Shown here: in pieces, positions 1 through 38,690 of the stretch | Layout of the letters: each line of letters opens with the position of its first letter | Numbering within the stretch: the first letter of the stretch is position 1 | UHGV virus genome: UHGV-0117250 | Reading direction: 5' to 3' (one strand) | Length of the DNA stretch: 38,690 nucleotides | DNA from: a virus | Position numbers and translations under genes: made by a program | The notes under the pieces: model-generated | Database searches by the model: none | What the model saw: only the letters and a program-made list of their open reading frames with translations | What the model was told of the DNA's origin: nothing

Positions 1-49
1 ATGTTTGCAGTTTCAAGGCATTTCCTTAAATCTGCTGGTGATGCCCTGT

Positions 50-700
50 TCATGCTGCACGCTCCCGCCCCTGGTTGTCTGTTTGTGACAGCGGAGCATT
101 GCTGAATGCATTTGTTAATCCGCCAATATCCAACGCGTATCCAGGGTGTAGTTGCACTGCCGGGTCTTCGCACTGATTACCCCAAACATCGAAGCCATGA
201 GACGACTGGCGGGCGAACAGTTCAATGCGAGAAACATCGCCTAACAATTGCACAAATTTTTCACGAACGACATCTGGTTTTCTTGAATGCTCAAGCCGCG
301 GTGCGGTAAATGACTGAACGATACCTGCATTAATGCGCGGAGGTAGTTTTCCCTTTACCGCAAACAGGCAATCTTCACTATTGGCGCGAGTCATGTGTCC
401 CATACCCATAACCAGTTTATCTTGTTGTCGACTACCACATTTTATCCACGTGAAGCCCTTCATGGTCATCAGACGGAATCCCCAGGCTTCAACAACTTTT
501 AGTGCTTCGAGTGGTTGTGTTGGCACCCACCACATGGCCAACAGACAGTTTTCATCGGCCAAATCCCACACAGGAAGGCGGCAGATATCAAGCACACTCA
601 TAACCGGATATTTAAAACCGGCACCGCGATTACCATCTGCGGCTTTGTCCCGGTATACCCAGGGTGGATCTGCATAGATTAGTGTGTATTTCTTAGTCAT
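50..700 (-). CDS. DNA N6-adenine methyltransferase, Dam-like (MT-A70 family)
   Basis: ORF 50..712(-); N-terminal LIYADPPW contains the DPPW motif typical of MT-A70/phage Dam methyltransferases. The track start at 712 is GTG; the first ATG is at 700. Confidence 0.75.
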   Translation of the reverse strand: MTKKYTLIYADPPWVYRDKAADGNRGAGFKYPVMSVLDICRLPVWDLADENCLLAMWWVPTQPLEALKVVEAWGFRLMTMKGFTWIKCGSRQQDKLVMGMGHMTRANSEDCLFAVKGKLPPRINAGIVQSFTAPRLEHSRKPDVVREKFVQLLGDVSRIELFARQSSHGFDVWGNQCEDPAVQLHPGYALDIGGLTNAFSNAPLSQTDNQGRERAA

Positions 701-992
701 AAACCACCCCACAACATCCTATGCCGCTATAGTCGCCACGGCGAAGGCCGTTACCTTTTGTGATACATTGGTCCCTGCGAACCGCAATCCTTGCTCGCTC
801 AACATCACCAGAAGCAACATCCATACACTGAAGCCAAAGGTGAGCGGCAATGCGGAACTGCCCTTTTTTTTCTCTTTCAATCGCGCGTTTTTCGATCTCT
901 ATCGCCGCAGGAGTAACGGCGACAATCTTTGACGGACTACGCATTGAAACCTTATTCATGTGATATTTTTCAAGTCGGCTTAACTTTCTCAC
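693..992 (-). CDS. hypothetical protein (early-left operon)
   Basis: 99-codon ORF with GTG start at 992 preceded by GAGAGGG; co-oriented with neighbours and its stop overlaps the MTase start. No recognisable motif, and a plus-strand ORF overlaps it. Confidence 0.3.
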   Translation of the reverse strand: MRKLSRLEKYHMNKVSMRSPSKIVAVTPAAIEIEKRAIEREKKGQFRIAAHLWLQCMDVASGDVERARIAVRRDQCITKGNGLRRGDYSGIGCCGVVYD

Positions 993-1101
993 TTAATCCA
1001 ACCCTCTCTGAAAATTAATGCCAGCAGATAAAGCCATGCTGAAACAGAGGCCAGGAATAAGTACCATTCTGACCATTTGCTCCAGTGCCTTAGCAGCGCA
1101 C

Positions 1102-1350
1102 TCATGCAGCGTTGCTCACGGGACGATATACACGTTGCTGAACAGGAGGTTTTTTACCCTGGAACTCTGCCGGGCTTGCTGCCTGACGTTCATCAAGCCA
1201 ACGCTCAACTTCGTCACGGTTCCATGCGCAGCGTTTGTCAGTGATATACCAGCGTTTAGGAAATTCCCCTGCGCGCTCCATACGGTCGATAGTGCTCCAT
1301 GACAGTGGCACCACCGCCAGGAGTTCCTTCTTACCTAATGCACCTTTCAT
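1102..1350 (-). CDS. AlpA/Xis-family DNA-binding protein (excisionase-like)
   Basis: 82 aa, ATG at 1350 with GAGAGG upstream. Sequence LLAVVPLSWSTIDRMERAGEFPKRWYI...WNRDEVERWLDER resembles AlpA-type prophage regulators/excisionases. Confidence 0.65.
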   Translation of the reverse strand: MKGALGKKELLAVVPLSWSTIDRMERAGEFPKRWYITDKRCAWNRDEVERWLDERQAASPAEFQGKKPPVQQRVYRPVSNAA

Positions 1351-1399
1351 AAATACCTCTCTTGGTTGCAGTGCGGCGCGTGTGGCGCCGCGGTGGTGG

Positions 1400-2281
1400 T
1401 TACATAGATGTTTCGTTTAATTCTTCCCGACGAACGCTGTAAACGTCGGTTGCTTTTGCCAGCAGTTCGTCATCATCTGAAAGTTTTTGTGCAATGTATT
1501 TGTAAGCCTTATCCAGTTCGGAGACAGTGCTGTAATTCATCGCTGCGCTGGTAAAGGCCATCAGCATTTCTTCTGGATCACGGCTATCCGCTTTACGCGT
1601 TTGCTCATCAGGCTTTTTCACTGGTTTAGCGTTGATCAGACTGTTCATTCCCGCAGCAGTAGTTGTTTGCGGAGTAATGTCTCGTTCAACGCGCGGTGCC
1701 GTTTCCTGTAATTCGTCAGGGGTGTAAACACCGAGAAGTACATCAGGAGCGTGCAGGCGAGCCCATCGTTTCGTGCAAAGATAGGCAAGCTGCTGGCGCG
1801 GATCCTGTTCCCACAATGGAGAGTTACGCACTCCGGCTTGCGCCATACTGATGGTAAGCTCACGTGGTTCTGCTTCTCCTTTAAGAACTGCTGACACAGT
1901 TACCGTCAGATTCGGTGATTTATCTGTTTTGCCGTTAACATTCGACCAGTCACCGCTCCAGCGATAATTCAGGCGTGTCGCCAGCAGGCTGGAAGAGGAT
2001 ACGACCGCGTTTACCAACTGTGCTTCGTAGCCTAACGTTCCGTTTACCACATGCGTTTTCTGCGCCACGGCGAAAGGGTTCATTCCCCACTGTGCCGCCT
2101 GCATGGTCACCGCCAGGCAATCGGCAGTTTTGCCTTCAAGATGTTTCGGTACAGTCGCTTTGCTTTGTGACATCAACTCAGCGAAACGCACCAGTTGATT
2201 CATGCCCTCTGGGCTGAAGATTGCCGCAGCAGTGCCTACAGTTGCGCCTGGTTGTGATGTGATTGCGATATCATTGCTCAT
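1400..2281 (-). CDS. single-strand annealing recombinase (RecT/Red-beta-like)
   Basis: 293 aa ORF immediately downstream of, and overlapping, the exonuclease gene: the classic exo-annealase pair of lambdoid recombination modules. Family assignment is by context and general resemblance only. Confidence 0.55.
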   Translation of the reverse strand: MSNDIAITSQPGATVGTAAAIFSPEGMNQLVRFAELMSQSKATVPKHLEGKTADCLAVTMQAAQWGMNPFAVAQKTHVVNGTLGYEAQLVNAVVSSSSLLATRLNYRWSGDWSNVNGKTDKSPNLTVTVSAVLKGEAEPRELTISMAQAGVRNSPLWEQDPRQQLAYLCTKRWARLHAPDVLLGVYTPDELQETAPRVERDITPQTTTAAGMNSLINAKPVKKPDEQTRKADSRDPEEMLMAFTSAAMNYSTVSELDKAYKYIAQKLSDDDELLAKATDVYSVRREELNETSM

Positions 2282-3099
2282 ACGTACATATCCTGTTTAC
2301 GTGCCCAGTCAGGGCGTTTAATAATTTCCACTCCGCCCCACTCATCGTTGATGCGGCATTCGTGATAGGTATTCAGATCCCGGCGGAACAGAGCGTGCCC
2401 GGCATCGACATCCGGCGCATCCAGCTCGAACACGCGTACCGGATACCGACCACAATCAATGCTTTCGCTCACGGCAAGAAAGAAAAAACCATGCGGCTGA
2501 CCAGTAACCCTCATTGCGCCTTCGCGGTACATTGCGTCCTGCACGTGGTAGCGGAATTCCTCGATGTGACGTGCAAAACGGTCCATATCTGCAACCTTTT
2601 TCACGTCGATGATCACGTTGTGCTCGTTCAGCCATTTGTCTGGACGAATTCGGCACAACTCACCCGTTTCTTCATCGTTCCAGTACATTGACGCTTCGCA
2701 GTAACCAGGTGCTTCCAACATCCAGCGTGCCGCCGGGTGAGCCATTGCGCTATCACGCATCAGCTCCAGTTTCCGCCACTGCTCTTCATCAAGTACCGAA
2801 ATACCCATATCCGCCACATCACGAAGAAATGCCTCTTCGTCAGCTTTACCTTGTTTCGTCCGACGATCGAATTTCGGTGAAACAATGAAGCGTTTGTCGA
2901 ACTCTCCAGGCTCCAGAAGCAGACAGTGCAATGCGGTTCCCATATCCAGTACAGACTTTTTCTCTTCGTCTTCTGGTGCTGCCTGAATCCATTTAAGAAG
3001 CGCCGGATTCTTGGCAACCATGTCCAGTTGCGACTTACTCACGCCGTCACCGGCGTGGTAGTCTTCGTTGCTGATGTCGAAATAAATTCCCGGTTTCAT
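2278..3099 (-). CDS. PD-(D/E)XK exonuclease (YqaJ-like recombination exonuclease)
   Basis: 273 aa; AGGGA SD before ATG at 3099; acidic residues and a VIIDVKK (D-x-K) motif consistent with a PD-(D/E)XK nuclease; paired with the annealase. Confidence 0.65.
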   Translation of the reverse strand: MKPGIYFDISNEDYHAGDGVSKSQLDMVAKNPALLKWIQAAPEDEEKKSVLDMGTALHCLLLEPGEFDKRFIVSPKFDRRTKQGKADEEAFLRDVADMGISVLDEEQWRKLELMRDSAMAHPAARWMLEAPGYCEASMYWNDEETGELCRIRPDKWLNEHNVIIDVKKVADMDRFARHIEEFRYHVQDAMYREGAMRVTGQPHGFFFLAVSESIDCGRYPVRVFELDAPDVDAGHALFRRDLNTYHECRINDEWGGVEIIKRPDWARKQDMYV

Positions 3100-3395
3100 G
3101 CCGCGTCCCTCTGTCCATCAAGCTGATCAGCCAGATCCCAGCGGGCGATAATTGCCATTGCCTCTCGCCGATAGGCATCCATCAGTTCTTCGAACTCAGG
3201 GCTGTCTTTAGCAGCCTCCAGTACTTCCTGACGAACGCCTTTGCCGGTTACAACGTCGAAAGTTGAGGACAGTTGATGAAGCCGGATACTCTCAATCAGT
3301 TCTACTTGTCGGTCATATAGCTGTTCTGACAGTCGGTAGTCCTTGTCGAATGCCTGCATGATTTTTTGAAGATTTTTCTGCTGATTAACGTTCAT
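3096..3395 (-). CDS. hypothetical early protein
   Basis: ATG at 3395 preceded by GGGAGGG at 7-nt spacing; translationally coupled to the downstream exonuclease (ATGA overlap). Confidence 0.5.
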   Translation of the reverse strand: MNVNQQKNLQKIMQAFDKDYRLSEQLYDRQVELIESIRLHQLSSTFDVVTGKGVRQEVLEAAKDSPEFEELMDAYRREAMAIIARWDLADQLDGQRDAA

Positions 3396-3400
3396 TATCA

Positions 3401-3551
3401 GCCCTCCCATATCTCGTTATCGTTGGCCACATCGCGAGCTTCTTTGCTGACGAAAGCCCACTTAATGCCTTCCTGTAAGGTGCGGAACTTCCAGCTCATG
3501 AATCCGCATGCAGTAACGCAGTACCAACCGTTGATGATTTTCCACTGCATA
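3401..3551 (-). CDS. small hypothetical protein (49 aa), first gene of leftward operon
   Basis: Not in the ORF track (<60 aa). ATG at 3551 with GAGG upstream, stop overlapping the next gene start; sits directly downstream of the leftward operator pair. Confidence 0.3.
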
Positions 3552-3568
3552 ACTTGTTACCTCGGTTT

Positions 3569-3647
3569 GTTACCGTTAAGGTAATAATTATGCGTATCTG
3601 GTTTGATGTCAATAGATATGAGTTAAAAAAATTACCTGTTAGGTAAT
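3569..3647. promoter_or_regulatory. leftward operator region (OL-like): two 17-bp dyad sites
   Basis: gTTACC-GTTAA-GGTAAt at 3569..3585 and the perfect dyad ATTACC-TGTTA-GGTAAT at 3631..3647, between the repressor terminator and the first leftward gene. Confidence 0.5.
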
Positions 3648-3656
3648 CTAACAGGC

Positions 3657-3683
3657 AATAAAAAAGCCGCCAGAAGGCGGCTT
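3657..3683 (-). terminator. rho-independent terminator after repressor gene
   Basis: On the minus strand: GC hairpin GCCGCC-TTCT-GGCGGC followed by a T-run, about 20 nt after the repressor stop at 3704. Confidence 0.6.
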
Positions 3684-3703
3684 ACTTACTGAAAAATATG
3701 ATT

Positions 3704-4288
3704 TTATTGTTTGTTTTTTTCGTTCTGGTTGATGACAAATTCAATGTAACTTTCGATCTTTGCTTTCTCGGTTTCGGGTAACAAAGCGTAGCGCGAGCGG
3801 TCATAGTTGATAGTCGCAGGGTCGTGCGGGTGAATCAGTAATTCATAGCCGTGACGCCCGAATGCGGATGCAACATTCTCCAGGGTGGAAATGGAAACGC
3901 TGACCTCATTGTTTAACAGGCGGCTGATTGTCACCTGGGCGACGCCGGATGCGCGGTGAAGTTTTCCCTGCGTTGAAAGGTCGCGGCTTTCGCTCATCCA
4001 GCGTTCCAGGTTGTGAGCCGCCAGCTGACCAATGTCGCTTGGTCCGACAGGCTGAAAACCTTCCTGAGAAAGCGAGCGATCGATATCAAGCCAGTTACGG
4101 GGTTTATTGGCGGCAGCTTCAATTTTTCGCGCAACCTGGTCGCCGATAACCTTCTTGCCAAGAGCCCAGCGGTTTACCAGATTTGCCTGAGTTCCAAGTT
4201 TTTCTGCCATCCGCGTCTGAACACCATTGAATTCACGGTCGATCAAGTCGTTGAGATTTTGCCTGCGGACGTCCTGGATACTTTTCAT
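3704..4288 (-). CDS. prophage repressor, double-HTH (XRE-type), no peptidase S24 domain
   Basis: 194 aa; two HTH-like segments (around QTRMAEKLGTQANLVNRW and VAQVTISRLLNNEVSVSISTLENVA); divergent from a cro-like gene with dyad operators between them; no Ser/Lys autocleavage-type C-terminus visible. Confidence 0.7.
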   Translation of the reverse strand: MKSIQDVRRQNLNDLIDREFNGVQTRMAEKLGTQANLVNRWALGKKVIGDQVARKIEAAANKPRNWLDIDRSLSQEGFQPVGPSDIGQLAAHNLERWMSESRDLSTQGKLHRASGVAQVTISRLLNNEVSVSISTLENVASAFGRHGYELLIHPHDPATINYDRSRYALLPETEKAKIESYIEFVINQNEKNKQ

Positions 4289-4342
4289 TTTCTGGAAAAT
4301 CGCCTCATATATGAATCAGTAGATGATTCAATTTAAAGCAAT

Positions 4343-4407
4343 ATTACCCAACAGGTAAATGCACCCCATAGGTAACTATCCTTGATTTTTGTTACCTTAT
4401 GGGTGAA
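4343..4407. promoter_or_regulatory. rightward/maintenance operator region (OR-like): three dyad sites
   Basis: ATTACC-CAACA-GGTAAA (4343..4359), GCACC-CCATA-GGTAA (4361..4375) and GTTACC-TTATG-GGTGAA (4391..4407) in the 155-bp divergent region between the repressor ATG (4288) and the cro-like ATG (4443). Confidence 0.55.
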
Positions 4408-4442
4408 TATTTATTATCTGAAATAAATATCAGGCAATAGCT

Positions 4443-4673
4443 ATGAGCGATAACGGACATTTCGATTTCAAAAAGCACTGGCTTGCACTTACTCCGGATG
4501 AGCGTGAAGCCTTCGCACAGGAAGCCGGAACGACGAGTCACTATATCCAGACTCACTTAACAGGTAAGCGCAAAATGCCAGGTAAAGTATTGATGAATGG
4601 GCTTTTTAAAGCCTGTAAAACAAGACAATGGCTGCGCTCAAAAGCAGAACTGGCATACTTCTTCTACTCATGA
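4443..4673 (+). CDS. Cro-like small HTH regulator
   Basis: 76 aa, divergent from the repressor across the operator region; HTH-like segment TTSHYIQTHLTG. Confidence 0.55.
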   Translation: MSDNGHFDFKKHWLALTPDEREAFAQEAGTTSHYIQTHLTGKRKMPGKVLMNGLFKACKTRQWLRSKAELAYFFYS

Positions 4674-4693
4674 TATCCAGCTACAACCCTCTG

Positions 4694-4719
4694 TAGACCG
4701 CCACCCGGCGGTCTTTTCA
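4694..4719 (+). terminator. rho-independent terminator (tR1-like) after cro-like gene
   Basis: Hairpin GACCGCC-ACCC-GGCGGTC followed by TTTTC. Confidence 0.6.
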
Positions 4720-4728
4720 TATCTATTC

Positions 4729-4744
4729 GCACCTTTAAGGTAAT
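4729..4744. promoter_or_regulatory. dyad-motif site upstream of next early gene
   Basis: GCACC-TTTAA-GGTAAT immediately after the terminator; same motif family as the OL/OR sites. Confidence 0.35.
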
Positions 4745-4823
4745 AAAAAACCAAATCTGGTTGATCTTTTTTTTGTGTCAGCACAAAATAACCGTAATCC
4801 CAATACTAATAACAGGGCTTACC

Positions 4824-5024
4824 ATGGAAATCATTACACGTATTGATGCCGCAAAGCGCGGACTTAAACGCTACTACACCGGAAAACCATGTAAGCACGG
4901 ACATGACAGTGAACGCTGGGTTTACAACGGACACTGTGTTGAGTGCACCATGGAATCAAACCGTCGCATCAGGGCAGAGATTAAGCAGATCATGATTAAT
5001 TCCTCCCCACAACATTCAAGCTGA
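4824..5024 (+). CDS. hypothetical Cys-rich (zinc-ribbon-like) protein, cII-position
   Basis: 66 aa from ATG 4824 (track start 4761 is TTG); CKHGH...CVEC pattern; sits between cro-like and the replication initiator. Confidence 0.4.
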   Translation: MEIITRIDAAKRGLKRYYTGKPCKHGHDSERWVYNGHCVECTMESNRRIRAEIKQIMINSSPQHSS

Positions 5025-5039
5025 TAGCGGAGATTAATC

Positions 5040-5855
5040 ATGAGCAGACATGCAACAGATTGGGCCTGGGAGACAGATCCAGGCAGCTCATCATTAAAGC
5101 TCATACTGCTCTCGATGGCTGACAGAGCCGATGAATATAACCTCTGCTACCCCAGCATAGAACGCCTCGTTAAAGACACTTGCCTGAATAAAAAAACCGT
5201 GCAGGCCGGGCTTATATCGCTCATGAAAATGGGGCTTATTTCAGATACCGGAGAGAGAAAGGGAGCGACAAAAAGAGTGCGGGTTTTCTCTCTTAATATA
5301 ACCAAAAAAGGGAACATTAAAGGCAACCTAGAAGGACGTAATGAACCCGAAAACGGTAATGTTCCCGAAAACGGGAATATACCCAAAAACGGGATGTTGA
5401 ATGATCCCAAAAACGGGATGTTGAATGATCCCAAAAACGGGATCCAGAACCAGTCATATAACCAGTCATTTAACCAAGAGAGGGAGAGCAGGACAAAAAC
5501 CGGGGATTCTGTGCCTCATGACCCAGGCGCAAACAACGCCGTGATGAATAACTTTGTTCCTCCTGGTGGGCTAGGGCAATTAGGCAAATTTGTCATGCAT
5601 GAACAATGGCAGCCATCAGATGACTTTCTTCGGAAAAGCTCATTGCAGGGGATCTACCTGGACAGTCTGCCAACGGCACAGGAACTTGCAGAATTCAGAA
5701 TTTACTGGATGGCTGAGGGTAAGGCATACCATCAGGCACAGTGGGAGCAGAAGCTGGCAAGGTGGCTGCAGATTAGCAGACAGAAGCAATCAACATTACC
5801 TGATAACAACGTTCCGCACTGGAACAGCCCTGAAGCGTGGGAGGATTTCTTGTGA
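5040..5855 (+). CDS. replication initiator, lambda O-like
   Basis: GGAG SD then ATG 5040; N-terminal HTH-like region; central repetitive peptide (NGNVPENGNIPKNGMLNDPKNGMLNDPKNG) encoded by DNA iterons; followed by a P-like gene with overlapping stop/start. Confidence 0.7.
   Translation: MSRHATDWAWETDPGSSSLKLILLSMADRADEYNLCYPSIERLVKDTCLNKKTVQAGLISLMKMGLISDTGERKGATKRVRVFSLNITKKGNIKGNLEGRNEPENGNVPENGNIPKNGMLNDPKNGMLNDPKNGIQNQSYNQSFNQERESRTKTGDSVPHDPGANNAVMNNFVPPGGLGQLGKFVMHEQWQPSDDFLRKSSLQGIYLDSLPTAQELAEFRIYWMAEGKAYHQAQWEQKLARWLQISRQKQSTLPDNNVPHWNSPEAWEDFL
5345..5445. repeat. origin-like iteron array (5 direct repeats) inside O-like gene
   Basis: CCC(G/A)AAAACGG(G/T)A repeated five times at 18/18/24/24-bp spacing, followed by a GATC and a short tandem AACCAGTCAT pair (5451..5470). 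Confidence 0.6.
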
Positions 5856-6637
5856 ACAACGTTTTTACCGCGATACAAAACCGTGACGGAGAAGCCCTTT
5901 CTCGCATGTCAGGTTATGAGCATCAGTACGTCAACAATGACAATGTGGTGAACATGTCAGCAGAGAGGCTTGTTGATGCCCTTTTCAAACAGCTGAAACA
6001 ACTGTTTCCGGCGGCAGTGGTAACCAACCTGAAGACGCCAGAGCAGGAAGTTGCTGCAAAACAGCAGTGGATTGCTGCGTTTGCCGAAGGGGGAATACGT
6101 ACCCGTGAACAGGTTTCTGCTGGTATGCGCCACGCCCGCGCCAGTGAATCTCCGTTCTGGCCGTCGCCAGGGCAATTCATCAAGTGGTGTAAAGACAGCA
6201 AGATGGTTCTTGGCGTCACCATTGACGATGTGATGGCGGAGTTTCACCGGTACAGCAAGGAAAAAAGTTTATATCCTGGTGGTCCAGAAAGATTCCCGTG
6301 GCGGCATCCGGTTATGTACTGGGTCGTATGTGATACACGCCGTGCAATGTATCAGCGCCAGCTTAGCGAGATTGAGGTTGAGAAACATGCGCGCAGGCTG
6401 CTCGATGATTGGGCGAAAAAGGTGGCTTCCGGACAGCAGATACCCGATCCGGTGATCAGCATACAGGCAAAGCCAGAACCCATGAGTACACCTCCGGACA
6501 CAGGGAGAGACGTTTACCATCCACCAGGGCGAAGTTTCGGGTGCATGCCTAACGCCGCCACCCTTGGGGGAATAACACCGGCTCAGTGGCTGATGGAGGA
6601 ATACAGGCGGGGAAAGGCGGCAGGATTTATCAAGTAA
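5852..6637 (+). CDS. replication protein P-like (helicase loader)
   Basis: Segment SPFWPSPGQFIKWC closely resembles lambda P (PFLPSPGQFVAWC) and the flanking region aligns. GTG at 5852 with GGGAGGA SD overlaps the O-like stop (GTGA); the track start at 5837 is also GTG. Confidence 0.75.
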   Translation: MNNVFTAIQNRDGEALSRMSGYEHQYVNNDNVVNMSAERLVDALFKQLKQLFPAAVVTNLKTPEQEVAAKQQWIAAFAEGGIRTREQVSAGMRHARASESPFWPSPGQFIKWCKDSKMVLGVTIDDVMAEFHRYSKEKSLYPGGPERFPWRHPVMYWVVCDTRRAMYQRQLSEIEVEKHARRLLDDWAKKVASGQQIPDPVISIQAKPEPMSTPPDTGRDVYHPPGRSFGCMPNAATLGGITPAQWLMEEYRRGKAAGFIK

Positions 6638-6673
6638 TACCAGCGCGATAGCGCATTTTTTTACGTCTCAACA

Positions 6674-6752
6674 ATTACCCATAAGGTAATAAAATATTCT
6701 AAACTCTATTGATTTCGTGTCTTATGTGGTTTTTAATTACCTTAGAGGTAAA
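6674..6752. promoter_or_regulatory. two dyad-motif sites upstream of DUF1064 operon
   Basis: ATTACC-CATAA-GGTAAT (6674..6690) and ATTACC-TTAGA-GGTAAA (6736..6752); the second ends 3 nt before the ATG at 6755. Confidence 0.4.
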
Positions 6753-6754
6753 TC

Positions 6755-7099
6755 ATGAGAAAACAGATACAGGCTCTTGGTCGACTCAAAACAGGCCAGA
6801 TGAACAAAACAGAATCTGCGTATTGCCAGCACCTTGAGCTGCGTAAACGTGCAGGGGAAATCGCCTGGTATCGATTCGAGGGTATCAAGCTGCGGTTAGC
6901 TGACAACACGTTCTATACGCCCGATTTTGCTGTGATGCTCGCCACCGGCGAGATGGAACTACACGAAGTGAAAGGTTTCTGGACCGACGACGCCAGGGTG
7001 AAAACCAAAGTCGCCGCAGATCAGTATCTGTTCCGAATCATCGGGGTAACGGTTAAACCAAAGAAAGCAGGTGGTGGGTGGAACATCGAAGAGTTCTGA
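6755..7099 (+). CDS. DUF1064-like phage protein (putative nuclease/resolvase-like)
   Basis: 114 aa; pattern ...KTESAYCQHLELRK...YRFEGIKLRL...YTPDF...HEVKG resembles DUF1064 phage proteins (from memory). Confidence 0.45.
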   Translation: MRKQIQALGRLKTGQMNKTESAYCQHLELRKRAGEIAWYRFEGIKLRLADNTFYTPDFAVMLATGEMELHEVKGFWTDDARVKTKVAADQYLFRIIGVTVKPKKAGGGWNIEEF

Positions 7100-7160
7100 A
7101 TCGACGATCTTTTTAGTTATCAATGTAATCAATAAGTTATGTGGATAAGCGAGGGTAAAG

Positions 7161-7700
7161 ATGGAAAGTAATATCAAAGGGTTAGTTACCGCCGGGCATG
7201 AGATGGCTTCGGAACTGAAAGCAGAATGTGGCGCCGTTGATATGCGTAGTGTGGCAAAGCTGATCAGCGATTTGGCAACGCAACTGGAAGTGCAACTGGT
7301 GCGTGCTAATGCGCTGGCCGAAGACCAACAGAAAGCGATTGAGTCAATTAAGCAGGCTGATTCGGCTGTTAAGTTGGCGCACGAGAAGTTTTCAGCACTG
7401 GCAGCGGAGAGTGCGGGGATGAAGAAGTTCTGCAAAGACGCTGCATTCGATGCCGATTACGAAGCAGAGCTAGGTATGGAGCGTGGTGGATTCAGTGATG
7501 CGCTTAACGAAATCAAAACCCCAGCCACCGATGCTTTTCTGGCTGAAGTACGGGCGCAGGGGGTGGATATGGCTCGTAACGCGATGATTGATTTTGTTGA
7601 TGGTGAAATTGGGCCAAACAAGAACGTTCCGGGGCTGATTAGAGGCGCAGAGATATGCGTAAGTATTGCTGAACAGCTTCGCAAAGGAGGCAACCAGTGA
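7161..7700 (+). CDS. hypothetical protein
   Basis: 179 aa, ATG at 7161; no recognisable motif; stop overlaps the next gene start. Confidence 0.5.
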   Translation: MESNIKGLVTAGHEMASELKAECGAVDMRSVAKLISDLATQLEVQLVRANALAEDQQKAIESIKQADSAVKLAHEKFSALAAESAGMKKFCKDAAFDADYEAELGMERGGFSDALNEIKTPATDAFLAEVRAQGVDMARNAMIDFVDGEIGPNKNVPGLIRGAEICVSIAEQLRKGGNQ

Positions 7701-8191
7701 CTGGATATGCAGCAATCCTCGACATGTGCTGTGGCAGTCGCATGTTCTGGTTCGATAAGAAGGACGACCGGGCGATATTTAGCGATATCAGAAAGGAAGA
7801 GCACACATTATGTGATGGACGACGGCTGATAATTAGCCCTGACATGATAGCAGATTTTCGTGCATTACCATTTGCAGACGCATCGTTTCCGGTTGTTGTA
7901 TTCGACCCTCCGCATCTTGAGCGTGTTGGTGATAACGCCTGGATGGGAAAGAAATATGGACGGCTGAATAAAGATACCTGGCGTGATGATTTGCGGCAGG
8001 GATTTAAAGAAGCCTTTCGTGTGTTGCGGCCATACGGCGTTCTGATTTTTAAATGGAATGAAACGCAAATACCTGTTCGCCAGATATTGGCACTGACCGA
8101 CAGAAAGCCTGTTATCGGTCAACGAACAGGAAAGGGTGACAAGACCCACTGGATTATTTTTATGAAGGAGGCGACCAGTGAGCAAAATTAA
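7697..8191 (+). CDS. SAM-dependent DNA methyltransferase (DPPH motif)
   Basis: GTG start at 7697 with AGGAGG SD at 6-nt spacing; VVVFDPPH matches motif IV (D/N-P-P-Y/F/H) of N6A/N4C DNA methyltransferases; short (164 aa), so target recognition is unclear. Confidence 0.6.
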   Translation: MTGYAAILDMCCGSRMFWFDKKDDRAIFSDIRKEEHTLCDGRRLIISPDMIADFRALPFADASFPVVVFDPPHLERVGDNAWMGKKYGRLNKDTWRDDLRQGFKEAFRVLRPYGVLIFKWNETQIPVRQILALTDRKPVIGQRTGKGDKTHWIIFMKEATSEQN

Positions 8192-8624
8192 CTATCAGGC
8201 ACTGCGTGAAGCGGCAGAGCAGGCAATGCATGACGACTGGGGATTTGATGCGGACCTTTTCCATAAGCTGGTAACACCATCGATTGTGCTGGCACTGCTG
8301 GATGAACGGGAAAGAAACCAGCAATACATCAAATCACGCGACCAGGAGAACGAGGATATTGCGCTAACGGTAGGGAAGCTGCGTGTTGAGCTTGAAGCAG
8401 CAAAATCAAAACTCAACGAGCAGCGTGAATATTACGAGGGAGTAATCGCGGATGGAAGTAAGCGCATAGCAGAACTGGAGGAGCGGGAAATACTGCTCCC
8501 GGAACGTAGCAGCATGCTTCATCGAACAGATTTTCACGAGGATTACCAAACGGTAATGGCATACAAAGTTTCTGAAGTCATCGCTGCAATCCGCGCTGCT
8601 GGTATTCGCATCAAAGGAGAGTGA
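8178..8624 (+). CDS. ead/Ea22-like family protein
   Basis: GTG start with GAAGGAGG SD; N-terminal INYQALREAAEQA...PSIVLALLDERE followed by a coiled-coil region, as in ead/Ea22-like prophage proteins. Confidence 0.55.
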   Translation: MSKINYQALREAAEQAMHDDWGFDADLFHKLVTPSIVLALLDERERNQQYIKSRDQENEDIALTVGKLRVELEAAKSKLNEQREYYEGVIADGSKRIAELEEREILLPERSSMLHRTDFHEDYQTVMAYKVSEVIAAIRAAGIRIKGE

Positions 8625-8625
8625 G

Positions 8626-9222
8626 ATGAACGCTATAACCAAAGAACGTATCAAATTATTCATTAAAAATCCGCTTGATAACGGACTTACTCGTGGCGAA
8701 CAAATGGAACTGGCACGAATTGCACTGGCATCACTGGAACGCGAACAGATTCGCCACGAGCATGCCAAATGGTCTGACTCCACATTTGGCAGCGTTGGCC
8801 CCATTGGTCCGCTGAAACATCTCTCAAAAGAGGCACTGGAAGCCGCAGCCGAACCAGACGATCTTAGCGAGTGGGCTGATATGCAGTTTCTGTTGTGGGA
8901 TGCACAGCGCCGTGCTGGCATCAGCGATGCTGAAATTACCGCTGCTATGGAAGATAAATTGAAGATCAACATGGAGCGCCAGTGGCCTGAGCCAAAAGAT
9001 GGTGAGCCTCGCTTGCACATTAAAGAACCCGGCAACTCTCCGGTAATTCCGGATGGTTGGGTTATGGTGCCGAAGGAGTTAACCCCGGAAATGATGAGAG
9101 CCGTTCAGATTAGAAGTGAGCTTGGATGGTATGCCACTTCCAATCTATCTGGTGCATACAATATGTTTTCTGAGTTCTGGAATGTTGCTGTCTCAGCTGC
9201 GCCTAAGGTGGATGATTTATGA
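8626..9222 (+). CDS. DUF550-like protein (putative nucleotide pyrophosphohydrolase-like)
   Basis: 198 aa; N-terminal MNAITKERIKLFIKNP... resembles DUF550 prophage proteins (from memory). Confidence 0.4.
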   Translation: MNAITKERIKLFIKNPLDNGLTRGEQMELARIALASLEREQIRHEHAKWSDSTFGSVGPIGPLKHLSKEALEAAAEPDDLSEWADMQFLLWDAQRRAGISDAEITAAMEDKLKINMERQWPEPKDGEPRLHIKEPGNSPVIPDGWVMVPKELTPEMMRAVQIRSELGWYATSNLSGAYNMFSEFWNVAVSAAPKVDDL

Positions 9223-9521
9223 ATCTATATCGCTGCCCATTCTGTGGTTCCACTGTGCTTAACATCGGATACTCATTCAGTATCAGAGGGAAAATGCGCT
9301 ATGTGTCATGCAAATGTGGTGCCCAAGGACCAGAAAAACGAACTAAATCTGAAGCGATTTCTTCATGGAATAGTCGAATGAAAGTATGGGTTTATGATCC
9401 AGAAACCATATTAAACGCTGAAGAGCGCAGGAGAACGGAAGTCTATATTCATAACCTTAATGAAGATGGATTTACACCAGTGCTTGTAAAGGCTACTCCG
9501 CAGGAGGTTAACCGTGGCTAA
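9219..9521 (+). CDS. Lar-family restriction alleviation protein
   Basis: 100 aa; N-terminal CPFCG motif plus a downstream CKC pair, characteristic of Lar/RalR-type restriction-alleviation proteins; ATGA-coupled to the upstream gene. Confidence 0.6.
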   Translation: MNLYRCPFCGSTVLNIGYSFSIRGKMRYVSCKCGAQGPEKRTKSEAISSWNSRMKVWVYDPETILNAEERRRTEVYIHNLNEDGFTPVLVKATPQEVNRG

Positions 9522-9795
9522 CCTGCAACTAGCCGTTAAAGGTGAATACTTCGATGCCATAATTCGTGGAGAGAAAACGGAAGAGTATCGCCTGTGCAAT
9601 GACTACTGGAATAAACGCCTCGTTAATCGTAAGTATGACCGCCTGATTATCACAAAGGGATATCCGAAGCGCGACGATTCCAGCCGCAGAATTGACGTCC
9701 CGTATGACGGATATGAAATCAAGACAATCACACATCCGCACTTTGGCGATAAACCGGTAAAGGTGTACGCGATAAAGGTAAATATTGATGGCTAA
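9514..9795 (+). CDS. ASCH domain protein
   Basis: GTG start with GGAGG SD; LAVKGEYFDAIIRGEKTEEYR matches the ASCH (PUA-like) N-terminal signature. Confidence 0.55.
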   Translation: MANLQLAVKGEYFDAIIRGEKTEEYRLCNDYWNKRLVNRKYDRLIITKGYPKRDDSSRRIDVPYDGYEIKTITHPHFGDKPVKVYAIKVNIDG

Positions 9796-10126
9796 ATCAG
9801 CAGCAGAGCGCAAAGCCGCTCAGAGAGCCAGACAAGCTGCATCTGGTGTGCGTAAGCTGGAAATTGTGCTTGATGCTCAGGAAATTGAAATGCTTGATCG
9901 TAACTGTGCCGCGCGTCGCCCCGGGCGTGCGCCTTACGAATTTTGTGAGTATATAGCGTTACTGATCCGCCAGGATGATGCACGCGTGCGCGGGCGTATA
10001 AAATCGATTAGCAGAAAACGTTGCGGTAAGTGCGGCGAGAAAGTTCCCGTTAATTCATGCCCGTGTAATGGTGACTCGCAATGCTGGGTGACTAAAGGCT
10101 GGCATGAAACTAAATTAATAGTGTGA
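9788..10126 (+). CDS. hypothetical Cys-rich protein
   Basis: ATG at 9788 (track start 9785 is TTG); C-terminal CGKCGEK...CPCNGDSQC; last gene before the terminase operon; its stop lies inside a 12-bp palindrome. Confidence 0.45.
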   Translation: MAKSAAERKAAQRARQAASGVRKLEIVLDAQEIEMLDRNCAARRPGRAPYEFCEYIALLIRQDDARVRGRIKSISRKRCGKCGEKVPVNSCPCNGDSQCWVTKGWHETKLIV

Positions 10127-10173
10127 CATGTCACGAGTAGATTATGCATGATGAATTTGATGGGTTTTGAATA

Positions 10174-10201
10174 CTGCCGCCAACTATGGCGGCTTTATTT
10201 T
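10174..10201 (+). terminator. rho-independent terminator
   Basis: Hairpin GCCGCC-AACTAT-GGCGGC followed by TTTATTTT. Confidence 0.55.
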
Positions 10202-10211
10202 GCATGGTACT

Positions 10212-10228
10212 ATTACCACAACGGTAAC
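10212..10228. promoter_or_regulatory. dyad-motif site upstream of terminase genes
   Basis: ATTACC-ACAAC-GGTAAC, 17 nt upstream of the terminase small-subunit start. Confidence 0.35.
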
Positions 10229-10244
10229 AATTACCAGGGTGGTT

Positions 10245-10841
10245 ATGATGCCTGCTGAACCTAAAACATATAAACGCAAATCAACGCAATTTAAGCCACT
10301 AACCGCAATGCAGGAGGCTTATTGCCAGTCATACATCAAAACGCCTGAAAACCAGACTCAGGCAGCGATTAACGCAGGATTCTCCCCAAATACAGCGGCA
10401 GTTAAAGCCAGTGTCATGATGCGCGATGAACGCATTCAAAAACGGATTGCCGAGTTGATGGAGGAGCGCAACAAACGAATGCGCGTCAGTGCCGATTACG
10501 TTCTCATGCGCCTGGTGGAGATCGACCAGATGGACGTGATCGACATCCTCAACGACGATGGGAGCCTTAAGCCAATCCGCGAGTGGCCGAAAATCTGGCG
10601 CACTACGCTTAGTGGCTTTGATCTGTCATCGACCATCATGAACATGAACGAGGATTCGATAGAGACAATCCTCAAAAAAATTAAATGGCCTGACAAGGTG
10701 AAGAACCTCGAACTGATTGGTAAGCACGTCGACGTCAACGCGTTCAAAGAACGCCTGGATGTTAATGTGAATGTGACAATTGCTGATCGCATAGCGGCAG
10801 CCAGGAAGCGACTCAAAGAACGTCAGGATGGTAATCAGTGA
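10245..10841 (+). CDS. terminase small subunit
   Basis: ATG at 10245 within ORF 10167..10841; resembles small-terminase (Terminase_2-type) proteins (...QAAINAGFSPNTAAVKASVMMRDERIQKRIAEL...); directly precedes and overlaps the large subunit. Confidence 0.65.
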   Translation: MMPAEPKTYKRKSTQFKPLTAMQEAYCQSYIKTPENQTQAAINAGFSPNTAAVKASVMMRDERIQKRIAELMEERNKRMRVSADYVLMRLVEIDQMDVIDILNDDGSLKPIREWPKIWRTTLSGFDLSSTIMNMNEDSIETILKKIKWPDKVKNLELIGKHVDVNAFKERLDVNVNVTIADRIAAARKRLKERQDGNQ

Positions 10842-12313
10842 CAGATACAGCGTTATCTCCTGAAGAGCAGTTGATCGAGGATATTGCAGGGTTCACTCAC
10901 GATCCGCTTGGCTATGCCCTCTATGCGTTCCCGTGGGGGGAAGAGGGGACTGAACTGGCACATGCCACCGGCCCACGTCAGTGGCAGGCTGATGCGTTCC
11001 GAGAGATACGTGATCACCTGCAGAATCCAGAGACGCGCTATCAGCCGCTTATGCTGGCACGCGCTTCTGGTCACGGTATTGGTAAATCCGCATTCATCTC
11101 AATGCTGATCAACTGGGGCATGTCCACTTGCGAGGATTGTAAGGTCGTGGTGACCGCCAACACCGACAACCAGCTACGAACGAAGACCTGGCCGGAAATT
11201 ATCAAGTGGTCGAACCTTGCTATCACGAAAGACTGGTTTACCTGTACCGCTACCGCGATGTACAGCAATGATCCTGGGCACGACAAGCGGTGGCGGGCTG
11301 ACGCAATCCCCTGGTCTGAGCACAACACTGAGGCATTCGCCGGACTACACAACGAGCGCAAACGCATCATCGTGGTATTCGATGAAGCGTCGAACATTGC
11401 GGATCTGGTGTGGGAAGTTGCCGAAGGTGCGCTAACGGACGAAGACACTGAGATTATCTGGGTGGCGTTCGGAAACCCGACGCGTAACACCGGGCGTTTC
11501 CGCGAATGTTTCCGCAAATATAAACACCGCTGGAAAACTGCGCAGATTGACAGCCGGACGGTGGAAGGCACTAACAAACAGCAGTTGCAGAAATGGGTTG
11601 ATGACTACGGGGAAGACAGCGACTTCGTTAAAATCCGTGTGCGCGGCATATTCCCGGATGCATCTGAATTGCAGTTTATCCCTACCGGACTTACTGACGA
11701 GGCAATGAAACGGGTGGTCACCGCTGCGCAGGTTGCACATGCTCCGGTGATAATCGGCGTTGACCCGGCATACTCAGGCGTTGATGACGCTGTGATATAC
11801 CTGCGGCAGGGGCTGCACAGTAAGGTGCTGTGGACTGGCAACAAGACCACTGACGATCTGATTATGGCGAAGCGTATCGCTGACTTTGAAGACCAGTACC
11901 AGGCTGACGCAGTGTTCATCGACTTCGGTTACGGAACTGGTCTGAAGTCAATCGGTGACGGCTGGGGTCGTACATGGCAACTTGTTCCGTTCGGTGGCGC
12001 GTCTACTGACCCGCAGATGCTCAACAAGCGTGGGGAGATGTTCAACTCATGTAAGACATGGCTGAGGCTGGGCGGCATGCTGGATGACCAGGAAACTGCA
12101 GACGACCTGTCGGCGGCAGAGTACAAAGTTCGAGTGGACGGTAAAATCGTTATCGAACCGAAGGAAGATATCAAAGAGCGACTTGGGCGTTCGCCGGGTA
12201 AAGGCGATGCGCTGCTGCTGACGTTTGCTTTCCCGGTGTCGAAGCGCCTGCGACTTCCCGGGCAGCAGAACCAGCAAGGCAAGGCGCTTACCGAGTACGA
12301 TCCATATGCTTAG
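10838..12313 (+). CDS. terminase large subunit
   Basis: 491 aa; Walker-A-like ASGHGIGKS; acidic nuclease-type C-terminal region; position and size typical. Confidence 0.8.
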   Translation: MTDTALSPEEQLIEDIAGFTHDPLGYALYAFPWGEEGTELAHATGPRQWQADAFREIRDHLQNPETRYQPLMLARASGHGIGKSAFISMLINWGMSTCEDCKVVVTANTDNQLRTKTWPEIIKWSNLAITKDWFTCTATAMYSNDPGHDKRWRADAIPWSEHNTEAFAGLHNERKRIIVVFDEASNIADLVWEVAEGALTDEDTEIIWVAFGNPTRNTGRFRECFRKYKHRWKTAQIDSRTVEGTNKQQLQKWVDDYGEDSDFVKIRVRGIFPDASELQFIPTGLTDEAMKRVVTAAQVAHAPVIIGVDPAYSGVDDAVIYLRQGLHSKVLWTGNKTTDDLIMAKRIADFEDQYQADAVFIDFGYGTGLKSIGDGWGRTWQLVPFGGASTDPQMLNKRGEMFNSCKTWLRLGGMLDDQETADDLSAAEYKVRVDGKIVIEPKEDIKERLGRSPGKGDALLLTFAFPVSKRLRLPGQQNQQGKALTEYDPYA

Positions 12314-13128
12314 TCTTTATTTTTATCCTCGAAACCTGATAATCCAGATAGAACACCAAAGTTATTAAAAACGTCTGGCTTACCAGATTTTAATCCGGAT
12401 AAGTTGTGTTGCTCCAAAAAGTTGCTAATTGTTTGGCCGTTGCCAAGTGCAAGACTTTTTATTTGAGATTTTTCAGGGTATTTGAGTTTGTATTCGTCGA
12501 AATCATTTTGGAGGGTCTTATATGCCTCATTCATTCTTCCAAGAGTTTCCGATATCTCTTTTAATGAATGATTTAGAGCTGCTAACTGAGCACTGGCGGA
12601 TCTCAATTCGTCATCTTTAGCTTTCAACTCAGCAGTCAATTCCCCCATACTATTCTTTGATCGAATAATCTCTTCTTTCATCTCTTGGATGTCTTTTTCC
12701 GCGCCAGTCTTAACTTTGTCGTATGTAACATCTTTTTTAGCCAATAACCTCTGCAGTCTGGTTTCACGCTGGATTTTTCTTGCCTTCAGGTGATTTTCGA
12801 TTGAGTCATTATTATCAAGAGGCTTTGCTTGCCATACGTTAATGATATTGTTTACCCATGGTAATAGGCAGCAGATAGCAATTACAGATAAGCATGGATA
12901 AAACATAACAGTTTTCCATGTGCTGTTATCTGAGATATATGAAATTTTATCTATTATGTTTGATTTGCTAAAAAATAGATAAAGAATTGATTTCCAGTTG
13001 AAGGCGCACCAGGACATAACAAAAGCACCAAGCACAGGGTTTTTGGCTCGATTCACGGCAGTATTGGCAGTAGATAAAAACAGCTCTTTAAACGATTCAA
13101 ACATGCTAATTACCTTGAAGTTTTTCAT
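12310..13128 (-). CDS. moron: membrane-anchored coiled-coil protein (candidate superinfection-exclusion/abortive-infection factor)
   Basis: Antisense to the structural operon, markedly AT-rich; two hydrophobic segments (PVLGAFVMSWCAFNW; VMFYPCLSVIAICCLLPW) then a long coiled-coil-like C-terminal half; stop codon overlaps the terminase stop. ATG 13128 preferred; an alternative ATG at 13104 has an AAGGT SD. Confidence 0.55.
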   Translation of the reverse strand: MKNFKVISMFESFKELFLSTANTAVNRAKNPVLGAFVMSWCAFNWKSILYLFFSKSNIIDKISYISDNSTWKTVMFYPCLSVIAICCLLPWVNNIINVWQAKPLDNNDSIENHLKARKIQRETRLQRLLAKKDVTYDKVKTGAEKDIQEMKEEIIRSKNSMGELTAELKAKDDELRSASAQLAALNHSLKEISETLGRMNEAYKTLQNDFDEYKLKYPEKSQIKSLALGNGQTISNFLEQHNLSGLKSGKPDVFNNFGVLSGLSGFEDKNKD

Positions 13129-13131
13129 GAT

Positions 13132-13148
13132 TATACCTTTAAGGTAAT
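13132..13148. promoter_or_regulatory. dyad-motif site overlapping moron translation start
   Basis: TATACC-TTTAA-GGTAAT located 4 nt upstream of the moron ATG on the coding strand. Confidence 0.35.
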
Positions 13149-13163
13149 TTGCGGTCATCAAGC

Positions 13164-13188
13164 AAAAAAATGCCCGGCGAACCGGGCG
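13164..13188 (-). terminator. intrinsic terminator-like hairpin (minus strand)
   Basis: GCCCGG-CGAA-CCGGGC followed by a 7-T run on the minus strand, between the tRNA and the moron; a second hairpin with a T-run lies at 13266..13309. Confidence 0.45.
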
Positions 13189-13350
13189 AACTGGAAGCAA
13201 TGAGTTATGCCTTCCGTGGCTGTACGTGTTTACAGCATGAAGTCATCGCAATGGCGTCCTGCTGTAAAAAGGGCGGTGATAGTCCTTCAAGGGAAACCAT
13301 CACCGCCAAGCACCTGGAACTTCTGGCATCACGGTCCTTAGGCGTGATTC

Positions 13351-13427
13351 TGGCGTGGCATGCAGGATTCGAACCTGCGACCAACCGCTTAGAAGGCGGT
13401 TGCTCTGTCCAACTGAGCTAATGCCAC
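13351..13427 (-). tRNA. tRNA-Arg (anticodon UCU)
   Basis: Minus-strand 77-nt cloverleaf: 7-bp acceptor stem GTGGCAT/ATGCCAC, D-arm GCTC..GAGC, anticodon stem ACCGC/GCGGT with loop CTTCTAA (anticodon TCT), T-arm GCAGG-TTCGAAT-CCTGC, encoded CCA end. Confidence 0.85.
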
Positions 13428-13748
13428 AACGCTGAGAGCACTTAGCCTGTTAAGGCGCCACACTTTGTCGCGGCTCCATAAATGCTCTCATCGTTGTACC
13501 CTCGTCTCTTCCGAGGCGTCACACCGAATCGCCGGGATGGTGAATCCCCGTGCGCGGAATAAAACCGCTCGACTTGCACATTCCGGCTACCTGGTTCGTT
13601 TGCCCGAGCAAGGGAGGGTGCCCCTTAAACGTATCCAGACCGCTATCGGCGCATGTGCCATACGCCGTACTGCTCAAAATAAAAGCTCACTCCACCTGTT
13701 TAATTTAACGACAAGCCAGTCAGGTTAGTAACCAGAATGAGCTCTTTA

Positions 13749-13765
13749 GTTACCTGAAAGGTAAT
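13749..13765. promoter_or_regulatory. dyad-motif site upstream of virion operon
   Basis: GTTACC-TGAAA-GGTAAT; shares the 15-mer ACCTGAAAGGTAATA with the site at 30359..30375. Confidence 0.35.
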
Positions 13766-13854
13766 AATTCACGCGTTAAATGTCAACCTTCTACGATAAA
13801 TAAATCATATGTGGTTAAATTGGTAATAATTTAATTGCGTACGGAGTCATTGAT

Positions 13855-14061
13855 ATGTGCATGGGTAGCTCACCATCAGTGCCTGCAACACCAGAAGTTC
13901 AGGCAGCACCACAGGAGCAGGATGCCGCCGTTGTTGATGCCCGCGACGAAGAAACACGTCGCCGTCGCGCTGCTGCTGGTCGTAGTTCTACGCTGCTTAC
14001 CGGTTCTCAGGGCGACACATCAACCGCTAATACCAGCGGTAAAACGCTGCTTGGTCAGTAA
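13855..14061 (+). CDS. small hypothetical protein (virion-module leader gene)
   Basis: 68 aa; GGAG SD; its initiation region CGGAGTCATTGA-N-ATG is duplicated at the portal start (14064..14078). Confidence 0.4.
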   Translation: MCMGSSPSVPATPEVQAAPQEQDAAVVDARDEETRRRRAAAGRSSTLLTGSQGDTSTANTSGKTLLGQ

Positions 14062-14075
14062 CCGGAGTCATTGAA

Positions 14076-15755
14076 ATGGCGGAAACAACTAAAGAGCGAT
14101 TGAACAAACAGTTCGCACAACTTGAAAGCGAGCGTCAGTCGTTCGAGCCGCACTGGCGCGAGTTGAGTGATTACATCAACCCGCGTGGTTCCCGCTTTCT
14201 GACTTCTGAGGTCAACCGTAACGATCGACGCAATACACGCATTATTGATTCGACCGGGACTATGGCGGCGCGAACTCTCGCCAGCGGCATGATGTCAGGC
14301 ATCACAAGCCCCGCGCGTCCGTGGTTTCGCCTGGCTACGCCAGATCCTGAAATGATGGATTATGGCCCTGTTAAGTTGTGGCTTGAGGCGGTGCAGAACC
14401 GCATGAACGATATGTTCAATAAGTCGAATCTCTACCAGTCTCTTCCGCAGTTATACGGAAGCCTCGGCACATACAGCACCGGTGCAATGGCGGTACTGGA
14501 GGATGACGAGGACATCATTCGCACAATGCCATTCCCGATAGGCAGTTACTACCTGGCTAACTCACCTCGTGGCAGTGTGGACACCTGTTTTCGCAAGTTC
14601 TCTATGACTGTTCGTCAGCTTGTTCAGGAGTTCGGGCTAAATAACGTCAGCGAATCCGTAAAAAGCATGTGGGAAAGCGGCACCTACGAGAAGTGGATTG
14701 AAGTGATGCATTCGGTTTACCCGAACATTGACCGCGATACATCGAAGCTGGATAGCAAGAACAAGCCATTCAAATCGGTTTATTACGAGGTTGGTGGCGA
14801 TAACGACAAGTTGTTGCGTGAGTCCGGATTCGATGAGTTTCCAATTATGGCTCCGCGCTGGGAAGTTAACGGCGAAGATGTTTACGGATCATCATGCCCG
14901 GGTATGCTGGCGCTTGGACCTGTTAAGGCATTGCAGCTTCTCCAGAAGCGCAAGTCGCAGTTGATTGATAAAGCCACCAATCCGCCGATGGTTGCTCCGA
15001 CTTCCCTCAAGAATCAGCGCGCCTCCCTTCTTCCTGGCGACATCACGTATATCGATCAGATTACTGGTCAGGATGGTTTCAGGCCTGCTTATCTGGTTAA
15101 CCCCAGTACAGCAGATCTGGTAGCAGACATTCAGGACACTCGCCAAATCATTAACAGCGCCTACTTTGTCGATCTGTTCATGATGTTGCAGAACATCAAT
15201 ACCCGCTCGATGCCTGTTGAAGCAGTGATCGAAATGAAAGAAGAAAAGCTTCTGATGTTGGGGCCGGTTCTGGAGCGTCTGAACGACGAATGTCTTAATC
15301 CTCTCATTGACCGCGCTTTCTCGATGATGGTGCGTAAAAACATGCTGCCGCCACCGCCTGACGCGATGGAAGGCATGCCCCTGAAGGTCGAATACATTTC
15401 CGTCATGGCTCAGGCGCAGAAGTCTATCGGCCTGTCCAGTCTGGCGTCTACGGTCAACTTCATTGGTCAACTTGCGCAAGCGAAACCAGAAGCTCTCGAC
15501 AAACTCAACGTTGATCAGGCGATCGATGCATTCGCTGATATGTCCGGAGTGTCTCCAACCGTCATTGTTCCGCAGGAACAGGTTGAGCAGGCTCGCCAGC
15601 AACGGGCACAGCAGCAACAGCAGCAACAAATAATGGCGATGGGAATGGCGGCGGCACAGGGCGCCAAGACGCTAAGCGAAGCTAAAACTTCGGATCCGAG
15701 TGTTTTGTCAGCTATGGCGAATGCAGTTAGTGGTCAGGGTGGGCAATCACAATGA
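14076..15755 (+). CDS. portal (head-to-tail connector) protein, podovirus T7 gp8-like
   Basis: 559 aa; Gln/Ala/Met-rich C-terminal tail (QQQQQQIMAMGMAAAQG...) resembling the T7 gp8 C-terminus; located after terminase. Confidence 0.7.
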   Translation: MAETTKERLNKQFAQLESERQSFEPHWRELSDYINPRGSRFLTSEVNRNDRRNTRIIDSTGTMAARTLASGMMSGITSPARPWFRLATPDPEMMDYGPVKLWLEAVQNRMNDMFNKSNLYQSLPQLYGSLGTYSTGAMAVLEDDEDIIRTMPFPIGSYYLANSPRGSVDTCFRKFSMTVRQLVQEFGLNNVSESVKSMWESGTYEKWIEVMHSVYPNIDRDTSKLDSKNKPFKSVYYEVGGDNDKLLRESGFDEFPIMAPRWEVNGEDVYGSSCPGMLALGPVKALQLLQKRKSQLIDKATNPPMVAPTSLKNQRASLLPGDITYIDQITGQDGFRPAYLVNPSTADLVADIQDTRQIINSAYFVDLFMMLQNINTRSMPVEAVIEMKEEKLLMLGPVLERLNDECLNPLIDRAFSMMVRKNMLPPPPDAMEGMPLKVEYISVMAQAQKSIGLSSLASTVNFIGQLAQAKPEALDKLNVDQAIDAFADMSGVSPTVIVPQEQVEQARQQRAQQQQQQQIMAMGMAAAQGAKTLSEAKTSDPSVLSAMANAVSGQGGQSQ

Positions 15756-16048
15756 CAGATTACGAAGATGATCAACTGAAAGAAGAAAACGCCCGTAAGC
15801 AACGTGACATGGCACAGCGTGAAATTGATGACATTCGCTTTGTCATGAGCAGTGAACAGGGGCGTCGCGTTGTCTGGTCGGTGCTGGAGAAAGGCCGTGT
15901 GTTTTCCGCTATCTCACCGATGGACGCTATGGCAATGGCATTTAATGAGGGGCAACGCAATCTGGCGCTGGAACTGTTTCAGCGCGTTATGGCGCATTGC
16001 CCTGAACAGTATTTGAAGATGGCCAAAGAGGCCAGTGAACAGGAGTGA
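15752..16048 (+). CDS. hypothetical head-assembly protein
   Basis: 98 aa, ATGA-coupled to the portal gene. Confidence 0.45.
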   Translation: MTDYEDDQLKEENARKQRDMAQREIDDIRFVMSSEQGRRVVWSVLEKGRVFSAISPMDAMAMAFNEGQRNLALELFQRVMAHCPEQYLKMAKEASEQE

Positions 16049-16050
16049 TC

Positions 16051-16746
16051 ATGAATTTATTTGAGCGTTTGCTGTATCGCCGTCTTTGCAATGAGCAACC
16101 AGTCGATGGTGGAGCAGCTCCGGCTGCGTCAGAACCGTCAGCGCCTGCAGGTGATAACCCTGCTCCAGTTGGTGATCCATCACAACAGGAAGGTGATAAG
16201 CCACAACCTGTTGCTGATGGCGATAAACCTGCTGATGACAAAAAGCCTGAAAACGATAAGCAGGATGAAAAAAAGGACGGCGATAAACCAGATGGTGCGC
16301 CTGAGAAGTACGAGTTTCAGGCTGCCGAAGGCGTAGAGCTGGATACAGAAGCGTTGAAGGAATTCGAGCCGGTGGCGCGAGAACTTAACCTGACCAACGA
16401 GCAAGCGCAAAAGCTGGTTGATGCTTATCCGAAGATTCTGGCAGGTGTTCAGCAGCGCCAGGCAGAAGCCTGGCAGAAAACAACCGAGCAGTGGGCTGCG
16501 GATGTAAAAGCTGACAAAGAAATCGGTGGCGACAAGTTGATTTCTAACCTTAGCGCCGCACAGCGTGCGCTTGACCAGTTCGGGACACCTGAACTCAAAG
16601 AATATCTGAACACCACCGGGCTGGGTAATCACCCTGATCTGGTCAAAACGTTCGTGAAAATCGGAAAGGCGATGTCTGAAGATGGCATGGTCACCGGTGG
16701 TAATGAAGGCCAGCGTAGTGCGGCCGAAGTGCTCTATGGCAAATAA
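16051..16746 (+). CDS. putative scaffolding protein
   Basis: ATG 16051 with AGGAG SD (track start 16045 is GTG); acidic, low-complexity, helix-rich protein immediately upstream of the major capsid gene. Confidence 0.5.
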   Translation: MNLFERLLYRRLCNEQPVDGGAAPAASEPSAPAGDNPAPVGDPSQQEGDKPQPVADGDKPADDKKPENDKQDEKKDGDKPDGAPEKYEFQAAEGVELDTEALKEFEPVARELNLTNEQAQKLVDAYPKILAGVQQRQAEAWQKTTEQWAADVKADKEIGGDKLISNLSAAQRALDQFGTPELKEYLNTTGLGNHPDLVKTFVKIGKAMSEDGMVTGGNEGQRSAAEVLYGK

Positions 16747-16760
16747 GAGAGGAAATGACA

Positions 16761-17747
16761 ATGTCTGTTAAAGGCTTAACTGCGCTAACGCTGGCTGACT
16801 GGGGTAAGCGCGTCGATCCAAACGGGAAAGTCGATAAGATTATCGAGCTTCTCGGTCAAACTAACCCGATCCTTCAGGATATGCCTTTTGTCGAAGGGAA
16901 CCTTCCTACCGGACACCGAACCACCATTCGTTCTGGTTTACCTTCAGCTACCTGGCGTTTGCTGAACTATGGTGTACAGCCAAGCAAATCAACCACAGTG
17001 CAGGTCACCGATTCCGTTGGCATGCTGGAAACCTATGCTGAAGTCGATAAGTCACTGGCTGATCTGAACGGTAATACCGCCGAATTCCGCCTGTCTGAAG
17101 ACCGCGCATTTATTGAAGCGATGAATCAGCAGATGGCGCAGACACTGTTTTATGGTGATTCCAGCGTTAACCCTCAGCAGTTTATGGGACTGTCCTCCCG
17201 CTATTCCAGCCTGTCTGCGGGTAATGCTCAGAACATCATTGATGCTGGTGGCACGGGTACAGATAACACCTCAATCTGGTTAGTGGTGTGGGGCGAAAAC
17301 ACCGTGCATGGCATCTTCCCGAAAGGGCAGAAGGCTGGCATCCAGATGGAAGATAAAGGCCAGGTGACACTGGAAGATGCTAATGGCGGCAAGTACGAAG
17401 GCTATCGCACCCATTACAAATGGGACAACGGACTTGCTCTGCGTGACTGGCGTTATGTTGTTCGCATTGCAAACATCGATGTCAGCAATCTTTCAGAACC
17501 TTCCTCTGCCGCAAATATTGCGAAGTTGATGGTTAAAGCACTGCATCGCATTCCAAACCGTGGAATGGGTCGCCCGGTGTTCTACATGAACCGCACTGTA
17601 GGCCAGGCTCTTGATCTGCAATCTCTGGAGAAAACATCTCTGGCGATCAGCGTAAAAGAGACAGAAGGCGAGTGGTGGACTTCATTCCGTGGTGTACCAA
17701 TCCGTGAAACTGATGCGCTTCTGGAAACAGAAGCCCGTGTGGTGTAA
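16761..17747 (+). CDS. major capsid protein
   Basis: About 330 aa, directly after the scaffold-like gene; AGAGAGG SD 8 nt before ATG 16761; followed by a stem-loop at 17763..17784. Confidence 0.7.
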   Translation: MSVKGLTALTLADWGKRVDPNGKVDKIIELLGQTNPILQDMPFVEGNLPTGHRTTIRSGLPSATWRLLNYGVQPSKSTTVQVTDSVGMLETYAEVDKSLADLNGNTAEFRLSEDRAFIEAMNQQMAQTLFYGDSSVNPQQFMGLSSRYSSLSAGNAQNIIDAGGTGTDNTSIWLVVWGENTVHGIFPKGQKAGIQMEDKGQVTLEDANGGKYEGYRTHYKWDNGLALRDWRYVVRIANIDVSNLSEPSSAANIAKLMVKALHRIPNRGMGRPVFYMNRTVGQALDLQSLEKTSLAISVKETEGEWWTSFRGVPIRETDALLETEARVV

Positions 17748-17798
17748 CGCCTGTTATTAACCAGTGGGTCGTAACAGACCCACTAATGGAGAAAGAAG

Positions 17799-18236
17799 AT
17801 GATCACCGACAAACTGTTGATGTTCTCCGAAGCACAGGCGGTAACTGATACCGCGGCTTCTACTGACGTAATCGATCTAGGTCCAATTGATGGAAATCGT
17901 CGCGATATCGGCGTGGGTTACCCGCTTGAGTTTTGGGCGCTGGTTAACGAAGCCGCCACGGCAAGTGGTGAGGCAACTGTAAACATCCAGTTGCAGACGA
18001 GTGAGAATAACAGCTCATGGTCCACTATTTATGATAGTGGCGCACTGGCAAAGGCTACCCTGACAGCAGGTAAACGAGTTGTTTCTGCAAAGGTGCCTGC
18101 CGGTGTTCAGCGATATCTGCGTGTTAACTACTCCGTCGCAACTGGCCCACTAACGGCCGGCAAATTCACTTCCGGCATTAACCTGGATGTTGATGCAAAT
18201 ACGCCGTATCCGATCCGCTCCAAAGTAACCGGCTAA
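17799..18236 (+). CDS. hypothetical virion protein (possible capsid decoration/accessory)
   Basis: 145 aa, GGAG SD, immediately after the capsid gene and hairpin. Confidence 0.45.
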   Translation: MITDKLLMFSEAQAVTDTAASTDVIDLGPIDGNRRDIGVGYPLEFWALVNEAATASGEATVNIQLQTSENNSSWSTIYDSGALAKATLTAGKRVVSAKVPAGVQRYLRVNYSVATGPLTAGKFTSGINLDVDANTPYPIRSKVTG

Positions 18237-18246
18237 GGGGATATCG

Positions 18247-18582
18247 ATGTCAGGTGAGAAACCGAAGTACCGCGTTCTGCGCCTCTCTCATATCCACAAT
18301 AACCTGTGGCCGGAGGGCTCTGAAATTGAATACGACGGCGAGCCAGGTAGTGCACTGGAGCCCATCAACGATGCAGCGAAGGCGGCGAAAGCAAAGGTTA
18401 CAGGTAAAGCAGCAGAAACCGTAACCAGTGCCAAACCCATCAACGATGCAGCCGAAGATGGCGATCTGGATAAGATCCGCGAAGAGTATGAACTGCTCTT
18501 TAACGAGAAGCCGCACCATAACGCCAAAGCCGAAACGCTTCGCGAGAAAATCGCAGATAAGCGCAAAGAACTGGGCGTGTAA
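18247..18582 (+). CDS. hypothetical protein
   Basis: 111 aa, Lys/Ala-rich; followed by an intrinsic terminator. Confidence 0.45.
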   Translation: MSGEKPKYRVLRLSHIHNNLWPEGSEIEYDGEPGSALEPINDAAKAAKAKVTGKAAETVTSAKPINDAAEDGDLDKIREEYELLFNEKPHHNAKAETLREKIADKRKELGV

Positions 18583-18598
18583 GCCTCGCGTATCAGAC

Positions 18599-18620
18599 AA
18601 GGGGCTTCGGCCCCTTTATT
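18599..18620 (+). terminator. rho-independent terminator
   Basis: GGGGC-TTCG-GCCCC hairpin followed by TTTATT. Confidence 0.55.
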
Positions 18621-18632
18621 GCAGGAGTGTAT

Positions 18633-18956
18633 ATGGAACTGGTCAACCTCAAAACCGGCACCGACAGCTACCAGGACGAGAGCGGAGAAACCAAAAACCG
18701 CGACGAATATCCATGGGGGCTTTGCATCACGTTGAACAATGACACGCTGAATAAGCTCAAGGCGCAACCTCAGGGCGTCGGAACAGAAGTGATGATAACT
18801 GCAAAGGCTGTTATTCGAGGCCTGTCTGCCAGAGAAACTGACGATGGTGTTAATCGCAGCGCCGATCTGCAGATCACTGATATGGCGATCGCTCCTGTTT
18901 CCAGGGATGTAGAAAAATCAGCGGCTGAAACTCTGTACGGTAACGGAGGTGAGTGA
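18633..18956 (+). CDS. hypothetical virion-module protein
   Basis: ATG 18633 after AGGAG (track start 18627 is GTG); stop overlaps the next gene. Confidence 0.45.
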   Translation: MELVNLKTGTDSYQDESGETKNRDEYPWGLCITLNNDTLNKLKAQPQGVGTEVMITAKAVIRGLSARETDDGVNRSADLQITDMAIAPVSRDVEKSAAETLYGNGGE

Positions 18957-19561
18957 TGGCCTCTGTAGTAGAGATCTGTAATCGTGCGCTGTCCAATATT
19001 GGCAACAGCCGCAGTATTAACAGCCTGACGGAAGCCAGCAAGGAAGCGGGGGAATGTTCGCTGCACTTTGAGGCCTGCCGTGATGCTGTTCTTTCTGATT
19101 TTGACTGGAACTTTGCTACCAAACGCGTGGCGCTTGCAGATACGAGCAATCCACCGCCTGACTGGGAATATGCGTACCAGTACCCGTCCGATTGTCTGCG
19201 CATTACTGAAATTATGCTTCCTGGTGTACGCAATCCAACAGCAGCAATGCGCGTTCAGTACGAAGTTGGTGCAGACACCAACGGAACAGGAAAGTTGATC
19301 TACACAGACCAGCCGCAGGCATGGCTCAAGTATGTCTCTCGCGTTTCAGATGTGAACATGTTTGATGCCATTTTTATGGAGGCGTTGGCCTGGCGTCTTG
19401 CGGCAGCTATTAACATGGCGCTGACTGGGAATGCAGACCTCGGTACGTTTGCCCTCAATATGTACAATCGCGTGATTCTTAGTGCTGGCTCGCATAGCCA
19501 GAATGAATCACAGGAACCACAGCCACCGGTTGACGAGTTTACCATTGCGAGGTTGTCCTGA
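18953..19561 (+). CDS. tail tubular protein A-like (T7 gp11-like)
   Basis: 202 aa; N-terminal pattern ICNRALSNIG...L...W.F resembles the T7 gp11 N-terminus (from memory); precedes a large gp12-like gene. Confidence 0.5.
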   Translation: MMASVVEICNRALSNIGNSRSINSLTEASKEAGECSLHFEACRDAVLSDFDWNFATKRVALADTSNPPPDWEYAYQYPSDCLRITEIMLPGVRNPTAAMRVQYEVGADTNGTGKLIYTDQPQAWLKYVSRVSDVNMFDAIFMEALAWRLAAAINMALTGNADLGTFALNMYNRVILSAGSHSQNESQEPQPPVDEFTIARLS

Positions 19562-22032
19562 TGGCTATCAGTTGGATCCAGCCCAGCTTTGCCGGTGGTG
19601 AGATTGGACCGTCGTTGTACGGTCGTATCGACATGGCGAAGTACCAGGTGGCATTGCGCAAGTGCGATAACTTTATCGTGCGGCAGTATGGCGGCGTTGA
19701 GAATCGACCTGGTACGCGTTTTGTCGGTGCCGCCAAATACCCAAATCGGAAATGCCGCCTGATCCCGTTCCAGTTCTCGACGGTTCAGACTTATGCTCTG
19801 GAGTTCGGACACCAGTACATGCGCGTTATCAAAGATGGTGCGTTGGTGCTGAATAGCAGCAATGTTATTTATGAAATTGCCACGCCATATACTGAAGCCG
19901 ATCTGTTCCGAATTAAATTCACGCAAAGCGCAGACGTGCTTACGCTGGTTCATCCGGCATACCCGCCGAAAGAGTTGCGCCGCTATGCGCATGACAACTG
20001 GCAACTGGTTGATGTGGTAACGAAGAACGGGCCATTTGAAGATATCAATATTGACGAGTCAGTGACGGTTTATGCCAGCGCCAGCACCGGGACAATTACG
20101 TTAACGGCAAGCGCCTCAATTTTTGGCGCGGAGCAGGTAGGCAAATTGTTCTATCTGGAACAGCCTGCAGTGGATTCTGTGCCGGTATGGGAAACCAGTA
20201 AGAGTACGTCGATTGGCGATATTCGCCGTGCAGACAGTAACTACTATCGCGCCGTTACAGCAGGCAAAACAGGCACTTTGCGCCCTTCGCATACAGAAGG
20301 CACATCATGGGATGGCTGGGGCGGATCCGGTGATGATGATACCGGCATTGAGTGGGAGTATCTGCACAGTGGTTTTGGCATTGCCCGTATCTCTGCTGCA
20401 AATGGAACTACTGCAACTGCCGAGGTGATTTCCTATATCCCTTCGCAGGTAGTTGGCGAGGATAATGCCAGCTATAAATGGGCTAAATATGCCTGGAACA
20501 GTGTTAATGGTTATCCTGGCACTGTTGTTTATTATCAACAACGTCTTTACTTCGCCGCATCGACTGCGTTCCCTCAGACTATCTGGGCCAGCCGTACCGT
20601 GGATTATAAGGATTTTGGCAAAAGCAATCCTACGCAGGATGACGACAGAATTATCTACACCTATGCCGGGCGTCAGGTTAATGAGATCCGCCACCTGATT
20701 GATGTCGGTTCGCTGGTGGCACTGACTTCCGGAGGTGAGTACGTCATCACCGGCGACCAGAACAAAGTGTTAACCCCATCATCATTTGCATTCAGCTCTC
20801 AGGGATCAAATGGCTCGAGCAATGTCCCACCAATTGCCGTGGCGAATATTGCTCTGTTCGTCCAGGAGAAAGGCAGTGTTGTCCGTGATCTGGCCTACTC
20901 ATTCGATGTTGACGGCTATCAGGGGAACGACCTGACCATCCTTGCCAATCATCTTTTTCAGAAGCACAGCATTGTTGACTGGTGCTTCTCTATTGTCCCT
21001 TACTCCAGCGCCTTCTGCATTCGTGATGACGGTAAATTACTGGTGATGACCTATTTGCGTGATCAGCAGGTTTTTGCATGGGCACCACAATCCAGTACCG
21101 GAAAATATGAAAGCACATGCAGTATCAGCGAAGGAAATGAAGATGCGGTGTATTTCGTCATTAACCGAACCGTTAACGGGCAAACAGTGAGATACATCGA
21201 GCGACTGTCCAGCCGTTTATTTACCAGCGATGAAGATGCTTTCTTTGTTGATTCTGGCCTTAGCTATGATGGAAGAAATACGTCTGACAGAACGATGACC
21301 ATCACTGGTGGTTCTGGCGAATGGGATTACCGCGCGGAATATACAATCAGTGTTTCTGGTGGTGCGTACTTCACCAGTAGTGATGTCGGTGCGCAACTAC
21401 AGTTCCCTTATACCGGAACTGATCCTGATACTGGCGATGAAGTGTCAAAAGAATTACGTTGCGACATTATTTCTGTAACCAGCAATACCGCAGTAGTGGT
21501 TCGTGCTAACAGGAACGTCCCGCCATCCCTCAGGAATGTGGCCACCACGAACTGGCAGATGGCGCGCCGGACATTTGGAGGCCTGTCTCATCTTGAAGGC
21601 CAGACCGTAAACATTCTCTCTGATGCGAACGTGGAACCACAGAAAGTTGTTTCCGGAGGTGCCGTCACGCTGGAATCTCCGGGGGCTGTAGTGCACATCG
21701 GCCTGCCAATAACTGCTGAATTCGAAACACTGGATATCAACATTAACGGACAGGAAACGCTGCTGGACAAAAAACAGGTGATCCCGTCCGTTACTCTGGT
21801 TGTGAATGCCAGTCGCGGCATCTGGGCGACTACGCCAGGCGGTAAATGGTACGAATATCCACAGCGTGAATTCGAGTTCTATGATGATCCTGTTGATGAC
21901 GCTACCGGAAAAGTAGAAGTGAAACTGGACAGTAACTGGGGCAAAAACGGACGTGTAAAAATCCGTCAGCTTGACCCGTTGCCGCTGTCTGTTCTTGCCG
22001 TTATTCCTCGCCTTACTGTTGGGGGATTCTGA
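19561..22032 (+). CDS. tail tubular protein B-like (T7 gp12-like)
   Basis: 823 aa, size and position as for podovirus gp12; start overlaps the preceding stop. Confidence 0.55.
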   Translation: MAISWIQPSFAGGEIGPSLYGRIDMAKYQVALRKCDNFIVRQYGGVENRPGTRFVGAAKYPNRKCRLIPFQFSTVQTYALEFGHQYMRVIKDGALVLNSSNVIYEIATPYTEADLFRIKFTQSADVLTLVHPAYPPKELRRYAHDNWQLVDVVTKNGPFEDINIDESVTVYASASTGTITLTASASIFGAEQVGKLFYLEQPAVDSVPVWETSKSTSIGDIRRADSNYYRAVTAGKTGTLRPSHTEGTSWDGWGGSGDDDTGIEWEYLHSGFGIARISAANGTTATAEVISYIPSQVVGEDNASYKWAKYAWNSVNGYPGTVVYYQQRLYFAASTAFPQTIWASRTVDYKDFGKSNPTQDDDRIIYTYAGRQVNEIRHLIDVGSLVALTSGGEYVITGDQNKVLTPSSFAFSSQGSNGSSNVPPIAVANIALFVQEKGSVVRDLAYSFDVDGYQGNDLTILANHLFQKHSIVDWCFSIVPYSSAFCIRDDGKLLVMTYLRDQQVFAWAPQSSTGKYESTCSISEGNEDAVYFVINRTVNGQTVRYIERLSSRLFTSDEDAFFVDSGLSYDGRNTSDRTMTITGGSGEWDYRAEYTISVSGGAYFTSSDVGAQLQFPYTGTDPDTGDEVSKELRCDIISVTSNTAVVVRANRNVPPSLRNVATTNWQMARRTFGGLSHLEGQTVNILSDANVEPQKVVSGGAVTLESPGAVVHIGLPITAEFETLDININGQETLLDKKQVIPSVTLVVNASRGIWATTPGGKWYEYPQREFEFYDDPVDDATGKVEVKLDSNWGKNGRVKIRQLDPLPLSVLAVIPRLTVGGF

Positions 22033-22496
22033 TGATCGATGTTCAAATTATTCCCGCTACCGAAGAGCATCTTCAGATGATTTTGCCGGATGTTCGTCAG
22101 GCTGATATTGACGAACTGTATGCGGTATCGCTGATGACTACCGAAGATGCGCTGCGTGTTGGTCTTCGCACTGCGACTATGGCCTGGTCAGGGTTCGCGA
22201 ACGGAGAACTGGTAACCATGTTTGGCGTATCTCCGGCGTCAATGATCGGTGGCAATGGTACGCCCTGGCTGGTCGGGGCCAGCCGTATTGAAAAATATCA
22301 GAAGACATTTCTTCGCCACTGCCGACCTGTATTGCAGCAGATGCTGGCAGTTTATCCGCGCCTGGAAAACTACGTCGACGAGCGAAACCATGTTGCCAAA
22401 GCATGGCTGCACTGGCTTGGATTCAGGCTTGAAGAAGCCGCGCCTTATGGTGCTCTTGGTCTTAATTTCCACAGATTTCACATGGAGAGAAAATAA
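22032..22496 (+). CDS. DUF2833-like phage protein (internal virion protein A-position)
   Basis: 154 aa; position equivalent to T7 gp13; family assignment from memory. Confidence 0.4.
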   Translation: MIDVQIIPATEEHLQMILPDVRQADIDELYAVSLMTTEDALRVGLRTATMAWSGFANGELVTMFGVSPASMIGGNGTPWLVGASRIEKYQKTFLRHCRPVLQQMLAVYPRLENYVDERNHVAKAWLHWLGFRLEEAAPYGALGLNFHRFHMERK

Positions 22497-23041
22497 TGTG
22501 CGATCCGGTTATTGCTGGTGGCGCAATGCTCGCCATGAGTGGCATTCAGGCATACACCCAGTACCAACAGGGAAAGTATGCCTCGAAGGTTGCAGAAGCG
22601 AACGCAGATATAGCCACAGCTCAGGCAAATGATGCAATAAACAGAGGTAACGCTGAAGCTGAGCAACGACGCAGAGAGACCCGACAGCGGCTTGGTACAC
22701 AGGCGGCGACAATGGGGGCTACCGGCGCTGATTTATCTACAGGTAACGCGCTGGATATATTTGGCGACACTGCCCAGTTTGGCGCTCTTGATTCGCTGAC
22801 GACGGTGAATAACGCGCAACGCGAGGCTTACGGTTATCAGGTTCAGGCTGCCAACTATAAAGCAGAAGCCAGTTCAGCCCGTAAACAGGGGAATGTGGGA
22901 GCAGCAACAACATTACTCACTGCGCCTCTGAAGGCATACGGTGCGTACCAGATGTTTGGTGGGACGTGGAGTCCGTTTACTCAAAGCACTCCTGCGCCAA
23001 TCGGGGCAGCAGCAGGAACCAGATTACACGGAGGATTATAA
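22496..23041 (+). CDS. internal virion protein B-like (T7 gp14-like)
   Basis: 181 aa; starts MC...; Ala/Gln-rich helical protein with C-terminal ...PAPIGAAAGT, resembling T7 gp14 at both ends. Confidence 0.55.
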   Translation: MCDPVIAGGAMLAMSGIQAYTQYQQGKYASKVAEANADIATAQANDAINRGNAEAEQRRRETRQRLGTQAATMGATGADLSTGNALDIFGDTAQFGALDSLTTVNNAQREAYGYQVQAANYKAEASSARKQGNVGAATTLLTAPLKAYGAYQMFGGTWSPFTQSTPAPIGAAAGTRLHGGL

Positions 23042-25554
23042 TGCCAGTCGTACCAACAGTATCCGGACGTCAGGTTGAGAGTCGTGGAGTTCAGTCAGCA
23101 GGCTTGCAGACGTTTTCTCAGCAAGGTATTGGTGATGCTTTTGTTCGGGCAGGGACAGAGGCAATTGATGTTTTGGGGCAGGCAAAACAGCGTGCCAATA
23201 TCGCTCTGGCTCAGGAGGCATCTCTTAACCTCAGTCAGATAAGCAGCGATCTGCTGAATAATCCTGAAACAGGATTGCTTAACCTGAAAGGGAAAAATGC
23301 TATTGGAAAAGGCCATGAGTATACGCAGCAGTTTGATGCTCAGGTCGAACAACTGGCTATGTCGCTGCCGGATGAACAGGCTCGTAATGCTTTCATGCAG
23401 CAGGCGCAGCAGCAGCGCATTCAGTTCACTACGCAGGCCGGGCGACACGAGATAGGGCAAATTAATGCCTACGAAGAAGGCCAGTTTCAGGCGACACTGC
23501 TGAACAATGGTAAAAATGCCGCAGCATTGTATGGCGACAACGCCGCATACGTATTGGCTAACAAGCAAACTTTCCAGCAAATTGAGGAGTACGGTGTTGC
23601 ACATGGCTGGAGCAACGAGCAAATCCAGGCCAAGAAAATCGAGTTTAAAGAGAAGGTTGCTGATGCTGCATTGTCCCAGTGGTCGGCAAACAATGCGACC
23701 GCATTCATCCAAAGTAATGGCGAGTTAAGTGATACTGCTGCTGGAGCTCGCCGTGCTGTAGCAGATAGTGACTCTTCCGAGCGTGCCCGTGGCATACGCA
23801 ACAATAACCCAGGAAATCTCGAATACAGCAAAACTAATCCGTGGGTAGGCCAGACCGGTGATGATGGTCGATTTGCTAAATTCGAAACACCTGAACACGG
23901 GATTCGTGCATTAGGGCGGAACCTGATGTCGTATCAGAGGCAGGGTATTGATACCGTCAGCGAGATAATTAATCGCTGGGCACCGCCTGCTGATAAAAAT
24001 GACACTATGTCGTATATCAAAGCAGTGTGCGAACAACTTGGCGTTTCTGCTGATGAGCCTCTCGATGCATCTAATCCTGATACCCTGAAGGCGCTTTGTG
24101 CAGCCATTATCCATCATGAGAACGGTAGCCAGCCATACAGTGATCAGCAGTTAACTGCTGGTGTCAGTGCAGCACTTGGTTTATCAACAATTCCAACCAA
24201 CACCAAACGCTATACCGGTAATGCAGCATTCGATGCGGCATCTCCTGAGGCGCAGGCAAGTTTTATGCGACAGGCGGATCAACTGCGTCGGCAGCAGCAG
24301 GCTGAATATAAAACGATGATTGACAGCCAGGTTCGCGATGCGACAGCTGCGTATATGCGTGGCGTTGAATTTCCTAACCCACCTGGTGAGGCTGATTTTA
24401 TTGCAGCTTATGGAGTAAGAGAAGGAAACCTGCGATATACCGAGTTCAGAAATACGCAAATCGCCGGACAGTATATAGGCTCTTTCCGCAACATGCCGAC
24501 AAGCAGCATTACAGCATATGTTGAGCAATTACGCCCGGATACTGGTGAGACAGGGGAGGGTTATGCGGCACGAGCCGCTCTTTATGACAACGTTGTGTCG
24601 GCTGCAAGTCAGGTGATAAAGCAGCGACAGGCTGATCCTGTACAGTTCTCTCTTGCCGCCGGACAGGCAAAGCCTATCGACATGAGCAATAAGGATAACT
24701 TTGGACAGAGCGTTGCCTTGCGTGCTGCTCAGGTCAGTGACCTTGCTAAGTCATATGGCACTCCACTGACGTTCTTTTCCAAAGACGAGGCCAATCAGAT
24801 CGGTGTTTTCTTTCGTGATGCGCCCGTTTCCCAACAGGCAGCATATCTCGATACCATCAGGCAGAGCACTGGTGGTGGGCAGGTGTATATGTCAGCACTA
24901 CAGCAGATCAGTGCCAACGCTCCATCTGCTGCCGTTGCCGGGATACTGATGGATAAGCCAGGTGGTATTTTGGCAGAAAAAAACTGGTTTAATCCGGATG
25001 TTTCCGTGTCTCCAGAAACCGCTGCGCAGACAATTCTTGCTGGCGCGGCGGCTCGTAAAGGTACTGATGACGCGAAAGGTATTCCGATGCCTAAAGATGC
25101 TGATCTTCGCCTTGAGTTTTCTGACATGGTGAAGGATGCATTTGCTGGTGATGCTCAGGGGGCATCAATGGCATACGAGATCGCAAAGGACTATTACGCT
25201 GGTGTGATGGCGAAAAAAGGCGTGGTATCAGGCGAAATTGACAATGATATCTGGAAACAGGCTGTTAACGTAGCTACAGGTGGCGTGCATGACTATAACG
25301 GAATGGGGAATGTTCTTTTGCCGTGGGGAATGTCTGCAGAGCAATTCGATAAGCAGGTTAATCAGGCTTGGAATGAACAAGTTGTTGGCACAGGGATAAA
25401 AACACCGCCTGGTCAGTATGGTTTGCAAAGTTACGGCGATAGTCAGTACCTGGTGAAACTTGGTACTGGTTATCTGCTAAAAGATGATGGTTCTCCCGTT
25501 GTTCTTGATCTGACACAGAAGCGTCAGAGATTCTCCGGAGATATTCCGCAATGA
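23041..25554 (+). CDS. internal virion/ejection protein (gp15-like)
   Basis: ATG 23041 with GGAGG SD overlapping the upstream stop (TAATG); 837 aa; contains a conserved-looking block GIRNNNPGNLEY...GQTGDDGRFAKF. Confidence 0.55.
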   Translation: MPVVPTVSGRQVESRGVQSAGLQTFSQQGIGDAFVRAGTEAIDVLGQAKQRANIALAQEASLNLSQISSDLLNNPETGLLNLKGKNAIGKGHEYTQQFDAQVEQLAMSLPDEQARNAFMQQAQQQRIQFTTQAGRHEIGQINAYEEGQFQATLLNNGKNAAALYGDNAAYVLANKQTFQQIEEYGVAHGWSNEQIQAKKIEFKEKVADAALSQWSANNATAFIQSNGELSDTAAGARRAVADSDSSERARGIRNNNPGNLEYSKTNPWVGQTGDDGRFAKFETPEHGIRALGRNLMSYQRQGIDTVSEIINRWAPPADKNDTMSYIKAVCEQLGVSADEPLDASNPDTLKALCAAIIHHENGSQPYSDQQLTAGVSAALGLSTIPTNTKRYTGNAAFDAASPEAQASFMRQADQLRRQQQAEYKTMIDSQVRDATAAYMRGVEFPNPPGEADFIAAYGVREGNLRYTEFRNTQIAGQYIGSFRNMPTSSITAYVEQLRPDTGETGEGYAARAALYDNVVSAASQVIKQRQADPVQFSLAAGQAKPIDMSNKDNFGQSVALRAAQVSDLAKSYGTPLTFFSKDEANQIGVFFRDAPVSQQAAYLDTIRQSTGGGQVYMSALQQISANAPSAAVAGILMDKPGGILAEKNWFNPDVSVSPETAAQTILAGAAARKGTDDAKGIPMPKDADLRLEFSDMVKDAFAGDAQGASMAYEIAKDYYAGVMAKKGVVSGEIDNDIWKQAVNVATGGVHDYNGMGNVLLPWGMSAEQFDKQVNQAWNEQVVGTGIKTPPGQYGLQSYGDSQYLVKLGTGYLLKDDGSPVVLDLTQKRQRFSGDIPQ

Positions 25555-27353
25555 GTTACTTTGGCCTTAATCCAGTAAACCAGAATCAGCAGCTTGACGA
25601 AGCAGCATCAAATCCAGTTGGCTTTAACAGCGATGTTGGTTTTTTCGACAATGCTGTAGGAGCGGCATTGTCTGGTTTGTACTCCGGGCTGGTGGCAAAG
25701 CCAGATCAGTTGCTCTGGGCAGGGATGGATAAAATCGTATCCCCGATTGCTCAGTTTGTTAACGAAAACACCTCGCTCAATGACACTTCAGTTTCATACA
25801 TTGCCGAGCAGAGAAAACTAGCAGAGCAGCAGGTTAAGCGGCTGACGCCTGATGCCGCGACAACCGGAACCGCCGGGCAGGTTCTTTATGGGTTGTTCGA
25901 TATGGGCGGGCAGGCTGTTATCGGTACAACGCTCGGTGGTCCGGTCGGAGGTGCTGCGGCGGTAACTTCGCTACAGGGTTTTTCTGAGTTTGAACGGCTG
26001 ACAGCACAGGGTGTTGATTTCAGGACGGCGCAGGAAGCGGGATTAGTGCAGGGTATTACTGCTGGTGCCGGAACACTGATCCCTATGAGCCTCGGGTTAC
26101 GTGCTGGTGGTGCGCTGGCGGAAGGTGTGGCGGCTCAGCTTGCGCGGACGGGTGAAAGTTCAGTGCGACGCGCCGCAGCAACAGCAGTACGTGCAACGCC
26201 AGATATTGCCTATGCCGCAGGTACAAATATTGCGTTCGGTATGGCACAGCGTGGGCTTACTGCAAAAACGCTTCGTGATGGTGGCTATAGCGAAATGGCT
26301 AACCAGTATGATGTGTTGGATCGACAGGCAATTGCTATTGATGCTGTTCTTGGGGTGGCGTTTGGTGGTGTCGGCAGATTTATTAACTCTCGCGGTGAGG
26401 CTACAAGCACCCCCAATTTTTCACCAGTTGATGTCGATGCTGCACTGGCGGCGAATGCCGCTCATCATGCTGAAATTGATATTTCTCCCGGCGTGCCGAT
26501 CAACGTGCTTTCGCGCAATTCTCACATTCAGGCTCTGCGAAAAGCTATGTCTGATGTTAGCCAGGGGAGACCTGTAGACGTTGCCAGCATTGTTGAGTCT
26601 GCATCTTTCAGTGAAATTCCTGGGCGCAAGAGTCTGCTGTCTCAGGCAGTTAATGAGGCTCTGTCATCTGTAGATGATGGAGTAACGGCGCGCGCTATAG
26701 AAAATCGGTTGCTTGAAGAACAGGCCGCGCAGCTTTTGCCGCGTGGAGATAGACAGGTTTACCAGTCTGAAATCGCTAATAGCCAACGAATTATTGAAAA
26801 TCTCACTGAACAGCGTGCACAAATTCTTGCAGAAGAGCCAACCGGTAGCGGTAAAGCTTTGTCTCGTGCTCGATCAGATAAACAGGCCAGACTTCGCGAT
26901 ATTGACCAACGAATCCGGCAGGCACAAGAACGCCTGGAATTTTCTCGTAACGCGTTGGCACCGCATGAGCCTGGCGGTCAGTTTTTTGAAGCTCGAGCAG
27001 AACTTGCTCGGAGACAGCAGGCAGAAAGTGAACTTAATGCTCAGGCTGTTTCATTCTATAAAACAGCAGAGGTCAGGACGCCAGACGAAGTAGCTCCTTT
27101 TGAGCCTGATAAAATATTGCAACAGGCAGAACAAAAAATGATGGCGGATCAGGCAGGAGATATTGATCTGCGCATAGCTGAAGACTCGCTGCTTGAATCA
27201 CCTGACATGATAATCACCGTGCTGGATGATGATGGTAATCCACAATCGCGCAGCGCGCGTGAAGTACTGGATGAAGCGAACAGGGAAAGTGAGCAGGCAA
27301 TACAGGATTCCAGCCTGTTTGATGTCGCTGTGGCGTGTTTCTTGAGAGGTTAA
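25551..27353 (+). CDS. internal virion/ejection protein
   Basis: 600 aa, Gly/Ala-rich N-terminal half with a coiled-coil C-terminal half; ATGA-coupled to the upstream gene. Confidence 0.55.
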   Translation: MSYFGLNPVNQNQQLDEAASNPVGFNSDVGFFDNAVGAALSGLYSGLVAKPDQLLWAGMDKIVSPIAQFVNENTSLNDTSVSYIAEQRKLAEQQVKRLTPDAATTGTAGQVLYGLFDMGGQAVIGTTLGGPVGGAAAVTSLQGFSEFERLTAQGVDFRTAQEAGLVQGITAGAGTLIPMSLGLRAGGALAEGVAAQLARTGESSVRRAAATAVRATPDIAYAAGTNIAFGMAQRGLTAKTLRDGGYSEMANQYDVLDRQAIAIDAVLGVAFGGVGRFINSRGEATSTPNFSPVDVDAALAANAAHHAEIDISPGVPINVLSRNSHIQALRKAMSDVSQGRPVDVASIVESASFSEIPGRKSLLSQAVNEALSSVDDGVTARAIENRLLEEQAAQLLPRGDRQVYQSEIANSQRIIENLTEQRAQILAEEPTGSGKALSRARSDKQARLRDIDQRIRQAQERLEFSRNALAPHEPGGQFFEARAELARRQQAESELNAQAVSFYKTAEVRTPDEVAPFEPDKILQQAEQKMMADQAGDIDLRIAEDSLLESPDMIITVLDDDGNPQSRSAREVLDEANRESEQAIQDSSLFDVAVACFLRG

Positions 27354-27358
27354 ATTAA

Positions 27359-29833
27359 ATGAGACAGGAATGTATACAAGCGGTCCATCAGGCGGCGCAG
27401 CGCACGTTAACGGCGCGAGAAATACAGAACATTGAAGACCGCATTTATCGAAATATGCGCTCCATTGCTCGTGATGACCCGATGTCGTGGAGACAACTTT
27501 CCGAATCAGAGCGGCTATATCGTGCAGCACAATTGGCATCTGAAGAATTACAGCGAGAAGCGGCATTAAAGAAACGTCGTGTGGCCCTCACTATAGCCGC
27601 ACGTCAGAGATTGGATAAATTTATCAATAGCTATCAAGGGGCTGATGGGAAACTTGGCGCTCTTAACCGTACTATTGCTTTTAATGCAGACGGTAAATCG
27701 AATTTCCTCTCTGTTGAGTCCAGAACAAAAGCCACTCGTGATTATGCATTGAGTCAATTGCAAGAGGCATTTGAAGCAGTTGATCCTCGCTTTTTTGGCC
27801 TGTTTGAAGATGAAGCTGGCGTGCGTGACTTGGTATATGAAATGCGAGGGCAAAATACTGGCAATGCTAAAGCAAGAAAAGGTGCTAAGGCGTGGAGAGA
27901 AGTGACAGATCTACTGCGCCGCCGGTTTAATGATGCTGGTGGGGACATTGGCTATCTCGAAAACTGGGGGATCCCTCAACATCATTCTATGGAAAAGGTT
28001 GGGGCGGTATCAAAGGATAAGTGGGTTAGCGATGTTATAGGTAAGCTGGATCGCAAATATTATATCCGAGCCGATGGACAACTGATGAACGATGCCGAGT
28101 TGTCTGCATTTCTTGGAGAGGCTTATAACACGATCGCTACTGGTGGGCTGAATAAGCTTACTGATACCGGAATGCGAATTTCCGGCGCACGTGCTAACCG
28201 TGGTAATGCATCACGACAGATACATTTCAAAGATGCAGATTCCTATCTGCAATATCAGCAACTTTATGGCGATCGCTCTCTATGGGAAATCATGGTCGGT
28301 CACCTGGAAGGTATCAGTAAAGATATTGCACTGGTGGAAACATATGGCCCAAACCCTGATCATGTTTTCCGCTCTCTTCTTGATCAGGTGAAGGCAGAAA
28401 CGGCAACAGCTAACCCGAGTAAAACCGGTAAAGTCGAGCGGCTGGCGAACAACACAGAGAATCTGTACAACTTTATTTCCGGAAAGACACAGCCTGTAGC
28501 GAATCCGCACATCGCGCGATGGTCTGACAATATCCGCAACTGGCTGGTTGCCAGCAGACTCGGATCCGCGTTGCTGTCATCGTTCTCTGATCTTGGAACC
28601 ATGTATCTGTCTGCGAAGGTTACTAACCTTCCAATGAACCAGTTATTCCGCAACCAGCTTGAAGCTATGGACCCAACGAACCGTACAGAACTTGCGCGGG
28701 CGCGCCGCGCTGGTCTGGCAATGGAATCTCTACTTGGCAGCGTTAACCGCTGGGCGATGGATAATATGGGGCCGTCAGTGTCTCGTTGGGCAGCAACGGC
28801 GGTAATGCGTGCCAGTGGGCTTACAGCATGGTCAGATGCGCACAAGCGCGCCTATGGCGTAACCATGATGGGAAGCCTGGGAGAAGTAGTGTCACGGACA
28901 CCAGACCTTCGTAGCCTCGATGACTCTGATTTTCGCATCCTGAAAAGCAAAGGGATTACTGACACAGACTGGAGCGTATGGAATCTGGCGCAACAGGAGG
29001 ACTGGGGGAACGGTAATAATACGATGCTGACACCGGAAAGCATTATGCGTATCCCTGATTCAGCAGTTAAACATCTTGGTGAGCCTGAACGCGTGAAATT
29101 TGAGGCAATGCGTAAACTGCTCGGTGCCGTAACTGAAGAAGTTGATATGGCTGTTATTACACCGGGAGCACGTGAGCAACTGATAACCGGTTCTGGTATT
29201 CAGCGTGGAACATGGAAAGGTGAATTAACGAGAAGTGTTTTCCTGTTTAAATCGTTCCCTATCTCGGTTGTTATGCGTCACTGGTCACGCGCTATGGGTA
29301 TGCCATCTGCTGGTGGGCGTGCGGCATATATTGCGACGTTTATTGCCAGTACGACCATTCTTGGCGCTTTGTCGCAGCAACTTAACGACCTTGCGTCTGG
29401 TCGTAATCCTCGCGAGATGACAGGAGAAGATGCTGCTAAATTTTGGCTTGGTGCTCTACTGAAAGGTGGTGGTCTTGGCCTTTACGGTGACTTTTTATTG
29501 TCAGATCACACTAGGTACGGAAGCGGCGCGCTGGCGTCGATGCTTGGTCCGGTGGCAGGCCTTGTTGATGATATCGTTAAGATAGCTCAGGGCATACCGT
29601 TAAATGCTGTGGAAGGGAAGAATGAGCAGACTGGTGGTGATATGGTTAAGCTGGGGAAGGGGCTGATGCCAGGTGCGAATCTCTGGTACTTGAAGGCGGC
29701 TCTCGATCATATGATATTTAACCAGATGCAGGAGTATTTTTCACCAGGTTATTTGCGTAAAATGGAGCAACGTTCGAAGAAAGAGTTTAACCAGACATAC
29801 TGGTGGCGACCGCAGGATGTCACTCCGCAATAA
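27359..29833 (+). CDS. large internal virion/ejection protein (gp16-like)
   Basis: 824 aa; last and largest of the internal-protein series before the tailspike. Confidence 0.55.
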   Translation: MRQECIQAVHQAAQRTLTAREIQNIEDRIYRNMRSIARDDPMSWRQLSESERLYRAAQLASEELQREAALKKRRVALTIAARQRLDKFINSYQGADGKLGALNRTIAFNADGKSNFLSVESRTKATRDYALSQLQEAFEAVDPRFFGLFEDEAGVRDLVYEMRGQNTGNAKARKGAKAWREVTDLLRRRFNDAGGDIGYLENWGIPQHHSMEKVGAVSKDKWVSDVIGKLDRKYYIRADGQLMNDAELSAFLGEAYNTIATGGLNKLTDTGMRISGARANRGNASRQIHFKDADSYLQYQQLYGDRSLWEIMVGHLEGISKDIALVETYGPNPDHVFRSLLDQVKAETATANPSKTGKVERLANNTENLYNFISGKTQPVANPHIARWSDNIRNWLVASRLGSALLSSFSDLGTMYLSAKVTNLPMNQLFRNQLEAMDPTNRTELARARRAGLAMESLLGSVNRWAMDNMGPSVSRWAATAVMRASGLTAWSDAHKRAYGVTMMGSLGEVVSRTPDLRSLDDSDFRILKSKGITDTDWSVWNLAQQEDWGNGNNTMLTPESIMRIPDSAVKHLGEPERVKFEAMRKLLGAVTEEVDMAVITPGAREQLITGSGIQRGTWKGELTRSVFLFKSFPISVVMRHWSRAMGMPSAGGRAAYIATFIASTTILGALSQQLNDLASGRNPREMTGEDAAKFWLGALLKGGGLGLYGDFLLSDHTRYGSGALASMLGPVAGLVDDIVKIAQGIPLNAVEGKNEQTGGDMVKLGKGLMPGANLWYLKAALDHMIFNQMQEYFSPGYLRKMEQRSKKEFNQTYWWRPQDVTPQ

Positions 29834-29842
29834 GGATGAGAA

Positions 29843-29983
29843 ATGATTGCTTTTATTCTTGTTGTGTTTGCGCTTATTGCACTTGGCGTTATGAACCGTA
29901 AATGTATCATTGGTGATGGTGAATTTGCTGTTGCAGTTATTTTGATATTATCTGGTGTAGCAGGGTACATAGGCTTGTCATAA
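29843..29983 (+). CDS. small hydrophobic protein (46 aa, two predicted TM segments)
   Basis: Not in the ORF track; AAGGA SD 6 nt before ATG 29843; MIAFILVVFALIALGVM...AVAVILILSGVAGYIGLS; followed by a palindrome and terminator. Confidence 0.35.
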   Translation: MIAFILVVFALIALGVMNRKCIIGDGEFAVAVILILSGVAGYIGLS

Positions 29984-30002
29984 CGTGAGCGTGACATGTC
30001 AC

Positions 30003-30028
30003 AGGCCGCTCTAGCGGCCTTTTCTTTA
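30003..30028. terminator. bidirectional intrinsic terminator between convergent genes
   Basis: AGGCCGC-TCTA-GCGGCCT followed by TTTCTTT on the plus strand; the stop of the minus-strand gene lies in the T-run. Confidence 0.55.
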
Positions 30029-30283
30029 TGTGGTTTGTTTTCGTAATTGTTCGGCACAATAGTCGAGATGTGTTTGCAGATCCCGCATAGACATCTGTGA
30101 GCTGGTGACGTAGTTAATCAGTGCAGTCAGTTCGGCAAGTGGGCCATCGACATTAAATCCATCCTTATCGAGCTCCCGGAGTAATTTCATCAAGTGCGAT
30201 CCCTCCACCAGTGATCTGACGCCTCCCGGCGTGTGAATCCTTTCGGTAAATCCGTCTTCCAGTGGATAGTGATACTGCTGCAT
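30026..30283 (-). CDS. LexA-regulated small protein (candidate antirepressor)
   Basis: 85 aa from ATG 30283 with GGAG SD (track start 30301 is TTG); a near-consensus LexA box lies about 20 bp upstream. Confidence 0.5.
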   Translation of the reverse strand: MQQYHYPLEDGFTERIHTPGGVRSLVEGSHLMKLLRELDKDGFNVDGPLAELTALINYVTSSQMSMRDLQTHLDYCAEQLRKQTT

Positions 30284-30301
30284 CTTATCTTCTCCATGCA
30301 A

Positions 30302-30323
30302 TAACTGTATAAATATACAGTAT
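30302..30323. promoter_or_regulatory. LexA (SOS) box
   Basis: AACTGTATAAATATACAGTA: CTGT-N8-ACAG with an AT-rich spacer, a near-perfect match to the E. coli LexA consensus TACTGTATATATATACAGTA. Confidence 0.7.
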
Positions 30324-30358
30324 CAAATAATTTATTTGCTATCCAGCACGTTTTGCGA

Positions 30359-30375
30359 ATCACCTGAAAGGTAAT
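30359..30375. promoter_or_regulatory. dyad-motif site between LexA-box gene and tailspike
   Basis: TCACC-TGAAA-GGTAAT; shares the 15-mer ACCTGAAAGGTAATA with the site at 13749..13765. Confidence 0.35.
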
Positions 30376-30478
30376 ATCTGTTCGTATTTATGGGTTGTCT
30401 ATCCATATATGGTTTTTCAGGTAATAGAATAACCGGATATGCGGCGCAACGGGTGCTGCGACTATCTGGAGATTTAAC

Positions 30479-32773
30479 ATGACGGTCTCAACCGAAGTTG
30501 ACCACAACGAATACACCGGTAACGGTGTTACAACGACATTCCCTTATACCTTCAGGATTTTCCAGAAATCTGATTTAGTAGTGCAGGTTGTTGACCTGAA
30601 CGAGAACATCACAGAGCTGATTCTTGATACTGATTACATAGTCACTGGTGCGGGAGGCTATAGCGGCGGTAATATAATACTGTCGAAGGCATTGGCCAAC
30701 GGTTATCAGATCTCTATATCAAGAGAGCTACCGGTTACGCAGGATACCGATCTGCGCAACCAGGGTAAGTTCTTCGCTGAGGTGCATGAAGACGCATTCG
30801 ATAAACTGACGATGCTGATACAGCAGGTTGTCAGCATGTTCCGCCTGGCGCTGCGTAAGCCGTCGAGTATCGCCAACTGGTACGATGCCCTAAACAACTA
30901 CATCAGGAATGTGCGCGACCCTCGGGACCCTCAGGACGCGGCGACCAAAAATTATGTTGATGGCGTTGCCAGCTCTAACCTTAGCCGCACTCTCAGAACT
31001 CCAGAACCAATTCCTTCGTTACCGAATGCTGCGACCAGGGCGAACAAAATTATTGCGTTCGACAGCGCAGGCAATCCATATGTAACGATGCCACCATCTG
31101 GATCGGCAACAGATGTTTTTGTTGAACTGGCAAAGCCAACCGGGCCGACGCTTATTGGTGTGCAGCCTCAGGGAAACCTTTCTCAACTGTTGATCTACGT
31201 TACTCCCGAGCAGTTTGGGGCAATCGGGGACGGTACCGCCCATCCTTTATCTGAGCGATACCTTACACTGTCCGCTGCCCAGGCCGTATACCCGTTCGTA
31301 ACATCATTAACTCAGACCATCGATTGGGCAGCTTGCCAGGCGGCTGAGAACTATGCCAGAGGGAAGTGCCAAATCAATGTTAAAAAAAATAAGATGTATC
31401 ACTTTGGGAGTACTGATTATTTAGAATTCGGACAAAAATCAGCCTGGATCGCACCGCCTCTAGGAGGTTTTGACTTTACCACTGGGTTTATTAGATCTGT
31501 CCCTAGCAATTCTTCGAGCTATCAATTCGGGCAGCTATGCATTGGCAGAGTTATGGATTCTGATGAAGCTGGTAGCTCTGACTCTGCATTTAGGGATTTG
31601 ACCATTAAGGGATTAACCTTTAAGTGGGACACCGCAAGGCATGTTGCAAGTAAAGGACTTGGCACCATTGCTTTACACCTAAATATGGCTATAAAAGCAA
31701 ATTTGGATGTGAGCATGTTTGGTGCTGAATATGCATGTTTTGGATACAGCGCGTGGGGAACGCAAGGGATTATTAGATTTGATTCTTGCCACAAGGGCGT
31801 TTACTTTGACGCCGTAAGCTTATCACCGGAAAAGGACACAGTTGGAGGCTCAACTACATCACATCATATTGAACTTCAGGCGGATCATACCCCATTCCCC
31901 ATCTATCTGAAGAACTGTAATTATGCAAAATTCCACGGTTGGTTTGAAGGAGCGCTTGCGCAGTACGGCAACTACGACAGTGTAAATGAAACAGCAATGG
32001 GCATTACGCTTGATACGTGCAGTAACGTAACATTTGATATGGGGATAGAAGCGTGGGAAGGTGCCCATATTAATTGCATCGGTAGCGTTGAAGCAGAATT
32101 TAAGCTTCATTATCTCCAAGACTCCACTGATGGTGTATTAATCAAGGGGCTTGGAACTCAAGGCGTTGCTAAGGTGATGAGAACTCTTATGGGTGCTGCC
32201 GATGAGACAGCTATTGCATCTTCAAATCGAAGCTTAATATACGTCGGTCAGTTTAGTAACATATCGGTAAAACACTATGCGCCTGTTCTTTCAAAGTATA
32301 CAGATAGCACCTTTGCACCATACGTAGTTACTGTAGACCCATCCTCGAAGATCACGTTCGAGCAATGCGGAATGCATCTTGGGGGTGCTTCAAGACTTGG
32401 CGGAGCATCAACCAACCTTAAGCTGGCTCCAGCAAACTATCAGTGCATTGAATCTATTGGTTGCATGTATATGGAAAGATACATGAAGGCCAATGAGACG
32501 TACGACTACATACGCAACGGATATAGCAGGCATAACGCATGGCAAACAAAAGTTATCAATGCTGGCGATGGCAGGGTGCAACTCGACGCCCCAACAGGAT
32601 TTAGAATCGATGACTACACTGCGCATGTCGTGGCAAGCTCGCAATCTTCAGCTGGATCAAGCGCTCCATTAGCAGTGGTATCAGCAAGCAACACAGCGGT
32701 GGTACTGCAGACGCCGATATCAGCAACCGGTGTAAGCCTGATGTACAAACTCACACTTAAAGTGATAGCGTAA
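30479..32773 (+). CDS. tailspike protein (receptor-binding, beta-helix-like)
   Basis: 764 aa; GGAG SD; conserved particle-binding N-terminus (DHNEYTGNGVTTTFPYTFRIF) followed by a divergent, lower-GC C-terminal receptor-binding part. Confidence 0.75.
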   Translation: MTVSTEVDHNEYTGNGVTTTFPYTFRIFQKSDLVVQVVDLNENITELILDTDYIVTGAGGYSGGNIILSKALANGYQISISRELPVTQDTDLRNQGKFFAEVHEDAFDKLTMLIQQVVSMFRLALRKPSSIANWYDALNNYIRNVRDPRDPQDAATKNYVDGVASSNLSRTLRTPEPIPSLPNAATRANKIIAFDSAGNPYVTMPPSGSATDVFVELAKPTGPTLIGVQPQGNLSQLLIYVTPEQFGAIGDGTAHPLSERYLTLSAAQAVYPFVTSLTQTIDWAACQAAENYARGKCQINVKKNKMYHFGSTDYLEFGQKSAWIAPPLGGFDFTTGFIRSVPSNSSSYQFGQLCIGRVMDSDEAGSSDSAFRDLTIKGLTFKWDTARHVASKGLGTIALHLNMAIKANLDVSMFGAEYACFGYSAWGTQGIIRFDSCHKGVYFDAVSLSPEKDTVGGSTTSHHIELQADHTPFPIYLKNCNYAKFHGWFEGALAQYGNYDSVNETAMGITLDTCSNVTFDMGIEAWEGAHINCIGSVEAEFKLHYLQDSTDGVLIKGLGTQGVAKVMRTLMGAADETAIASSNRSLIYVGQFSNISVKHYAPVLSKYTDSTFAPYVVTVDPSSKITFEQCGMHLGGASRLGGASTNLKLAPANYQCIESIGCMYMERYMKANETYDYIRNGYSRHNAWQTKVINAGDGRVQLDAPTGFRIDDYTAHVVASSQSSAGSSAPLAVVSASNTAVVLQTPISATGVSLMYKLTLKVIA

Positions 32774-32870
32774 TACTTGAACGATTCAAACTAACTTTTG
32801 CTTAAATGATGAAATCCACAGTCTAAATGTATAACATGCCTCGTATCGTAACTGTGTGAGGCATTGAGGC

Positions 32871-34730
32871 ATGGACTTCAGGAAGGATATCAATGGAGTC
32901 AGGGCTATAGCAGTTCTTGCTGTAGTCCTGTTCCACTTCAACAGAGGATGGGTCCCGAGTGGATTTGTTGGCGTAGATGTATTCTTTGTAATTTCTGGTT
33001 TTTTGATGACGTCAATAATATTTGGCGGATTAGAAGGAAATAAATTTTCTCTGTGGGGCTTTTATAAAGCACGAGCCAGAAGGATAGTGCCTGCGCTTGC
33101 CGTTATGCTAATTTGCGTAATGGTATACGGATGGTACAACATGTACACTCCTGAATTTAAGACATTGGCGAAGCACGCTGCGTCAAGCCTTCTATTTGTT
33201 TCAAATATCGTCTATTGGAAGGAGTCAAGCTACTTTGCTCCTGGTGCAGAAGAGAAGTGGTTACTTCATACTTGGTCTCTATCTGTAGAATGGCAATTCT
33301 ATATTATATATCCTTTAGCCATTTATATTATCAGAAAGGCTTTCAGTTTAAAGGTATCTAGGATATTAATTCTGATTGCAGGCCTATTAAGTTTAGCACT
33401 TAGCATTTATGCATCTAGGATTTTAGTTAGCTCATCATATTTCTTGCTTCCAACAAGGGCATGGGAGATGATTGCTGGCGGCGTGGTTTATCTTTTCCCG
33501 ACATCAATATTTAAACGAAAACCTTTCCCATATATCGGGATTGCTACCATATTAGTATCCTGCTTTATTTTTAGCGAGGAATCGTACTGGCCTAGCTACA
33601 ATGCGCTGCTGCCTATCATCGGCACGATGATCATATTGTGGTCGTGTTCTGATAACATTATCTTAGATTCATCTTTTGCGCAAAAGATTGGGTTGTATTC
33701 ATATTCAATTTATTTGTGGCACTGGCCGATCTATCTATATATATATAATACATATGGTGGTGTTTCTATATTAACAACGCTCATTGGAATTGTTGCGTCA
33801 GTGGCGATGGGTATGTTGTCATTTAAATATATAGAAAGTGTTTTCAAAAGTAGAGGCGGCGTTAAAAAGGAGTTTCTGTACTTTGCATCATTAGCTTTAG
33901 CTGTTGGTATATATATTTCTAATGGCGCTAACACTGATATGCGAAGTATCACAAAAACTACCGGTAATGAAACTGTGGTGCATTACGATGGATATCGGTT
34001 TGATAATAATGGGATGTGGGATAAATGTAACAGCAGTGAAAAACTGGATCATATCGATAAATCATGTGTCGATACTGATAAAAGGGGAGGTGTCTTCTTA
34101 TGGGGAGACTCTCACGCGGGAGCACTTTCTTTAGGGATAAGATCACTTCTAAAAGATGGCGTTCCATTCTATCAACTTGCTGCTTCAAGTTGTAAACCGA
34201 GTCTCCATAAATTCCCTGGAGTTATAAGTGCCACAATTGGATGTAATCTATCCAATGAAAAAGCCATTGAAGATATAAATATTGTTAAACCTGATGTTGT
34301 GGTATTAGCTCAGAGATTCCAGCATGAAGAAACAAACTGGCAAAGCATCGCTGAGAAAATACACTCACTGGGTGTTAAGAAAGTTATAGTCCTTGGTCCT
34401 GTTCCTCAGTGGAAAGGGAGCCTGCCGCTAATTGTTGCGAAAAACTACAATCCTAATGATATTTACATTGATGAACGATTTTTGGATAAACAGATTGTCG
34501 CGACAAATAACAAAATGAAGACGATATCAAAAGACAATGAAGGTTATGATTTTGTCGACATACTTGATCACTTATGCACACATGAAGGTTCAGAACTGAA
34601 GTGTAGGGCAAGGGTAGATAGTGGCTTTACGCTTATGTCTATGGATTACGGTCACCCTACTGATGAAGGGTCACTGTTCATCGGCAAACACATAATTAAA
34701 AGCCACCTCCCAACAAGCATAACCAAGTAA
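32871..34730 (+). CDS. O-antigen acetyltransferase (acyltransferase-3 membrane domain + SGNH domain)
   Basis: 619 aa; multi-TM N-terminal half typical of acyltransferase family 3 (OafA/Oac-like); C-terminal domain with GDSH-type motif (FLWGDSHAG); AT-rich; directly downstream of the tailspike. Confidence 0.75.
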   Translation: MDFRKDINGVRAIAVLAVVLFHFNRGWVPSGFVGVDVFFVISGFLMTSIIFGGLEGNKFSLWGFYKARARRIVPALAVMLICVMVYGWYNMYTPEFKTLAKHAASSLLFVSNIVYWKESSYFAPGAEEKWLLHTWSLSVEWQFYIIYPLAIYIIRKAFSLKVSRILILIAGLLSLALSIYASRILVSSSYFLLPTRAWEMIAGGVVYLFPTSIFKRKPFPYIGIATILVSCFIFSEESYWPSYNALLPIIGTMIILWSCSDNIILDSSFAQKIGLYSYSIYLWHWPIYLYIYNTYGGVSILTTLIGIVASVAMGMLSFKYIESVFKSRGGVKKEFLYFASLALAVGIYISNGANTDMRSITKTTGNETVVHYDGYRFDNNGMWDKCNSSEKLDHIDKSCVDTDKRGGVFLWGDSHAGALSLGIRSLLKDGVPFYQLAASSCKPSLHKFPGVISATIGCNLSNEKAIEDINIVKPDVVVLAQRFQHEETNWQSIAEKIHSLGVKKVIVLGPVPQWKGSLPLIVAKNYNPNDIYIDERFLDKQIVATNNKMKTISKDNEGYDFVDILDHLCTHEGSELKCRARVDSGFTLMSMDYGHPTDEGSLFIGKHIIKSHLPTSITK

Positions 34731-34732
34731 CA

Positions 34733-34758
34733 GAAGCCCACTCCGGTGGGCTTTTTAA
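34733..34758 (+). terminator. rho-independent terminator after acetyltransferase
   Basis: AGCCCAC-TCCG-GTGGGCT followed by TTTTTAAT. Confidence 0.6.
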
Positions 34759-34773
34759 TACCCGTAAGGTAAT
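34757..34773. promoter_or_regulatory. dyad-motif site upstream of lysis cassette
   Basis: ATACC-CGTAA-GGTAAT immediately after the terminator. Confidence 0.35.
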
Positions 34774-34877
34774 TTCGTTAAGAGCATTCCGATCATAATT
34801 AAACCACATATGATTTATTGTGTATGATGAACTCACCAACTAAGGGGGTTCTTTATGCACATTAAACGGTGGTCACT

Positions 34878-35282
34878 ATGTCGCACACGTTAACCACGGA
34901 ATCGCTGAATCAGGGGCTTAGCCTGAGCGCGCTAATGTCTGTGGTCGCAGGTGTGCCGCCGGAGGTGGCTTTAGGGGCGCTAGCTGGCGCGGTAATATTC
35001 GTTACCTCAGCAGTGGAGTATCCCATAAAGCGGCGGTTACTTCTGGCTTTCCTCAGCTTCTTCTGCGGCCTTCTCTTCTACAAGGCGACAGCATCCATTC
35101 TTATCGGTATTGCCAGCATGATCCCCACGATTACACAGGACTCCTTTGAAAAGGGGATTGTGTTTTCTGCGGGCGCATTCGTGTCGGCTATTGTCGCCGT
35201 GCGTATTGGTATATGGCTCTATCACCGTTCCGATAATCCACGCGAGTTAATTCCGGGGAGAAAAGACGATGGTAACGCATGA
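34878..35282 (+). CDS. holin-like membrane protein
   Basis: About 134 aa with 3-4 hydrophobic segments and a charged C-terminus; first gene of the lysis cassette. ATG 34878 (track start 34869 is GTG); a 12-codon mini-ORF with a strong SD starts at 34855 out of frame. Confidence 0.5.
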   Translation: MSHTLTTESLNQGLSLSALMSVVAGVPPEVALGALAGAVIFVTSAVEYPIKRRLLLAFLSFFCGLLFYKATASILIGIASMIPTITQDSFEKGIVFSAGAFVSAIVAVRIGIWLYHRSDNPRELIPGRKDDGNA

Positions 35283-35577
35283 GTTTTTTTTGCTTATCAC
35301 CAATGCAGTTATTTGCACTGGCATAGCAATTCGCGTTGTCACATTCCGGCGTAACGGCTCTCAACACCGAAGGTGGGGAGGATGGCTTGCTTATTTCCTG
35401 ATTGTTGCTGCGGCCAGTATTCCTGTTCGTGTCGCCTATGCAATCTGGTTACGTACGCCAATGGCTGTGGATTTATCTGAGGTCATTATCAACGCTGTCA
35501 TGCTAGCTGCGGTTATTAAAACGCGCGGTAACGTCGTTCAAATTTTCAAAGTATCGAGGTCTAAATATGGAGATTAA
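35269..35577 (+). CDS. second lysis-cassette membrane protein (holin/antiholin-like)
   Basis: 102 aa, three hydrophobic segments, overlaps both neighbours; between the holin-like gene and the endolysin. Confidence 0.45.
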
Positions 35578-36196
35578 ACAATTCCAGCGAGCTGCTGGTA
35601 TTAGCGAGGCGTTGGCCTTACGCTGGTTCTCGCATATAACTTCTGCGATGAAAGAGTTTGGTATCAGCAAACCCGAAGATCAGGCAATGTTTATTGCTCA
35701 GGTCGGGCATGAGTCTGGAGGCTTCACCCGACTGCAGGAGAACTTCAACTACAGCGTGACCGGGCTGGCGGGATTCGTCCGTTCCGGGCGCCTCACTCAG
35801 GGCCAGGCCAACGCGCTGGGCCGTCGTGCTGGTGAGCCATCGTTACCGCTGGAGCGCCAGCGTGCGATCGCCAATCTGGTGTATAGCAAGCGCATGGGGA
35901 ACAACGGGCCGACTGACGGCTGGTTTTACCGTGGGCGCGGGCTTATCCAGATTACCGGTTTGAATAACTATCGTGACTGCGGAAACGGTCTAAAAGTGGA
36001 CCTGCTGGAGAATCCTGAGCTGTTGACGCAGGACGAATACGCGGCTCGTAGCGCGGCGTGGTTCTTCTCCAGCAAAGGCTGCATGAAGTATCCCGGAGAT
36101 ATTGCACGTGTAACTCTGATTATCAATGGTGGCCGGAACGGCATCGACGACCGGCGCGCGCGGTACGTTACTGCCAGTAAGGTGCTGGCCGTATGA
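35567..36196 (+). CDS. endolysin, glycoside hydrolase family 19 (chitinase-like lysozyme)
   Basis: 209 aa; resembles GH19 phage endolysins (QVGHESGGF...[13 protein letters not shown]...); followed by Rz/Rz1. Confidence 0.75.
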
Positions 36197-36675
36197 TCTG
36201 GGCATTCGTAAAAGCATACCGTAATCAGTTGATTATCATGGCGGTGCTTGCTGTTCTGGTCATATCAGGAGTTGTTGCCTGGAATGTGCACGGCAGTCGT
36301 CAGTACGACGCTGGGTATGCACAGGCGAAAGAAGACCGCAAAACCGAAGATGAGAGAGTTCGTCAGCACTACGAACAGGAGAAATCGATCAATGAACGTG
36401 AAGCGCAGCAGAGGATCGACCAGGCGCACAATGATGCTCTTGATGCTGCCGCTCGCGCTGGCCGGTTGCAGCAACAGCTCGTTGCCATCCGTGAGCAGCT
36501 CAGGCACTATAACGCCATTGTCGGCGCTGGGTCGTCAGCCGCAGACACCGGAGTTTTGCTTGCCGACGTGTTCAGCAAATCTCTCGAGAGAAATAGACAA
36601 CTGGCAGAGTATGCTGACCGGGCATCCGAAGCCGGAAGAGTCTGCGAAAAACAGTATGACACCCTGACCAGATAG
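36193..36675 (+). CDS. i-spanin (Rz-like)
   Basis: 160 aa; N-terminal TM segment ([18 protein letters not shown]) then a periplasmic coiled coil; ATGA overlap with the endolysin stop. Confidence 0.7.
36431..36667 (+). CDS. o-spanin (Rz1-like lipoprotein) embedded in Rz in the +1 frame
   Basis: ATG 36431 inside ORF 36248..36667; signal peptide with lipobox LALAGC; Pro/Ser-rich mature part; entirely within the Rz gene. Confidence 0.65.
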   Translation: MMLLMLPLALAGCSNSSLPSVSSSGTITPLSALGRQPQTPEFCLPTCSANLSREIDNWQSMLTGHPKPEESAKNSMTP

Positions 36676-36826
36676 CATGGCATTTTTCATGGTACTGATT
36701 TCCTGTGACGGTATATAAAACGGTACGAGGAAAATTTAGCTTTAGAAAAGTGTTATCACTCAATTGGTTATGGCGTCCGTAAATAATTGAGTGGGAATGA
36801 TTTTAATCCCTGCACTATGAATGAAC

Positions 36827-36858
36827 AAAACCCTCTGTTACTACAGAGGGTTTTTTAT
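36827..36858. terminator. intrinsic terminator at prophage/host boundary
   Basis: CCCTCTG-TTACTA-CAGAGGG hairpin flanked by an A-run upstream and a T-run downstream; 3-prime of the minus-strand gene ending at 36895. Confidence 0.6.
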
Positions 36859-36894
36859 CTTCAAGAATCATAGGCTTGAAGTTACTAACATCGA

Positions 36895-37434
36895 TTAATT
36901 AAACCAGCTGTCCGATTTGTTCTCTTCTGCTTTGCCCACGCTTTTCATCAGATCGCGACCGCCTTCAGTCATATTTCTGTTGGCGTCAGCTTCAGATTGC
37001 ACCACATCGGTTTGCGCAGCTTTGTGCTTCAGTTCCTGATCGATAAATTCGTTTTCTCGCTTAACGCGGGCTTCTTCTTTCGCCAGCGCCAGTTTTTGTT
37101 TCTGAATCTCTAAGCTGCGTAGCTCATCTTCATAACTTTGATCGCGTTTTTTGTCCGCAGAGGCTTCGGCGTCCAGTTTATCCTGACGAGCTTTCTTATT
37201 TGCTGCTGCCGTTGCCGCTCTTTTGTTAGCGGCGGCCTGGGCATTTGCGCGACGTTGCTTCTCTTGCTGGATTTCCCTGTTGCGCTCCGCGACCCATTCG
37301 TCATGCTGCCTTTGCTCTTCATTTTTACCTTGCTGTTCAGCTTCTGCTACAGCAGAGAGTTGATCCTGCAATGATGAGGCGATAGCCGGATAGCTTAAGG
37401 AGGCCAAGATGGCGCAAAGAAAAACTTTCTTCAT
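36895..37434 (-). CDS. yfgI: periplasmic coiled-coil protein, host gene (YfgI-like)
   Basis: 179 aa with a signal peptide (MKKVFLCAILASLSYPAIA); size, order and orientation match the E. coli yfgG-yfgH-yfgI cluster next to guaA (from memory). Confidence 0.45.
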   Translation of the reverse strand: MKKVFLCAILASLSYPAIASSLQDQLSAVAEAEQQGKNEEQRQHDEWVAERNREIQQEKQRRANAQAAANKRAATAAANKKARQDKLDAEASADKKRDQSYEDELRSLEIQKQKLALAKEEARVKRENEFIDQELKHKAAQTDVVQSEADANRNMTEGGRDLMKSVGKAEENKSDSWFN

Positions 37435-37449
37435 GACTCCTCCTGATTA

Positions 37450-37968
37450 TTAGCTCTTTTCAGGACATTTAGTATTTGGCTGAATACGCGTTTCGTTATA
37501 CGTTGTGGTAATAACAACGGCTAAACCTGTCGTAAACTGGCACTCTTTACCCACCTGGGTAGAGGTATACACTTTGGTGCCTTCCTTATATGTTAAAGAA
37601 ACACCTTCCACTAAGGTTTTATCATTCACCATAGAACCCGCTGCCGCGCCTACAGCTCCGCCGCCAACTGCCCCTGCCGTCGTTCCGGAATTGCTGCCAG
37701 AACCGACGTTGTGGCCGATAACACCGCCAGCGACTGCGCCAATAAGCGCGCCGAAGGCTTGTGCGTTCCGTTTATTTTGGGAGTTGTCTACGGCAACTTT
37801 TGCGGGAAGAATGGAAATAATATTAACGGTTTTAGTTTCTTGTTTGGTATTCAGTTGATCGGTTTGATAAACATCGGCGGCATGATCGTCAGCATTTGAC
37901 TGGCATCCTGCCAGAGTGAATGACGCTAACATTGCCACAGGCAGAAGACATTTTTTAAATTTCATCAC
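37450..37968 (-). CDS. yfgH: glycine-zipper lipoprotein, host gene (YfgH-like)
   Basis: 172 aa; lipobox LAGC; glycine-zipper segment GALIGAVAGGVIGHNVGSG (OsmB/YcfJ-like); ATG at 37965 (track start 37968 is GTG). Confidence 0.45.
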   Translation of the reverse strand: MMKFKKCLLPVAMLASFTLAGCQSNADDHAADVYQTDQLNTKQETKTVNIISILPAKVAVDNSQNKRNAQAFGALIGAVAGGVIGHNVGSGSNSGTTAGAVGGGAVGAAAGSMVNDKTLVEGVSLTYKEGTKVYTSTQVGKECQFTTGLAVVITTTYNETRIQPNTKCPEKS

Positions 37969-38278
37969 TATTCCTTGTTATACACATTACGAAAAATAAG
38001 ACATTTAAGATCATCAAAAGAGGAAAGTAAATGTATTGCGTATAAAGGGATAGATTAAATTTATTAAAATTCACGCAGGGAATAATTTATAAAAATATAT
38101 CATTACAACATATATATTAATTTTATATTTATTTCGCAGCCAAACAGGATAAACATCAGTCAGGACAAAGACGTAAAATTTAAGATGAAAGAATATCTGC
38201 CGCTTTGATAATTCCAAAGAGCAAAAGCATCCGACAGCGAAGTGCCGTTAGGTTCTGTGAAAGTGGAGAAGGTAACCG

Positions 38279-38470
38279 CTAACGTTGTACCGGTGATTCG
38301 ACGGAGAGTGTGGATTGCTGAGCTTCTTTTTTGCTCTGATGGTGCTGCCAGGCACCGACGGACGAGTAGATAAAACGGCCAAAGAAGAAGATAAAGCTGA
38401 TGAGCAGTACGATACGGGTCATGCGACTGTTAAATCGGTGTCGTTTTCGCATACTGGTTGCCTGACTCAC
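38279..38470 (-). CDS. yfgG: small membrane protein, host gene (YfgG-like)
   Basis: 63 aa from GTG 38470 with AAGGA SD (57 aa from ATG 38452); one TM segment (IVLLISFIFFFGRFIY); size and position fit yfgG. Confidence 0.35.
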   Translation of the reverse strand: MSQATSMRKRHRFNSRMTRIVLLISFIFFFGRFIYSSVGAWQHHQSKKEAQQSTLSVESPVQR

Positions 38471-38690
38471 AAAAGGTTCCTTGAAGTATGTCCCACGCTG
38501 TGGACGGTACTTACATTAAGGCACAACAGGACAAAATGGTCAATTCTTCGTTATGTAAAAAAGCGTCAGTGGATACATATTTTAATGTTATGGAAGTTAA
38601 TTTAATTATTTACAATGATGATGTAATAATGATGAATTAACATGATAAACGTAATAATTCATTAATCAGGGTTATTTTGTTTGATATATA

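What the first reader, a model, noticed from the sequence alone, without database searches (positions are those of the whole stretch)
3569..34773. Thirteen copies of a 17-bp dyad motif TTACC-N5-GGTAA(T) at essentially every operon boundary
Read by eye, intergenic regions carry near-palindromic sites (A/G)TTACC-N5-GGTAA(T/A): two before the leftward operon, three between repressor and cro-like genes, one after the cro terminator, two before the DUF1064 operon, and one each before terminase, the antisense moron, the virion operon, the tailspike, and the lysis cassette. The clustered sites in the immunity region look like repressor operators, but dispersal to late and moron promoters would make this a prophage-wide regulon or a module-boundary linker. 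Two distant sites share an identical 15-mer (ACCTGAAAGGTAATA), and several right half-sites continue as GGTAATAAT, which resembles a -10 element.
Basis: seen in the sequence. Interest (0 to 1): 0.65.

Follow-up and report, generated by a model that had tools for sequence, protein, structure and literature searches.

The report
Prophage-wide repressor operators, already known
The repeated TTACC-N5-GGTAA dyads are real and are almost certainly the binding sites of this phiV10/epsilon15-type prophage's own repressor, placed at nearly every operon start so that one protein silences the whole phage; the same sites are already annotated in phage epsilon15, so this is a solid but ordinary finding.

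Summary
TTACC-N5-GGTAA occurs 7 times exactly (0 expected) and 12 times with ≤1 mismatch (0.8 expected). It is the window's top dyad in an unbiased enumeration. All 12 sites lie in the 8% of the window that is non-coding (P≈9e-14).

The window is a phiV10/epsilon15-type (Uetakevirus) prophage. Its repressor is 100% identical to phiV10 gp40 and is a full-length homolog of SPC32H Rep (PDB 5D50). An Ant antirepressor gene with a LexA box is also present. The epsilon15 GenBank record already annotates the same dyad as dispersed 'repressor' binding sites before terminase, portal, tailspike and the early operons.

The motif, its positions and its spacings (62-bp pairs bracketing early promoters) are conserved in seven genomes from four host genera. 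Across 63 natural haplotypes, half-site positions are rarely polymorphic (7%) while the N5 spacers vary freely (50%).

The best explanation is a phage-wide Rep operator regulon. The 'module-boundary linker' reading is not supported.

Novelty is low. A second palindrome (CCATATATGG), phased with the operators at most promoters, remains unexplained.

The parts
3569..3585 (.). PL promoter-proximal Rep operator, GTTACCGTTAAGGTAAT. It starts inside the -10 and covers +1 of the leftward early promoter.
   Evidence: Exact dyad. The PL-like promoter (-) has -35 TTGACA at 3612-3607 and -10 AATTAT at 3589-3584, scoring 10/12. The architecture is conserved in 7 genomes.
3631..3647 (.). PL distal Rep operator, ATTACCTGTTAGGTAAT, 62 bp (centre to centre) from the proximal one and just upstream of the -35.
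   Evidence: spacing is 62 bp in 6 of 7 genomes and 63 bp in one.
3704..4288 (-). rep, the immunity repressor (194 aa). It has an N-terminal HTH DNA-binding domain and a second HTH_3-like middle domain. No peptidase S24 domain was found.
   Evidence: PDB 5D50 (SPC32H Rep) matches at E=4e-42 over residues 1-190. Pfam finds HTH_3 only. It is 100% identical to phiV10 gp40, and the N-terminal block ...NLVNRW... is invariant in 7 genomes.
4343..4359 (.). Switch-region operator 1 (ATTACCCAACAGGTAAA), between rep and the cro-like gene.
4360..4376 (.). Switch-region operator 2 (TGCACCCCATAGGTAAC). Its left half is degenerate and it abuts operator 1 (17-bp spacing).
   Evidence: 2 mismatches in the window. 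The orthologous site is a perfect dyad in epsilon15 and SPC32H.
4391..4407 (.). Switch-region operator 3 (GTTACCTTATGGGTGAA). It lies between the conserved -35 TTGATT (4382-4387) and the -10 of the rightward PR-like promoter.
   Evidence: promoter-like match 4389-4417; conserved in 7 genomes.
4443..4673 (+). cro-like small regulator (76 aa). It is a possible second ligand of these or neighbouring sites.
   Evidence: phrog_35 'transcriptional repressor', E=5.6e-13. No Pfam, PDB or NCBIfam match.
4728..4744 (.). Operator after the cro terminator and before the replication operon (CGCACCTTTAAGGTAAT). The left half is degenerate in all relatives.
   Evidence: orthologous sites in phiV10, Tyrion, Kp BUCT711, epsilon15 and SPC32H.
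6674..6690 (.). Distal operator of the DUF1064-operon promoter (ATTACCCATAAGGTAAT).
6736..6752 (.). Proximal operator of the DUF1064-operon promoter (ATTACCTTAGAGGTAAA), 62 bp from the distal one. It begins inside the -10 (TTTAAT) and ends 2 nt before the ATG.
   Evidence: -35 TTGATT, 17-nt spacer, conserved in 7 genomes.
10212..10246 (.). Two operators 18 bp apart (ATTACCACAACGGTAAC at 10212-10228 and ATTACCAGGGTGGTTAT at 10230-10246), immediately before the terminase small-subunit ATG (10247). The second overlaps the ribosome-binding site.
   Evidence: epsilon15 annotates the first as a repressor site at 12-27.
13132..13148 (.). Operator (TATACCTTTAAGGTAAT) overlapping the -10 TATAAT of a strong leftward promoter that drives ORF 12310..13128/13104 (phrog_4780, function unknown).
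   Evidence: promoter (-) 13158-13130, ATGACC/17/TATAAT, 10/12. The 17-mer is identical to the int-upstream site of phiV10, PAS61 and SPC32H.
13749..13765 (.). Single operator upstream of the gp3/portal virion operon (GTTACCTGAAAGGTAAT).
   Evidence: The orthologous epsilon15 site 2931-2947 is annotated 'repressor'. Conserved in 7 genomes.
30359..30375 (.). Single operator in the divergent ant / tailspike intergenic region (ATCACCTGAAAGGTAAT).
   Evidence: The orthologous epsilon15 site 19895-19911 is annotated 'repressor'.
34757..34773 (.). Single operator after the acetylase terminator and upstream of the lysis cassette (AATACCCGTAAGGTAAT).
   Evidence: orthologous sites in 6 genomes.
30026..30283 (-). 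ant, the antirepressor (85 aa) that is expected to inactivate Rep.
   Evidence: 88% identical to SPC32H Ant, whose gene is annotated 'ant' in KC911856; phrog_450 and phrog_1760 'anti-repressor'.
30303..30322 (.). LexA (SOS) box AACTGTATAAATATACAGTA just upstream of ant.
   Evidence: Read directly from the sequence. The CTGT-N8-ACAG core is conserved in six of the seven aligned genomes; Kp BUCT711 reads ACAT in the second arm. Assignment as a LexA box rests on the known consensus CTGT-N8-ACAG.
13805..13814 (.). Second conserved palindrome (CCATATATGG type; here TCATATGTGG), 52 bp downstream of the portal operator. Further copies are at 30403-30412, 34804-34813 and 4751-4760, with half-copies near 6721 and 4305.
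   Evidence: Function unknown. Listed because it is phased with the operators.

Best explanation
The 14 dyads are operators for the prophage's own immunity repressor Rep (3704..4288, minus strand), a tetrameric HTH protein of the SPC32H/epsilon15 type. Together they form a phage-wide regulon in which one repressor directly controls almost every transcription unit.

Each 17-bp site has two 5-bp half-sites (TTACC and GGTAA) whose centres are 10 bp apart, so they lie on one face of the helix, around an AT-rich spacer of free sequence. This is the expected target of a pair of HTH domains.

The sites fall into four architectural classes.
1. Early promoters (PL and the DUF1064 operon). Two operators exactly 62 bp apart bracket a sigma70 promoter. 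The proximal operator covers the -10/+1 region and would occlude RNA polymerase. I infer that the distal operator is bridged to it by the second DNA-binding pair of the same Rep tetramer.
2. The rep/cro switch. Three operators with 17 and 31 bp spacing lie between the divergent genes. The third sits between the -35 and -10 of the rightward promoter.
3. Terminase. Two operators 18 bp apart sit over the ribosome-binding site and the promoter region.
4. Portal, tailspike, lysis and replication operons. A single operator lies upstream of the promoter region, usually just after the previous operon's terminator. There Rep may block activation, loop to other operators, or stop read-through.

Induction is expected to work as in SPC32H: DNA damage removes LexA from the box in front of ant, and Ant breaks the Rep tetramer so that it leaves all operators at once.

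Shown here: the motif, its statistics, its placement, its conservation and the selection on its half-sites; also the homology of Rep and Ant. Inferred: that Rep is the ligand, the looping, and the mode of action at the late operons.
For: Statistics and placement.
- 7 exact copies against 0 expected; 12 against 0.8 at ≤1 mismatch.
- It is the top dyad in an unbiased enumeration.
- 12 of 12 sites are intergenic, P=8.7e-14, and eight of the nine intergenic gaps ≥100 bp in the phage part are occupied.

Identity of the element.
- The window is 97-98% identical to phiV10-type phages.
- The epsilon15 GenBank record annotates seven 'protein_bind / repressor / lysogeny' features: three before the leftward operon and one each before terminase, portal, tailspike and the RuvC operon. 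These are the same TTACC-N5-GGTAA dyad.

The ligand.
- Rep is a full-length homolog of SPC32H Rep, PDB 5D50, E=4e-42.
- It is 100% identical to phiV10 gp40. Its N-terminal DNA-binding block is invariant in seven genomes even where the rest of the protein falls to about 35% identity. That matches the fact that all seven genomes share the same half-site.
- Published work describes SPC32H Rep as a tetramer that binds palindromic DNA sites with two DNA-binding pairs, and that is dismantled by Ant (PMC9638917; PMC9986798).
- Overexpression of the identical repressor in phage ZX5 lowers holin and endolysin transcripts by more than 99.9% (PMC9782041).

Architecture.
- The two best promoter-like matches in 3300-14000 both touch a site.
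- The 62-bp pairs, the 17+30/31-bp triplet and the 18-20-bp terminase pair are conserved in phages of E. coli, Salmonella, Enterobacter and Klebsiella.

Selection.
- In 63 distinct natural haplotypes, half-site columns are polymorphic at 4 of 60 positions (two of these in an already degenerate half-site). N5 spacer columns are polymorphic at 15 of 30, and other intergenic columns at 64 of 332. Fisher P=0.005.
- In six diverged genomes, 63 distinct spacers occur among 87 sites, and the spacers are 75% A+T.

Induction module and the exception.
- Ant is 88% identical to SPC32H Ant and is preceded by a LexA box.
- The lysogenic-conversion acetylase is the only gene start in the phage part preceded by a sizeable gap (97 bp) without a site.
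Against: - No binding experiment is available for this phage. I could not read the primary papers (Kropinski 2007; Kim & Ryu 2013; Kim et al. 2016), so I do not know whether the epsilon15 site annotations are experimental or predicted.
- At the portal, tailspike and lysis operons the operator does not overlap a recognisable sigma70 promoter. It lies roughly 60-80 bp upstream of the presumed start site, so simple promoter occlusion cannot be the mechanism there.
- A 62-bp loop is very tight for a single tetramer.
- All seven genomes share the same motif, so there is no covariation between the recognition helix and the half-site to tie the motif to Rep rather than to another conserved phage protein.
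- The cro-like protein may bind the same sites.
Confidence: 0.85

Rival explanations
1. The single sites at the late and replication operons act mainly as roadblocks. Rep bound just downstream of the preceding terminator stops read-through transcription from entering the next operon in the lysogen, in the manner of mycobacteriophage L5 'stoperators', and does not block initiation.
For: Sites 4728, 6674, 10212 and 34757 each lie within about 25 bp after a terminator-like hairpin. No good sigma70 promoter overlaps the portal, tailspike or lysis sites. The lysis site directly follows the acetylase gene, which is co-oriented and presumably expressed in the lysogen.
Against: The sites are palindromic, not oriented. 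None with ≤1 mismatch lies inside an operon. In phiV10, epsilon15 and SPC32H the conversion genes upstream of the lysis cassette are on the opposite strand, yet the site is kept. At PL, PR, the DUF1064 promoter and the 13158-13130 promoter the operators clearly overlap core promoter elements. This rival would still have Rep as the ligand, so it refines the main explanation and does not replace it.
Confidence: 0.15
2. The primary ligand is another conserved phage regulator, such as the cro-like protein (4443..4673) or the gp55-like regulator (9785..10126), and not Rep. For example, a lytic-phase factor might activate or time all operons.
For: Both proteins are conserved in the genus and fall in 'transcription regulation' PHROGs. 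The late-operon sites sit upstream of the promoters, a position typical of activators. There is no covariation evidence tying the motif to Rep.
Against: Operators at PL and the DUF1064 promoter cover -10/+1, which is a repressor position. The densest cluster lies between rep and cro, as for immunity operators. The epsilon15 annotation assigns the sites to the repressor. SPC32H Rep is reported to bind palindromic sites as a tetramer with two DNA-binding pairs, which fits paired operators. A Cro that shares the repressor's operators would be normal and would not displace Rep as a ligand.
Confidence: 0.07
3. The dyads are module-boundary 'linker' sequences: short conserved stretches that promote recombination between mosaic phage modules, with no regulatory role.
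For: 18% of homology breakpoints between the window and seven relatives fall within 40 bp of a site, against 2.4% for random positions. Homology to several relatives resumes exactly at sites 13750 and 34758.
Against: Conditioned on being intergenic, breakpoints are no closer to sites than random intergenic positions (0.42 vs 0.36). A recombination linker would not need a spaced dyad with free N5 spacers, selection on exactly two 5-bp half-sites, fixed 62-bp pairing around promoters, or overlap with -10/+1 elements.
Confidence: 0.04
4. The sites are bound by a host regulator that recognises a similar palindrome. One candidate is an XRE-type antitoxin such as MqsA, whose reported site is ACCT-N2-4-AGGT. 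That site is recalled from memory and was not tested.
For: Several sites contain ACCT-N3-AGGT (for example 3632, 4729, 6737, 13133, 13750, 30360). TACCT/gap 3 is among the next most frequent dyads in the window.
Against: The invariant positions are TTACC/GGTAA, not ACCT/AGGT. Position -2 is T in only 7 of 14 sites. The motif is conserved in phages of four host genera together with the phage's own Rep DNA-binding domain.
Confidence: 0.02

Closest known systems
Repressor-binding sites annotated in Salmonella phage epsilon15 (GenBank AY150271.2; Kropinski et al. 2007, paper not readable here)
   Same: The dyad is identical (ATTACC-N5-GGTAAT). The dispersed placement is the same: before terminase, the gp3/portal operon, tailspike, the leftward operon and the second early-right operon. 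The genus and gene order are the same.
   Different: The record lists 7 sites. A scan finds 15 in epsilon15 and 14 here, including the three switch-region sites and the lysis site that the record does not annotate. The window's Rep is only 43% identical overall to the epsilon15 repressor. The phiV10 and PAS61 records carry no operator annotation.
Rep-Ant lysis/lysogeny switch of Salmonella phage SPC32H (Kim & Ryu 2013; Kim et al. 2016; PDB 5D50, 5D4Z)
   Same: Rep is a full-length homolog (E=4e-42) and Ant is 88% identical. ant occupies the same slot between the virion operon and the tailspike gene and has a LexA box. The operator motif and spacings are the same in the SPC32H genome.
   Different: Rep is 42% identical overall (54% in the N-terminal domain, 35% in the rest), so Ant-Rep specificity could differ. 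The published work, as far as I could see from citing papers, concerns protein structure and induction and does not provide a genome-wide operator map. A 2023 paper states that the structural mechanism of repression is not extensively characterised.
Phage P1 C1 repressor with many operators dispersed over the genome (from general knowledge, not tested here)
   Same: One immunity repressor controls many separate operons through operators scattered around the genome. It is inactivated by an antirepressor and not by RecA-stimulated cleavage.
   Different: P1 operators are asymmetric 17-bp sites. C1 is unrelated in sequence, and P1 is a plasmid prophage. Here the sites are symmetric dyads and occur in fixed 62-bp pairs at early promoters.
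Mycobacteriophage L5 gp71 'stoperators' (from general knowledge, not tested here)
   Same: The binding sites of the immunity repressor are dispersed genome-wide, well beyond the immunity region.
   Different: Stoperators are asymmetric 13-bp sites. They act in an orientation-dependent way, lie within operons and block elongation. Here the sites are palindromic, lie only at operon starts, and several overlap core promoters.
Lambda-type CI/Cro switch with tripartite OL and OR
   Same: The repressor and cro-like genes are divergent with three operators between them, and there are further operators at the leftward promoter.
   Different: Operators are not confined to OL and OR. The repressor has no S24 autopeptidase domain, and induction is via a LexA-controlled antirepressor. 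Operator pairs lie 62 bp apart, not adjacent.

Membership tests
Uetakevirus (epsilon15/SPC32H-type) Rep operators | 17-bp dyad ATTACC-N5-GGTAAT, identical to the annotated epsilon15 repressor-binding sites | tested here: met
   The epsilon15 protein_bind features coincide with TTACC-N5-GGTAA matches. The same dyad is the top dyad in the window and in 7 relatives.
Uetakevirus (epsilon15/SPC32H-type) Rep operators | A cognate Rep-family repressor is encoded next to the densest site cluster | tested here: met
   3704..4288 (-) matches PDB 5D50 at E=4e-42 over its full length. It is 100% identical to phiV10 gp40, and its N-terminal domain is conserved across the genus.
Uetakevirus (epsilon15/SPC32H-type) Rep operators | Sites occupy orthologous positions: PL pair, rep/cro triplet, second early-right operon pair, terminase, portal, tailspike, lysis | tested here: met
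   Stacked alignments and spacings in 7 genomes.
Uetakevirus (epsilon15/SPC32H-type) Rep operators | A LexA-controlled Ant antirepressor is present | tested here: met
   ORF 30026..30283 (-) is 88% identical to SPC32H Ant. A CTGT-N8-ACAG box lies at 30305-30320.
Uetakevirus (epsilon15/SPC32H-type) Rep operators | Rep physically binds the sites and represses the adjacent promoters | not testable with these tools
   Only indirect support is available: citing papers describe tetrameric Rep binding palindromic sites, and overexpression of the identical repressor silences lysis genes in ZX5.
Lambda-type CI/Cro operators | Operators are confined to OL and OR in the immunity region | tested here: not met
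   Eight of the 14 sites lie outside the immunity region, at 6674-34773.
Lambda-type CI/Cro operators | The repressor carries a RecA-stimulated S24 autopeptidase domain | tested here: not met
   Pfam finds only HTH-type families in Rep.
L5-type stoperators | Asymmetric sites oriented with transcription and located within operons | tested here: not met
   The sites are symmetric dyads. All sites with ≤1 mismatch are at operon starts in intergenic DNA.
Mosaic boundary / linker sequences of temperate phages | Recombination junctions coincide with the element more often than with neighbouring intergenic DNA | tested here: not met
   22 of 53 intergenic breakpoints lie within 40 bp of a site, against 0.36 expected for random intergenic positions.

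The most novel reading that the evidence does not exclude
Every promoter of this phage group may be built from two phased elements: a Rep operator and a second palindrome (CCATATATGG type). The second palindrome sits at fixed offsets from the operator: 19 bp at early promoters, and 40, 43 and 52 bp at the tailspike, lysis and portal operons. On this reading a tetrameric, p53-like looping repressor and a second, unidentified factor (possibly the cro-like or gp55-like protein) jointly set the temporal programme. The exact 62-bp operator pairs would be wrapped by one tetramer, and the single upstream operators at late promoters would work by long-range looping or by blocking the box-binding factor. 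I found no description of the second box or of the 62-bp rule in the papers I could read.
Probability: 0.25. Interest if true: 0.5.

Novelty: already known. Interest (0 to 1): 0.25.

Why it matters
The result shows that a very common E. coli prophage type is silenced by one antirepressor-controlled repressor acting directly at nearly every operon, not only at an immunity region. Rep is 100% identical in at least 80 viral contigs.

That has practical uses. It helps predict which prophage genes are off in the lysogen: the 12310..13128 gene is predicted to be repressed, and the O-antigen acetylase is not. It also helps in engineering phiV10-type reporter phages and in interpreting SOS-driven induction.

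The principle and the motif are already on record for epsilon15 and SPC32H, so the gain is a complete site map and a description of the architecture, not a new mechanism.

Tried and rejected
Papers I could not retrieve. The primary papers are not held: Kropinski 2007 (DOI, PMC2698709, PMID), Kim & Ryu 2013 (PMC3807360) and Kim et al. 2016 (PMC4983836, DOI). Full-text searches for the motif string and for Uetakevirus operators found nothing relevant.

Covariation test. I searched viral contigs with Rep, hoping for homologs with a different recognition helix. All 80 loci returned encode a 100% identical Rep, so that test was not possible. I used the loci for a polymorphism test instead. I ran no further search on this, because the verdict would not change.

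Recombination-linker idea. Tested and rejected after conditioning on intergenic location.

Extra weak operators inside genes. The 2-mismatch excess is marginal (P=0.017 against codon shuffling), and I do not claim it.

Other DNA-binding candidates. The cro-like and gp55-like proteins have no PDB, Pfam or NCBIfam match, so no ligand could be assigned to the second palindrome.

Late promoters. I tried to assign sigma70 promoters at the terminase, portal, tailspike and lysis sites. No convincing -35/-10 pair overlaps the operators there.

A technical failure.

Full report

Yes. TTACCNNNNNGGTAA occurs 7 times exactly, against 0.00 expected from dinucleotide-preserving shuffles. It occurs 12 times with ≤1 mismatch against 0.80 expected, and 36 times with ≤2 mismatches against 10.6 expected.

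TTACC with a 5-nt gap is the single top dyad with 7 copies. The maximum for any dyad in 200 third-order Markov simulations was 4.

The finding's coordinates, 3569 and 34773, are exactly the first and last base of the first and last 17-mer. There is a 14th site at 10230-10246, 18 bp after the terminase site.

I built a gene map from the ORF list and from the phiV10 and PAS61 annotations. Against that map, all 12 sites with ≤1 mismatch lie in the 8.2% of the window that is non-coding (binomial P=8.7e-14). Eight of the nine intergenic gaps ≥100 bp in the phage part carry at least one site; the exception is the gap after Rz that leads to the attachment core.

The shared 15-mer ACCTGAAAGGTAATA at 13750 and 30360 is correct. 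The excess of 2-mismatch matches inside genes is weak: 22 observed against 13.6±3.6 after codon shuffling, P=0.017. I do not build on it.

**2. What is the element?**

The window is 97-98% identical to phiV10-type temperate podophages of the genus Uetakevirus, including vB_EcoP_PAS61, phiv142-3 and phiV10. It is an integrated copy. The published attachment core ATTGAGTGGGAATGATT (PMC9782041) occurs once, at 36786-36802. Homology to all relatives stops there, so the last 1.9 kb of the window is host flank.

The repressor gene 3704..4288 (-) encodes a protein 100% identical to phiV10 gp40. It is homologous over its full length to the Rep repressor of Salmonella phage SPC32H (PDB 5D50, E=4e-42).

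ORF 30026..30283 (-) is 88% identical to the SPC32H antirepressor Ant and sits in the same slot between the virion operon and the tailspike gene. It is preceded by AACTGTATAAATATACAGTA at 30303-30322, which matches the LexA-box consensus CTGT-N8-ACAG. The complete Rep/Ant/LexA switch described for SPC32H is therefore present.

**3. Has the motif been described?**

Yes, within the genus. The epsilon15 GenBank record (AY150271.2) carries seven 'protein_bind' features labelled repressor/lysogeny. They lie before terminase (12-27), before the gp3/portal operon (2931-2947), before tailspike (19895-19911), three before the leftward operon, and one before the RuvC operon. These are TTACC-N5-GGTAA dyads.

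The dispersal that made the finding look unusual is thus already annotated. The phiV10 and PAS61 records have no such features. The primary papers could not be read, so I cannot say whether the epsilon15 sites were tested or only predicted.

Citing papers describe SPC32H Rep as a tetramer that binds palindromic sites through two pairs of N-terminal domains. Each pair is drawn from different dimers. Ant splits the tetramer (PMC9638917). The tetramerisation domain is p53-like and is linked to DNA looping, with the two domain pairs about 100 Å apart. [quoted passage not shown] In phage ZX5, which has the identical repressor, overexpressing it lowers holin and endolysin transcripts by more than 99.9% (PMC9782041).

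**4. Comparative evidence**

In the window and in seven relatives, TTACC/gap 5 is the top dyad of the genome, with 11-18 sites at ≤1 mismatch. The relatives are phiV10, PAS61, epsilon15, SPC32H, Enterobacter phages Tyrion and BUCT554, and Klebsiella phage BUCT711.

Positions and spacings are conserved:
- a pair exactly 62 bp apart at the leftward early promoter (63 bp in one genome);
- a second 62-bp pair at the DUF1064/RuvC operon;
- a triplet spaced 17 and 30-31 bp between rep and cro;
- a pair 18-20 bp apart at the terminase gene;
- single sites before the portal, tailspike, lysis and replication operons and before int.

The Rep N-terminal domain keeps an invariant block (…Q.R.AE……NLVNRW..G.K..G…AR.IE…) in all of these genomes, while the rest of the protein drops to about 35% identity. 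This fits one shared half-site specificity. It also means there is no covariation signal within the genus.

**5. Selection on the half-sites**

A search of viral contigs returned 80 loci whose Rep is 100% identical. That makes them a population sample. Among 63 distinct haplotypes of the region 3540-4800, polymorphic columns were:
- 4 of 60 half-site positions (6.7%), two of them in the already degenerate left half of site 4729;
- 15 of 30 N5 spacer positions (50%);
- 64 of 332 other intergenic positions (19%).

Fisher P=0.005 for half-sites against the rest of the intergenic DNA.

Across six diverged genomes, 87 sites carry 63 different spacers, and the spacers are 75% A+T in a 51% A+T genome. 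The two half-site centres are 10 bp apart, which is one helical turn. This is the signature of a protein dimer reading two half-sites on one face of the DNA.

**6. Architecture and likely mechanism**

*Early promoters.* At PL the scan finds TTGACA-17-AATTAT on the minus strand (3612-3584, 10/12). The proximal operator starts within the -10 and covers +1. The distal operator lies just upstream of the -35, next to a T-tract. The DUF1064 promoter has the same design mirrored: TTGATT-17-TTTAAT, with the proximal operator ending 2 nt before the ATG. Both designs are conserved in seven genomes. I infer occlusion of RNA polymerase by the proximal operator. I also infer bridging of the 62-bp pair by the two DNA-binding units of one tetramer. 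That second inference is consistent with the literature on the Rep tetramer but is unproven, and a 62-bp loop is tight.

*The switch.* The third operator lies between a conserved -35 (TTGATT, 4382-4387) and the -10 of the rightward promoter.

*The 12310 gene.* Site 13132-13148 overlaps the -10 of ATGACC-17-TATAAT (10/12), which drives ORF 12310..13128. This ORF belongs to phrog_4780, of unknown function. The profile match begins at residue 9, which favours the second ATG at 13104.

*The exception.* The O-antigen acetylase gene (32871..34730) is a lysogenic-conversion function. It is the only phage gene start preceded by a sizeable gap (97 bp) without a site. That is what a repressor regulon predicts.

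*Late operons.* At the portal, tailspike and lysis operons no good sigma70 promoter overlaps the operator. The operator sits 40-52 bp upstream of a second conserved box (see section 8). This places it roughly 60-80 bp upstream of any plausible start site, similar to the distal operators of the early promoters. How Rep acts there is open. It could loop to other operators, interfere with an activator, or act as a roadblock after the preceding terminator.

**7. Rivals**

*Recombination linker.* Homology breakpoints against seven relatives are enriched near sites: 18% fall within 40 bp, against 2.4% for random positions. This only reflects both features being intergenic. Among intergenic breakpoints 42% are within 40 bp of a site, against 36% for random intergenic positions. 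A linker would also not explain the half-site selection, the free spacers or the promoter overlap.

*Another phage regulator as the ligand.* This cannot be excluded computationally, but several points argue against it: the repressor-type positions at early promoters, the cluster between rep and cro, the epsilon15 annotation, and the match between paired operators and a tetramer with two binding units.

*A host factor.* Some sites contain ACCT-N3-AGGT, which I recall as the MqsA palindrome (from memory, not tested). The invariant bases are TTACC/GGTAA, however.

**8. Noticed on the way: a second, unexplained dyad**

A palindrome of the CCATATATGG(TT) type is phased with the operators in all seven genomes.
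- It lies 19 bp from the post-cro operator.
- It lies 19 bp from the proximal operators of PL and the DUF1064 promoter. There it sits inside the promoter spacer and is only partly conserved.
- It lies 40, 43 and 52 bp downstream of the tailspike, lysis and portal operators respectively.
- It lies about 41 bp from operator 1 on the rep side.

At the three late operons it is followed after 9 nt by a conserved -10-like hexamer. Two of these hexamers (GGTAATAAT and GGTAATAGAAT) contain a Rep half-site.

In the window alone the count is not significant: 21 hits at ≤2 mismatches against 14±4.8 expected. The case rests on conserved position.

I could not assign a ligand. The cro-like and gp55-like proteins have no informative homologs.

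**9. Verdict**

The linker alternative is not supported.

The same motif with the same dispersal is already annotated in epsilon15, and the Rep/Ant switch is characterised in SPC32H. I therefore file the finding as already known.

The added value here is the following:
- a complete 14-site map for this prophage;
- the conserved 62-bp pairing;
- the polymorphism evidence;
- the prediction that the 12310 gene is repressed while the acetylase is not;
- the unexplained second palindrome.

Noticed in passing
window 13805-13814, 30403-30412, 34804-34813, 4751-4760; weaker copies near 6721-6731 and 4305-4314: A second conserved palindrome, CCATATATGG(TT), sits at fixed offsets from the Rep operators (19 bp; 40, 43 and 52 bp) in all seven Uetakevirus genomes. 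At the portal, tailspike and lysis operons it is followed 9 nt later by a conserved -10-like hexamer, and there is no -35. It may be a late-promoter element or the site of an unidentified regulator.
   Followed up: partly
window 30026-30283 (-) and 30303-30322: An Ant antirepressor homolog (88% identical to SPC32H Ant) is preceded by a near-consensus LexA box, AACTGTATAAATATACAGTA. Induction is therefore probably driven by SOS through an antirepressor, not by repressor cleavage.
   Followed up: yes
window 36786-36802 and 36803-38690: The published phiV10/epsilon15 attachment core ATTGAGTGGGAATGATT marks the right end of the prophage. The remaining 1.9 kb is flanking DNA with a DUF5384 gene (36895..37434, -) and a glycine-zipper/TraT-like lipoprotein gene (37450..37968, -). 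The window starts inside the prophage (adenine methylase), so int and its operator-like site are not in the window.
   Followed up: partly
window 32774-32870: The 97-bp gap before the O-antigen acetylase gene (32871..34730) is the only sizeable gap before a phage gene start that has no Rep site. This is consistent with a lysogenic-conversion gene that stays on in the lysogen.
   Followed up: partly
window 12310-13128 (-): The gene between terminase and the portal operon (phrog_4780, function unknown, weak coiled-coil-like matches) is driven by a near-consensus promoter whose TATAAT lies inside a Rep operator. The 17-mer (ATTACCTTAAAGGTATA) is identical to the site upstream of int in phiV10, PAS61 and SPC32H, although the flanks are unrelated. 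This slot holds a different cargo gene in each relative.
   Followed up: partly
window 10167-10250: The phiV10 record starts the terminase small subunit upstream of the two operators (a TTG start, equivalent to 10167 here). In epsilon15, SPC32H and Tyrion the gene starts right after the second operator. The likely true start here is the ATG at 10247, with the second operator over the ribosome-binding site.
   Followed up: partly
window 5390-5409 and 5414-5433: Two identical 20-bp hairpin-forming units, 24 bp apart, lie inside the DnaT-like replication gene (5040..5855). They may be origin iterons.
   Followed up: no
loci L008-L087 (IMG/VR contigs): At least 80 viral contigs encode a Rep 100% identical to the window's (226 confirmed relatives in all). 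This immunity type is very widespread in E. coli prophages.
   Followed up: partly
window 13823-13831 and 30421-30431: The presumed -10 regions of the portal and tailspike late promoters (GGTAATAAT, GGTAATAGAAT) contain a lone Rep half-site, GGTAAT, conserved in all seven genomes.
   Followed up: no
window 693-992 (-), 1102-1350 (-), 9785-10126 (+): Three further small regulator-like genes (PerC-like, AlpA-like, and the phrog_536 'transcriptional regulator' at the end of the early-right operon) have unknown targets. The last sits in the position of a late-gene regulator.
   Followed up: no

What the first reader, a model, noticed from the sequence alone, without database searches (positions are those of the whole stretch)
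3569..4744. Lambda-like genetic switch built from a non-lambda repressor: OL pair, OR triplet, terminators and a likely leaderless repressor mRNA
The region has two operator sites before the leftward operon, three unequal sites between the divergent repressor and cro-like genes, an intrinsic terminator after each of these two genes, and a further site after the cro terminator. The repressor ATG at 4288 has no plausible SD within 5-12 nt, which suggests leaderless translation as for lambda cI from PRM. The circuit logic looks lambda-like although the repressor is a double-HTH protein without a peptidase domain.
Basis: partly seen in the sequence, partly recalled or inferred. Interest (0 to 1): 0.45.

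Follow-up and report, generated by a model that had tools for sequence, protein, structure and literature searches.

The report
Known Rep–Ant phage immunity switch
This is the immunity region of a phiV10/epsilon15-type temperate E. coli phage: its repressor and SOS-controlled antirepressor belong to the Rep/Ant system already solved for Salmonella phage SPC32H, so the layout is real but not new, and the proposed leaderless repressor mRNA is not favoured by comparison with relatives.

Summary
The operator motif TTACC-N5-GGTAA occurs exactly 7 times in the window against about 0 expected, and 12 times with one mismatch allowed against about 1.2.

The window is a phiV10-species Uetakevirus. Its repressor is 100% identical to phiV10 gp40 and vB_EcoP_ZX5 ORF21. 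It is a full-length homologue of SPC32H Rep (PDB 5D50_A, E=4e-42). The cognate antirepressor Ant (5D50_E, E=1.8e-47) lies at 30029-30283 behind a perfect LexA box. That accounts for a repressor with no peptidase domain.

The layout resembles lambda: a divergent rep/cro pair, a tripartite OR and an OL pair. The circuit differs in several ways:
- Operators sit at about 9 loci across the genome.
- Operator pairs are helically phased (62 or 73-76 bp apart).
- The cro-like gene is monocistronic, and the replication operon has its own operator-flanked promoter.
- The best operator overlies the likely rep promoter.

Leaderless translation is not favoured. A promoter firing at the ATG scores 1.1 bits. 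The only rep-strand promoter elements conserved in 13 lineages lie 32-47 nt upstream. Two distant homologues carry normal SDs. The epsilon15 GenBank record already annotates the same motif as repressor sites. I rate this as already known, low interest.

The parts
3570..3584 (.). OL1 operator, TTACCGTTAAGGTAA. Its last base is the last base of the PL -10.
   Evidence: Exact motif. Same position in phiV10, Tyrion, epsilon15 and SPC32H.
3584..3612 (-). PL promoter: -35 TTGACA (3612-3607), 17 nt spacer, -10 AATTAT (3589-3584). It drives the leftward early operon, whose first gene is 3550-3398.
   Evidence: Promoter scan, 10 of 12 matches. Position-weight score 12.5 bits.
3632..3646 (.). OL2 operator, TTACCTGTTAGGTAA. 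It lies 62 bp centre-to-centre from OL1, about -62 from the PL start site.
   Evidence: Exact motif. Spacing of 62-63 bp or 73-76 bp in 15 lineages.
3631..3659 (-). Hairpin of 12 pairs followed by T7. It embeds OL2 and may be a second terminator for rep read-through.
   Evidence: -15.3 kcal/mol, z=-7.2.
3664..3683 (-). Intrinsic terminator of the rep transcript.
   Evidence: -21.1 kcal/mol. Annotated as a terminator in phiV10.
3704..4288 (-). rep, 194 aa. SPC32H-type Rep: N-terminal HTH DNA-binding domain, middle HTH-like dimerisation domain, C-terminal tetramerisation and Ant-binding domain.
   Evidence: PDB 5D50_A, E=4e-42 over residues 1-190. 100% identical to phiV10p40 and ZX5 ORF21. Pfam result. 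Domain roles from PMC9986798.
4330..4359 (-). Candidate rep promoter (PRM): -35 TTTACC (4359-4354, the left half of OR-a), 18 nt spacer, -10 TAAATT (4335-4330). Predicted start site about 4323, giving a leader of about 35 nt with no SD.
   Evidence: Top or second-ranked candidate in all 13 lineages, at a fixed register to OR-a, while the distance to the ATG varies from 32 to 42 nt. The leader is unstructured, -1.9 kcal/mol. This is an inference; no start-site data exist.
4344..4358 (.). OR-a operator, TTACCCAACAGGTAA. It overlies the -35 and spacer of the candidate PRM.
   Evidence: Exact motif. The rep-strand left half is invariably TTTACC in all 16 rep-upstream sequences examined, about 14 of them distinct.
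4361..4375 (.). OR-b operator, GCACCCCATAGGTAA. It lies 17 bp from OR-a and 31 bp from OR-c, between the -35 elements of PRM and PR.
   Evidence: Spacings of 17 bp and 30-31 bp are conserved.
4392..4406 (.). OR-c operator, TTACCTTATGGGTGA. It lies inside the PR core.
4382..4417 (+). PR promoter. The -35 TTGATT (4382-4387) is invariant in the 6 phage lineages aligned, and TTGAT is kept in most of the 10 further genomic loci. The -10 is GAATAT (4405-4410). An alternative pairing is TTGTTA (4389-4394), 17 nt, TATTAT (4412-4417).
4443..4673 (+). Cro-like small regulator, 76 aa.
   Evidence: PHROG 35 'transcriptional repressor', E=5.6e-13. No Pfam match. It is phiV10p41.
4695..4714 (+). Intrinsic terminator directly after the cro-like gene.
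   Evidence: Annotated in phiV10.
4729..4743 (.). Weak operator, GCACCTTTAAGGTAA, with one degenerate half. It lies about -60 from the next promoter's start site.
   Evidence: A site with one degenerate half is kept at this position in all 7 lineages. BUCT554 is the weakest, with only the GGTAA half intact.
4761..4789 (+). Promoter of the replication operon: -35 TTGATC (4761-4766), 17 nt spacer, -10 CAAAAT (4784-4789).
   Evidence: 10.3 bits. Conserved in 7 lineages.
6675..6751 (+). Operator pair 6675-6689 and 6737-6751, 62 bp apart. The pair brackets the promoter TTGATT (6709-6714), 17 nt, TTTAAT (6732-6737), which precedes the DUF1064 gene. The geometry is the same as at PL.
   Evidence: The 62 bp pair is present in all five genomes.
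10213..10245 (.). Adjacent operator pair, 18 bp apart, abutting the terS start codon.
   Evidence: Annotated 'repressor' in the epsilon15 record.
13750..13764 (.). Operator upstream of the gp3/portal operon.
   Evidence: Annotated in epsilon15.
30029..30283 (-). ant, an antirepressor of 85 aa.
   Evidence: PDB 5D50_E, E=1.8e-47, about 87% identity.
30305..30320 (.). LexA (SOS) box, CTGTATAAATATACAG, in the ant promoter.
   Evidence: Conserved in SPC32H, epsilon15 and phiV10.
30360..30374 (.). Operator (1 mismatch) upstream of the ant promoter, in the ant/tailspike intergenic region.
34758..34772 (.). Operator (1 mismatch) after a terminator and before the lysis cassette.

Best explanation
The region is the immunity centre of a phiV10-species Uetakevirus and works as an SPC32H-type Rep/Ant switch.

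Lysogen (inferred from homology):
- Rep binds the palindrome ATTACC-N5-GGTAAT as a tetramer that reads two operators at once.
- OR-c blocks PR, which transcribes the cro-like gene.
- OL1, together with OL2 on the same helical face 62 bp away, blocks PL.
- Equivalent operator-promoter modules silence the replication operon (4729 site with the 4761-4789 promoter) and the next rightward operon (6675/6737).
- Operators also sit directly before terS, the portal operon and the lysis cassette and are predicted to silence them. No convincing sigma-70 promoter was found at terS or before the portal operon, and the pre-lysis promoter was not scored.
- OR-a overlies the -35 and spacer of the most likely rep promoter. 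Rep therefore limits its own synthesis.

rep expression (inferred): rep is transcribed with a leader of about 35-46 nt. It is translated inefficiently without a normally spaced SD. The leader is unstructured, a purine block sits at -18 to -15, and the second codon is AAA.

Induction (shown for SPC32H, inferred here): DNA damage cleaves LexA, which derepresses ant. Ant then dismantles the Rep tetramer, so all operators are vacated together.

No antitermination step is needed. The early operons downstream of the cro and P terminators carry their own operator-flanked promoters.
For: Identity of the parts:
- 97-98% nucleotide identity to phiV10, PAS61, phiv142-3 and ZX5.
- Rep matches 5D50_A at E=4e-42 over its full length. 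Ant matches 5D50_E at E=1.8e-47.
- The LexA box is conserved with SPC32H.
- No peptidase domain.

Function:
- Overexpressing the identical repressor abolishes free phage and lowers lysis-gene transcripts by 99.9% (PMC9782041).
- phiV10-species prophages are induced by a DNA-damaging microcin (bioRxiv 10.64898/2026.05.26.727859).
- Rep binds palindromic sites as a tetramer with trans-paired DNA-binding domains, and Ant splits the tetramer (PMC9638917; PMC9986798).

Operators:
- 7 exact sites against 0 expected.
- 12-18 sites per genome in five genomes at syntenic positions, against about 1.2 expected.
- Seven are annotated 'protein_bind: repressor' in epsilon15 record AY150271.2.
- OL-type pair spacing is 62-63 bp or 73-76 bp, meaning whole helical turns.
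- OR spacings of 17 bp and 30-31 bp are conserved.

Promoters:
- PL scores 12.5 bits, and a replication-operon promoter is conserved in 7 lineages.
- The PRM candidate is conserved in 13 lineages at a fixed register to OR-a, with a variable leader of 32-42 nt.
Against: - No Rep-DNA binding, start-site or expression data exist for this phage or were accessible. The primary SPC32H and epsilon15 papers are not held.
- The PRM candidate has a weak -10. In several lineages it reads TTTAAT, which lacks the conserved A at -11. A second candidate exists with -10 TAATAT at 4347-4342.
- If OR-a, the best consensus match, occludes PRM, how Rep is maintained in a lysogen is unexplained.
- The Rep C-terminal half is only about 45% identical to SPC32H Rep, so tetramerisation and Ant binding are inferred.
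- ZX5 and phiV10 also carry a Bro-N 'anti-repressor' that this window lacks.
Confidence: 0.8

Rival explanations
1. One reading: the rep mRNA made in the lysogen starts at, or within a few nucleotides of, the ATG at 4288. It would be translated as a leaderless message, as lambda cI is from PRM.
For: - No SD within 12 nt of the ATG.
- A normally spaced SD is absent in 11 of 13 lineages.
- In the epsilon15/SPC32H lineage, a good promoter (TTAGGT, 17 nt, TACAAT) ends 4 nt before the ATG. It scores 8.0 bits, the 99th percentile.
Against: - In this window the best promoter compatible with a start at the ATG is TCTACT-16-GATTTT. It scores 1.1 bits, the 75th percentile of random positions. In the close relatives BUCT554 and L088 the score is negative.
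- Pantoea (AAGGA, 6 nt, ATG) and Samsonia homologues have SDs and so must have leaders.
- A purine block (GAG, GGA or AGG) is held at -18 to -15 in 11 of 13 lineages. That is pointless upstream of a leaderless start.
- The conserved rep-strand promoter elements lie 32-47 nt upstream.
Confidence: 0.15
2. True lambda logic: Rep at OR-b contacts RNA polymerase and activates PRM, as cI does at OR2. OR-a would be filled only at high Rep concentration, as OR3 is. This would give positive then negative autoregulation.
For: - OR-b is centred about -45 from the candidate PRM start site, close to lambda OR2 at -42.
- The candidate PRM is only moderate, at 9.5 bits.
- The three-site layout and its spacings are conserved.
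Against: - OR-a is an exact consensus site in every lineage. In the window's group OR-b is the weakest site, with 2 mismatches. This is the reverse of lambda's OR3-weakest order.
- Rep is reported to bind as a tetramer using two operators at once. Site-by-site filling is therefore not expected.
- No activation data exist.
Confidence: 0.2
3. The palindromes are primarily sites for another protein rather than Rep. Candidates are the cro-like product or a late regulator.
For: No binding data exist for this phage. Cro proteins usually share operators with their repressor, so dual use is likely at OR.
Against: - The motif is kept unchanged wherever the Rep N-terminal DNA-binding domain is conserved (NLVNRW, WLD), across 41-88% identical Reps.
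- Sites overlap the -10 and start region of the early promoters PL and P6700, and lie within the PR core. This is what lysogenic repression requires.
- The epsilon15 depositors assign them to the repressor.
Confidence: 0.05

Closest known systems
Salmonella phage SPC32H Rep/Ant antirepression switch (Kim & Ryu 2013, J Virol 87:11775; Kim et al. 2016, PNAS 113:E2480; PDB 5D50 and 5D4Z)
   Same: - Same genus (Uetakevirus) and same gene order.
- Rep is homologous over its full length (E=4e-42).
- Ant is about 87% identical, with the same LexA box and the same Rep operator upstream.
- Same operator motif, at syntenic positions.
   Different: - Rep is only about 42% identical overall.
- OL has two sites here against three in SPC32H and epsilon15.
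- OR-b is degenerate here.
- SPC32H has a promoter-like TACAAT 4 nt before its rep ATG, which this phage lacks.
Salmonella phage epsilon15 immunity region (Kropinski et al. 2007; GenBank AY150271.2)
   Same: The same ATTACC-N5-GGTAAT palindromes are annotated as repressor-binding sites before terS, before the portal operon, before the tailspike, at OL, and before the gene following the replication module.
   Different: The record annotates none of its three OR sites and only one member of the 62 bp pair. Its repressor is 42% identical to this one.
Phage lambda cI/Cro switch (OR1-3, OL1-3, PRM/PR)
   Same: - Divergent repressor and cro genes.
- Three operators between them, overlapping back-to-back promoters.
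- A multi-site OL.
- A terminator after cro.
   Different: - No S24 peptidase domain and no RecA-dependent autocleavage; induction is by an antirepressor.
- The repressor is a tetramer with trans-paired DNA-binding domains.
- The PRM-proximal operator is the strongest, not the weakest.
- The cro-like gene is monocistronic, with no sign of N-type antitermination.
- Operators also guard the late, lysis and ant genes.
- A leaderless repressor mRNA is not supported.
Dispersed-operator phage repressors (P1 C1; mycobacteriophage L5 gp71 'stoperators'). Cited from general knowledge.
   Same: One repressor has a dozen or more sites spread over the genome, in front of many operons.
   Different: The sites here are symmetric palindromes, mostly at promoters and often in phased pairs. 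P1 and L5 sites are asymmetric, and L5 stoperators depend on orientation and lie within operons.
LexA-controlled antirepressors of phage 186 (Tum) and Gifsy prophages. Cited from general knowledge and PMC7380047.
   Same: The SOS signal reaches an uncleavable repressor through a small LexA-repressed antirepressor.
   Different: The proteins are unrelated. SPC32H-type Ant acts by dismantling a repressor tetramer rather than competing for the DNA-binding surface.

Membership tests
SPC32H-type Rep/Ant switch | Repressor homologous to Rep over all three domains (DNA-binding, middle dimerisation, C-terminal tetramerisation/Ant-binding). | tested here: met
   phmmer against PDB: 5D50_A, E=4e-42, query residues 1-190 aligned to chain residues 2-197.
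SPC32H-type Rep/Ant switch | A small Ant antirepressor is encoded in the same phage. | tested here: met
   Window 30029-30283 (-) matches 5D50_E, E=1.8e-47.
SPC32H-type Rep/Ant switch | The ant promoter carries a LexA box. | tested here: met
   CTGTATAAATATACAG at 30305-30320, aligned with the SPC32H, epsilon15 and phiV10 boxes.
SPC32H-type Rep/Ant switch | The repressor lacks a self-cleaving S24 peptidase domain. | tested here: met
   Pfam finds only HTH families. NCBIfam finds nothing above cut-off.
SPC32H-type Rep/Ant switch | Rep tetramerises through C-terminal aromatic residues (SPC32H F187 and F190) and binds two palindromes in trans. | not testable with these tools
   The equivalent residues, Y181 and F184, are conserved, and F184 is invariant. 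Phased operator pairs fit this mode. Oligomeric state and binding need experiments.
Lambda-type cI/Cro switch | Divergent repressor and cro genes separated by a tripartite operator that overlaps two back-to-back promoters. | tested here: met
   Three sites at 4344, 4361 and 4392. PR -35 at 4382-4387 and PRM candidate -35 at 4359-4354.
Lambda-type cI/Cro switch | The repressor carries a LexA-like S24 domain and is inactivated by RecA-stimulated autocleavage. | tested here: not met
   No peptidase domain. The homologue SPC32H Rep is inactivated by Ant.
Lambda-type cI/Cro switch | The repressor mRNA from PRM is leaderless. | tested here: inconclusive
   No SD. However, a promoter compatible with a start at the ATG scores only 1.1 bits, and the conserved promoter elements lie 32-47 nt upstream. 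Start-site mapping is needed.
Lambda-type cI/Cro switch | The PRM-occluding operator (OR3) is the weakest of the three. | tested here: not met
   OR-a is an exact consensus match in all lineages. OR-b and OR-c carry the mismatches. This judges sequence match only; affinities were not measured.
Lambda-type cI/Cro switch | The early operons are extended through terminators by N-type antitermination. | tested here: not met
   The cro terminator is followed in 7 lineages by a conserved operator and promoter (TTGATC, 16-17 nt, CAAAAT) for the replication genes. No N-like gene was recognised. This is a sequence-level inference.
Dispersed-operator repressors (P1 C1 / L5 gp71) | Many operators are spread across the genome. 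| tested here: met
   12 sites with at most 1 mismatch, at about 9 loci, against about 1.2 expected. They are syntenic in five genomes.
Dispersed-operator repressors (P1 C1 / L5 gp71) | Sites are asymmetric and depend on orientation. | tested here: not met
   The sites are perfect or near-perfect palindromes.

The most novel reading that the evidence does not exclude
Rep tetramers might clamp each promoter through helically phased operator pairs. Pairs are 62-63 bp or 73-76 bp apart around the PL-type promoters, 30-31 bp apart at OR-b/OR-c, and 17-18 bp apart at OR-a/OR-b and at terS. One antirepressor event would then release at least six separately terminated operons at once, replacing lambda's antitermination cascade. 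In addition, rep may use an unusual, deliberately weak initiation signal: a purine block held 14-15 nt from the AUG on an unstructured leader. Neither point appears in the literature I could read.
Probability: 0.35. Interest if true: 0.45.

Novelty: already known. Interest (0 to 1): 0.2.

Why it matters
It matters little as a discovery:
- The phage type, its repressor and the Rep/Ant induction mechanism are all published.
- The operator motif is already annotated in the epsilon15 GenBank record.

The useful residue is a complete, comparative operator and promoter map for phiV10-type phages. The ZX5 authors explicitly said the mechanism was still unresolved. These phages are used as E. coli O157 reporter and engineering chassis.

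The map also gives three testable predictions:
- phased looping between the two members of each 62 bp operator pair (OL1/OL2 around PL; 6675/6737 around the next rightward promoter);
- a monocistronic cro-like gene;
- a rep leader of about 35 nt without an SD.

Tried and rejected
- **Primary papers not available.** Kropinski 2007 (PMC2698709), Kim & Ryu 2013 (PMC3807360) and Kim 2016 (PMC4983836 and by DOI) are not held. What they say about operators or start sites could not be checked. I relied on secondary summaries and the GenBank annotation.
- **Viral-contig scan.** The scan with Rep returned only 100%-identical copies and was useless for footprinting. I replaced it with tblastn of the phage collection and a profile scan of genomes, which gave 10 diverse loci.
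- **Text searches.** A search for the motif found nothing relevant. A search on 'Uetakevirus' plus 'repressor' added no operator or promoter mapping; its one useful hit was the bioRxiv induction result read.
- **RNA families.** Rfam found only the tRNA, and no RNA family in the switch.
- **Rejected promoter candidates:**
  - TTGAAT (4331-4326) as the PRM -35, because no -10 lies at a legal spacing.
  - TTCATA-17-GAAAAT as PRM, because its -10 ends in the ATG and the start site would fall inside the gene.
- **IHF site.** I looked for one between OR-a and the rep ATG, where epsilon15 has one annotated. By eye there are only matches with 2 mismatches, so this is left open.
- **Not run.** Structure prediction and fold search were unnecessary, because the PDB sequence match covers the whole protein.
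Full report
**What the window is**

The stretch 3400-5100 is 98.4-98.5% identical to Escherichia phages phiV10, vB_EcoP_PAS61 and the O157 typing phages. The first 25 kb is 97-98% identical to phiv142-3, PAS61 and vB_EcoP_ZX5. The window is therefore a phiV10-species member of the genus Uetakevirus, the epsilon15-like temperate podophages. The phiV10 record already calls the 194-aa gene a 'putative transcriptional repressor' with two HTH motifs.

**Checking the observation**

The operator-like palindrome is TTACC-N5-GGTAA; with flanks it reads ATTACC-N5-GGTAAT.
- Exact matches lie at 3570 and 3632 (OL pair) and at 4344 (OR-a).
- A 1-mismatch match lies at 4392 (OR-c).
- 2-mismatch matches lie at 4361 (OR-b) and 4729 (after the cro terminator).
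- The window holds 7 exact copies against 0.00 in shuffles. With one mismatch allowed it holds 12 against about 1.2 expected.

The terminators fold well:
- after rep: -21.1 kcal/mol;
- after the cro-like gene: -15.0 kcal/mol;
- a further hairpin plus T7 that contains OL2: -15.3 kcal/mol.

PL is a strong sigma-70 match, TTGACA-17-AATTAT at 3612-3584, and its last base is the first base of OL1.

The rep start is secure, because MKSI is invariant in 20 homologues sharing 41-88% identity. Its best SD-like element, GAGG, ends 14 nt upstream. That is the longest spacing among 54 phiV10 genes.

Pfam gives HTH_3 at residues 106-147, a weak HTH-like match at 21-61, and no peptidase.

**What the repressor is**

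Against the PDB, the protein matches the full-length repressor of Salmonella phage SPC32H (5D50 chain A, E=4e-42, residues 1-190).

A small ORF on the minus strand at 30029-30283 matches the SPC32H antirepressor Ant (5D50 chain E, E=1.8e-47, about 87% identity). It is preceded by a perfect LexA box, CTGTATAAATATACAG, at 30305-30320. The whole ant promoter region aligns with those of SPC32H, epsilon15 and phiV10, including a Rep operator upstream.

Secondary sources summarise the SPC32H work:
- Rep binds palindromic DNA as a tetramer. The paired DNA-binding domains come from different dimers.
- A tetrameric Ant splits the Rep tetramer (PMC9638917).
- Rep has an N-terminal DNA-binding domain, a middle dimerisation domain and a C-terminal tetramerisation and Ant-binding domain (PMC9986798).

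The missing peptidase is explained by antirepressor-based induction.

Two functional results fit this:
- Overexpressing the identical protein (ZX5 ORF21) abolishes free phage and cuts lysis-gene transcripts by more than 99.9% (PMC9782041).
- phiV10-species prophages are induced by a DNA-damaging microcin.

**The operators form a genome-wide set**

In window coordinates, further sites lie at:
- 6675 and 6737;
- 10213 and 10231;
- 13133;
- 13750;
- 30360;
- 34758.

Scans of phiV10, Tyrion, epsilon15 and SPC32H find 14-18 sites each. They sit at the same relative places:
- an 18-bp pair abutting terS;
- one site before the portal operon;
- one in the ant/tailspike gap;
- one before the lysis cassette;
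- one near int;
- the OL set;
- the OR triplet;
- a pair before the gene that follows the replication module.

The epsilon15 GenBank record already labels seven of these 'protein_bind: repressor'. It labels none of its three OR sites.

The motif is the same although the repressors are only 42% identical. This fits the conserved N-terminal domain.

**Geometry**

OL1 and OL2 are 62 bp apart centre to centre. So is the 6675/6737 pair.

In both cases the downstream site starts at the last base of the -10, and the upstream site ends 19 nt before the -35.

The 62-bp spacing recurs at both loci in all five genomes. In ten further prophages with 42-75% identical Rep, the OL spacing is 62, 62, 62, 62, 63, 62 and 62, or 73, 74 and 75. 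A third site, where present, lies 76 bp on. These values differ by whole helical turns. That argues for same-face cooperative binding or looping, which suits a tetramer with two DNA-reading heads.

At OR the spacings of 17 bp and 30-31 bp are likewise conserved. Pairs of middle domains in the Rep tetramer are about 100 Å apart, which is roughly 30 bp of DNA. One tetramer could therefore span OR-b and OR-c. This last point is my inference.

**Promoters at OR and the leaderless question**

Aligning the intergenic region of six phage lineages (159-161 nt in all) shows four conserved features:
- three operators at fixed positions;
- an invariant TTGATT, which is the PR -35 at 4382-4387;
- OR-c sitting inside the PR core;
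- a conserved block just beyond OR-a.

I scored sigma-70 promoters on the rep strand in 13 lineages.
- One candidate is top or second-ranked in every lineage: -35 TTTACC, then 17-18 nt, then -10 TAAATT, TTTAAT, TCTAAT or GATAAT.
- Its -35 is the left half of OR-a, at window 4359-4354. Its -10 is at window 4335-4330.
- Its register to OR-a is fixed, with the OR-a centre at -26 to -28.
- Its distance to the ATG varies from 32 to 42 nt.
- OR-a reads TTTACC in all 16 sequences examined, while other sites vary at that flank.
- A second possible -10 (TAATAT, 4347-4342) lies even further upstream.

A promoter that would start at the rep ATG scores 1.1 bits in the window, the 75th percentile of random positions. 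It scores below zero in two close relatives. In epsilon15 and SPC32H, TTAGGT-17-TACAAT ends 4 nt before the ATG and scores 8.0 bits, the 99th percentile. Leaderless initiation is therefore conceivable in that lineage.

Two more observations argue for a leader:
- The Pantoea homologue has AAGGA 6 nt before its ATG, and the Samsonia homologue has GGTGA.
- Eleven of 13 lineages keep a purine block (GAG, GGA or AGG) at -18 to -15, which makes no sense upstream of a leaderless start.

The predicted 35-nt leader is unstructured, at -1.9 kcal/mol.

My reading is that rep has a leader of about 35-46 nt and a deliberately poor initiation region. I put leaderless translation at about 15% for this phage. 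No start-site data were available.

**After the cro-like gene**

The cro-like gene matches PHROG 35, 'transcriptional repressor'.

In seven lineages its terminator is followed by three elements:
- an operator with one degenerate half;
- about 17 nt of spacer;
- a conserved promoter, TTGATC, 16-17 nt, CAAAAT (window 4761-4766 and 4784-4789; 10.3 bits).

The cro-like gene is thus monocistronic, and the replication genes have their own Rep-flanked promoter.

The same arrangement of terminator, operator or operators, and promoter recurs before the DUF1064 gene. A terminator followed by operators, but without a convincing sigma-70 promoter, recurs before terS and before the lysis cassette. No antitermination is needed, and no N-like protein was recognised.

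**Comparison with lambda**

The layout is lambda-like. OR-c corresponds to OR1, OR-b to OR2 and OR-a to OR3. There is a multi-site OL and a terminator after cro.

The logic differs:
- Induction is by a LexA-controlled antirepressor, not autocleavage.
- The repressor is a two-headed tetramer.
- The PRM-occluding operator is the best consensus match rather than the weakest.
- Operators also guard late, lysis and ant genes, as in P1 or L5, but here they are palindromic.
- The early operons are separately promoted.

How Rep synthesis is sustained if OR-a is the tightest site is not explained by anything I found.

**Verdict**

- The system is already known. It is the SPC32H Rep/Ant switch with epsilon15-annotated operators, and the proteins are identical to published phiV10 and ZX5 genes.
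- What is new here is only descriptive: a full operator and promoter map, the helical phasing, the monocistronic cro-like gene and the PRM prediction.

**Limits**

The three primary papers could not be read. Some of these details may already be published there.

Noticed in passing
window 30026-30375: A homologue of the SPC32H-type antirepressor Ant (85 aa, minus strand) sits behind a perfect LexA box (30305-30320). A Rep operator (30360-30374) lies upstream. This is the induction arm of the switch, 26 kb away from the repressor.
   Followed up: yes
window 6675-6751; 10213-10245; 13133-13147; 13750-13764; 34758-34772: Further Rep operator sites lie in front of the DUF1064 operon, terS, a leftward 273-aa ORF, the portal operon and the lysis cassette. 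They are syntenic in five Uetakevirus genomes. Only some are annotated in the epsilon15 record.
   Followed up: yes
window 4303-4306 (rep strand, -18 to -15 from the ATG): A purine block (GAGG here; GAG, GGA, GGG or AGG in relatives) is held at a fixed 14-15 nt from the rep start codon in 11 of 13 lineages, while the flanks diverge. It could be a long-spaced or standby SD. It remains unexplained.
   Followed up: partly
window 4418-4433: The quasi-palindrome CTGAAATAAATATCAG (CTGA-N8-TCAG) lies in the 5' UTR of the cro-like gene. It is almost invariant in the phiV10, Tyrion, Citrobacter and Kluyvera lineages and absent from the epsilon15 lineage. It is not a LexA box. It might be a site for the cro-like protein or another regulator.
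   Followed up: no
window 4306-4331 (rep strand): Conserved blocks TAATTGA and ATTCA lie between OR-a and the rep ATG in the phiV10-type lineages. The epsilon15 record annotates an IHF site at the equivalent place. By eye only matches with 2 mismatches to the IHF consensus are present here.
   Followed up: partly
window 13351-13427 (-): A tRNA-Arg (UCU) gene lies between terL and the portal operon, as in SPC32H. The 13750 operator overlaps a leftward promoter-like TTGACA-17-TACCTT that points at it.
   Followed up: partly
window 12313-13131 (-): A 273-aa ORF has no Pfam match. The operator at 13133-13147 abuts its ATG and overlaps a perfect TATAAT (GGTATAATcATG). The same 17-mer, ATTACCTTAAAGGTATA, lies just upstream of int in phiV10 and SPC32H.
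   Followed up: partly
window 30411-30425: An isolated operator half-site, GGTAAT within GGTTTTTCAGGTAAT, lies near the tailspike start and is conserved in four phages.
   Followed up: no
L003 (epsilon15) 33341-33404; L085 (SPC32H) 34390-34453: epsilon15 and SPC32H have the same operator consensus as this E. coli phage, although their repressors are only 42% identical. Cross-immunity between E. coli phiV10-type and Salmonella epsilon15-type phages looks possible. In those two phages a TACAAT lies 4 nt before the rep ATG, so leaderless rep mRNA is more plausible there.
   Followed up: partly
window 13220-13235: There is a second CTGT-N8-ACAG match, CTGTACGTGTTTACAG. Its centre is GC-containing, so it is probably a chance match rather than a LexA box.
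   Followed up: no

Follow-up and report, generated by a model that had tools for sequence, protein, structure and literature searches.

The closest described counterparts of the genes analyzed here are the Stx-phage MT-A70 enzymes M.EcoGV and M.EcoPA8orf6770P, the minimal phage methyltransferase PamA, and the Lar/RalR protein of the E. coli K-12 Rac prophage. For the MT-A70 group, the literature on GATC specificity conflicts: REBASE describes M.EcoGV, from an O104:H4 Stx2 phage, as a GATC Dam homolog, and overexpression data also indicate GATC, whereas M.EcoPA8orf6770P from phage PA8 does not, by itself, significantly methylate DNA or GATC sites in vitro, the purified enzyme being inactive on dam- DNA (PMC10810198). 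When combined with its co-transcribed partner PNB-2, the PA8 enzyme prefers 16S rRNA, favors RNA over DNA more than 13-fold, and raises prophage induction, with an effect on spontaneous induction, while its C-terminal tail is implicated in partner binding (PMC10810198). PamA, encoded by the S. aureus prophage mPhi11, is a 141-aa adenine methyltransferase that has no target-recognition domain (TRD) and makes DNA sensitive to DpnI. King and Murray reportedly found in 1995 that Rac Lar alleviates type IA restriction and enhances modification, and to our knowledge, these two effects have been shown for Rac Lar only. Current annotation makes K-12 ralR the gene of an endodeoxyribonuclease toxin, paired in a type I system with the RalA sRNA antitoxin (PMC4041452). 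Lambda Ral is treated in a review that covers anti-restriction strategies.

Genomic context of the three genes

The window, which is the whole 38,690-nucleotide stretch of UHGV virus genome UHGV-0117250, is an E. coli prophage, a temperate podovirus of the phiV10/epsilon15 type (Uetakevirus-like), an assignment that rests on gene order and comparison with relatives. The first-pass annotation had grouped three of its genes as a counter-defense set: one for an MT-A70 methyltransferase carrying DPPW (50..700, minus strand), one for a second methyltransferase, in which the motif is DPPH (7697..8191, plus strand), and one for a Lar-family protein (9219..9521, plus strand), with no endonuclease adjacent to either methyltransferase. 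We find all three genes to be present, with the family membership proposed for them and with intact catalytic motifs. The absence of a cognate endonuclease also holds, as searches of the accessory ORFs across the window with Pfam, PHROGs, NCBIfam, and PADLOC gave no restriction endonuclease, and the neighbors of the two methyltransferase genes encode Ead/Ea22, DUF550, ASCH, DUF1064, and PerC-like proteins. Because no restriction endonuclease model matched in the scanned ORFs, both the MT-A70 enzyme and the 164-aa DPPH enzyme are orphan methyltransferases.

The reading that we favor, with a probability of about 0.5, is that these are independent accessory or semi-core prophage genes, found in separate operons or mosaic modules, and not one system; the substrates and phenotypes that we infer for them are a partner-dependent target for the MT-A70 enzyme, phage DNA for the DPPH enzyme, and promotion of modification for the Lar-like protein. 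The three genes are ordinary mosaic accessory content that has already been catalogued. If this reading is true, very little changes, the genes being common and already in RefSeq annotation.

The DUF1064 gene (6755..7099) was considered as a cognate nuclease and rejected; it is a replication-module gene that matches phrog_190, a Holliday junction resolvase, and it is also present in the phiV10 annotation, which for this match lists no methyltransferase. PHROG labels reading "DNA methyltransferase" are unreliable, as illustrated by phrog_1277, which bears this label yet matches a TraT-like lipoprotein in the window.

The MT-A70 methyltransferase and its upstream ORF

The product of 50..700 is a 216-aa protein that begins MTKKYTLIYADPPW. 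It matches PF05063 along the full-length profile (1-172) with a score of 79.8 bits against a cut-off of 23.9 (E=2.9e-22), as well as phrog_359 and the PADLOC model MTase_II (E=1e-76), and its DPPW motif occurs as YADPPWVY at residues 9-16, counted from the ATG-700 start. The gene is the penultimate one in the early-left operon, at the integrase end, and both epsilon15 and Tyrion have an MT-A70 gene in the equivalent position, next to int. With 82% identity to M.EcoPA8orf6770P over residues 1-187, the enzyme is an ortholog of M.EcoGV and M.EcoPA8orf6770P, sharing with them the DPPW active site, a place close to the integrase where the early-left operon ends, and a small upstream ORF that overlaps the start codon.

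The difference from PA8 lies in this upstream ORF and in the C-terminus. In PA8, the slot is held by the gene for the 143-aa winged-helix protein PNB-2, whereas here it is occupied by an 83-aa PerC/ANR-like ORF (693..944, minus strand), which ends 8 nt inside the MT-A70 gene. This ORF matches PF06069 (PerC, E=6e-7), phrog_868 (transcriptional activator), and, below the cut-off, NF033650 (ANR, E=3.4e-5); it has no similarity to PNB-2, the partner subunit of the M.EcoPA8orf6770P-type holoenzyme. The C-terminal 29 aa (approximately) of the window enzyme are likewise unrelated to the tail of M.EcoPA8orf6770P.

The catalytic core suggests that the enzyme methylates adenine at N6, and its target, either GATC DNA or 16S rRNA, may be set by the small upstream partner, which is here a different, PerC-like protein. 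Because the target would be partner-dependent and the partner is different, we consider a role in prophage induction or physiology to be at least as likely as one in anti-restriction. If the enzyme were GATC-specific, it would duplicate host Dam and therefore add no new motif. More broadly, anti-restriction DNA methylation is not to be assumed for prophage "Dam-like" MT-A70 genes, because the best-studied ortholog depends on a partner, acts as an rRNA methyltransferase, and increases prophage induction.

The PA8 findings also bear on a wider alternative, in which one or both methyltransferases of this prophage act on RNA (rRNA or tRNA) and so tune translation, prophage induction, or takeover of the host. 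The MT-A70 enzyme would then work with a small partner, and the DPPH enzyme would be an m2G/m6A-type RNA methyltransferase. We think this alternative improbable. The RNA preference of the M.EcoPA8orf6770P-PNB-2 pair and its influence on spontaneous induction argue for it, but PNB-2 is absent here, the partner-binding tail differs, and the modified base was not identified in the PA8 study (PMC10810198). The evidence from the DPPH enzyme on this question is taken up below.

A minimal DPPH methyltransferase

The plus-strand gene at 7697..8191 encodes a minimal class I SAM-dependent amino-methyltransferase of 164 aa, in which motif I is LDMCCG and motif IV is DPPH, contained in the stretch VVVFDPPHL. 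The match to phrog_954 is strong (E=5.5e-88), and REBASE-derived PADLOC models for MTase_II (E=1.6e-74) and orphan MTase (oMTase, E=1.4e-50) also match; Pfam gives only marginal matches to generic SAM-methyltransferases (Methyltransf_11, 21.9 vs. 21.2 bits), and none of the curated DNA-methyltransferase models of Pfam or NCBIfam reaches threshold. The SAM-binding motifs I-III and the motif IV of a DNA amino-methyltransferase are all present. Across a diverse alignment of 57 family members, LDMCCG, D9, D30, P48, D70-P71-P72-H73, E105, R108, and K119-W120 are invariant, and D49 is nearly so. An AF2 model built from this alignment (pLDDT 93.6) predicts a pared-down Rossmann core with no added domain, whereas a shallow input of 37 sequences at ≥72% identity gave a pLDDT of 53 and was discarded. 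All 164 residues fall inside the single Rossmann core of the model, with no TRD, and the core of the family is ~155 aa.

In these respects, the enzyme can be likened to PamA, by description and not by alignment: both are minimal orphans of ~150 aa with motif IV near residue 65-70 and no separate TRD. The two differ in that PamA has an NPPY motif and demonstrated GATC-type activity, whereas the window enzyme has the invariant DPPH and a predicted activity. Literature searches found nothing on a DPPH-motif phage methyltransferase, and sequence and profile searches of the PDB gave no informative relative for this enzyme or for the Lar-like protein.

The DPPH family comprises about 2,000 clusters at 50% identity. 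Haloarchaeal viruses have members, as do phages that infect Actinobacteria, Firmicutes, Bacteroidota, Akkermansia, and Proteobacteria, and identities across this range are 35-64%. Minimal DPPH methyltransferases are thus a very widespread phage family, among the most widely distributed of phage methyltransferases. Listeria phage A118 gp50 and Gordonia phage Bosnia gp65 are 52% and 64% identical, respectively, to the 164-aa enzyme over ~95% of its length; their genes likewise sit in replication/recombination modules, although the hosts and phyla are different. In Bosnia, the gene immediately follows that of another DNA methylase. The records for these two proteins carry the labels "methylates cytosine residues," as a putative function, and "methyltransferase." Of 80 viral loci with a DPPH gene, six have an MT-A70 homolog no more than 6 kb away, and in L031, it is immediately downstream.

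The DPPH gene belongs to a tightly packed early-right operon, where it is found between the replication genes and the terminase, so it would be made only in lytic growth. DNA is a plausible substrate: the most likely acceptors are exocyclic amino groups, at adenine N6 or cytosine N4, in phage DNA undergoing replication, and with little or short sequence specificity, the enzyme could provide progeny with broad protection from restriction. As for the RNA alternative, the closest solved folds and profile matches of the enzyme are generic or RNA m2G enzymes no less than DNA methyltransferases, and the best of those bearing the motif are Trm11, TrmN, RsmC, Trm14, and the RsmD-like HI0767, TrmN itself carrying NPPH. 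The breadth of the family at 35-64% identity would also fit a universally conserved substrate, but DNA is a universal substrate too. In addition, sub-threshold matches among the 57 scanned family members are weakly in favor of DNA, being more often to N6_N4_Mtase (22/57) than to the RNA-type families UPF0020 (4/57) and RsmD (3/57), and DPPH genes cluster with DNA methylases and replication genes. A broader departure from ordinary sequence-specific DNA methylation, whether as essentially non-specific DNA methylation or as methylation of a conserved RNA, is a tentative possibility that we hold to be less likely than not. An RNA substrate, if true, would parallel the recent reassignment of a prophage MT-A70 "Dam" to 16S rRNA. 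Knowing the substrate of the DPPH family would be a modest advance, though one of use to many. Despite the breadth of the family, the "DNA methyltransferase" label of the minimal DPPH enzyme in phage databases is putative.

Two candidate associations of the family were examined. An ASCH domain is fused to the DPPH methyltransferase in one member (P0148), and both this prophage and Gordonia phage Bosnia have ASCH genes nearby, but tblastn found an ASCH homolog at none of the 80 DPPH loci, such that this linkage is only a weak hint. Lar as a Trm112-like partner of the DPPH enzyme, or as a fusion to it, was rejected as unsupported. The 80 loci contain no Lar ORF, and although the N-terminus of one family member, P0129, bears a CPMCG zinc ribbon, this gives only E=0.09 against TIGR03655 and does not match a Lar HMM built for the purpose.

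The Lar-like gene

The 100-aa product of 9219..9521 is a Lar-family zinc-ribbon protein that scores above the cut-offs of PF14354 (Lar_restr_allev, 36.1 vs. 28.6 bits) and TIGR03655 (59.5 vs. 39.6 bits). The Lar domain spans residues 1-55 and includes a complete four-Cys zinc ribbon (C6, C9, C31, C33), which is followed by a 45-aa C-terminal extension. The protein is 98% identical to Shigella phage Sf6 gp20 (the gene 20 equivalent), whereas identity to K-12 Rac Lar/RalR is 34% over 53 aa only. All three share the CPFCG...C.C...EA..WN.R zinc-ribbon signature, but the C-terminal extension sets the window protein apart from Rac Lar/RalR, and the location of its gene in the early-right region, before the terminase, differs from that of Rac lar and Sf6 gene 20, which are in the leftward recombination/ea region. 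The protein is an Sf6 gp20-type Lar variant, and one role it may have is to help type IA (EcoKI-like) enzymes modify DNA de novo, as Rac Lar is said to do.

The low identity to RalR and the extra 45 aa are also consistent with a different role, in which the protein takes no part in alleviation and is instead a DNase or toxin like RalR, or a zinc ribbon with an unrelated function. The toxin annotation of K-12 ralR (PMC4041452) and the naming of most close RalR-type family members as toxins point the same way, whereas members of the subgroup of 98-100 aa go by "Lar family restriction alleviation protein," a name that is annotation only. However, Rfam detects no RalA-like RNA in the window, and the sole antisense complementarity, compared with the about 16 nt of a RalA-type pairing, is a 14-nt stretch inside a virion structural gene, which is probably a chance match. 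With the gene also embedded in a lytic operon of overlapping stops and starts, we judge a non-alleviation role to be quite unlikely.

Linkage and surroundings of the three genes

A coordinated anti-restriction toolkit, in which phage DNA receives its methylation beforehand from two orphan DNA methyltransferases and Lar strengthens the host's type I modification, is what the conventional RefSeq and PHROG labels of all three families would imply. PADLOC/REBASE-type models match both methyltransferases, and reviews list orphan phage methyltransferases and Ral-type alleviation among anti-restriction strategies. The arrangement of the genes argues otherwise. The genes lie in opposite early operons, ~7 kb apart, or in separate mosaic modules; the nearest prophage relative has no Lar gene; none of the 80 related loci carrying a DPPH methyltransferase has a Lar ORF; and the block from the methyltransferase to Lar is intact in no complete E. 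coli genome. Moreover, a GATC-specific enzyme gains nothing in a dam+ host, and the MT-A70 ortholog prefers rRNA (PMC10810198). A joint toolkit is therefore unlikely in our view. Of the counter-defense set first proposed, the family assignments and orphan status stand, but its unity as two DNA methyltransferases and an alleviator is not established, given a PA8 ortholog without DNA methylation, a DPPH enzyme without a TRD, a Lar protein so distant from RalR, and genes that are unlinked.

From 7161 to 10126, the early-right genes are joined by overlapping stops and starts, with no promoter- or terminator-like sites between them; one weak terminator-like match (8017-8037) is intragenic. This stretch opens with a plus-strand gene (7161..7700) for a modular 179-aa protein with an Ea22-like C-terminus, which matches phrog_492, phrog_614, and phrog_368, all of unknown function, and nothing in Pfam, NCBIfam, or PADLOC; its stop overlaps the start of the 164-aa methyltransferase gene. 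On the other side, the stop of the Lar-like gene is overlapped by a plus-strand gene for a 93-aa ASCH-domain protein (9514..9795), identified by phrog_625 (E=1.9e-50), a sub-threshold PF04266 match (19.3 vs. 21.2 bits), and the RefSeq annotation in a relative. The 7697..9521 span given in the first-pass annotation holds two further plus-strand genes. One is a mosaic spacer gene encoding an Ead/Ea22-like protein (8178..8624; PF13935, E=2e-31), and the other encodes a protein with a DUF550/dATP-dGTP pyrophosphohydrolase domain (8626..9222; PF04447, 144 bits). The stop of the DUF550 gene overlaps the Lar-like start, and it accompanies the Lar-like gene in several E. coli genomes.

Gene organization and linkage

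By gene order, the window is a temperate podovirus. Its first 25 kb are 97-98% identical to prophages in many E. coli genomes, and its structural and early genes match those of phiV10, TL-2011b, epsilon15-type phages and their kin. In the closest relative, from E. coli strain 2824, the element lies downstream of guaA, with the integrase immediately left of the point corresponding to the window start. A minus-strand early-left operon carries exonuclease, RecT, AlpA-like, PerC-like and MT-A70 genes, followed by the repressor (3704..4288) and a plus-strand early-right operon with a replication initiator, a P-like loader, DUF1064, several small accessory genes in a block and the terminase; the virion genes come after it. 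Between terminase and portal, a low-GC patch holds a 296-aa gene of unknown function (12310..13200, minus strand; phrog_4780), which adjoins a tRNA gene (13354..13427, minus strand) and whose product has weak coiled-coil-type matches to DndD, PbeC and LmuB. Further right, 32871..34730 (plus strand) encodes a fusion of an AT3 acyltransferase and an SGNH domain. As phiV10 and Sf6 do with their enzymes, the prophage probably uses it to acetylate the O-antigen and convert the serotype. Near the right end, the reverse strand encodes a TraT/glycine-zipper lipoprotein (37450..37968) and a DUF5384 protein (36895..37434), likely lysogenic-conversion or exclusion genes.

The first-pass annotation described a counter-defence set of two orphan DNA methyltransferases and a Lar-type restriction-alleviation gene. 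This observation is confirmed in that the three ORFs, encoding MT-A70 (50..700, minus strand), a small DPPH-motif methyltransferase (7697..8191, plus strand) and Lar (9219..9521, plus strand), are present as described, and the term orphan is correct because our scan of the remaining accessory ORFs (Pfam, PHROGs, NCBIfam, PADLOC) yielded no restriction endonuclease. The counter-defence interpretation is partly supported: the families and orphan status hold, while the single linked set does not and the anti-restriction role of MT-A70 is its least secure element. Instead, the three are already annotated prophage genes that assort independently.

The MT-A70 gene lies in the opposite operon, 7 kb from the other two, which are themselves separated within a mosaic block by two unrelated genes that had gone unmentioned, Ead/Ea22 and a DUF550 dATP/dGTP pyrophosphohydrolase. 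The 98%-identical relative carries the methyltransferase but has a DUF551 gene where the window has the DUF550 and Lar genes. Among 5,426 complete E. coli genomes searched, none carries 80% or more of the 7697..9521 block at a single location; more often, the Lar gene travels with DUF550 and Ea22. Likewise, no Lar ORF occurs within 6 kb of the small methyltransferase in the 80 viral contigs that carry it (tblastn or Lar HMM), and 6/80 have an MT-A70 homolog within that distance. The DUF550 protein (8626..9222, plus strand) has a MazZ-like domain and its gene often adjoins the Lar gene in E. coli genomes; we saw no PurZ-type gene in the window.

The MT-A70 enzyme

The 50..700 product, which begins MTKKYTLIYADPPW, matches the full length of the Pfam MT-A70 profile (79.8 bits). 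Over residues 1-187, it is 82% identical to M.EcoPA8orf6770P of Stx phage PA8, and it shares ~77-80% identity with its positional counterparts in epsilon15 and Enterobacter phage Tyrion. According to Gong, Chakraborty and Koudelka (PMC10810198), the PA8 enzyme raises spontaneous induction and virulence in a manner requiring its DPPW motif. Alone on dam- DNA, its SAM-utilisation activity is near background. It binds PNB-2, which is encoded by the overlapping gene upstream, in a 1:1 complex that prefers RNA over DNA by >13-fold and favours 16S rRNA; their study did not identify which base is modified. In contrast, the highly similar M.EcoGV is a GATC Dam homolog in REBASE-based annotation.

In the window, the upstream ORF (693..944, minus strand; 83 aa) overlaps the MT-A70 start by 8 nt and is translationally coupled to it, but its product is PerC/ANR-like and unrelated to PNB-2. 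Tyrion has a 75-aa winged-helix gene at this position where PA8 has its rRNA-targeting partner, and the small ORF upstream of these MT-A70 genes looks like a module that can be exchanged. Also different is the C-terminal tail, the region that Gong et al. tied to partner binding. Given the PA8 biochemistry, the different upstream ORF and the different tail, nothing in the finding is less secure than the label of a Dam-like orphan DNA methyltransferase serving anti-restriction. If the enzyme were specific for GATC, it would duplicate host Dam and yield no new motif.

The Lar-like protein

Both Lar models match the 9219..9521 product above their curated thresholds. Its residues 1-55 hold the zinc-ribbon signature CPFCG...C.C...EA..WN.R and are 34% identical to K-12 RalR, whereas the 45 aa that extend its C-terminus match nothing. 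Sf6 gene 20, located after an Ead/Ea22 gene in that phage's leftward ea region, encodes a 98%-identical protein. The Lar family comprises a group of 61-80 aa, now named 'type I toxin-antitoxin system endodeoxyribonuclease toxin RalR', and one of 98-100 aa, named 'Lar family restriction alleviation protein'. Annotation of the K-12 gene describes a DNase toxin paired with RalA, an sRNA antitoxin, and we found no RalA-like RNA in the window. Restriction alleviation would thus be a function borrowed from a distant founder that is itself of disputed role. A 14-nt perfect reverse-complement match between the Lar coding region (9240..9253) and a virion gene (21631..21644) is probably coincidental (~0.05 expected by chance).

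The minimal DPPH methyltransferase

For the minimal DPPH family, our literature search found no determination of the substrate. The 164-aa product of 7697..8191 contains LDMCCG and FDPPH motifs, has only marginal, generic SAM-methyltransferase matches in Pfam, and matches phrog_954 strongly as well as REBASE-derived PADLOC models of type II and orphan methyltransferases. A word-indexed search returned 7,822 homologs, every one named just 'class I SAM-dependent methyltransferase', and an exhaustive search gave 2,061 clusters at 50% identity. The 255 phage-collection records with this gene have very distant hosts: homologs occur in phages of Streptococcus, Staphylococcus, Enterococcus, Listeria (phage A118 gp50, 52% identity), Gordonia (64%), Corynebacterium, Porphyromonas, Bacteroides, Akkermansia, Vibrio and Acinetobacter, and in haloarchaeal tailed viruses (35-39%). 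The family core is ~155 aa, longer members being fusions with variable neighbours. The structure predicted from a shallow alignment was poor; with a diverse alignment, the prediction was confident (pLDDT 93.6) and shows a stripped-down Rossmann core without an additional domain. The alignment retains D9, D30, D49 (nearly invariant) and D70-P-P-H73, the residues that would be expected for SAM binding and amino-group transfer.

Fold and profile comparisons do not single out one substrate. Among motif-bearing enzymes, the fold ranking places the RNA m2G methyltransferases Trm11, TrmN, RsmC and Trm14 first, with M.TaqI and HemK lower, and a profile search against PDB sequences returned PH0226, Trm11 and an RsmD-like protein alone, each weakly. 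The NPPH motif of T. thermophilus TrmN provides an RNA precedent for histidine at the fourth position. On the DNA side, 22/57 family members have sub-threshold N6_N4 DNA-methylase matches, compared with just 3-4 for RNA m2G families; the gene is housed in replication or recombination modules, directly follows another DNA methylase in Gordonia phage Bosnia, and has an MT-A70 homolog nearby (within 6 kb) at 6/80 viral loci; and PamA, a 141-aa phage DNA adenine methyltransferase, works without a recognition domain. These points lead us to favour, with moderate confidence, a lytic-cycle DNA amino-methyltransferase of little specificity. By themselves, database labels carry little weight: PHROG also applies 'DNA methyltransferase' to phrog_1277, the TraT-like lipoprotein family present in the window.

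We predict that the genes of 7161..10126 are co-transcribed in lytic growth, because their stops and starts overlap and no promoter- or terminator-like site was seen between them; one weak terminator-like match (8017-8037) is intragenic. Such co-transcription would fit modification of progeny DNA by the methyltransferase but does not prove it. An ASCH-domain gene (9514..9795, plus strand) directly follows the Lar gene. No general linkage of ASCH to the small methyltransferase was found (0/80 loci, tblastn); an ASCH gene lies near it in phage Bosnia (L005, 291..644), and one family member (P0148) carries an N-terminal ASCH fusion.

What the first reader, a model, noticed from the sequence alone, without database searches (positions are those of the whole stretch)
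10123..10201. Perfect 12-bp palindrome GTGACATGTCAC present twice, each next to an intrinsic terminator
GTGACATGTCAC occurs at 10123..10134 (overlapping the stop of the last pre-terminase gene, 40 bp before a terminator and about 110 bp before terminase) and again at 29991..30002 (directly abutting the bidirectional terminator after the ejection-protein genes). Two copies of one 12-bp perfect palindrome in 38.7 kb are unlikely by chance, and both sit at operon ends. Candidate roles are a binding site for a late regulator or antitermination factor, a packaging-related signal near terminase, or a protected/target site of one of the phage methyltransferases.
Basis: seen in the sequence. Interest (0 to 1): 0.45.

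Follow-up and report, generated by a model that had tools for sequence, protein, structure and literature searches.

The report
Conserved palindromic operator of phage regulator
The repeated 12-base palindrome is real, and it is most likely the DNA docking site of a small uncharacterised DNA-binding protein encoded right beside it; many unrelated phages of enteric bacteria and vibrios share this gene-plus-site pair, which probably controls what RNA polymerase does at operon ends.

Summary
GTGACATGTCAC sits at 10123-10134 and 29991-30002 of an epsilon15/phiV10-like (Uetakevirus) genome. Within the window alone it is only modestly unlikely: a repeated 12-bp palindrome appeared in 22 of 1000 simulations. 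Comparison settles the matter. Nine relatives from Escherichia, Salmonella, Enterobacter and Klebsiella keep the exact 12-mer at the same places while its flanks diverge.

Copy A overlaps the stop codon of a 112-aa gene (9788-10126; PHROG 536, no Pfam family). The predicted fold is a ribbon-helix-helix (RHH) DNA-binding domain followed by a Cys-rich module.

The motif GTGAC-NN-GTCAC follows this gene family into unrelated phages: lambda-like, ZF40-like, P2-like, N15-like and Vibrio siphoviruses. They carry 1-4 copies per genome against about 0.04 expected, often touching the gene's stop codon. Lambda and P22 have none.

I conclude the palindrome is this protein's operator (about 0.8). Its effect is inferred. 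I rank a transcription barrier at operon ends first (about 0.4) and a Q-like read-through switch for late genes second (about 0.3).

Promoter, packaging and methylation readings are not supported. The site is host matS minus one central base, so it is not a matS. No paper containing the sequence was found.

The parts
9788..10126 (+). Gene for the 112-aa RHH plus Cys-rich protein (homologue of phiV10 gp55 and epsilon15 gp49; PHROG 536). It is the last gene of the early-right operon and the proposed binder of the palindrome.
10123..10134 (.). Palindrome copy A, GTGACATGTCAC. The gene's TGA stop is bases 2-4 of the site.
   Evidence: Exact in 8 of 9 relatives, with 1 mismatch in phiV10. At least one copy is present in 79 of 80 close IMG/VR loci. 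It sits in the same position relative to homologous genes in Chlobot, ZF40 and phiKO2.
10150..10170 (+). Remnant of the 3' end (DEFDGF*) of a 70-aa ORF that lies between the palindrome and the terminator in 30 of 80 relatives. It is not a promoter.
   Evidence: The sigma-70-like match GTGACA-18-CATGAT falls in this remnant and is absent from relatives that keep the ORF.
10176..10201 (+). Intrinsic-terminator-like hairpin GCCGCCaactatGGCGGC plus TTTATTTT, between the early-right operon and TerS (10248-10841).
   Evidence: fold; conserved in epsilon15-type relatives.
29843..29983 (+). 46-aa membrane ORF, the last gene of the structural/ejection operon. Its stop is 7 nt before copy C.
   Evidence: phiV10 gp21 annotation.
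29991..30002 (.). Palindrome copy C, GTGACATGTCAC.
   Evidence: Exact at the equivalent place in 8 of 9 relatives even where the upstream gene differs (TL-2011b, ZX5, Tyrion, BUCT711).
30003..30029 (+). Terminator-like hairpin AGGCCGCtctaGCGGCCT plus TTTCTTTAT, abutting copy C. The scan calls it on the + strand only.
   Evidence: annotated as a terminator in phiV10.
15804..15815 (.). One-mismatch copy GTGACATGGCAC inside a coding region. It may be a weak site or chance.
   Evidence: It is conserved only among near-identical E. coli relatives. The same variant lies 33 bp from an exact copy in a Yersinia P2-like phage.

Best explanation
GTGACATGTCAC is the recognition site (operator) of the small ribbon-helix-helix protein encoded at 9788-10126, whose stop codon lies inside copy A.

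Inferred binding mode: one symmetric dimer binds each 12-bp site. The paired beta-strands read the centre, and the outer GTGAC half-sites are contacted by the basic N-terminal helices.

The protein is made from the early-right operon after induction or infection. It then occupies the sites, which lie inside or at the ends of transcription units rather than in promoters. In this phage those are the early/late junction before terminase (copy A) and the end of the structural operon where it meets leftward genes (copy C). Many relatives have a third copy behind TerL.

My preferred effect is a protein-dependent, orientation-independent barrier to RNA polymerase. It would back up the adjacent intrinsic terminator, which at copy C is called on one strand only, and so insulate abutting or converging transcription units.

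Shown: the site is real, it is conserved, and it co-occurs with the gene family. Inferred: binding itself. Conjecture: the barrier effect.

Sub-probabilities: cognate protein-site pair about 0.8; acts on transcription through the site about 0.7; barrier rather than read-through about 0.4 against 0.3.
For: Conservation:
- The exact 12-mer sits at equivalent positions in 9 Uetakevirus genomes from four host genera while the flanks diverge.

Linkage to the gene:
- The site overlaps or lies within 7 nt of the stop codon of homologous genes in a lambda-like phage (Chlobot), a myovirus (ZF40) and an N15-like plasmid prophage (phiKO2, as GTGACTGGTCAC).

Enrichment:
- GTGAC-NN-GTCAC occurs 1-4 times in 16 of 17 family-bearing genomes or loci, against about 0.01-0.05 expected each. 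Lambda and P22 have none.

Unbiased reverse test:
- 120 IMG/VR stretches were picked only by the 14-mer TGTGACATGTCACA. Of these, 32 contain a family gene, and in 17 the site is within 8 nt of the gene's 3' end. The family itself is rare: 160 clusters among 1.84 billion proteins.

DNA-level selection inside a coding region:
- In cII-like genes of ZF40-like phages the 12 bases are invariant in 9 sequences, while the flanks show 63-71% identity and the adjacent codons change.

Protein:
- The beta-strand residues differ between the enteric (K-E-V) and Vibrio (E-R-K) clades, whose sites differ only in the central two bases.

For the barrier effect:
- The sites lie in transcription units, not promoters.
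- A terminator lies within 45 nt of 22 of 134 sites, against 79 of 2400 random positions.
- At copy C the scan calls the terminator only on the + strand, so the palindrome lies on the side of the hairpin without a U run. In phiV10 copy B the run on the palindrome side is only GUUU.
- From established knowledge, RHH proteins are mostly repressors.
Against: - No binding was measured. The assignment rests on co-occurrence and fold.
- One distant family member, from an Aeromonas phage, has no motif in its genome.
- EC.W1-9 keeps only copy A.
- A barrier placed just upstream of an intrinsic terminator, as at copies A and C for rightward transcription, is redundant.
- In Vibrio phages the site sits 11-19 nt before the TerS ribosome-binding site or start codon. 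A barrier there would shut off terminase.
- In BUCT711 the T-rich side of the hairpin faces the palindrome.
- The order of palindrome and terminator is only weakly biased, 14 to 8.
- A single small RHH dimer on one 12-bp site may be too weak to stop RNA polymerase.
- The window has no recognisable Q or N homologue and no consensus promoter between the terminator and TerS. That favours the read-through rival.
Confidence: 0.55

Rival explanations
1. Late switch by site-dependent read-through, with Q-like logic but an unrelated protein. The RHH protein bound at the palindrome engages RNA polymerase as it crosses the site and lets it pass the nearby terminator. Early-right transcription would then run through 10176-10201 into the terminase genes, and late transcription would run through 30003-30029 towards the tailspike and lysis genes.
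For: - The layout is regulator gene, then site, then terminator, then late genes. P22 is annotated the same way: gene 23, P late/qut, t late.
- The window has no Q or N homologue.
- No consensus promoter was found between the terminator and TerS, or upstream of the tailspike gene on the + strand.
- The gene is a fixed core gene at the early/late junction in every Uetakevirus examined.
- Non-homologous terminators follow gene-plus-palindrome at 10-41 nt in several lineages.
- In Vibrio phages the site is in the TerS leader.
- In ZF40-like phages a pair of sites flanks the immunity region at nutL/nutR-like positions.
Against: - To my knowledge, no RHH protein is known to antiterminate.
- There is no conserved promoter or sigma-dependent pause element at the site. 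In 30 of 80 relatives an ORF starts 9 nt after it.
- At the third copy in relatives the palindrome follows the hairpin in the late direction.
- ZF40, Chlobot and phiKO2 already carry Q-like genes.
- The hint of a TraR/DksA-like RNA-polymerase-binding module is weak (E 0.03-0.05; hhalign 49%) and structure search does not back it.
- Consensus promoter scans cannot exclude activator-dependent late promoters. A PerC-like activator gene lies at 693-992.
Confidence: 0.28
2. Architectural role. Dimers bound at separate palindromes bridge them, as first proposed for MatP at matS or as in lambda OL-OR looping. The loop would enclose the terminase genes (copies A and B in relatives) or the immunity region (ZF40-like phages).
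For: - Pairs of sites are 2.1-2.5 kb apart in two unrelated settings: A-B around TerS-TerL and the pair flanking cI/cro/cII.
- The extra C-terminal Cys-rich module could mediate dimer-dimer contacts.
- MatP, an RHH protein, is among the fold matches.
Against: - The window itself lacks copy B, and its two copies are 19.9 kb apart.
- Some genomes have a single site (Chlobot, EC.W1-9).
- There is no evidence of tetramerisation.
- The similar spacing may be coincidence.
Confidence: 0.08
3. RNA-level element. The transcribed palindrome forms a small hairpin (GUGA-CNNG-UCAC), and the arginine-rich N-terminus of the protein binds it, like N at boxB.
For: - All sites lie inside transcription units.
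- The N-terminus is an arginine- and lysine-rich helix, AERKAAQRARQ.
- The nut-like placement in ZF40-like phages.
Against: - The fold is RHH, a double-stranded-DNA-binding fold.
- The hairpin has only a 4-bp stem, and folding shows no signal beyond shuffles (z about -1.7).
- The stem bases never covary across lineages from Vibrio to Escherichia. That pattern fits base-specific DNA half-site reading.
- The GTGACATGGCAC variant would break the stem.
Confidence: 0.04
4. A host-factor site. The palindrome is bound by host MatP as a matS-like sequence, tying the phage or prophage DNA into Ter-macrodomain organisation.
For: - The half-sites are identical to matS, GTGAC[AG]N[TC]GTCAC (definition quoted in PMC3603311).
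- All hosts of family-bearing phages are Enterobacterales, Vibrionales or Aeromonadales. From my own knowledge these clades have MatP.
- Vibrio phage K303 also carries one true 13-bp matS-consensus site.
Against: - The site is 12 bp, not 13, so the half-sites are displaced by one base pair. The defining pattern is not met.
- This reading does not explain why the site is glued to the stop codon of the phage RHH gene in unrelated phages.
- Prophages are reported to avoid matS (PMC3603311).
Confidence: 0.03
5. Packaging signal, methylation or restriction target, or a chance repeat or recombination scar.
For: - Copy A is near terminase, and in Vibrio phages a copy sits just before TerS.
- The window encodes two DNA methyltransferases, at 50-712 and 7697-8191.
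- The sites coincide with mosaic joints: one flank is constant and the other variable.
Against: - Packaging: there are several copies per genome, and the motif follows the RHH gene into phages with unrelated terminases and cos or pac strategies.
- Methylation: the central CATG/ACATGT is not conserved across lineages while the outer half-sites are.
- Chance: excluded by conservation and enrichment.
- Mosaic joints are expected next to any conserved island, and they do not explain conservation inside a coding region.
Confidence: 0.03

Closest known systems
Ribbon-helix-helix repressors with short palindromic operators (P22 Arc and Mnt, CopG, MetJ, antitoxins such as MazE, ParD and TacA)
   Different: - No sequence-family membership: no Pfam hit, and only 2 of 56 members give weak RHH_5 matches.
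- It has an extra C-terminal Cys-rich module (CxxC...C...C) and a basic N-terminal helix.
- The sites are single and isolated rather than tandem.
- The sites lie at gene 3' ends, inside genes or in leaders, not over the -35/-10 of the protein's own promoter.
MatP/matS of E. coli (Ter macrodomain organiser)
   Different: - matS is 13 bp (GTGAC-RNY-GTCAC) and this site is 12 bp (GTGAC-NN-GTCAC).
- Profile comparison with E. coli MatP finds nothing (probability 0.3%).
- The phage protein lacks MatP's four-helix bundle and coiled coil.
- The sites are in a phage, whereas matS is reported to be avoided by prophages.
Lambdoid late antitermination modules (lambda Q-QBE-tR'; P22 gene 23-qut-t late)
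   Same: The gene order matches: the regulator is the last early gene, its DNA site follows immediately downstream, then a terminator, then late genes (window; P22 annotation). From my knowledge, Q proteins bind DNA and fall into several unrelated families.
   Different: - No homology to any Q family.
- No conserved promoter or pause element at the site.
- There are extra copies at other operon ends.
- Related phages carry the gene in addition to a Q homologue.
Transcription roadblocks by DNA-binding proteins inside operons (LacI, CodY and CcpA-type roadblocks)
   Same: The proposed action is the same: a site-specific protein within a transcription unit stops elongating RNA polymerase whichever way the site is oriented.
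   Different: To my knowledge those are cellular regulators, usually with high-affinity or multimeric binding. No phage RHH roadblock paired with intrinsic terminators has been described, and nothing about this was tested here.
TraR/DksA-type C4 zinc-finger proteins
   Same: The C-terminal half aligns weakly with TraR and YbiI through the CxxCG..(I/L)P...G..C motif (E 0.03-0.05; hhalign 49%). The order long helix, zinc knuckle, short helix is similar.
   Different: - No Pfam zf-dskA_traR hit in any of 56 members.
- The second CxxC is reduced to a single conserved Cys.
- Structure searches with the whole protein and with the isolated C-terminal domain do not retrieve TraR or DksA.
- The long helix doubles as RHH helix 2, so it could not enter the polymerase secondary channel.

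Membership tests
RHH (CopG/Arc/MetJ-like) DNA-binding protein with its cognate operator | Ribbon-helix-helix fold in the protein | tested here: met
RHH (CopG/Arc/MetJ-like) DNA-binding protein with its cognate operator | Short symmetric or repeated DNA site that co-occurs with the protein | tested here: met
   GTGAC-NN-GTCAC is found in 16 of 17 family-bearing genomes or loci and in neither lambda nor P22. In the reverse test, 32 of 120 motif-selected stretches carry the gene.
RHH (CopG/Arc/MetJ-like) DNA-binding protein with its cognate operator | Direct sequence-specific binding of the protein to the site | not testable with these tools
   Needs EMSA, footprinting or ChIP. Only co-occurrence and fold are available.
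RHH (CopG/Arc/MetJ-like) DNA-binding protein with its cognate operator | Operator overlaps a promoter (classical autorepression) | tested here: not met
   The sites lie at gene 3' ends, inside ORFs or in leaders. The only promoter-like match at copy A falls in an ORF remnant.
matS site of MatP | 13-bp pattern GTGAC[AG]N[TC]GTCAC | tested here: not met
   The site is 12 bp with two central bases. Pattern as quoted in PMC3603311.
matS site of MatP | Bound by MatP or a MatP homologue | tested here: inconclusive
   hhalign of the family profile against E. coli MatP gives probability 0.3%. Only RHH-level structural similarity is seen. Binding by host MatP cannot be tested here.
Lambdoid Q-type late antitermination module | Regulator gene immediately upstream of its DNA site, then a terminator, then late genes | tested here: met
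   Window 9788-10126, then 10123-10134, then 10176-10201, then TerS at 10248. Compare the P22 annotation.
Lambdoid Q-type late antitermination module | Site embedded in a constitutive late promoter with a promoter-proximal pause | tested here: not met
   No conserved -10 element. In 30 of 80 relatives an ORF starts 9 nt after the site. Copies B and C have no promoter-like hexamers.
Lambdoid Q-type late antitermination module | Protein homologous to a Q family | tested here: not met
   PHROG 536 only; no Pfam or NCBIfam Q hit.
TraR/DksA C4 zinc-finger family | Four-Cys zinc finger matching the family profile, and the TraR fold | tested here: inconclusive
Intrinsic terminator (as part of the hairpin) | The palindrome contributes to the G+C-rich stem-loop or to an alternative antiterminator fold | tested here: not met
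   Folding keeps the terminator hairpins separate from the palindrome. There is no competing structure, and z is about -1.7.
pac or cos packaging site | Single site tied to one terminase type | tested here: not met
   There are 2-4 copies per genome. The motif follows the RHH gene into phages with lambda-type, DUF2280-type and HK97/HNH-type terminases.

The most novel reading that the evidence does not exclude
The RHH/Cys-rich protein is a fourth, unrelated kind of 'Q-like' late regulator. It would wait on a 12-bp DNA site placed inside transcription units and be handed to elongating RNA polymerase on collision. The Cys-rich module, with its weak TraR/DksA likeness, might make the contact. Polymerase would then read through the terminator that follows. 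That would explain how epsilon15/phiV10-type phages, which lack any Q or N homologue, switch on terminase, structural, tailspike and lysis genes. Because the half-sites equal those of matS, the protein might also touch the host's MatP sites.
Probability: 0.25. Interest if true: 0.8.

Novelty: new variant of a known kind. Interest (0 to 1): 0.55.

Why it matters
Epsilon15 and phiV10 are structural-biology and O157-detection workhorses. Yet I found no described late regulator for this group in the papers I could search, and the window has no Q or N homologue.

This finding supplies a concrete regulator-site pair to test, and the experiments are simple (EMSA, ChIP, reporters, deletion). It also defines a compact protein family with no Pfam model: 160 clusters at 50% identity, in phages of Enterobacterales, Vibrionales and Aeromonadales. 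Its DNA motif, GTGAC-NN-GTCAC, can now be annotated in hundreds of phage and prophage genomes.

The position of the sites is unusual for an RHH operator. They are glued to stop codons, sit next to terminators and occur inside coding regions. That points to control of elongating polymerase rather than of initiation, which would be a new use of this fold.

The one-base difference from matS gives a natural specificity experiment. It also raises the question of cross-talk with chromosome organisation.

Tried and rejected
1. Promoter reading of copy A. The consensus scan gave GTGACA-18-CATGAT. The -10-like hexamer lies in the remnant of a 70-aa ORF that is intact in 30 of 80 relatives, where the ORF starts 9 nt after the palindrome. 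Rejected.

2. The phiV10 record starts inside the palindrome, which hinted at a genome end. In fact the record was simply opened after the last gene's stop codon. Rejected.

3. MatP homology. Profile comparison gave nothing.

5. RNA structure or an antiterminator alternative fold: not significant.

6. Defence-system libraries: the regulator has no PADLOC hit.

7. Literature. There were zero papers with the 12-mer. Searches on epsilon15, phiV10, Uetakevirus, RHH and antitermination found nothing on this element. The ZX5 paper does not mention it. The epsilon15 genome paper (PMC2698709) is not held, so I cannot exclude that it noted the repeat.

8. Reaching distant loci with alignments failed because there was no stretch conserved enough. 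Distant lineages were therefore sampled one at a time.

9. The afdb50 fold library was unavailable.

10. The order of palindrome and terminator (14 to 8) did not discriminate between barrier and read-through.
Full report
**What the window is.** Megablast of the region around the finding hits Escherichia phages PAS61, phiV10, TL-2011b, ZX5 and others at 93-98% identity, and Salmonella epsilon15-type phages more distantly. The gene order matches the annotated phiV10 genome. It runs: a leftward early operon and repressor; a rightward early operon (cro-like, replication and nin-like genes); terminase; a structural and ejection-protein operon; leftward accessory genes; tailspike; and lysis genes. 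The window is therefore a Uetakevirus-type temperate podovirus or prophage.

**Checking the observation.** GTGACATGTCAC occurs exactly at 10123-10134 and 29991-30002, with a one-mismatch copy at 15804.
- Copy A contains the TGA stop (10124-10126) of ORF 9788-10126. It lies 41 nt upstream of a terminator-like hairpin (10176-10193 plus T run) and 113 nt upstream of the TerS ATG.
- Copy C lies 7 nt after the stop of a 46-aa membrane ORF and abuts a hairpin at 30003-30020 plus T run.
- The scan calls that terminator on the + strand only. On the other strand the hairpin is followed by GUGACAUG rather than a U tract, so 'bidirectional' is not supported.
- For this particular 12-mer chance is negligible: 0.1 expected, and 0 of 100 shuffles reached the observed count.
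- The fair post-hoc question is whether any 12-bp palindrome would occur twice. That gives only p about 0.02: the window has 10 palindromic 12-mers, and 22 of 1000 Markov simulations had a repeat. The window alone is weak evidence.

**Conservation.** I fetched nine related genomes from Escherichia, Salmonella, Enterobacter and Klebsiella hosts and scanned them.
- Copy A is exact at the stop codon of the homologous gene in eight. phiV10 has GTGACATGTTAC there.
- Copy C is exact at the end of the structural operon in eight, even where the upstream gene differs: TL-2011b has arc-ant there, and ZX5, Tyrion and BUCT711 have other small genes. In ZX5 and BUCT711 the palindrome again supplies the TGA stop of that gene.
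- Five relatives carry an exact third copy (B), and PAT1 a one-mismatch version, just behind the TerL terminator. It lies 4 nt from the stop of a variable leftward gene. The window lacks B because a different leftward gene (12310-13200) overlaps the end of TerL.
- At all three places one flank is constant and the other variable, so the palindrome sits exactly at mosaic joints.
- Among 80 close IMG/VR relatives, 79 carry at least one copy.

**The gene next to copy A.** ORF 9788-10126 encodes 112 residues.
- It matches PHROG 536, 'transcriptional regulator'. It matches no Pfam family and no solved structure by sequence.
- The family is small: 160 clusters at 50% identity among 1.84 billion proteins.
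- In the phage collection it is confined to Vibrio, Escherichia, Salmonella, Klebsiella, Yersinia, Aeromonas, Enterobacter, Pectobacterium and Citrobacter phages.
- An AlphaFold model from 56 diverse members is confident (pLDDT 91). It shows a basic N-terminal helix, an extended segment, two helices, a Cys-rich knuckle (invariant C79 and C82, near-invariant C99) and a short helix.

**The motif follows the gene.** This is the key result.
- Lambda-like phage Chlobot: the homologous gene sits in the leftward early region, and the exact palindrome lies 6 nt after its stop.
- Myovirus ZF40: the palindrome lies 2 nt after the stop of gp22 and occurs twice more.
- N15-like phiKO2: GTGACTGGTCAC overlaps the stop of Gp45 and recurs in the replicase gene.
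- A Yersinia P2-like phage has an exact copy and a one-mismatch copy 33 bp apart.
- Vibrio phage K303 and a related IMG/VR contig carry distant homologues (about 35% identity). Their sites are GTGACACGTCAC and GTGACGCGTCAC, three copies each, one of them 11-19 nt before the TerS ribosome-binding site or start codon.
- Overall, GTGAC-NN-GTCAC occurs 1-4 times in 16 of 17 family-bearing genomes or loci, against 0.01-0.05 expected each. It is absent from lambda and P22. One distant Aeromonas member has none.

**Reverse test.** I scanned IMG/VR for the 14-mer TGTGACATGTCACA. Its flanks differ from the window's, so the sample is independent of the Uetakevirus copies.
- Of 120 stretches (mean 9.5 kb), 32 contain a family gene. 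In 17 of those the palindrome is within 8 nt of the gene's 3' end.
- At least six more stretches are Uetakevirus copy-B or copy-C regions whose regulator gene lies outside the stored stretch.
- Given how rare the family is, this is an enrichment of more than a hundredfold.

**Selection on the DNA itself.** ZF40-like phages have a pair of palindromes 2.1-2.5 kb apart flanking the immunity region. One is inside a cII-like gene, where it encodes (C/R)DMS(Q/H). In nine sequences all 12 bases are invariant, including three synonymous positions. The flanks show 63-71% column identity, and the amino-acid changes fall just outside the 12-mer.

**Binding mode (inferred).** The outer half-sites never change from Vibrio to Escherichia, while the central two bases differ by lineage (AT, TG, GC, AC). 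The outward-facing beta-strand residues differ in parallel: K-E-V in enteric members and E-R-K in Vibrio members. This fits one RHH dimer per site, with the beta-ribbon over the dyad. It argues against an RNA hairpin, which would have only a 4-bp stem, shows no covariation and has no folding signal. It also argues against a methylation target centred on CATG.

**What the site does.** This part is inference. The sites are not at promoters.
- The only promoter-like match, at copy A, falls in the remnant (10150-10170) of a 70-aa ORF. That ORF is intact in 30 of 80 relatives and starts 9 nt after the palindrome.
- Instead the sites lie inside transcription units: at gene ends, in leaders or within ORFs.
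- Terminators are enriched nearby: within 45 nt of 22 of 134 sites, against 79 of 2400 random positions. Several non-homologous terminators follow gene-plus-palindrome at 10-41 nt.

Two readings compete.
- *Barrier.* An RHH dimer blocks polymerase from either direction and backs up the adjacent terminator. This fits what RHH proteins usually do, namely repress. At copy C the terminator is called on the + strand only, so the palindrome is on the side without a U run; in phiV10 copy B the run on the palindrome side is only GUUU. BUCT711 is an exception.
- *Read-through switch.* The order regulator gene, site, terminator, late genes mirrors P22 gene 23-qut-t late. The window has no Q or N homologue and no consensus promoter between the terminator and TerS. 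In addition, a barrier placed before a terminator, or before TerS in Vibrio phages, makes little sense. Against it: no RHH antiterminator is known, there is no conserved pause or promoter element, and some family-bearing phages already have Q.

The order of palindrome and terminator is only 14 to 8 and does not decide. I rank the barrier first (about 0.4) and read-through second (about 0.3). Looping or another architectural role takes most of the remainder.

**Comparison with known systems.**
- The site equals matS (GTGAC-RNY-GTCAC; PMC3603311) minus one central base. It therefore fails the defining 13-bp pattern. The protein shows no profile similarity to MatP, though both contain an RHH.
- It is not a Q-family module, a pac site or part of the terminator hairpin (see the membership table).
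- It is best filed as a new RHH regulator-operator pair with an unusual fused Cys-rich module and unusual site placement.

**Literature.** No paper in the searchable library contains the 12-mer. The epsilon15 genome paper could not be read, so prior mention there cannot be excluded.

**Verdict.** The feature is real and conserved. It gives a specific, cheaply testable hypothesis about an uncharacterised regulator in a well-studied phage group. Interest is moderate to good (0.55). Novelty: new variant of a known kind.

Noticed in passing
window 10135-10175: The spacer between copy A and the terminator is a deletion scar. Bases 10150-10170 (GATGAATTTGATGGGTTTTGA) are the last codons of a 70-aa ORF (MPKIRYDLEDMRDN...) that is intact in 30 of 80 close relatives.
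   Followed up: yes
window 15804-15815: A one-mismatch copy, GTGACATGGCAC, lies inside the small gene after portal. It is conserved only among near-identical E. coli relatives. The same variant lies 33 bp from an exact copy in Yersinia phage vB_YenM_42.18.
   Followed up: partly
window 12310-13200 (- strand): In place of the palindrome-plus-terminator module that relatives have behind TerL, this phage has a 296-aa leftward gene overlapping the end of TerL. It matches PHROG 4780 (function unknown) and has weak coiled-coil-type hits to DndD, LmuB and JetC defence models (E 4e-5 to 1e-2). It may be an accessory or defence gene.
   Followed up: partly
L009 (Klebsiella phage BUCT711) about 370-425, and two IMG/VR loci: Directly downstream of the regulator gene and palindrome lies a promoter-like region with a perfect LexA box (TACTGTTTAAATATACAGTA in BUCT711; TACTGTGTATTTATACAGTA and TACTGTTCGCATAAACAGT elsewhere). 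This suggests an SOS-controlled gene placed next to the site in several lineages.
   Followed up: no
L011 (ZF40) 5125 and 7622; L141, L143, L162, L165, L154, L112, L136, L146: ZF40-like phages carry a pair of exact palindromes 2.1-2.5 kb apart flanking the immunity region. One is inside a cII-like gene and encodes (C/R)DMS(Q/H). These positions resemble lambda nutL/nutR or OL/OR.
   Followed up: partly
L095 (Vibrio phage K303) 19491-19503: There is one 13-bp GTGACACCGTCAC, a perfect match to the matS consensus, alongside three 12-bp sites in the same genome (about 0.01 expected).
   Followed up: no
L001 (phiV10) record junction: The reference phiV10 record was opened right after the regulator's stop codon, which splits copy A. 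When rejoined it reads GTGACATGTTAC, one mismatch from the consensus.
   Followed up: yes
window 3122-3131 and 7259-7268: A second repeated palindrome, the 10-mer GCTGATCAGC, occurs twice. It contains GATC. It was not examined further and may be chance.
   Followed up: no
window 50-712 (-), 7697-8191 (+), 693-992 (-): There are two DNA methyltransferase genes and a PerC-like 'transcriptional activator' gene (PHROG 868). The latter is an alternative candidate for the late-gene activator.
   Followed up: partly
window 9219-9521 (+) and 9514-9795 (+): The two genes just upstream of the regulator are a Lar-type restriction-alleviation protein and a borderline ASCH-domain protein (E 0.002, below the Pfam cut-off).
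   Followed up: no

What the first reader, a model, noticed from the sequence alone, without database searches (positions are those of the whole stretch)
30026..30323. Near-consensus LexA box driving a small antisense gene: candidate SOS-triggered antirepressor
The repressor has two HTH domains and no recognisable S24 autocleavage domain, so RecA-stimulated self-cleavage is unlikely. A near-perfect LexA box (CTGT-N8-ACAG, AT-rich spacer) sits about 20 bp upstream of an 85-aa gene with a strong SD, placed antisense between the ejection-protein genes and the tailspike. In other prophages with non-cleavable repressors (the Gifsy and coliphage 186 paradigm), induction works through a LexA-controlled antirepressor encoded away from the immunity region. 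This small gene is a candidate for that role.
Basis: partly seen in the sequence, partly recalled or inferred. Interest (0 to 1): 0.65.

Follow-up and report, generated by a model that had tools for sequence, protein, structure and literature searches.

The report
Known LexA-controlled phage antirepressor (Ant)

Summary
An 85-aa gene (30026..30283, minus strand) has a GGAG Shine-Dalgarno. A LexA box, AACTGTATAAATATACAGTA (30303..30322), matches the 20-nt consensus at 18 of 20 positions and ends 21 nt upstream of the ATG. It is the only such site in the window (0 of 100 shuffles).

The window is a phiV10/epsilon15-like podophage (genus Uetakevirus). The small protein is 87-88% identical to Ant of Salmonella phage SPC32H (GenBank 'ant: anti-repressor protein'; PDB 5D50 chain E, E=1.8e-47). 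The window's 194-aa repressor (3704..4288, minus strand) matches SPC32H Rep over its full length (5D50 chain A, 42% identity). It has HTH domains and no S24 peptidase domain.

Gene position, Shine-Dalgarno and LexA half-sites are conserved in E. coli, Salmonella and Enterobacter relatives. Klebsiella relatives have ATGT instead of CTGT.

The mechanism is therefore the published one. DNA damage cleaves LexA, ant is expressed, and Ant binds the non-cleavable Rep and breaks up its DNA-binding tetramer, which induces the prophage.

Verdict: interpretation supported, already known. One residual point: the gene is still labelled 'hypothetical protein' in phiV10-type phages and in about 10% of complete E. 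coli genomes.

The parts
30026..30283 (-). ant: 85-aa antirepressor gene, ortholog of SPC32H Ant
   Evidence: 88% identity to SPC32H ant by tblastn. PDB 5D50_E 'Anti-repressor protein', E=1.8e-47 over residues 2-85. phrog_450, E=9e-48. No Pfam or NCBIfam family.
30292..30295 (-). Shine-Dalgarno GGAG, 8 nt upstream of the ATG
   Evidence: Read directly in the sequence. Invariant in all 9 aligned relatives.
30303..30322 (.). LexA (SOS) box AACTGTATAAATATACAGTA; core CTGT-N8-ACAG at 30305..30320
   Evidence: 18 of 20 matches to the consensus; the only site in the window at up to 3 mismatches; 0 of 100 shuffles give a hit. CTGT and ACAG are invariant in E. coli, Salmonella and Enterobacter relatives while the spacer varies; Klebsiella relatives have ATGT.
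30317..30345 (-). Candidate ant promoter (inferred): -35 TGGATA (30345..30340), 17-bp spacer, -10 TACTGT (30322..30317) overlapping the left half of the LexA box
   Evidence: My own scan. This is the only -35/-10 pair kept in the same register in all six non-Klebsiella sequences scanned (window, phiV10, SPC32H, epsilon15, Tyrion, BUCT554). The -35 lies in the invariant block TGCTGGATAG. It is a weak match (7 of 12), and the stricter tool scan did not call it.
30003..30020 (+). G+C-rich hairpin AGGCCGC-TCTA-GCGGCCT followed by TTTCTTT: plus-strand terminator ending the structural operon, 5 nt beyond the ant stop codon
   Evidence: Terminator scan. The equivalent feature is annotated as a terminator in phiV10 and epsilon15. 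On the ant strand there is no T-run after the hairpin, so its role in ending the ant transcript is uncertain.
30359..30375 (.). 17-bp palindrome ATTACC-N5-GGTGAT between the ant promoter region and the tailspike gene; probable Rep operator
   Evidence: The motif gives 31 strand-matches against 4.1 expected in the window. The equivalent site in epsilon15 is annotated protein_bind 'repressor; lysogeny'. It is conserved in all 9 relatives.
3704..4288 (-). rep: 194-aa non-cleavable repressor, the presumed target of Ant
   Evidence: PDB 5D50_A 'Repressor', E=4e-42 over the full length; 5D4Z C-terminal domain, E=4e-20. 42% identity to SPC32H Rep. 100% identical to the phiV10 repressor. HTH_3 hit and no S24 hit.
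4343..4407 (.). Two copies of the ATTACC-N5-GGTAAT-type palindrome in the rep-cro intergenic region (4343..4359 and 4391..4407); probable operators
4443..4673 (+). Divergent 76-aa Cro-like regulator
   Evidence: phrog_35 'transcriptional repressor', E=5.6e-13.

Best explanation
The window is a phiV10-type (epsilon15-like, genus Uetakevirus) temperate podophage of E. coli. The gene at 30026..30283 (minus strand) is its ant gene. In the lysogen, host LexA binds the near-consensus SOS box at 30303..30322, which overlaps the likely -10 and start region of the ant promoter, and keeps ant silent. DNA damage activates RecA and LexA cleaves itself, so ant is transcribed. Ant, a tetramer in SPC32H, then binds the prophage repressor Rep (3704..4288). 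Rep has HTH domains but no S24 autoprotease, so it cannot be removed by RecA directly. Ant binding breaks the DNA-binding Rep tetramer into dimers, the lytic promoters are derepressed, and the prophage is induced.

Shown here: homology of both proteins to the solved SPC32H pair, synteny, the quality and conservation of the LexA box, and the absence of an S24 domain.

Inferred from the SPC32H literature and not tested for this phage: LexA binding, Ant-Rep binding, and the induction phenotype.
For: - Ant is 87-88% identical to SPC32H Ant, with identical gene order and orientation.
- Rep is homologous over its full length to SPC32H Rep in PDB 5D50/5D4Z, has no S24 domain, and is 100% identical to the phiV10 repressor.
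- The LexA box matches the consensus at 18 of 20 positions and is unique in the window. Its half-sites are kept in six E. coli, Salmonella and Enterobacter phages while spacer and flanks diverge.
- Rep and Ant co-occur in largely the same records: 35 records with Ant, 37 with Rep.
- Literature: LexA self-cleavage leads to Ant, which inhibits the repressor (PMC7380047). The Ant tetramer binds two Rep dimers and breaks the tetramer (PMC9638917). The C-terminal domain of Rep mediates both tetramerisation and Ant binding (PMC9986798).
- A phiV10-type lysogen (ZX5, with the identical Rep) is inducible by mitomycin C: 10^9 against 10^7 PFU/mL (PMC9782041).
- The window has no Bro-N type antirepressor that could do the job instead.
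Against: - Nothing has been tested for this phage.
- The window's Rep is only 42% identical to SPC32H Rep (C-terminal Ant-binding region 45%), so conservation of the Ant-Rep interface is assumed, not shown.
- The promoter hexamers are weak and were assigned only by conservation.
- A probable Rep operator lies 37 bp upstream of the LexA box, so control may not be by LexA alone.
- The primary papers (Kim and Ryu 2013; Kim et al. 2016) are not in the held library. What I say about their experiments rests on secondary citations, the GenBank and PDB records, and my own recollection.
Confidence: 0.88

Rival explanations
1. The gene is an Ant homolog, but in the phiV10 lineage it no longer acts on the resident Rep, which belongs to a different immunity type. 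It might act in trans on other prophages' repressors, or be a remnant, with induction of this prophage depending on another route.
For: Rep is only 42% identical between the window and SPC32H while Ant is 87% identical. Many phiV10-type phages carry an additional Bro-N antirepressor next to ant. That protein, not the small Ant, is the one shown by overexpression to reduce lysogeny in ZX5.
Against: The window has no Bro-N gene, yet it keeps ant, its Shine-Dalgarno and its LexA box intact. ant is at least 96% conserved in all phiV10-type phages carrying this exact Rep and occurs in 529 of 5426 complete E. coli genomes, which argues for purifying selection with this Rep. The residues invariant in Rep cluster in the C-terminal region reported to bind Ant.
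Confidence: 0.07
2. The palindrome is not a working LexA site. ant would be controlled by the phage's own repressor through the ATTACC-N5-GGTAAT palindrome, or expressed constitutively at a low level.
For: A probable Rep operator lies in the same intergenic region. No strong sigma-70 promoter was called by the tool scan. Klebsiella relatives have a degenerate left half-site, ATGT.
Against: The site matches the consensus at 18 of 20 positions with all eight core bases correct, is unique in 38.7 kb, sits at a fixed distance (21 nt) from the ATG, and has invariant half-sites in six phages from three host genera. Review literature attributes control of the SPC32H-type system to LexA.
Confidence: 0.03
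3. Induction works as in lambda: Rep cleaves itself with RecA, and the small gene is irrelevant to induction.
For: None was found in the sequence. This is only the general lambda precedent.
Against: There is no Peptidase_S24 match even at E<=10. Rep aligns end to end with the solved SPC32H Rep, whose C-terminal part is an HTH plus tetramerisation domain.
Confidence: 0.02

Closest known systems
Rep/Ant/LexA antirepression switch of Salmonella phage SPC32H (Kim and Ryu 2013, J Virol 87:11775; Kim et al. 2016, PNAS 113:E2480; PDB 5D50, 5D4Z)
   Same: Same phage genus. Ant is 87-88% identical, with the same length to within 1 aa. The gene occupies the same position and orientation between the large virion protein plus 46-aa membrane ORF and the tailspike. 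Both have a LexA box at the same distance from the ATG (TACTGTATgTTTATACAGT in SPC32H). The Rep homolog has the same two-domain layout and no S24 domain.
   Different: The host is E. coli rather than Salmonella. Rep is of a different immunity type (42% identity). The tailspike and O-antigen acetyltransferase modules differ. There is no experimental work on the small Ant in this lineage.
Gifsy-1/2/3 antirepressors (GfoA, GftA, GfhA) and Fels-2 / coliphage 186 Tum
   Same: Same logic: a small antirepressor gene under a LexA box, encoded away from the immunity region, inactivates a non-cleavable repressor by binding it (PMC3121763; PMC7380047).
   Different: My searches found no sequence relationship to these proteins: Ant matches only phrog_450, phrog_15539, phrog_1760 and phrog_17980, and has no Pfam family. 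The phage types differ (lambdoid siphoviruses and P2-like myoviruses), and so do the repressor folds.
Bro-N family antirepressors of the same genus (phiV10 p23, ZX5 ORF4, Tyrion gp20)
   Same: They are encoded immediately downstream of ant on the same strand in many relatives. Their C-terminal ~40-50 residues resemble Ant (tblastn E=8e-4; phrog_1760 'anti-repressor' positions 177-225 match Ant 27-75). ZX5 ORF4 overexpression lowers lysogeny.
   Different: They are larger (about 190-230 aa) with a Bro-N domain, and are absent from the window and from SPC32H.
P22 Ant (immI region: mnt-arc-ant)
   Same: An antirepressor gene of a podophage lying just upstream of the tailspike gene (established knowledge; P22 Ant and its control by Mnt are mentioned in PMC7380047).
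   Different: P22 Ant is a large, unrelated protein controlled by Mnt and Arc rather than LexA. P22 c2 repressor is RecA-cleavable, and ant mutants remain SOS-inducible.

Membership tests
SPC32H-type Ant antirepressor | Sequence homology to SPC32H Ant over the full length | tested here: met
   phmmer against PDB 5D50_E gives E=1.8e-47 over residues 2-85. tblastn gives 88% identity; the alignment gives 87%.
SPC32H-type Ant antirepressor | LexA operator at the ant promoter | tested here: met
   The box matches the consensus at 18 of 20 positions, lies 21 nt upstream of the ATG, and is unique in the window. It aligns with the SPC32H box and is conserved in relatives. Actual LexA binding cannot be tested here.
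SPC32H-type Ant antirepressor | Cognate Rep-type repressor (N-terminal DNA-binding domain plus C-terminal HTH/tetramerisation domain, no S24 autoprotease) in the same genome | tested here: met
   Rep at 3704..4288 matches 5D50_A with E=4e-42 over residues 1-190. No S24 hit at E<=10.
SPC32H-type Ant antirepressor | Conserved genomic position: antisense, between the virion/ejection-type protein genes and the tailspike | tested here: met
   The order is the same in SPC32H, 65FD, epsilon15 and BUCT554. In phiV10 and Tyrion a Bro-N gene is added downstream of ant.
SPC32H-type Ant antirepressor | Physical binding of Ant to Rep with disassembly of the Rep tetramer, and SOS-dependent induction that requires ant | not testable with these tools
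   Known for SPC32H only. The window's Rep differs at 58% of positions, so this is inferred.
Tum / Gifsy-type antirepressors | Sequence homology to Tum, GfoA, GftA or GfhA | tested here: inconclusive
   Pfam, PHROG and NCBIfam scans of Ant returned no hit annotated as these proteins. I made no direct pairwise comparison. One review calls the Salmonella Ant proteins 'homologous to Tum', but my scans do not show this.
Lambda CI / LexA-like self-cleaving repressors (as an alternative for Rep) | C-terminal Peptidase_S24 domain with a Ser-Lys dyad | tested here: not met
   No S24 match at E<=10. The C-terminal part aligns to the 5D4Z HTH/tetramerisation domain.

The most novel reading that the evidence does not exclude
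Uetakevirus Ant may be a trans-acting, cross-immunity antirepressor. One highly conserved Ant type (84-87% identity between the E. coli and Salmonella phages) serves two Rep immunity types that share only 42% identity, presumably by recognising the small conserved C-terminal tetramerisation surface. If so, SOS induction of one such prophage, or superinfection, could induce heteroimmune relatives. The Bro-N antirepressors next to ant would then be fusions that reuse the same Rep-binding module.
Probability: 0.3. Interest if true: 0.35.

Novelty: already known. Interest (0 to 1): 0.15.

Why it matters
This adds no new biology. It does confirm that reading the sequence alone recovered a real regulatory circuit.

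The practical value lies in annotation. The ant ortholog is labelled 'hypothetical protein' in phiV10, TL-2011b, ZX5 and other E. coli phages. The ten E. coli genome hits I could see are labelled the same way, and the ant plus LexA-box region is present in 529 of 5426 complete E. coli genomes. Neither Pfam nor NCBIfam has a model for it.

The one experimental paper on a phiV10-type phage tested the neighbouring Bro-N protein as 'the' anti-repressor and did not mention the small LexA-controlled gene. Transferring the SPC32H annotation would explain how these common prophages, including those of O157 and other STEC strains, respond to DNA-damaging antibiotics.

Tried and rejected
- **Second CTGT-N8-ACAG at 13220..13235.** I rejected it as a LexA site. 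It has a G/C-containing spacer (ACGTGTTT) and non-consensus flanks, and it does not pass the 20-nt consensus search at up to 3 mismatches. It lies between the terminator after tRNA-Arg and another terminator, about 90 nt from the real ATG (13128) of the downstream gene.
- **Ant paralog in the window.** One search reported 2-3 matching places per record in several E. coli phages, so I looked for one here. None is present. In phiV10-type records an extra match of this kind can be explained by the Ant-like C-terminus of the Bro-N protein.
- **Bro-N antirepressor in the window.** None found.
- **Strong sigma-70 promoter for ant.** The tool scan found none at the box. The obvious TTGATA-17-TATTGC pair would place the transcription start after the conserved Shine-Dalgarno, and its -10 is not conserved, so I rejected it in favour of TGGATA-17-TACTGT. 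This remains an inference.
- **Primary papers.** J Virol 2013, PNAS 2016 and the epsilon15 genome paper are not held.
- **Searches not run.** I did not run the large protein-database, structure-prediction or metagenome searches. The answer was already decided by an 88%-identical solved structure.

Full report
**1. What is there**

On the minus strand, an ATG at 30283 opens an 85-codon frame that ends at TAA (30028..30026). A GGAG lies 8 nt upstream of the ATG (30295..30292). The palindrome CTGTATAAATATACAG occupies 30305..30320, leaving 21 nt between it and the ATG.

With its flanks, the site reads AACTGTATAAATATACAGTA. That is 18 of 20 matches to the E. coli SOS-box consensus TACTGTATATATATACAGTA, and all eight core bases are correct.

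The loose pattern CTGT-N8-ACAG is not significant on its own: 2 hits against 0.57 expected. The full consensus at up to 3 mismatches finds only this site in 38.7 kb, and none of 100 shuffles gives any hit.

The other loose hit, at 13220, is a chance match. It has a G/C-containing spacer and poor flanks, and it is sandwiched between two terminators downstream of a tRNA-Arg gene.

**2. What the window is**

The region is 93-99% identical to phiV10-type E. coli podophages and about 79% identical to Salmonella epsilon15/SPC32H-type phages, all of the genus Uetakevirus.

The small gene lies antisense between two plus-strand units. Upstream are an 824-aa virion structural protein and a 46-aa membrane ORF. 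Downstream is the tail-spike/fibre gene, which is followed by an AT3-SGNH O-antigen acetyltransferase.

**3. What the gene is**

The 85-aa protein is 88% identical to the product of SPC32H_020, deposited as 'ant: anti-repressor protein', which has the same position and orientation. It matches PDB 5D50 chain E ('Anti-repressor protein') with E=1.8e-47. It has no Pfam or NCBIfam family. Its PHROG family, phrog_450, is 'unknown function'. This explains why most records call it hypothetical.

The window's repressor (3704..4288, minus strand, 194 aa) sits divergent from a Cro-like gene at 4443..4673.
- It aligns end to end with SPC32H Rep, 5D50 chain A (E=4e-42, 42% identity).
- It is 100% identical to the phiV10 repressor.
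- It has an HTH_3 domain at residues 106-147, a weaker N-terminal HTH-like hit, and no S24 peptidase match even at E<=10.

Rep and Ant co-occur in largely the same Uetakevirus-type records.

**4. Conservation of the control region**

I aligned the ant-tailspike intergenic region from nine phages.
- The Shine-Dalgarno is invariant in all nine.
- The half-sites CTGT and ACAG are invariant in the six E. coli, Salmonella and Enterobacter phages, while the 8-nt spacer and the flanks vary. This is the pattern expected for a protein-binding site.
- The three Klebsiella phages have ATGT...ACAG.
- The box-to-ATG distance is 21 nt in the five non-Klebsiella phages where my scan picked the real start, and 20 nt in the Klebsiella phages. 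For BUCT554 the scan latched onto an upstream ATGC, so its printed value of 3 nt is an artefact.

The only -35/-10 pair kept in register in all six non-Klebsiella phages is TGGATA (30345..30340), a 17-bp spacer, then TACTGT (30322..30317). This places the -10 and the expected transcription start inside the LexA box. The pair is a weak promoter match, and I treat it as an inference.

**5. Mechanism**

By homology, this is the SPC32H switch.
- Review literature states that in these Salmonella prophages SOS-induced LexA self-cleavage leads to synthesis of an antirepressor that inhibits the lytic repressor by protein-protein interaction, rather than by repressor cleavage (PMC7380047, citing Kim and Ryu 2013).
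- Rep binds DNA as a tetramer. [quoted passage not shown]
- The C-terminal domain of Rep mediates both tetramerisation and Ant binding (PMC9986798).
- A lysogen of ZX5, which has the identical Rep, is inducible by mitomycin C (PMC9782041).

I could not read the primary papers. From memory, which I cannot verify here, Kim and Ryu showed LexA binding at the ant promoter, Ant-Rep binding, and that Rep is not cleaved.

**6. Caveats and what is slightly different**

- Ant is much better conserved than Rep between the E. coli and Salmonella lineages: 87% against 42%. By Rep region the identities are 54% for the N-terminal domain, 24% for the linker, 33% for the HTH_3 domain and 45% for the C-terminal region.
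- Binding of this Ant to this Rep is therefore inferred. The invariant Rep residues do cluster at the N-terminus and in the C-terminal stretch AFG..YE...I.YD...Y..LP..EK.KI.
- Many phiV10-type phages carry a Bro-N antirepressor just downstream of ant, and its C-terminus resembles Ant. That protein, not the small Ant, is what the ZX5 paper tested. The window has no such gene, so the small Ant is its only recognisable antirepressor.
- A 17-bp palindrome, ATTACC-N5-GGTAAT, annotated as a 'repressor' site in epsilon15, lies 37 bp upstream of the LexA box at 30359..30375. It recurs at about 14 mostly intergenic places, including the rep-cro region. The ant-tailspike intergenic region may therefore also be bound by Rep.

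**7. Verdict**

The system is already known as the SPC32H Rep/Ant/LexA switch, with a solved structure. Interest is low.

The useful by-product is an annotation transfer. The ant plus LexA-box region is present in 529 of 5426 complete E. coli genomes, and it is labelled 'hypothetical protein' in the hits shown.

Noticed in passing
window 3569-3585, 3631-3647, 4343-4359, 4391-4407, 4728-4744, 6674-6690, 6736-6752, 10212-10228, 10230-10246, 13132-13148, 13749-13765, 30359-30375, 34757-34773: The 17-bp palindrome ATTACC-N5-GGTAAT is strongly over-represented: 31 strand-matches at up to 2 mismatches against 4.1 expected. Almost all copies are intergenic and sit at the head of transcription units (early left, rep-cro, replication, terminase, portal, tailspike, lysis). 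The epsilon15 record annotates equivalent sites as 'repressor; lysogeny'. If these are Rep operators, Rep would repress many promoters directly rather than through a cascade.
   Followed up: partly
window 12310-13128 (-) and 13351-13427 (-): A minus-strand insert lies between the terminase and portal genes. It holds a tRNA-Arg(TCT) followed by a terminator, then a 272-aa gene (N-terminal hydrophobic segments plus a long coiled coil; phrog_4780, function unknown) with its own TATAAT promoter overlapped by the ATTACC palindrome. Only coiled-coil-level hits were found in PADLOC, Pfam and NCBIfam. It could be a lysogenic-conversion or exclusion gene.
   Followed up: partly
L010 3147-3731 (phiV10 p23); L005 973-1052 (Tyrion gp20): Many relatives carry a Bro-N 'anti-immunity/anti-repressor' gene downstream of ant on the same strand. 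Its C-terminal ~40 residues resemble the N-terminal half of Ant (tblastn E=8e-4), and phrog_1760 'anti-repressor' matches Ant 27-75. This suggests a shared Rep-binding module. The gene is absent from the window and from SPC32H.
   Followed up: partly
window 3704-4288 versus 30026-30283, compared with L002 and L015 (SPC32H): Ant is 87% identical between the window and SPC32H, but Rep is only 42% identical. One Ant type thus accompanies two Rep immunity types, which hints at cross-reactivity between heteroimmune phages.
   Followed up: partly
window 32871-34730 (+): A 619-aa AT3 (Acyl_transf_3) plus SGNH fused acyltransferase lies directly downstream of the tailspike. phiV10 has an O-acetyltransferase gene ('oac') among the features matched by this part of the window, so this is probably a serotype-converting function.
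   Followed up: no
window 30003-30020 (+): A strong plus-strand terminator lies between the structural operon and the tailspike gene, 5 nt from the ant stop codon. The tailspike must therefore have its own promoter in 30380..30470, or depend on read-through that would be antisense to ant.
   Followed up: no
L007, L008, L009 (Klebsiella relatives), ant upstream region: In the three Klebsiella Uetakevirus-type phages the left LexA half-site is ATGT instead of CTGT, and the TGCTGGATAG block is altered. LexA control may be weakened or lost in that branch.
   Followed up: no

What the first reader, a model, noticed from the sequence alone, without database searches (positions are those of the whole stretch)
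30479..34730. Receptor-binding/serotype-conversion module: tailspike followed by an AT-rich O-antigen acetyltransferase
A tailspike with a conserved particle-binding N-terminus and a divergent C-terminal part is followed by an acyltransferase-3 + SGNH protein of the Oac/OafA type. This pairing is typical of phages that use O-antigen as receptor and then acetylate it in the lysogen to block superinfection and alter serotype. The tailspike C-terminus and acetyltransferase gene are clearly more AT-rich than the virion genes, and dyad-motif sites plus terminators flank the module, consistent with horizontal acquisition as a unit.
Basis: partly seen in the sequence, partly recalled or inferred. Interest (0 to 1): 0.5.

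Follow-up and report, generated by a model that had tools for sequence, protein, structure and literature searches.

The report
Prophage tailspike plus O-antigen acetyltransferase cassette
An epsilon15/phiV10-type prophage of E. coli carries a receptor-binding tailspike followed by an intact membrane acetyltransferase that most likely acetylates the host's O29-type O-antigen; this is a well-known kind of serotype-conversion module, and here most of it has visibly moved as one 3.6-kb block between unrelated phages.

Summary
ORF 30479-32773 is an epsilon15/phiV10-type tailspike: a conserved anchor and a swapped beta-helix receptor-binding domain (RBD). ORF 32871-34730 is an intact AT3+SGNH acyltransferase that keeps every residue shown to be essential in Salmonella OafA. 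The acyltransferase is strongly AT-rich (39% GC, against 49.6 +/- 2.3% elsewhere). The tailspike C-part is only mildly AT-rich (45.8%).

Window 31199-34756 runs from the start of the RBD to the terminator after the acyltransferase. It is one gap-free block, 91.9% identical to a siphovirus-type prophage of Enterobacter cloacae. The same RBD/acyltransferase pairing recurs in a Hafnia myovirus-type prophage and in a Cronobacter epsilon15-like prophage. A P2-like Pectobacterium prophage has the same acyltransferase clade behind an unrelated tail fibre.

Both typed hosts of the module, E. coli GPEC1405 and a Shigella dysenteriae strain, carry O29-family wzy. Among 5,426 complete E. coli genomes, only O29 genomes show any DNA similarity to this RBD.

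Not shown: expression in the lysogen, the acceptor sugar, and the block to adsorption. This is a new member of a known kind, of moderate interest.

The parts
30003..30029 (+). Intrinsic terminator that ends the virion operon, upstream of the module
   Evidence: Stem 30003-30009/30014-30020 followed by a T-run; -13.6 kcal/mol, z -3.35. A terminator is annotated at the equivalent place in phiV10 and epsilon15.
30360..30374 (.). Dyad TCACCTGAAAGGTAA, a backbone repressor-operator motif (left flanking dyad)
   Evidence: One of 12 TTACC-N5-GGTAA sites, against 0.8 expected. It aligns with the 'repressor' protein_bind feature of epsilon15.
30479..32773 (+). Tailspike gene, 764 aa
   Evidence: ORF. 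PHROG 1640 'tail protein' 2e-146. AF2 model with mean pLDDT 77.9; the beta-helix (aa 240-764) is mostly above 85. Foldseek matches to tailspikes 4RU4, 4RU5, 6EU4, 4URR and 2VJI.
30479..31198 (+). Anchor and neck (aa 1-240), which attach the spike to the epsilon15-type tail; the conserved backbone part
   Evidence: DNA 76-90% identical to epsilon15, phiV10 and PAS61 up to 30961-31014. PDB 8CK1/28LX tail-fibre N-domain, 7e-25, aa 1-136. Many PHROG tail families match only aa 1-~235.
31199..32773 (+). Receptor-binding, probably depolymerase, beta-helix domain (aa 241-764)
   Evidence: It begins with the invariant motif VTPEQFGAIGDG..HPLSERY, which is shared with LKA1 gp49. It is 93% aa identical in E. 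cloacae behind a different N-terminus (PF18668), 91% in a Hafnia myovirus-type prophage, and ~58% in P22-type head-binding tailspikes. dN/dS 0.04-0.10.
31199..34756 (+). Horizontally exchanged block: RBD, 97-nt spacer, acyltransferase and terminator
   Evidence: A single gap-free blastn alignment, 3,559 columns at 91.9% identity, to E. cloacae CP183059 (L006 6460-10016). A colinear match at 73.5% to Hafnia (win 31154-34670). The epsilon15-type backbone resumes at 34768-34804.
32774..32870 (+). Spacer and 5' region of the acyltransferase gene, with two invariant blocks: GATGAAAT (32808-32815) and TGTATA (32828-32833)
   Evidence: Both blocks keep constant spacing in all six aligned loci, including Pectobacterium, where the upstream gene is an unrelated P2-type fibre. 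Homology with Pectobacterium starts at 32807. The scan found no consensus sigma-70 promoter on the + strand.
32871..34730 (+). AT3-SGNH acyltransferase, 619 aa (AT3 domain ~32883-33815; SGNH domain ~34053-34697)
   Evidence: Pfam PF01757 and PF19040. PHROG 6705 'O-antigen acetylase' 2e-145. PDB 6SE1 (OafB SGNH domain) 1e-6. Invariant residues R11, H22, G31, F32, D36, R68, R71, S111, G412-D413-S414, D592 and H595. dN/dS 0.05-0.09. 39.0% GC.
34732..34760 (+). Intrinsic terminator that ends the tailspike-acyltransferase unit; right end of the mobile block
   Evidence: 10-bp stem AGAAGCCCAC/GUGGGCUUUU followed by a U-run; -18 kcal/mol, z -3.2. The E. cloacae block ends at 34756.
34758..34772 (.). 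Dyad ATACCCGTAAGGTAA, a backbone operator motif upstream of the lysis cassette (right flanking dyad)
   Evidence: Homology with phiV10 resumes at 34768.

Best explanation
This is the receptor module of a temperate epsilon15/phiV10-type (Uetakevirus) prophage integrated next to yfgI.

Tailspike. It attaches to the tail through its conserved first ~240 residues. Its beta-helix (aa 241-764) binds, and probably cleaves, an O29-type O-antigen. This O-antigen type is found in E. coli O29 and in Shigella dysenteriae strains that carry O29-family wzy.

Acyltransferase. The next gene encodes a two-domain inner-membrane enzyme. Its AT3 domain takes an acetyl group from cytoplasmic acetyl-CoA across the membrane. 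Its periplasmic SGNH domain (Ser414/Asp592/His595) puts the acetyl group on a sugar of the same O-antigen.

Consequence. The acetylated O-antigen would no longer be a good substrate for the tailspike. The lysogen would then resist superinfection by this phage and its relatives, and its O-serotype would be altered.

Shown here:
- the gene identities and domain architecture;
- an intact catalytic apparatus;
- purifying selection on both genes;
- foreign base composition of the acyltransferase;
- transfer of the RBD and the acyltransferase as one block;
- the association of the RBD with O29 hosts.

Inferred: O-antigen as the acceptor, which sugar and position is acetylated, expression from the prophage, and the block of adsorption.
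For: Identity and integrity.
- Pfam, PHROG and PDB hits.
- Every residue whose mutation abolishes OafA activity in PMC7448272 (R14, H25, G34, D39, R69, R72, S112, S412, H590; D587 partial loss) has an invariant counterpart here: R11, H22, G31, D36, R68, R71, S111, S414, H595, D592.
- Hydrophobic segments occur only in aa 1-353, so the SGNH domain lies outside the membrane core.
- dN/dS is 0.05-0.09 for the acyltransferase.

Context.
- The same slot holds oac in phiV10, annotated as acetylating the host O-antigen and giving superinfection immunity. It holds the O-antigen polymerase and inhibitor genes in epsilon15, and an AT3-SGNH gene in PAS61.
[quoted passage not shown] Sf6 Oac, BTP1 OafB and phiV10 Oac are reported to block their own phages (PMC9558356; PMC11854483 abstract).

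Coupling.
- The RBD and acyltransferase are colinear with the E. cloacae siphovirus-type prophage (91.9%), the Hafnia myovirus-type prophage and the Cronobacter epsilon15-like prophage.
- The same acyltransferase clade sits behind a P2-type fibre in Pectobacterium.

Receptor.
- GPEC1405, which carries the module at 98.8% identity, has O29-family wzx and wzy.
- The S. dysenteriae contig of 4,292,356 bp that carries the module matches in length the contig recorded for an O29-family polymerase from S. dysenteriae.
- Only 11 of 5,426 complete E. coli genomes are O29. All 5 genomes with any DNA similarity to the RBD are among them.
- In O29 strain EC2, two other tailspikes of the same RBD family sit next to other O-antigen modifiers: an AT3-only acetyltransferase and gtrABC.
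Against: - The acyltransferase is co-directional with the tailspike gene. No terminator separates them, and the scan found no consensus sigma-70 promoter in the spacer. Expression in the repressed prophage is therefore not demonstrated.
- It is only 31-32% identical to characterised OafB/GtrC, so acceptor specificity cannot be transferred by homology.
- No NCBIfam equivalog is reached; the best hit, SucT, scores 85 bits against a cut-off of 1275.
- The E. cloacae copy is split by a frameshift, so the gene is dispensable there.
- The O29 association rests on few independent lineages: GPEC1405, the S. dysenteriae strain, and EC2 plus the SW0716 clones.
- The same-assembly link between the RBD and an O29-like wzy was not shown for Cronobacter and was not tested for Enterobacter.
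Confidence: 0.68

Rival explanations
1. The acyltransferase acts mainly as a late gene, co-transcribed with the tailspike. It would acetylate the O-antigen of the infected, dying cell so that released virions are not trapped on debris and vesicles. In this reading it is not a lysogenic conversion gene. The two roles are not mutually exclusive.
For: The gene is on the same strand as the tailspike, 97 nt downstream. There is no terminator between them and a strong terminator after the acyltransferase. No consensus promoter was found in the spacer. In phiV10, epsilon15 and SPN1S the conversion genes are on the opposite strand, so this orientation is a real difference.
Against: 64 nt upstream of the start codon, with two invariant blocks at fixed spacing, travel with the gene even behind an unrelated P2 fibre gene. 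That suggests the gene has its own regulatory element. The gene is kept intact under strong purifying selection in prophages of many hosts. Characterised homologues act in lysogens.
Confidence: 0.15
2. The acyltransferase modifies a surface glycan other than the O-antigen. Candidates are peptidoglycan (OatA-like), enterobacterial common antigen, colanic acid or capsule, or LPS core.
For: AT3-SGNH proteins include peptidoglycan O-acetyltransferases and enzymes with other acceptors (PMC9558356). Identity to proven O-antigen enzymes is low (31-32%). No NCBIfam equivalog is reached.
Against: The best profile and structure matches are to the O-antigen acetylases, PHROG 6705 and OafB 6SE1. The gene always sits directly behind a receptor-binding protein in four different tail architectures. 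Other tailspikes of the same RBD family in O29 hosts are paired with bona fide O-antigen modifiers, including gtrABC. The RBD distribution follows O29-family wzy.
Confidence: 0.1
3. The pairing has no functional meaning. The slot between the tailspike and the lysis genes is simply a permissive site for morons, and the acyltransferase is a passenger that hitch-hiked with the RBD.
For: The slot is variable in relatives: some have no acyltransferase and others have unrelated genes (hits H38-H43, H51). The E. cloacae copy is frameshifted.
Against: The RBD and the acyltransferase show discordant divergence (Hafnia: RBD 91%, AT 65%; Cronobacter: RBD 68%, AT 91%), yet they stay adjacent. They have therefore been re-paired repeatedly rather than merely co-inherited. 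dN/dS is 0.05-0.09.
Confidence: 0.05

Closest known systems
phiV10 tailspike + Oac (E. coli O157:H7 Uetakevirus; Perry et al. 2009, cited in PMC9558356)
   Same: It has the same phage genus and backbone, with 83-86% DNA identity in the flanks. Its tailspike anchor is the same. An O-antigen acetyltransferase occupies the same slot between the tailspike and the holin genes. It is annotated as giving superinfection immunity.
   Different: phiV10 Oac is a 338-aa AT3-only protein on the opposite strand. The RBD is unrelated and O157-specific. The enzyme here is a 619-aa AT3-SGNH fusion on the same strand as the tailspike.
Salmonella OafA / OafB (GtrC of prophage BTP1), AT3-SGNH O-antigen acetyltransferases (PMC7448272; PDB 6SE1)
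   Same: It has the same two-domain architecture. The R-X10-H, GG-F-xGV-D, RXXR and SN motifs, the Ser/Asp/His triad and the conserved Cys pairs are all present. In BTP1 the gene also lies next to the tailspike gene.
   Different: Identity is only 31-32%. The closest relatives form a separate clade in Pectobacterium, Mixta, Hafnia and Cronobacter (61-72%), followed by Pseudomonas and Vibrio proteins at ~45%. The acceptor sugar is unknown; OafA acetylates abequose and OafB acetylates rhamnose.
Escherichia phage vB_EcoP_PAS61 (O146 Uetakevirus, PMC11522302)
   Same: It has the same gene order and strand: tailspike, ~100-nt spacer, 618-aa AT3-SGNH 'O-antigen acetylase', holins.
   Different: Its RBD is different (O146). 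Its acyltransferase is only ~32% identical overall and ~47% in the AT3 part.
Epsilon15 gp20 tailspike + gp21/gp22 conversion genes
   Same: It shares the anchor domain, a repressor dyad upstream of the tailspike gene and a terminator after the module. The conversion genes occupy the same slot.
   Different: Conversion there works by replacing the O-antigen polymerase, not by acetylation. The conversion genes are on the opposite strand.
LKA1 gp49 / phi297 gp61 tailspikes (PDB 4RU4, 4RU5)
   Same: They are the best structural matches. They share the sequence motif at the start of the beta-helix, VTPxQFGAxGDG..HPLSERY.
   Different: They come from Pseudomonas phages. Identity over the helix is 12-13%, and the TM-score is only 0.3-0.4 for the full-length monomer model.

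Membership tests
AT3-SGNH fused carbohydrate O-acetyltransferases (OafA/OafB type) | Acyl_transf_3 (PF01757) membrane domain | tested here: met
   7e-34, 117.8 bits against a cut-off of 31, aa 5-315.
AT3-SGNH fused carbohydrate O-acetyltransferases (OafA/OafB type) | C-terminal SGNH domain fused to AT3 (PF19040) | tested here: met
   3e-26, 93 bits against a cut-off of 27, aa 395-609. PDB 6SE1 OafB SGNH domain, 1e-6, aa 372-606.
AT3-SGNH fused carbohydrate O-acetyltransferases (OafA/OafB type) | TMH1 R/K-X10-H motif and RXXR motif, both essential in OafA | tested here: met
   R11...H22 and R68/R71 are invariant in a 10-sequence alignment that includes BTP1 OafB. The criteria come from PMC7448272.
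AT3-SGNH fused carbohydrate O-acetyltransferases (OafA/OafB type) | Fusion-specific periplasmic-loop motifs (GG-F/Y-xGV-D; the Ser of the TMH3-4 loop) | tested here: met
   S30-G31-F32-V33-G34-V35-D36 and S111-N112. G31, F32, D36 and S111 are invariant.
AT3-SGNH fused carbohydrate O-acetyltransferases (OafA/OafB type) | SGNH catalytic triad: Ser of block I (GDS); Asp and His of block V (DxxH) | tested here: met
   G412-D413-S414 and D592-Y-G-H595 are invariant. They align with the GDS and DxxH blocks of 6SE1.
AT3-SGNH fused carbohydrate O-acetyltransferases (OafA/OafB type) | Acetylates O-antigen (acceptor specificity) | not testable with these tools
   Only contextual support: adjacency to O-antigen-type tailspikes and the PHROG 6705 annotation.
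Uetakevirus (epsilon15/phiV10-like) tailspike | Conserved N-terminal anchor shared by the genus | tested here: met
   76-90% DNA identity to epsilon15, phiV10, PAS61 and TL-2011b over the first ~480-540 nt. aa 113-296 are identical to the tailspike of the EC2 prophage.
Uetakevirus (epsilon15/phiV10-like) tailspike | Right-handed parallel beta-helix receptor-binding/depolymerase domain | tested here: met
   AF2 model: aa 240-764 are mostly beta strands with pLDDT 85-97. Foldseek top hits are tailspikes, E 1e-11 to 1e-5.
Uetakevirus (epsilon15/phiV10-like) tailspike | Genomic position after the gp17-gp19 homologues and before the conversion and lysis genes | tested here: met
   Synteny with phiV10, PAS61 and epsilon15. 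Holins, GH19 endolysin and Rz follow.
Uetakevirus (epsilon15/phiV10-like) tailspike | Enzymatic cleavage of a specific O-antigen | not testable with these tools
   O29 specificity is inferred from host serogroup genes. Catalytic residues were not identified; invariant acidic residues E490, E504 and E524 are candidates.
Lysogenic (sero)conversion module / moron | Carried by a temperate phage or prophage | tested here: met
   Prophage flanked by yfgI/yfgH. An HTH repressor gene at 3704-4288 is flanked by operator dyads.
Lysogenic (sero)conversion module / moron | Base composition distinct from the phage backbone | tested here: met
   39.0% GC against 49.6 +/- 2.3%. The gene stays at 37-40% GC in hosts whose flanking phage genes are 50-58% GC.
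Lysogenic (sero)conversion module / moron | Own promoter and terminator, allowing expression from the repressed prophage | tested here: inconclusive
   The terminator is present. The scan found no consensus sigma-70 promoter. Conserved upstream blocks GATGAAAT and TGTATA are a candidate regulatory element.
Lysogenic (sero)conversion module / moron | Modification blocks adsorption of the same phage | not testable with these tools
   Inferred by analogy with Sf6 Oac, BTP1 OafB and phiV10 Oac.

The most novel reading that the evidence does not exclude
The RBD and the AT3-SGNH gene form a self-contained 'key plus lock-changer' cassette. It runs from the conserved VTPEQFGAIGDG motif at the start of the beta-helix to the terminator after the acyltransferase. 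The cassette would be exchanged among podovirus-, siphovirus- and myovirus-type prophages of Escherichia/Shigella, Enterobacter, Hafnia and Cronobacter that display O29-like O-antigens.

In O29 strains, diverged RBDs of this one family are paired with three different modifiers: AT3-SGNH, AT3-only and GtrABC. This would record competition between prophages for a single receptor.

The enzyme would be the so far unassigned gene behind O-acetyl variation of the O29 / S. dysenteriae O29-type antigen. That such variation exists is my recollection and is unverified here.
Probability: 0.35. Interest if true: 0.5.

Novelty: new member of a known kind. Interest (0 to 1): 0.33.

Why it matters
- Serotyping. 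If the inference holds, it assigns a likely receptor (O29-type O-antigen) to a previously unannotated tailspike family. It also names a candidate gene for O-acetylation of that antigen in E. coli O29 and in Shigella dysenteriae strains with O29-family wzy. This matters for serotyping and for glycoconjugate or phage-based tools.
- Engineering. It gives clean boundaries, to within a few bases at the level of the alignments, for a receptor-binding-domain cassette that has moved between three tail morphotypes. That is useful for engineering receptor-binding proteins and tailocins.
- Limits. The mechanism itself is textbook lysogenic conversion. It does not change current understanding.

Tried and rejected
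- Literature on the O29 and S. dysenteriae type 11 O-antigen structures and their O-acetylation: five searches or look-ups found nothing readable. The review PMC7685785 only cites the O29 structure paper. The claim that S. dysenteriae 11 equals O29 therefore rests on the PGAP name 'O29 family polymerase' and on my memory.
- Promoter for the acyltransferase: the consensus scan found no + strand site in the spacer. Manual inspection gave only a weak ATGAAA-15 nt-TATAAC candidate, which I do not claim.
- RNA structure in the 5' region: a hairpin covering the Shine-Dalgarno region is predicted, but the fold is not better than shuffles (z -0.75) and is not conserved in Hafnia or Pectobacterium. Rejected.
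- Same-assembly link between the Cronobacter turicensis module and an O29-like wzy: the two Wzy proteins looked up belong to other assemblies. Only species-level co-occurrence stands.
- Defence-system reading of the acyltransferase: no PADLOC hit.
- Dyads as recombination sites: rejected. They occur 12 times across the prophage, mostly in pairs at regulatory regions. The left junction of the mobile block is inside the tailspike ORF.
- Dam/OxyR phase variation as in gtr operons: there is no GATC in the spacer (read directly).

Full report
**What is there**

The window is an epsilon15/phiV10-type (Uetakevirus) prophage. Its right end abuts the E. coli genes yfgI and yfgH.

The gene order is as follows:
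- a virion operon ending in a terminator at 30003-30020;
- a short minus-strand gp19-like ORF;
- the tailspike gene (30479-32773);
- a 97-nt spacer;
- the acyltransferase gene (32871-34730);
- a strong terminator (34732-34760);
- two holins, a GH19 endolysin and Rz.

In relatives, the slot between the tailspike and the holin genes is the known site of serotype-conversion genes. PhiV10 has oac there, epsilon15 has its O-antigen polymerase and inhibitor genes, and PAS61 has an AT3-SGNH 'O-antigen acetylase'.

**The tailspike**

Nucleotide similarity to epsilon15-like phages stops at window 30961-31014, roughly codons 160-180. Many PHROG tail families match only aa 1-~235. The first 136 residues match the N-domain of a solved podovirus tail fibre.

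An AlphaFold model built on 36 homologues has three parts:
- a confident N-domain;
- a poorly modelled neck, as expected for a monomer model of a trimer;
- a confident beta-helix from residue 240 to the end.

Foldseek places the beta-helix with the polysaccharide-degrading tailspikes LKA1 gp49, phi297, AS12 gp42, Sf6 and HK620. The helix starts with the motif VTPEQFGAIGDG..HPLSERY. This motif is invariant in the family and also occurs in LKA1 gp49.

**The acyltransferase**

Pfam finds Acyl_transf_3 and the AT3-fused SGNH domain, both well above threshold. PHROG 6705 'O-antigen acetylase' matches end to end (2e-145). The only solved relative is the SGNH domain of Salmonella OafB.

I aligned it with BTP1 OafB, the PAS61 enzyme and seven clade members. 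Every residue that mutagenesis showed to be essential in OafA has an invariant counterpart (PMC7448272; alignment):
- R11 and H22 (the R-X10-H motif);
- G31, F32 and D36 (the fusion-specific loop motif);
- R68 and R71 (RXXR);
- S111;
- S414, D592 and H595 (the SGNH triad);
- the three Cys pairs.

Hydrophobic segments stop at residue 353. dN/dS against homologues at informative distances is 0.05-0.09. The gene is therefore intact and under selection.

Its nearest relatives outside Escherichia and Shigella are Cronobacter (91% aa), then Pectobacterium (72%), Mixta (65%) and Hafnia (65%), followed by a large set of Pseudomonas, Vibrio and Shewanella proteins at ~45%. Characterised Salmonella enzymes are only 31-32% identical.

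**Composition**

| Region | GC |
|---|---|
| Acyltransferase gene | 39.0% (GC3 36%) |
| 1500-bp windows outside the module | mean 49.6%, sd 2.3 |
| Tailspike RBD | 45.8% |

The 12 lowest-GC 1500-bp windows of the whole sequence all overlap the module, the lowest of them centred on the acyltransferase gene. The RBD is only about 1.6 sd below the mean.

The low GC travels with the gene. It is 37-40% in Enterobacter, Hafnia, Cronobacter and Pectobacterium, although the neighbouring phage genes there are 50-58% GC. It resembles the O29 O-antigen gene cluster itself, which is 36% GC.

**Acquisition as a unit**

This is the most informative result. Window 31199-34756 is a single gap-free alignment, 91.9% identical, to a prophage of Enterobacter cloacae CP183059. 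That prophage has siphovirus-type tail-tip genes and a tailspike with a different N-terminal anchor (PF18668).

The block begins at codon ~241 of the tailspike, exactly at the conserved motif that opens the beta-helix. It ends at the terminator hairpin behind the acyltransferase. The 97-nt spacer is retained.

Other occurrences:
- A Hafnia alvei myovirus-type prophage (baseplate J, sheath initiator and wedge genes) has the same colinear arrangement at 73% DNA identity.
- A Cronobacter turicensis epsilon15-like prophage has it too.
- A P2-like Pectobacterium prophage has the acyltransferase, with 64 nt of upstream sequence, behind an unrelated tail fibre.

The two halves are not strictly co-inherited:

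| Host | RBD aa identity | Acyltransferase aa identity |
|---|---|---|
| Hafnia | 91% | 65% |
| Cronobacter | 68% | 91% |

The halves have therefore been re-paired, yet they remain neighbours. That argues for a functional link rather than hitch-hiking.

The window itself is a recombinant. It matches the GPEC1405 and S. dysenteriae type up to ~34190 and another E. coli prophage type from there on.

**Which receptor**

- The only complete E. coli genome with the whole module (GPEC1405, 98.8% identity) has wzx and wzy annotated as O29 family.
- The Shigella dysenteriae contig that carries the module (tailspike 99% identical) is 4,292,356 bp long. A contig of that same length is recorded for an 'O29 family O-antigen polymerase' from S. 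dysenteriae.
- Eleven of 5,426 complete E. coli genomes carry O29 wzx/wzy. A sensitive blastn with the RBD finds five genomes, and all five are among those eleven.
- In the other four (EC2 and three clonal SW0716 strains), the DNA hit lies in the tailspike of a decayed P22-like prophage that is followed by gtrABC. The same strains also carry an epsilon15-like prophage at yfgI. Its tailspike is identical to the window's in aa 113-296 and ~43% identical in the beta-helix, and it is followed by an unrelated AT3-only acetyltransferase.
- O29-like Wzy homologues occur in Enterobacter, Cronobacter turicensis and C. malonaticus, and Proteus. RBD homologues are found in the same genera. I could not show that both occur in the same assemblies.

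I therefore infer that this RBD family recognises O29-type O-antigen. The number of independent lineages behind this inference is small.

**Regulation**

The dyad TTACC-N5-GGTAA occurs 12 times, against 0.8 expected. Most sites are paired around regulatory regions, including both sides of the HTH repressor gene at 3704-4288. The site at 30360 aligns with the annotated epsilon15 repressor site. However, they are backbone operators, not insertion scars.

No terminator separates the tailspike from the acyltransferase, and the scan found no consensus promoter in the spacer. Two short blocks, GATGAAAT and TGTATA, lie 12 nt apart. They are invariant in all six loci aligned, including Pectobacterium. 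They are the best candidate for the gene's own control element. Whether the gene is expressed in the repressed prophage is the main open step.

**Verdict**

- the left junction lies inside the tailspike gene;
- the dyads are operators;
- the AT-richness of the RBD is modest;
- the RBD and the acyltransferase have reassorted within the cassette.

The module is a new member of a well-known kind: tailspike plus O-antigen modifier, as in Sf6, BTP1, phiV10 and PAS61 (PMC9558356, PMC10408124). Its added value is a probable O29 specificity and clean cassette boundaries across three tail morphotypes.

Noticed in passing
window 30305-30320 (with the ORF 30026-30283/30301 on the - strand): A perfect LexA-box-like palindrome, CTGTATAAATATACAG, lies immediately upstream of the minus-strand gp19-like ORF (PHROG 450; weak match to the C-terminus of an anti-repressor, 4e-7). 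The CTGTATA...TACAG core is conserved in epsilon15, phiV10, PAS61, EC2 and Cronobacter. A repressor dyad (30360-30374) and a minus-strand promoter-like site (30401-30373) lie just upstream. This looks like an SOS- and repressor-controlled small gene, possibly an antirepressor.
   Followed up: partly
window 12310-13200 (- strand): The second low-GC spot of the window (35.8% GC at 12501-13000) is a 296-aa minus-strand ORF between the 491-aa ORF at 10838-12313 (no Pfam hit; presumed terminase by position) and the portal gene. It matches PHROG 4780 (unknown function, 3e-137). It has no Pfam hit and only weak coiled-coil-type matches to SMC, DndD and LmuB-like models. Operator dyads lie at 13133 and 13750. 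It may be another moron.
   Followed up: partly
window ~34190 (inside the SGNH-coding part) to 36800: There is a mosaic breakpoint. Left of ~34190 the window is ~100% identical to the GPEC1405 and S. dysenteriae prophages. Right of it, the window switches to ~99-100% identity with another E. coli prophage (L016), while identity to GPEC1405 falls to 62-90% across the holin genes.
   Followed up: yes
L006 8132-9990 (Enterobacter cloacae CP183059): The acyltransferase copy in the E. cloacae prophage is split into 420-aa (AT3) and 197-aa (SGNH) ORFs. This is probably a frameshift, so the gene is probably decaying there while the tailspike is intact.
   Followed up: partly
L022 5017-9720 and L002 3176-6634 (E. 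coli EC2, serogroup O29): One O29 strain carries two further tailspikes of the same RBD family, each next to a different O-antigen modifier. One is a P22-like remnant with gtrABC. The other is an epsilon15-like prophage with an AT3-only acetyltransferase.
   Followed up: partly
window 3570-3646, 4344-4406, 6675-6751, 10213-10245, 13133-13147 and 13750-13764: The operator dyads TTACC-N5-GGTAA mostly come in pairs 18-62 nt apart, at several intergenic regions across the prophage. The repressor therefore seems to act at many promoters, not only at the immunity region.
   Followed up: no
hit H40 (E. coli UTME-3), and hits H42/H43: In some related prophages the tailspike slot holds a GDSL-type esterase or a GH28-related protein directly followed by the holin gene, with no acyltransferase. 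These are alternative receptor-processing solutions in the same backbone.
   Followed up: no
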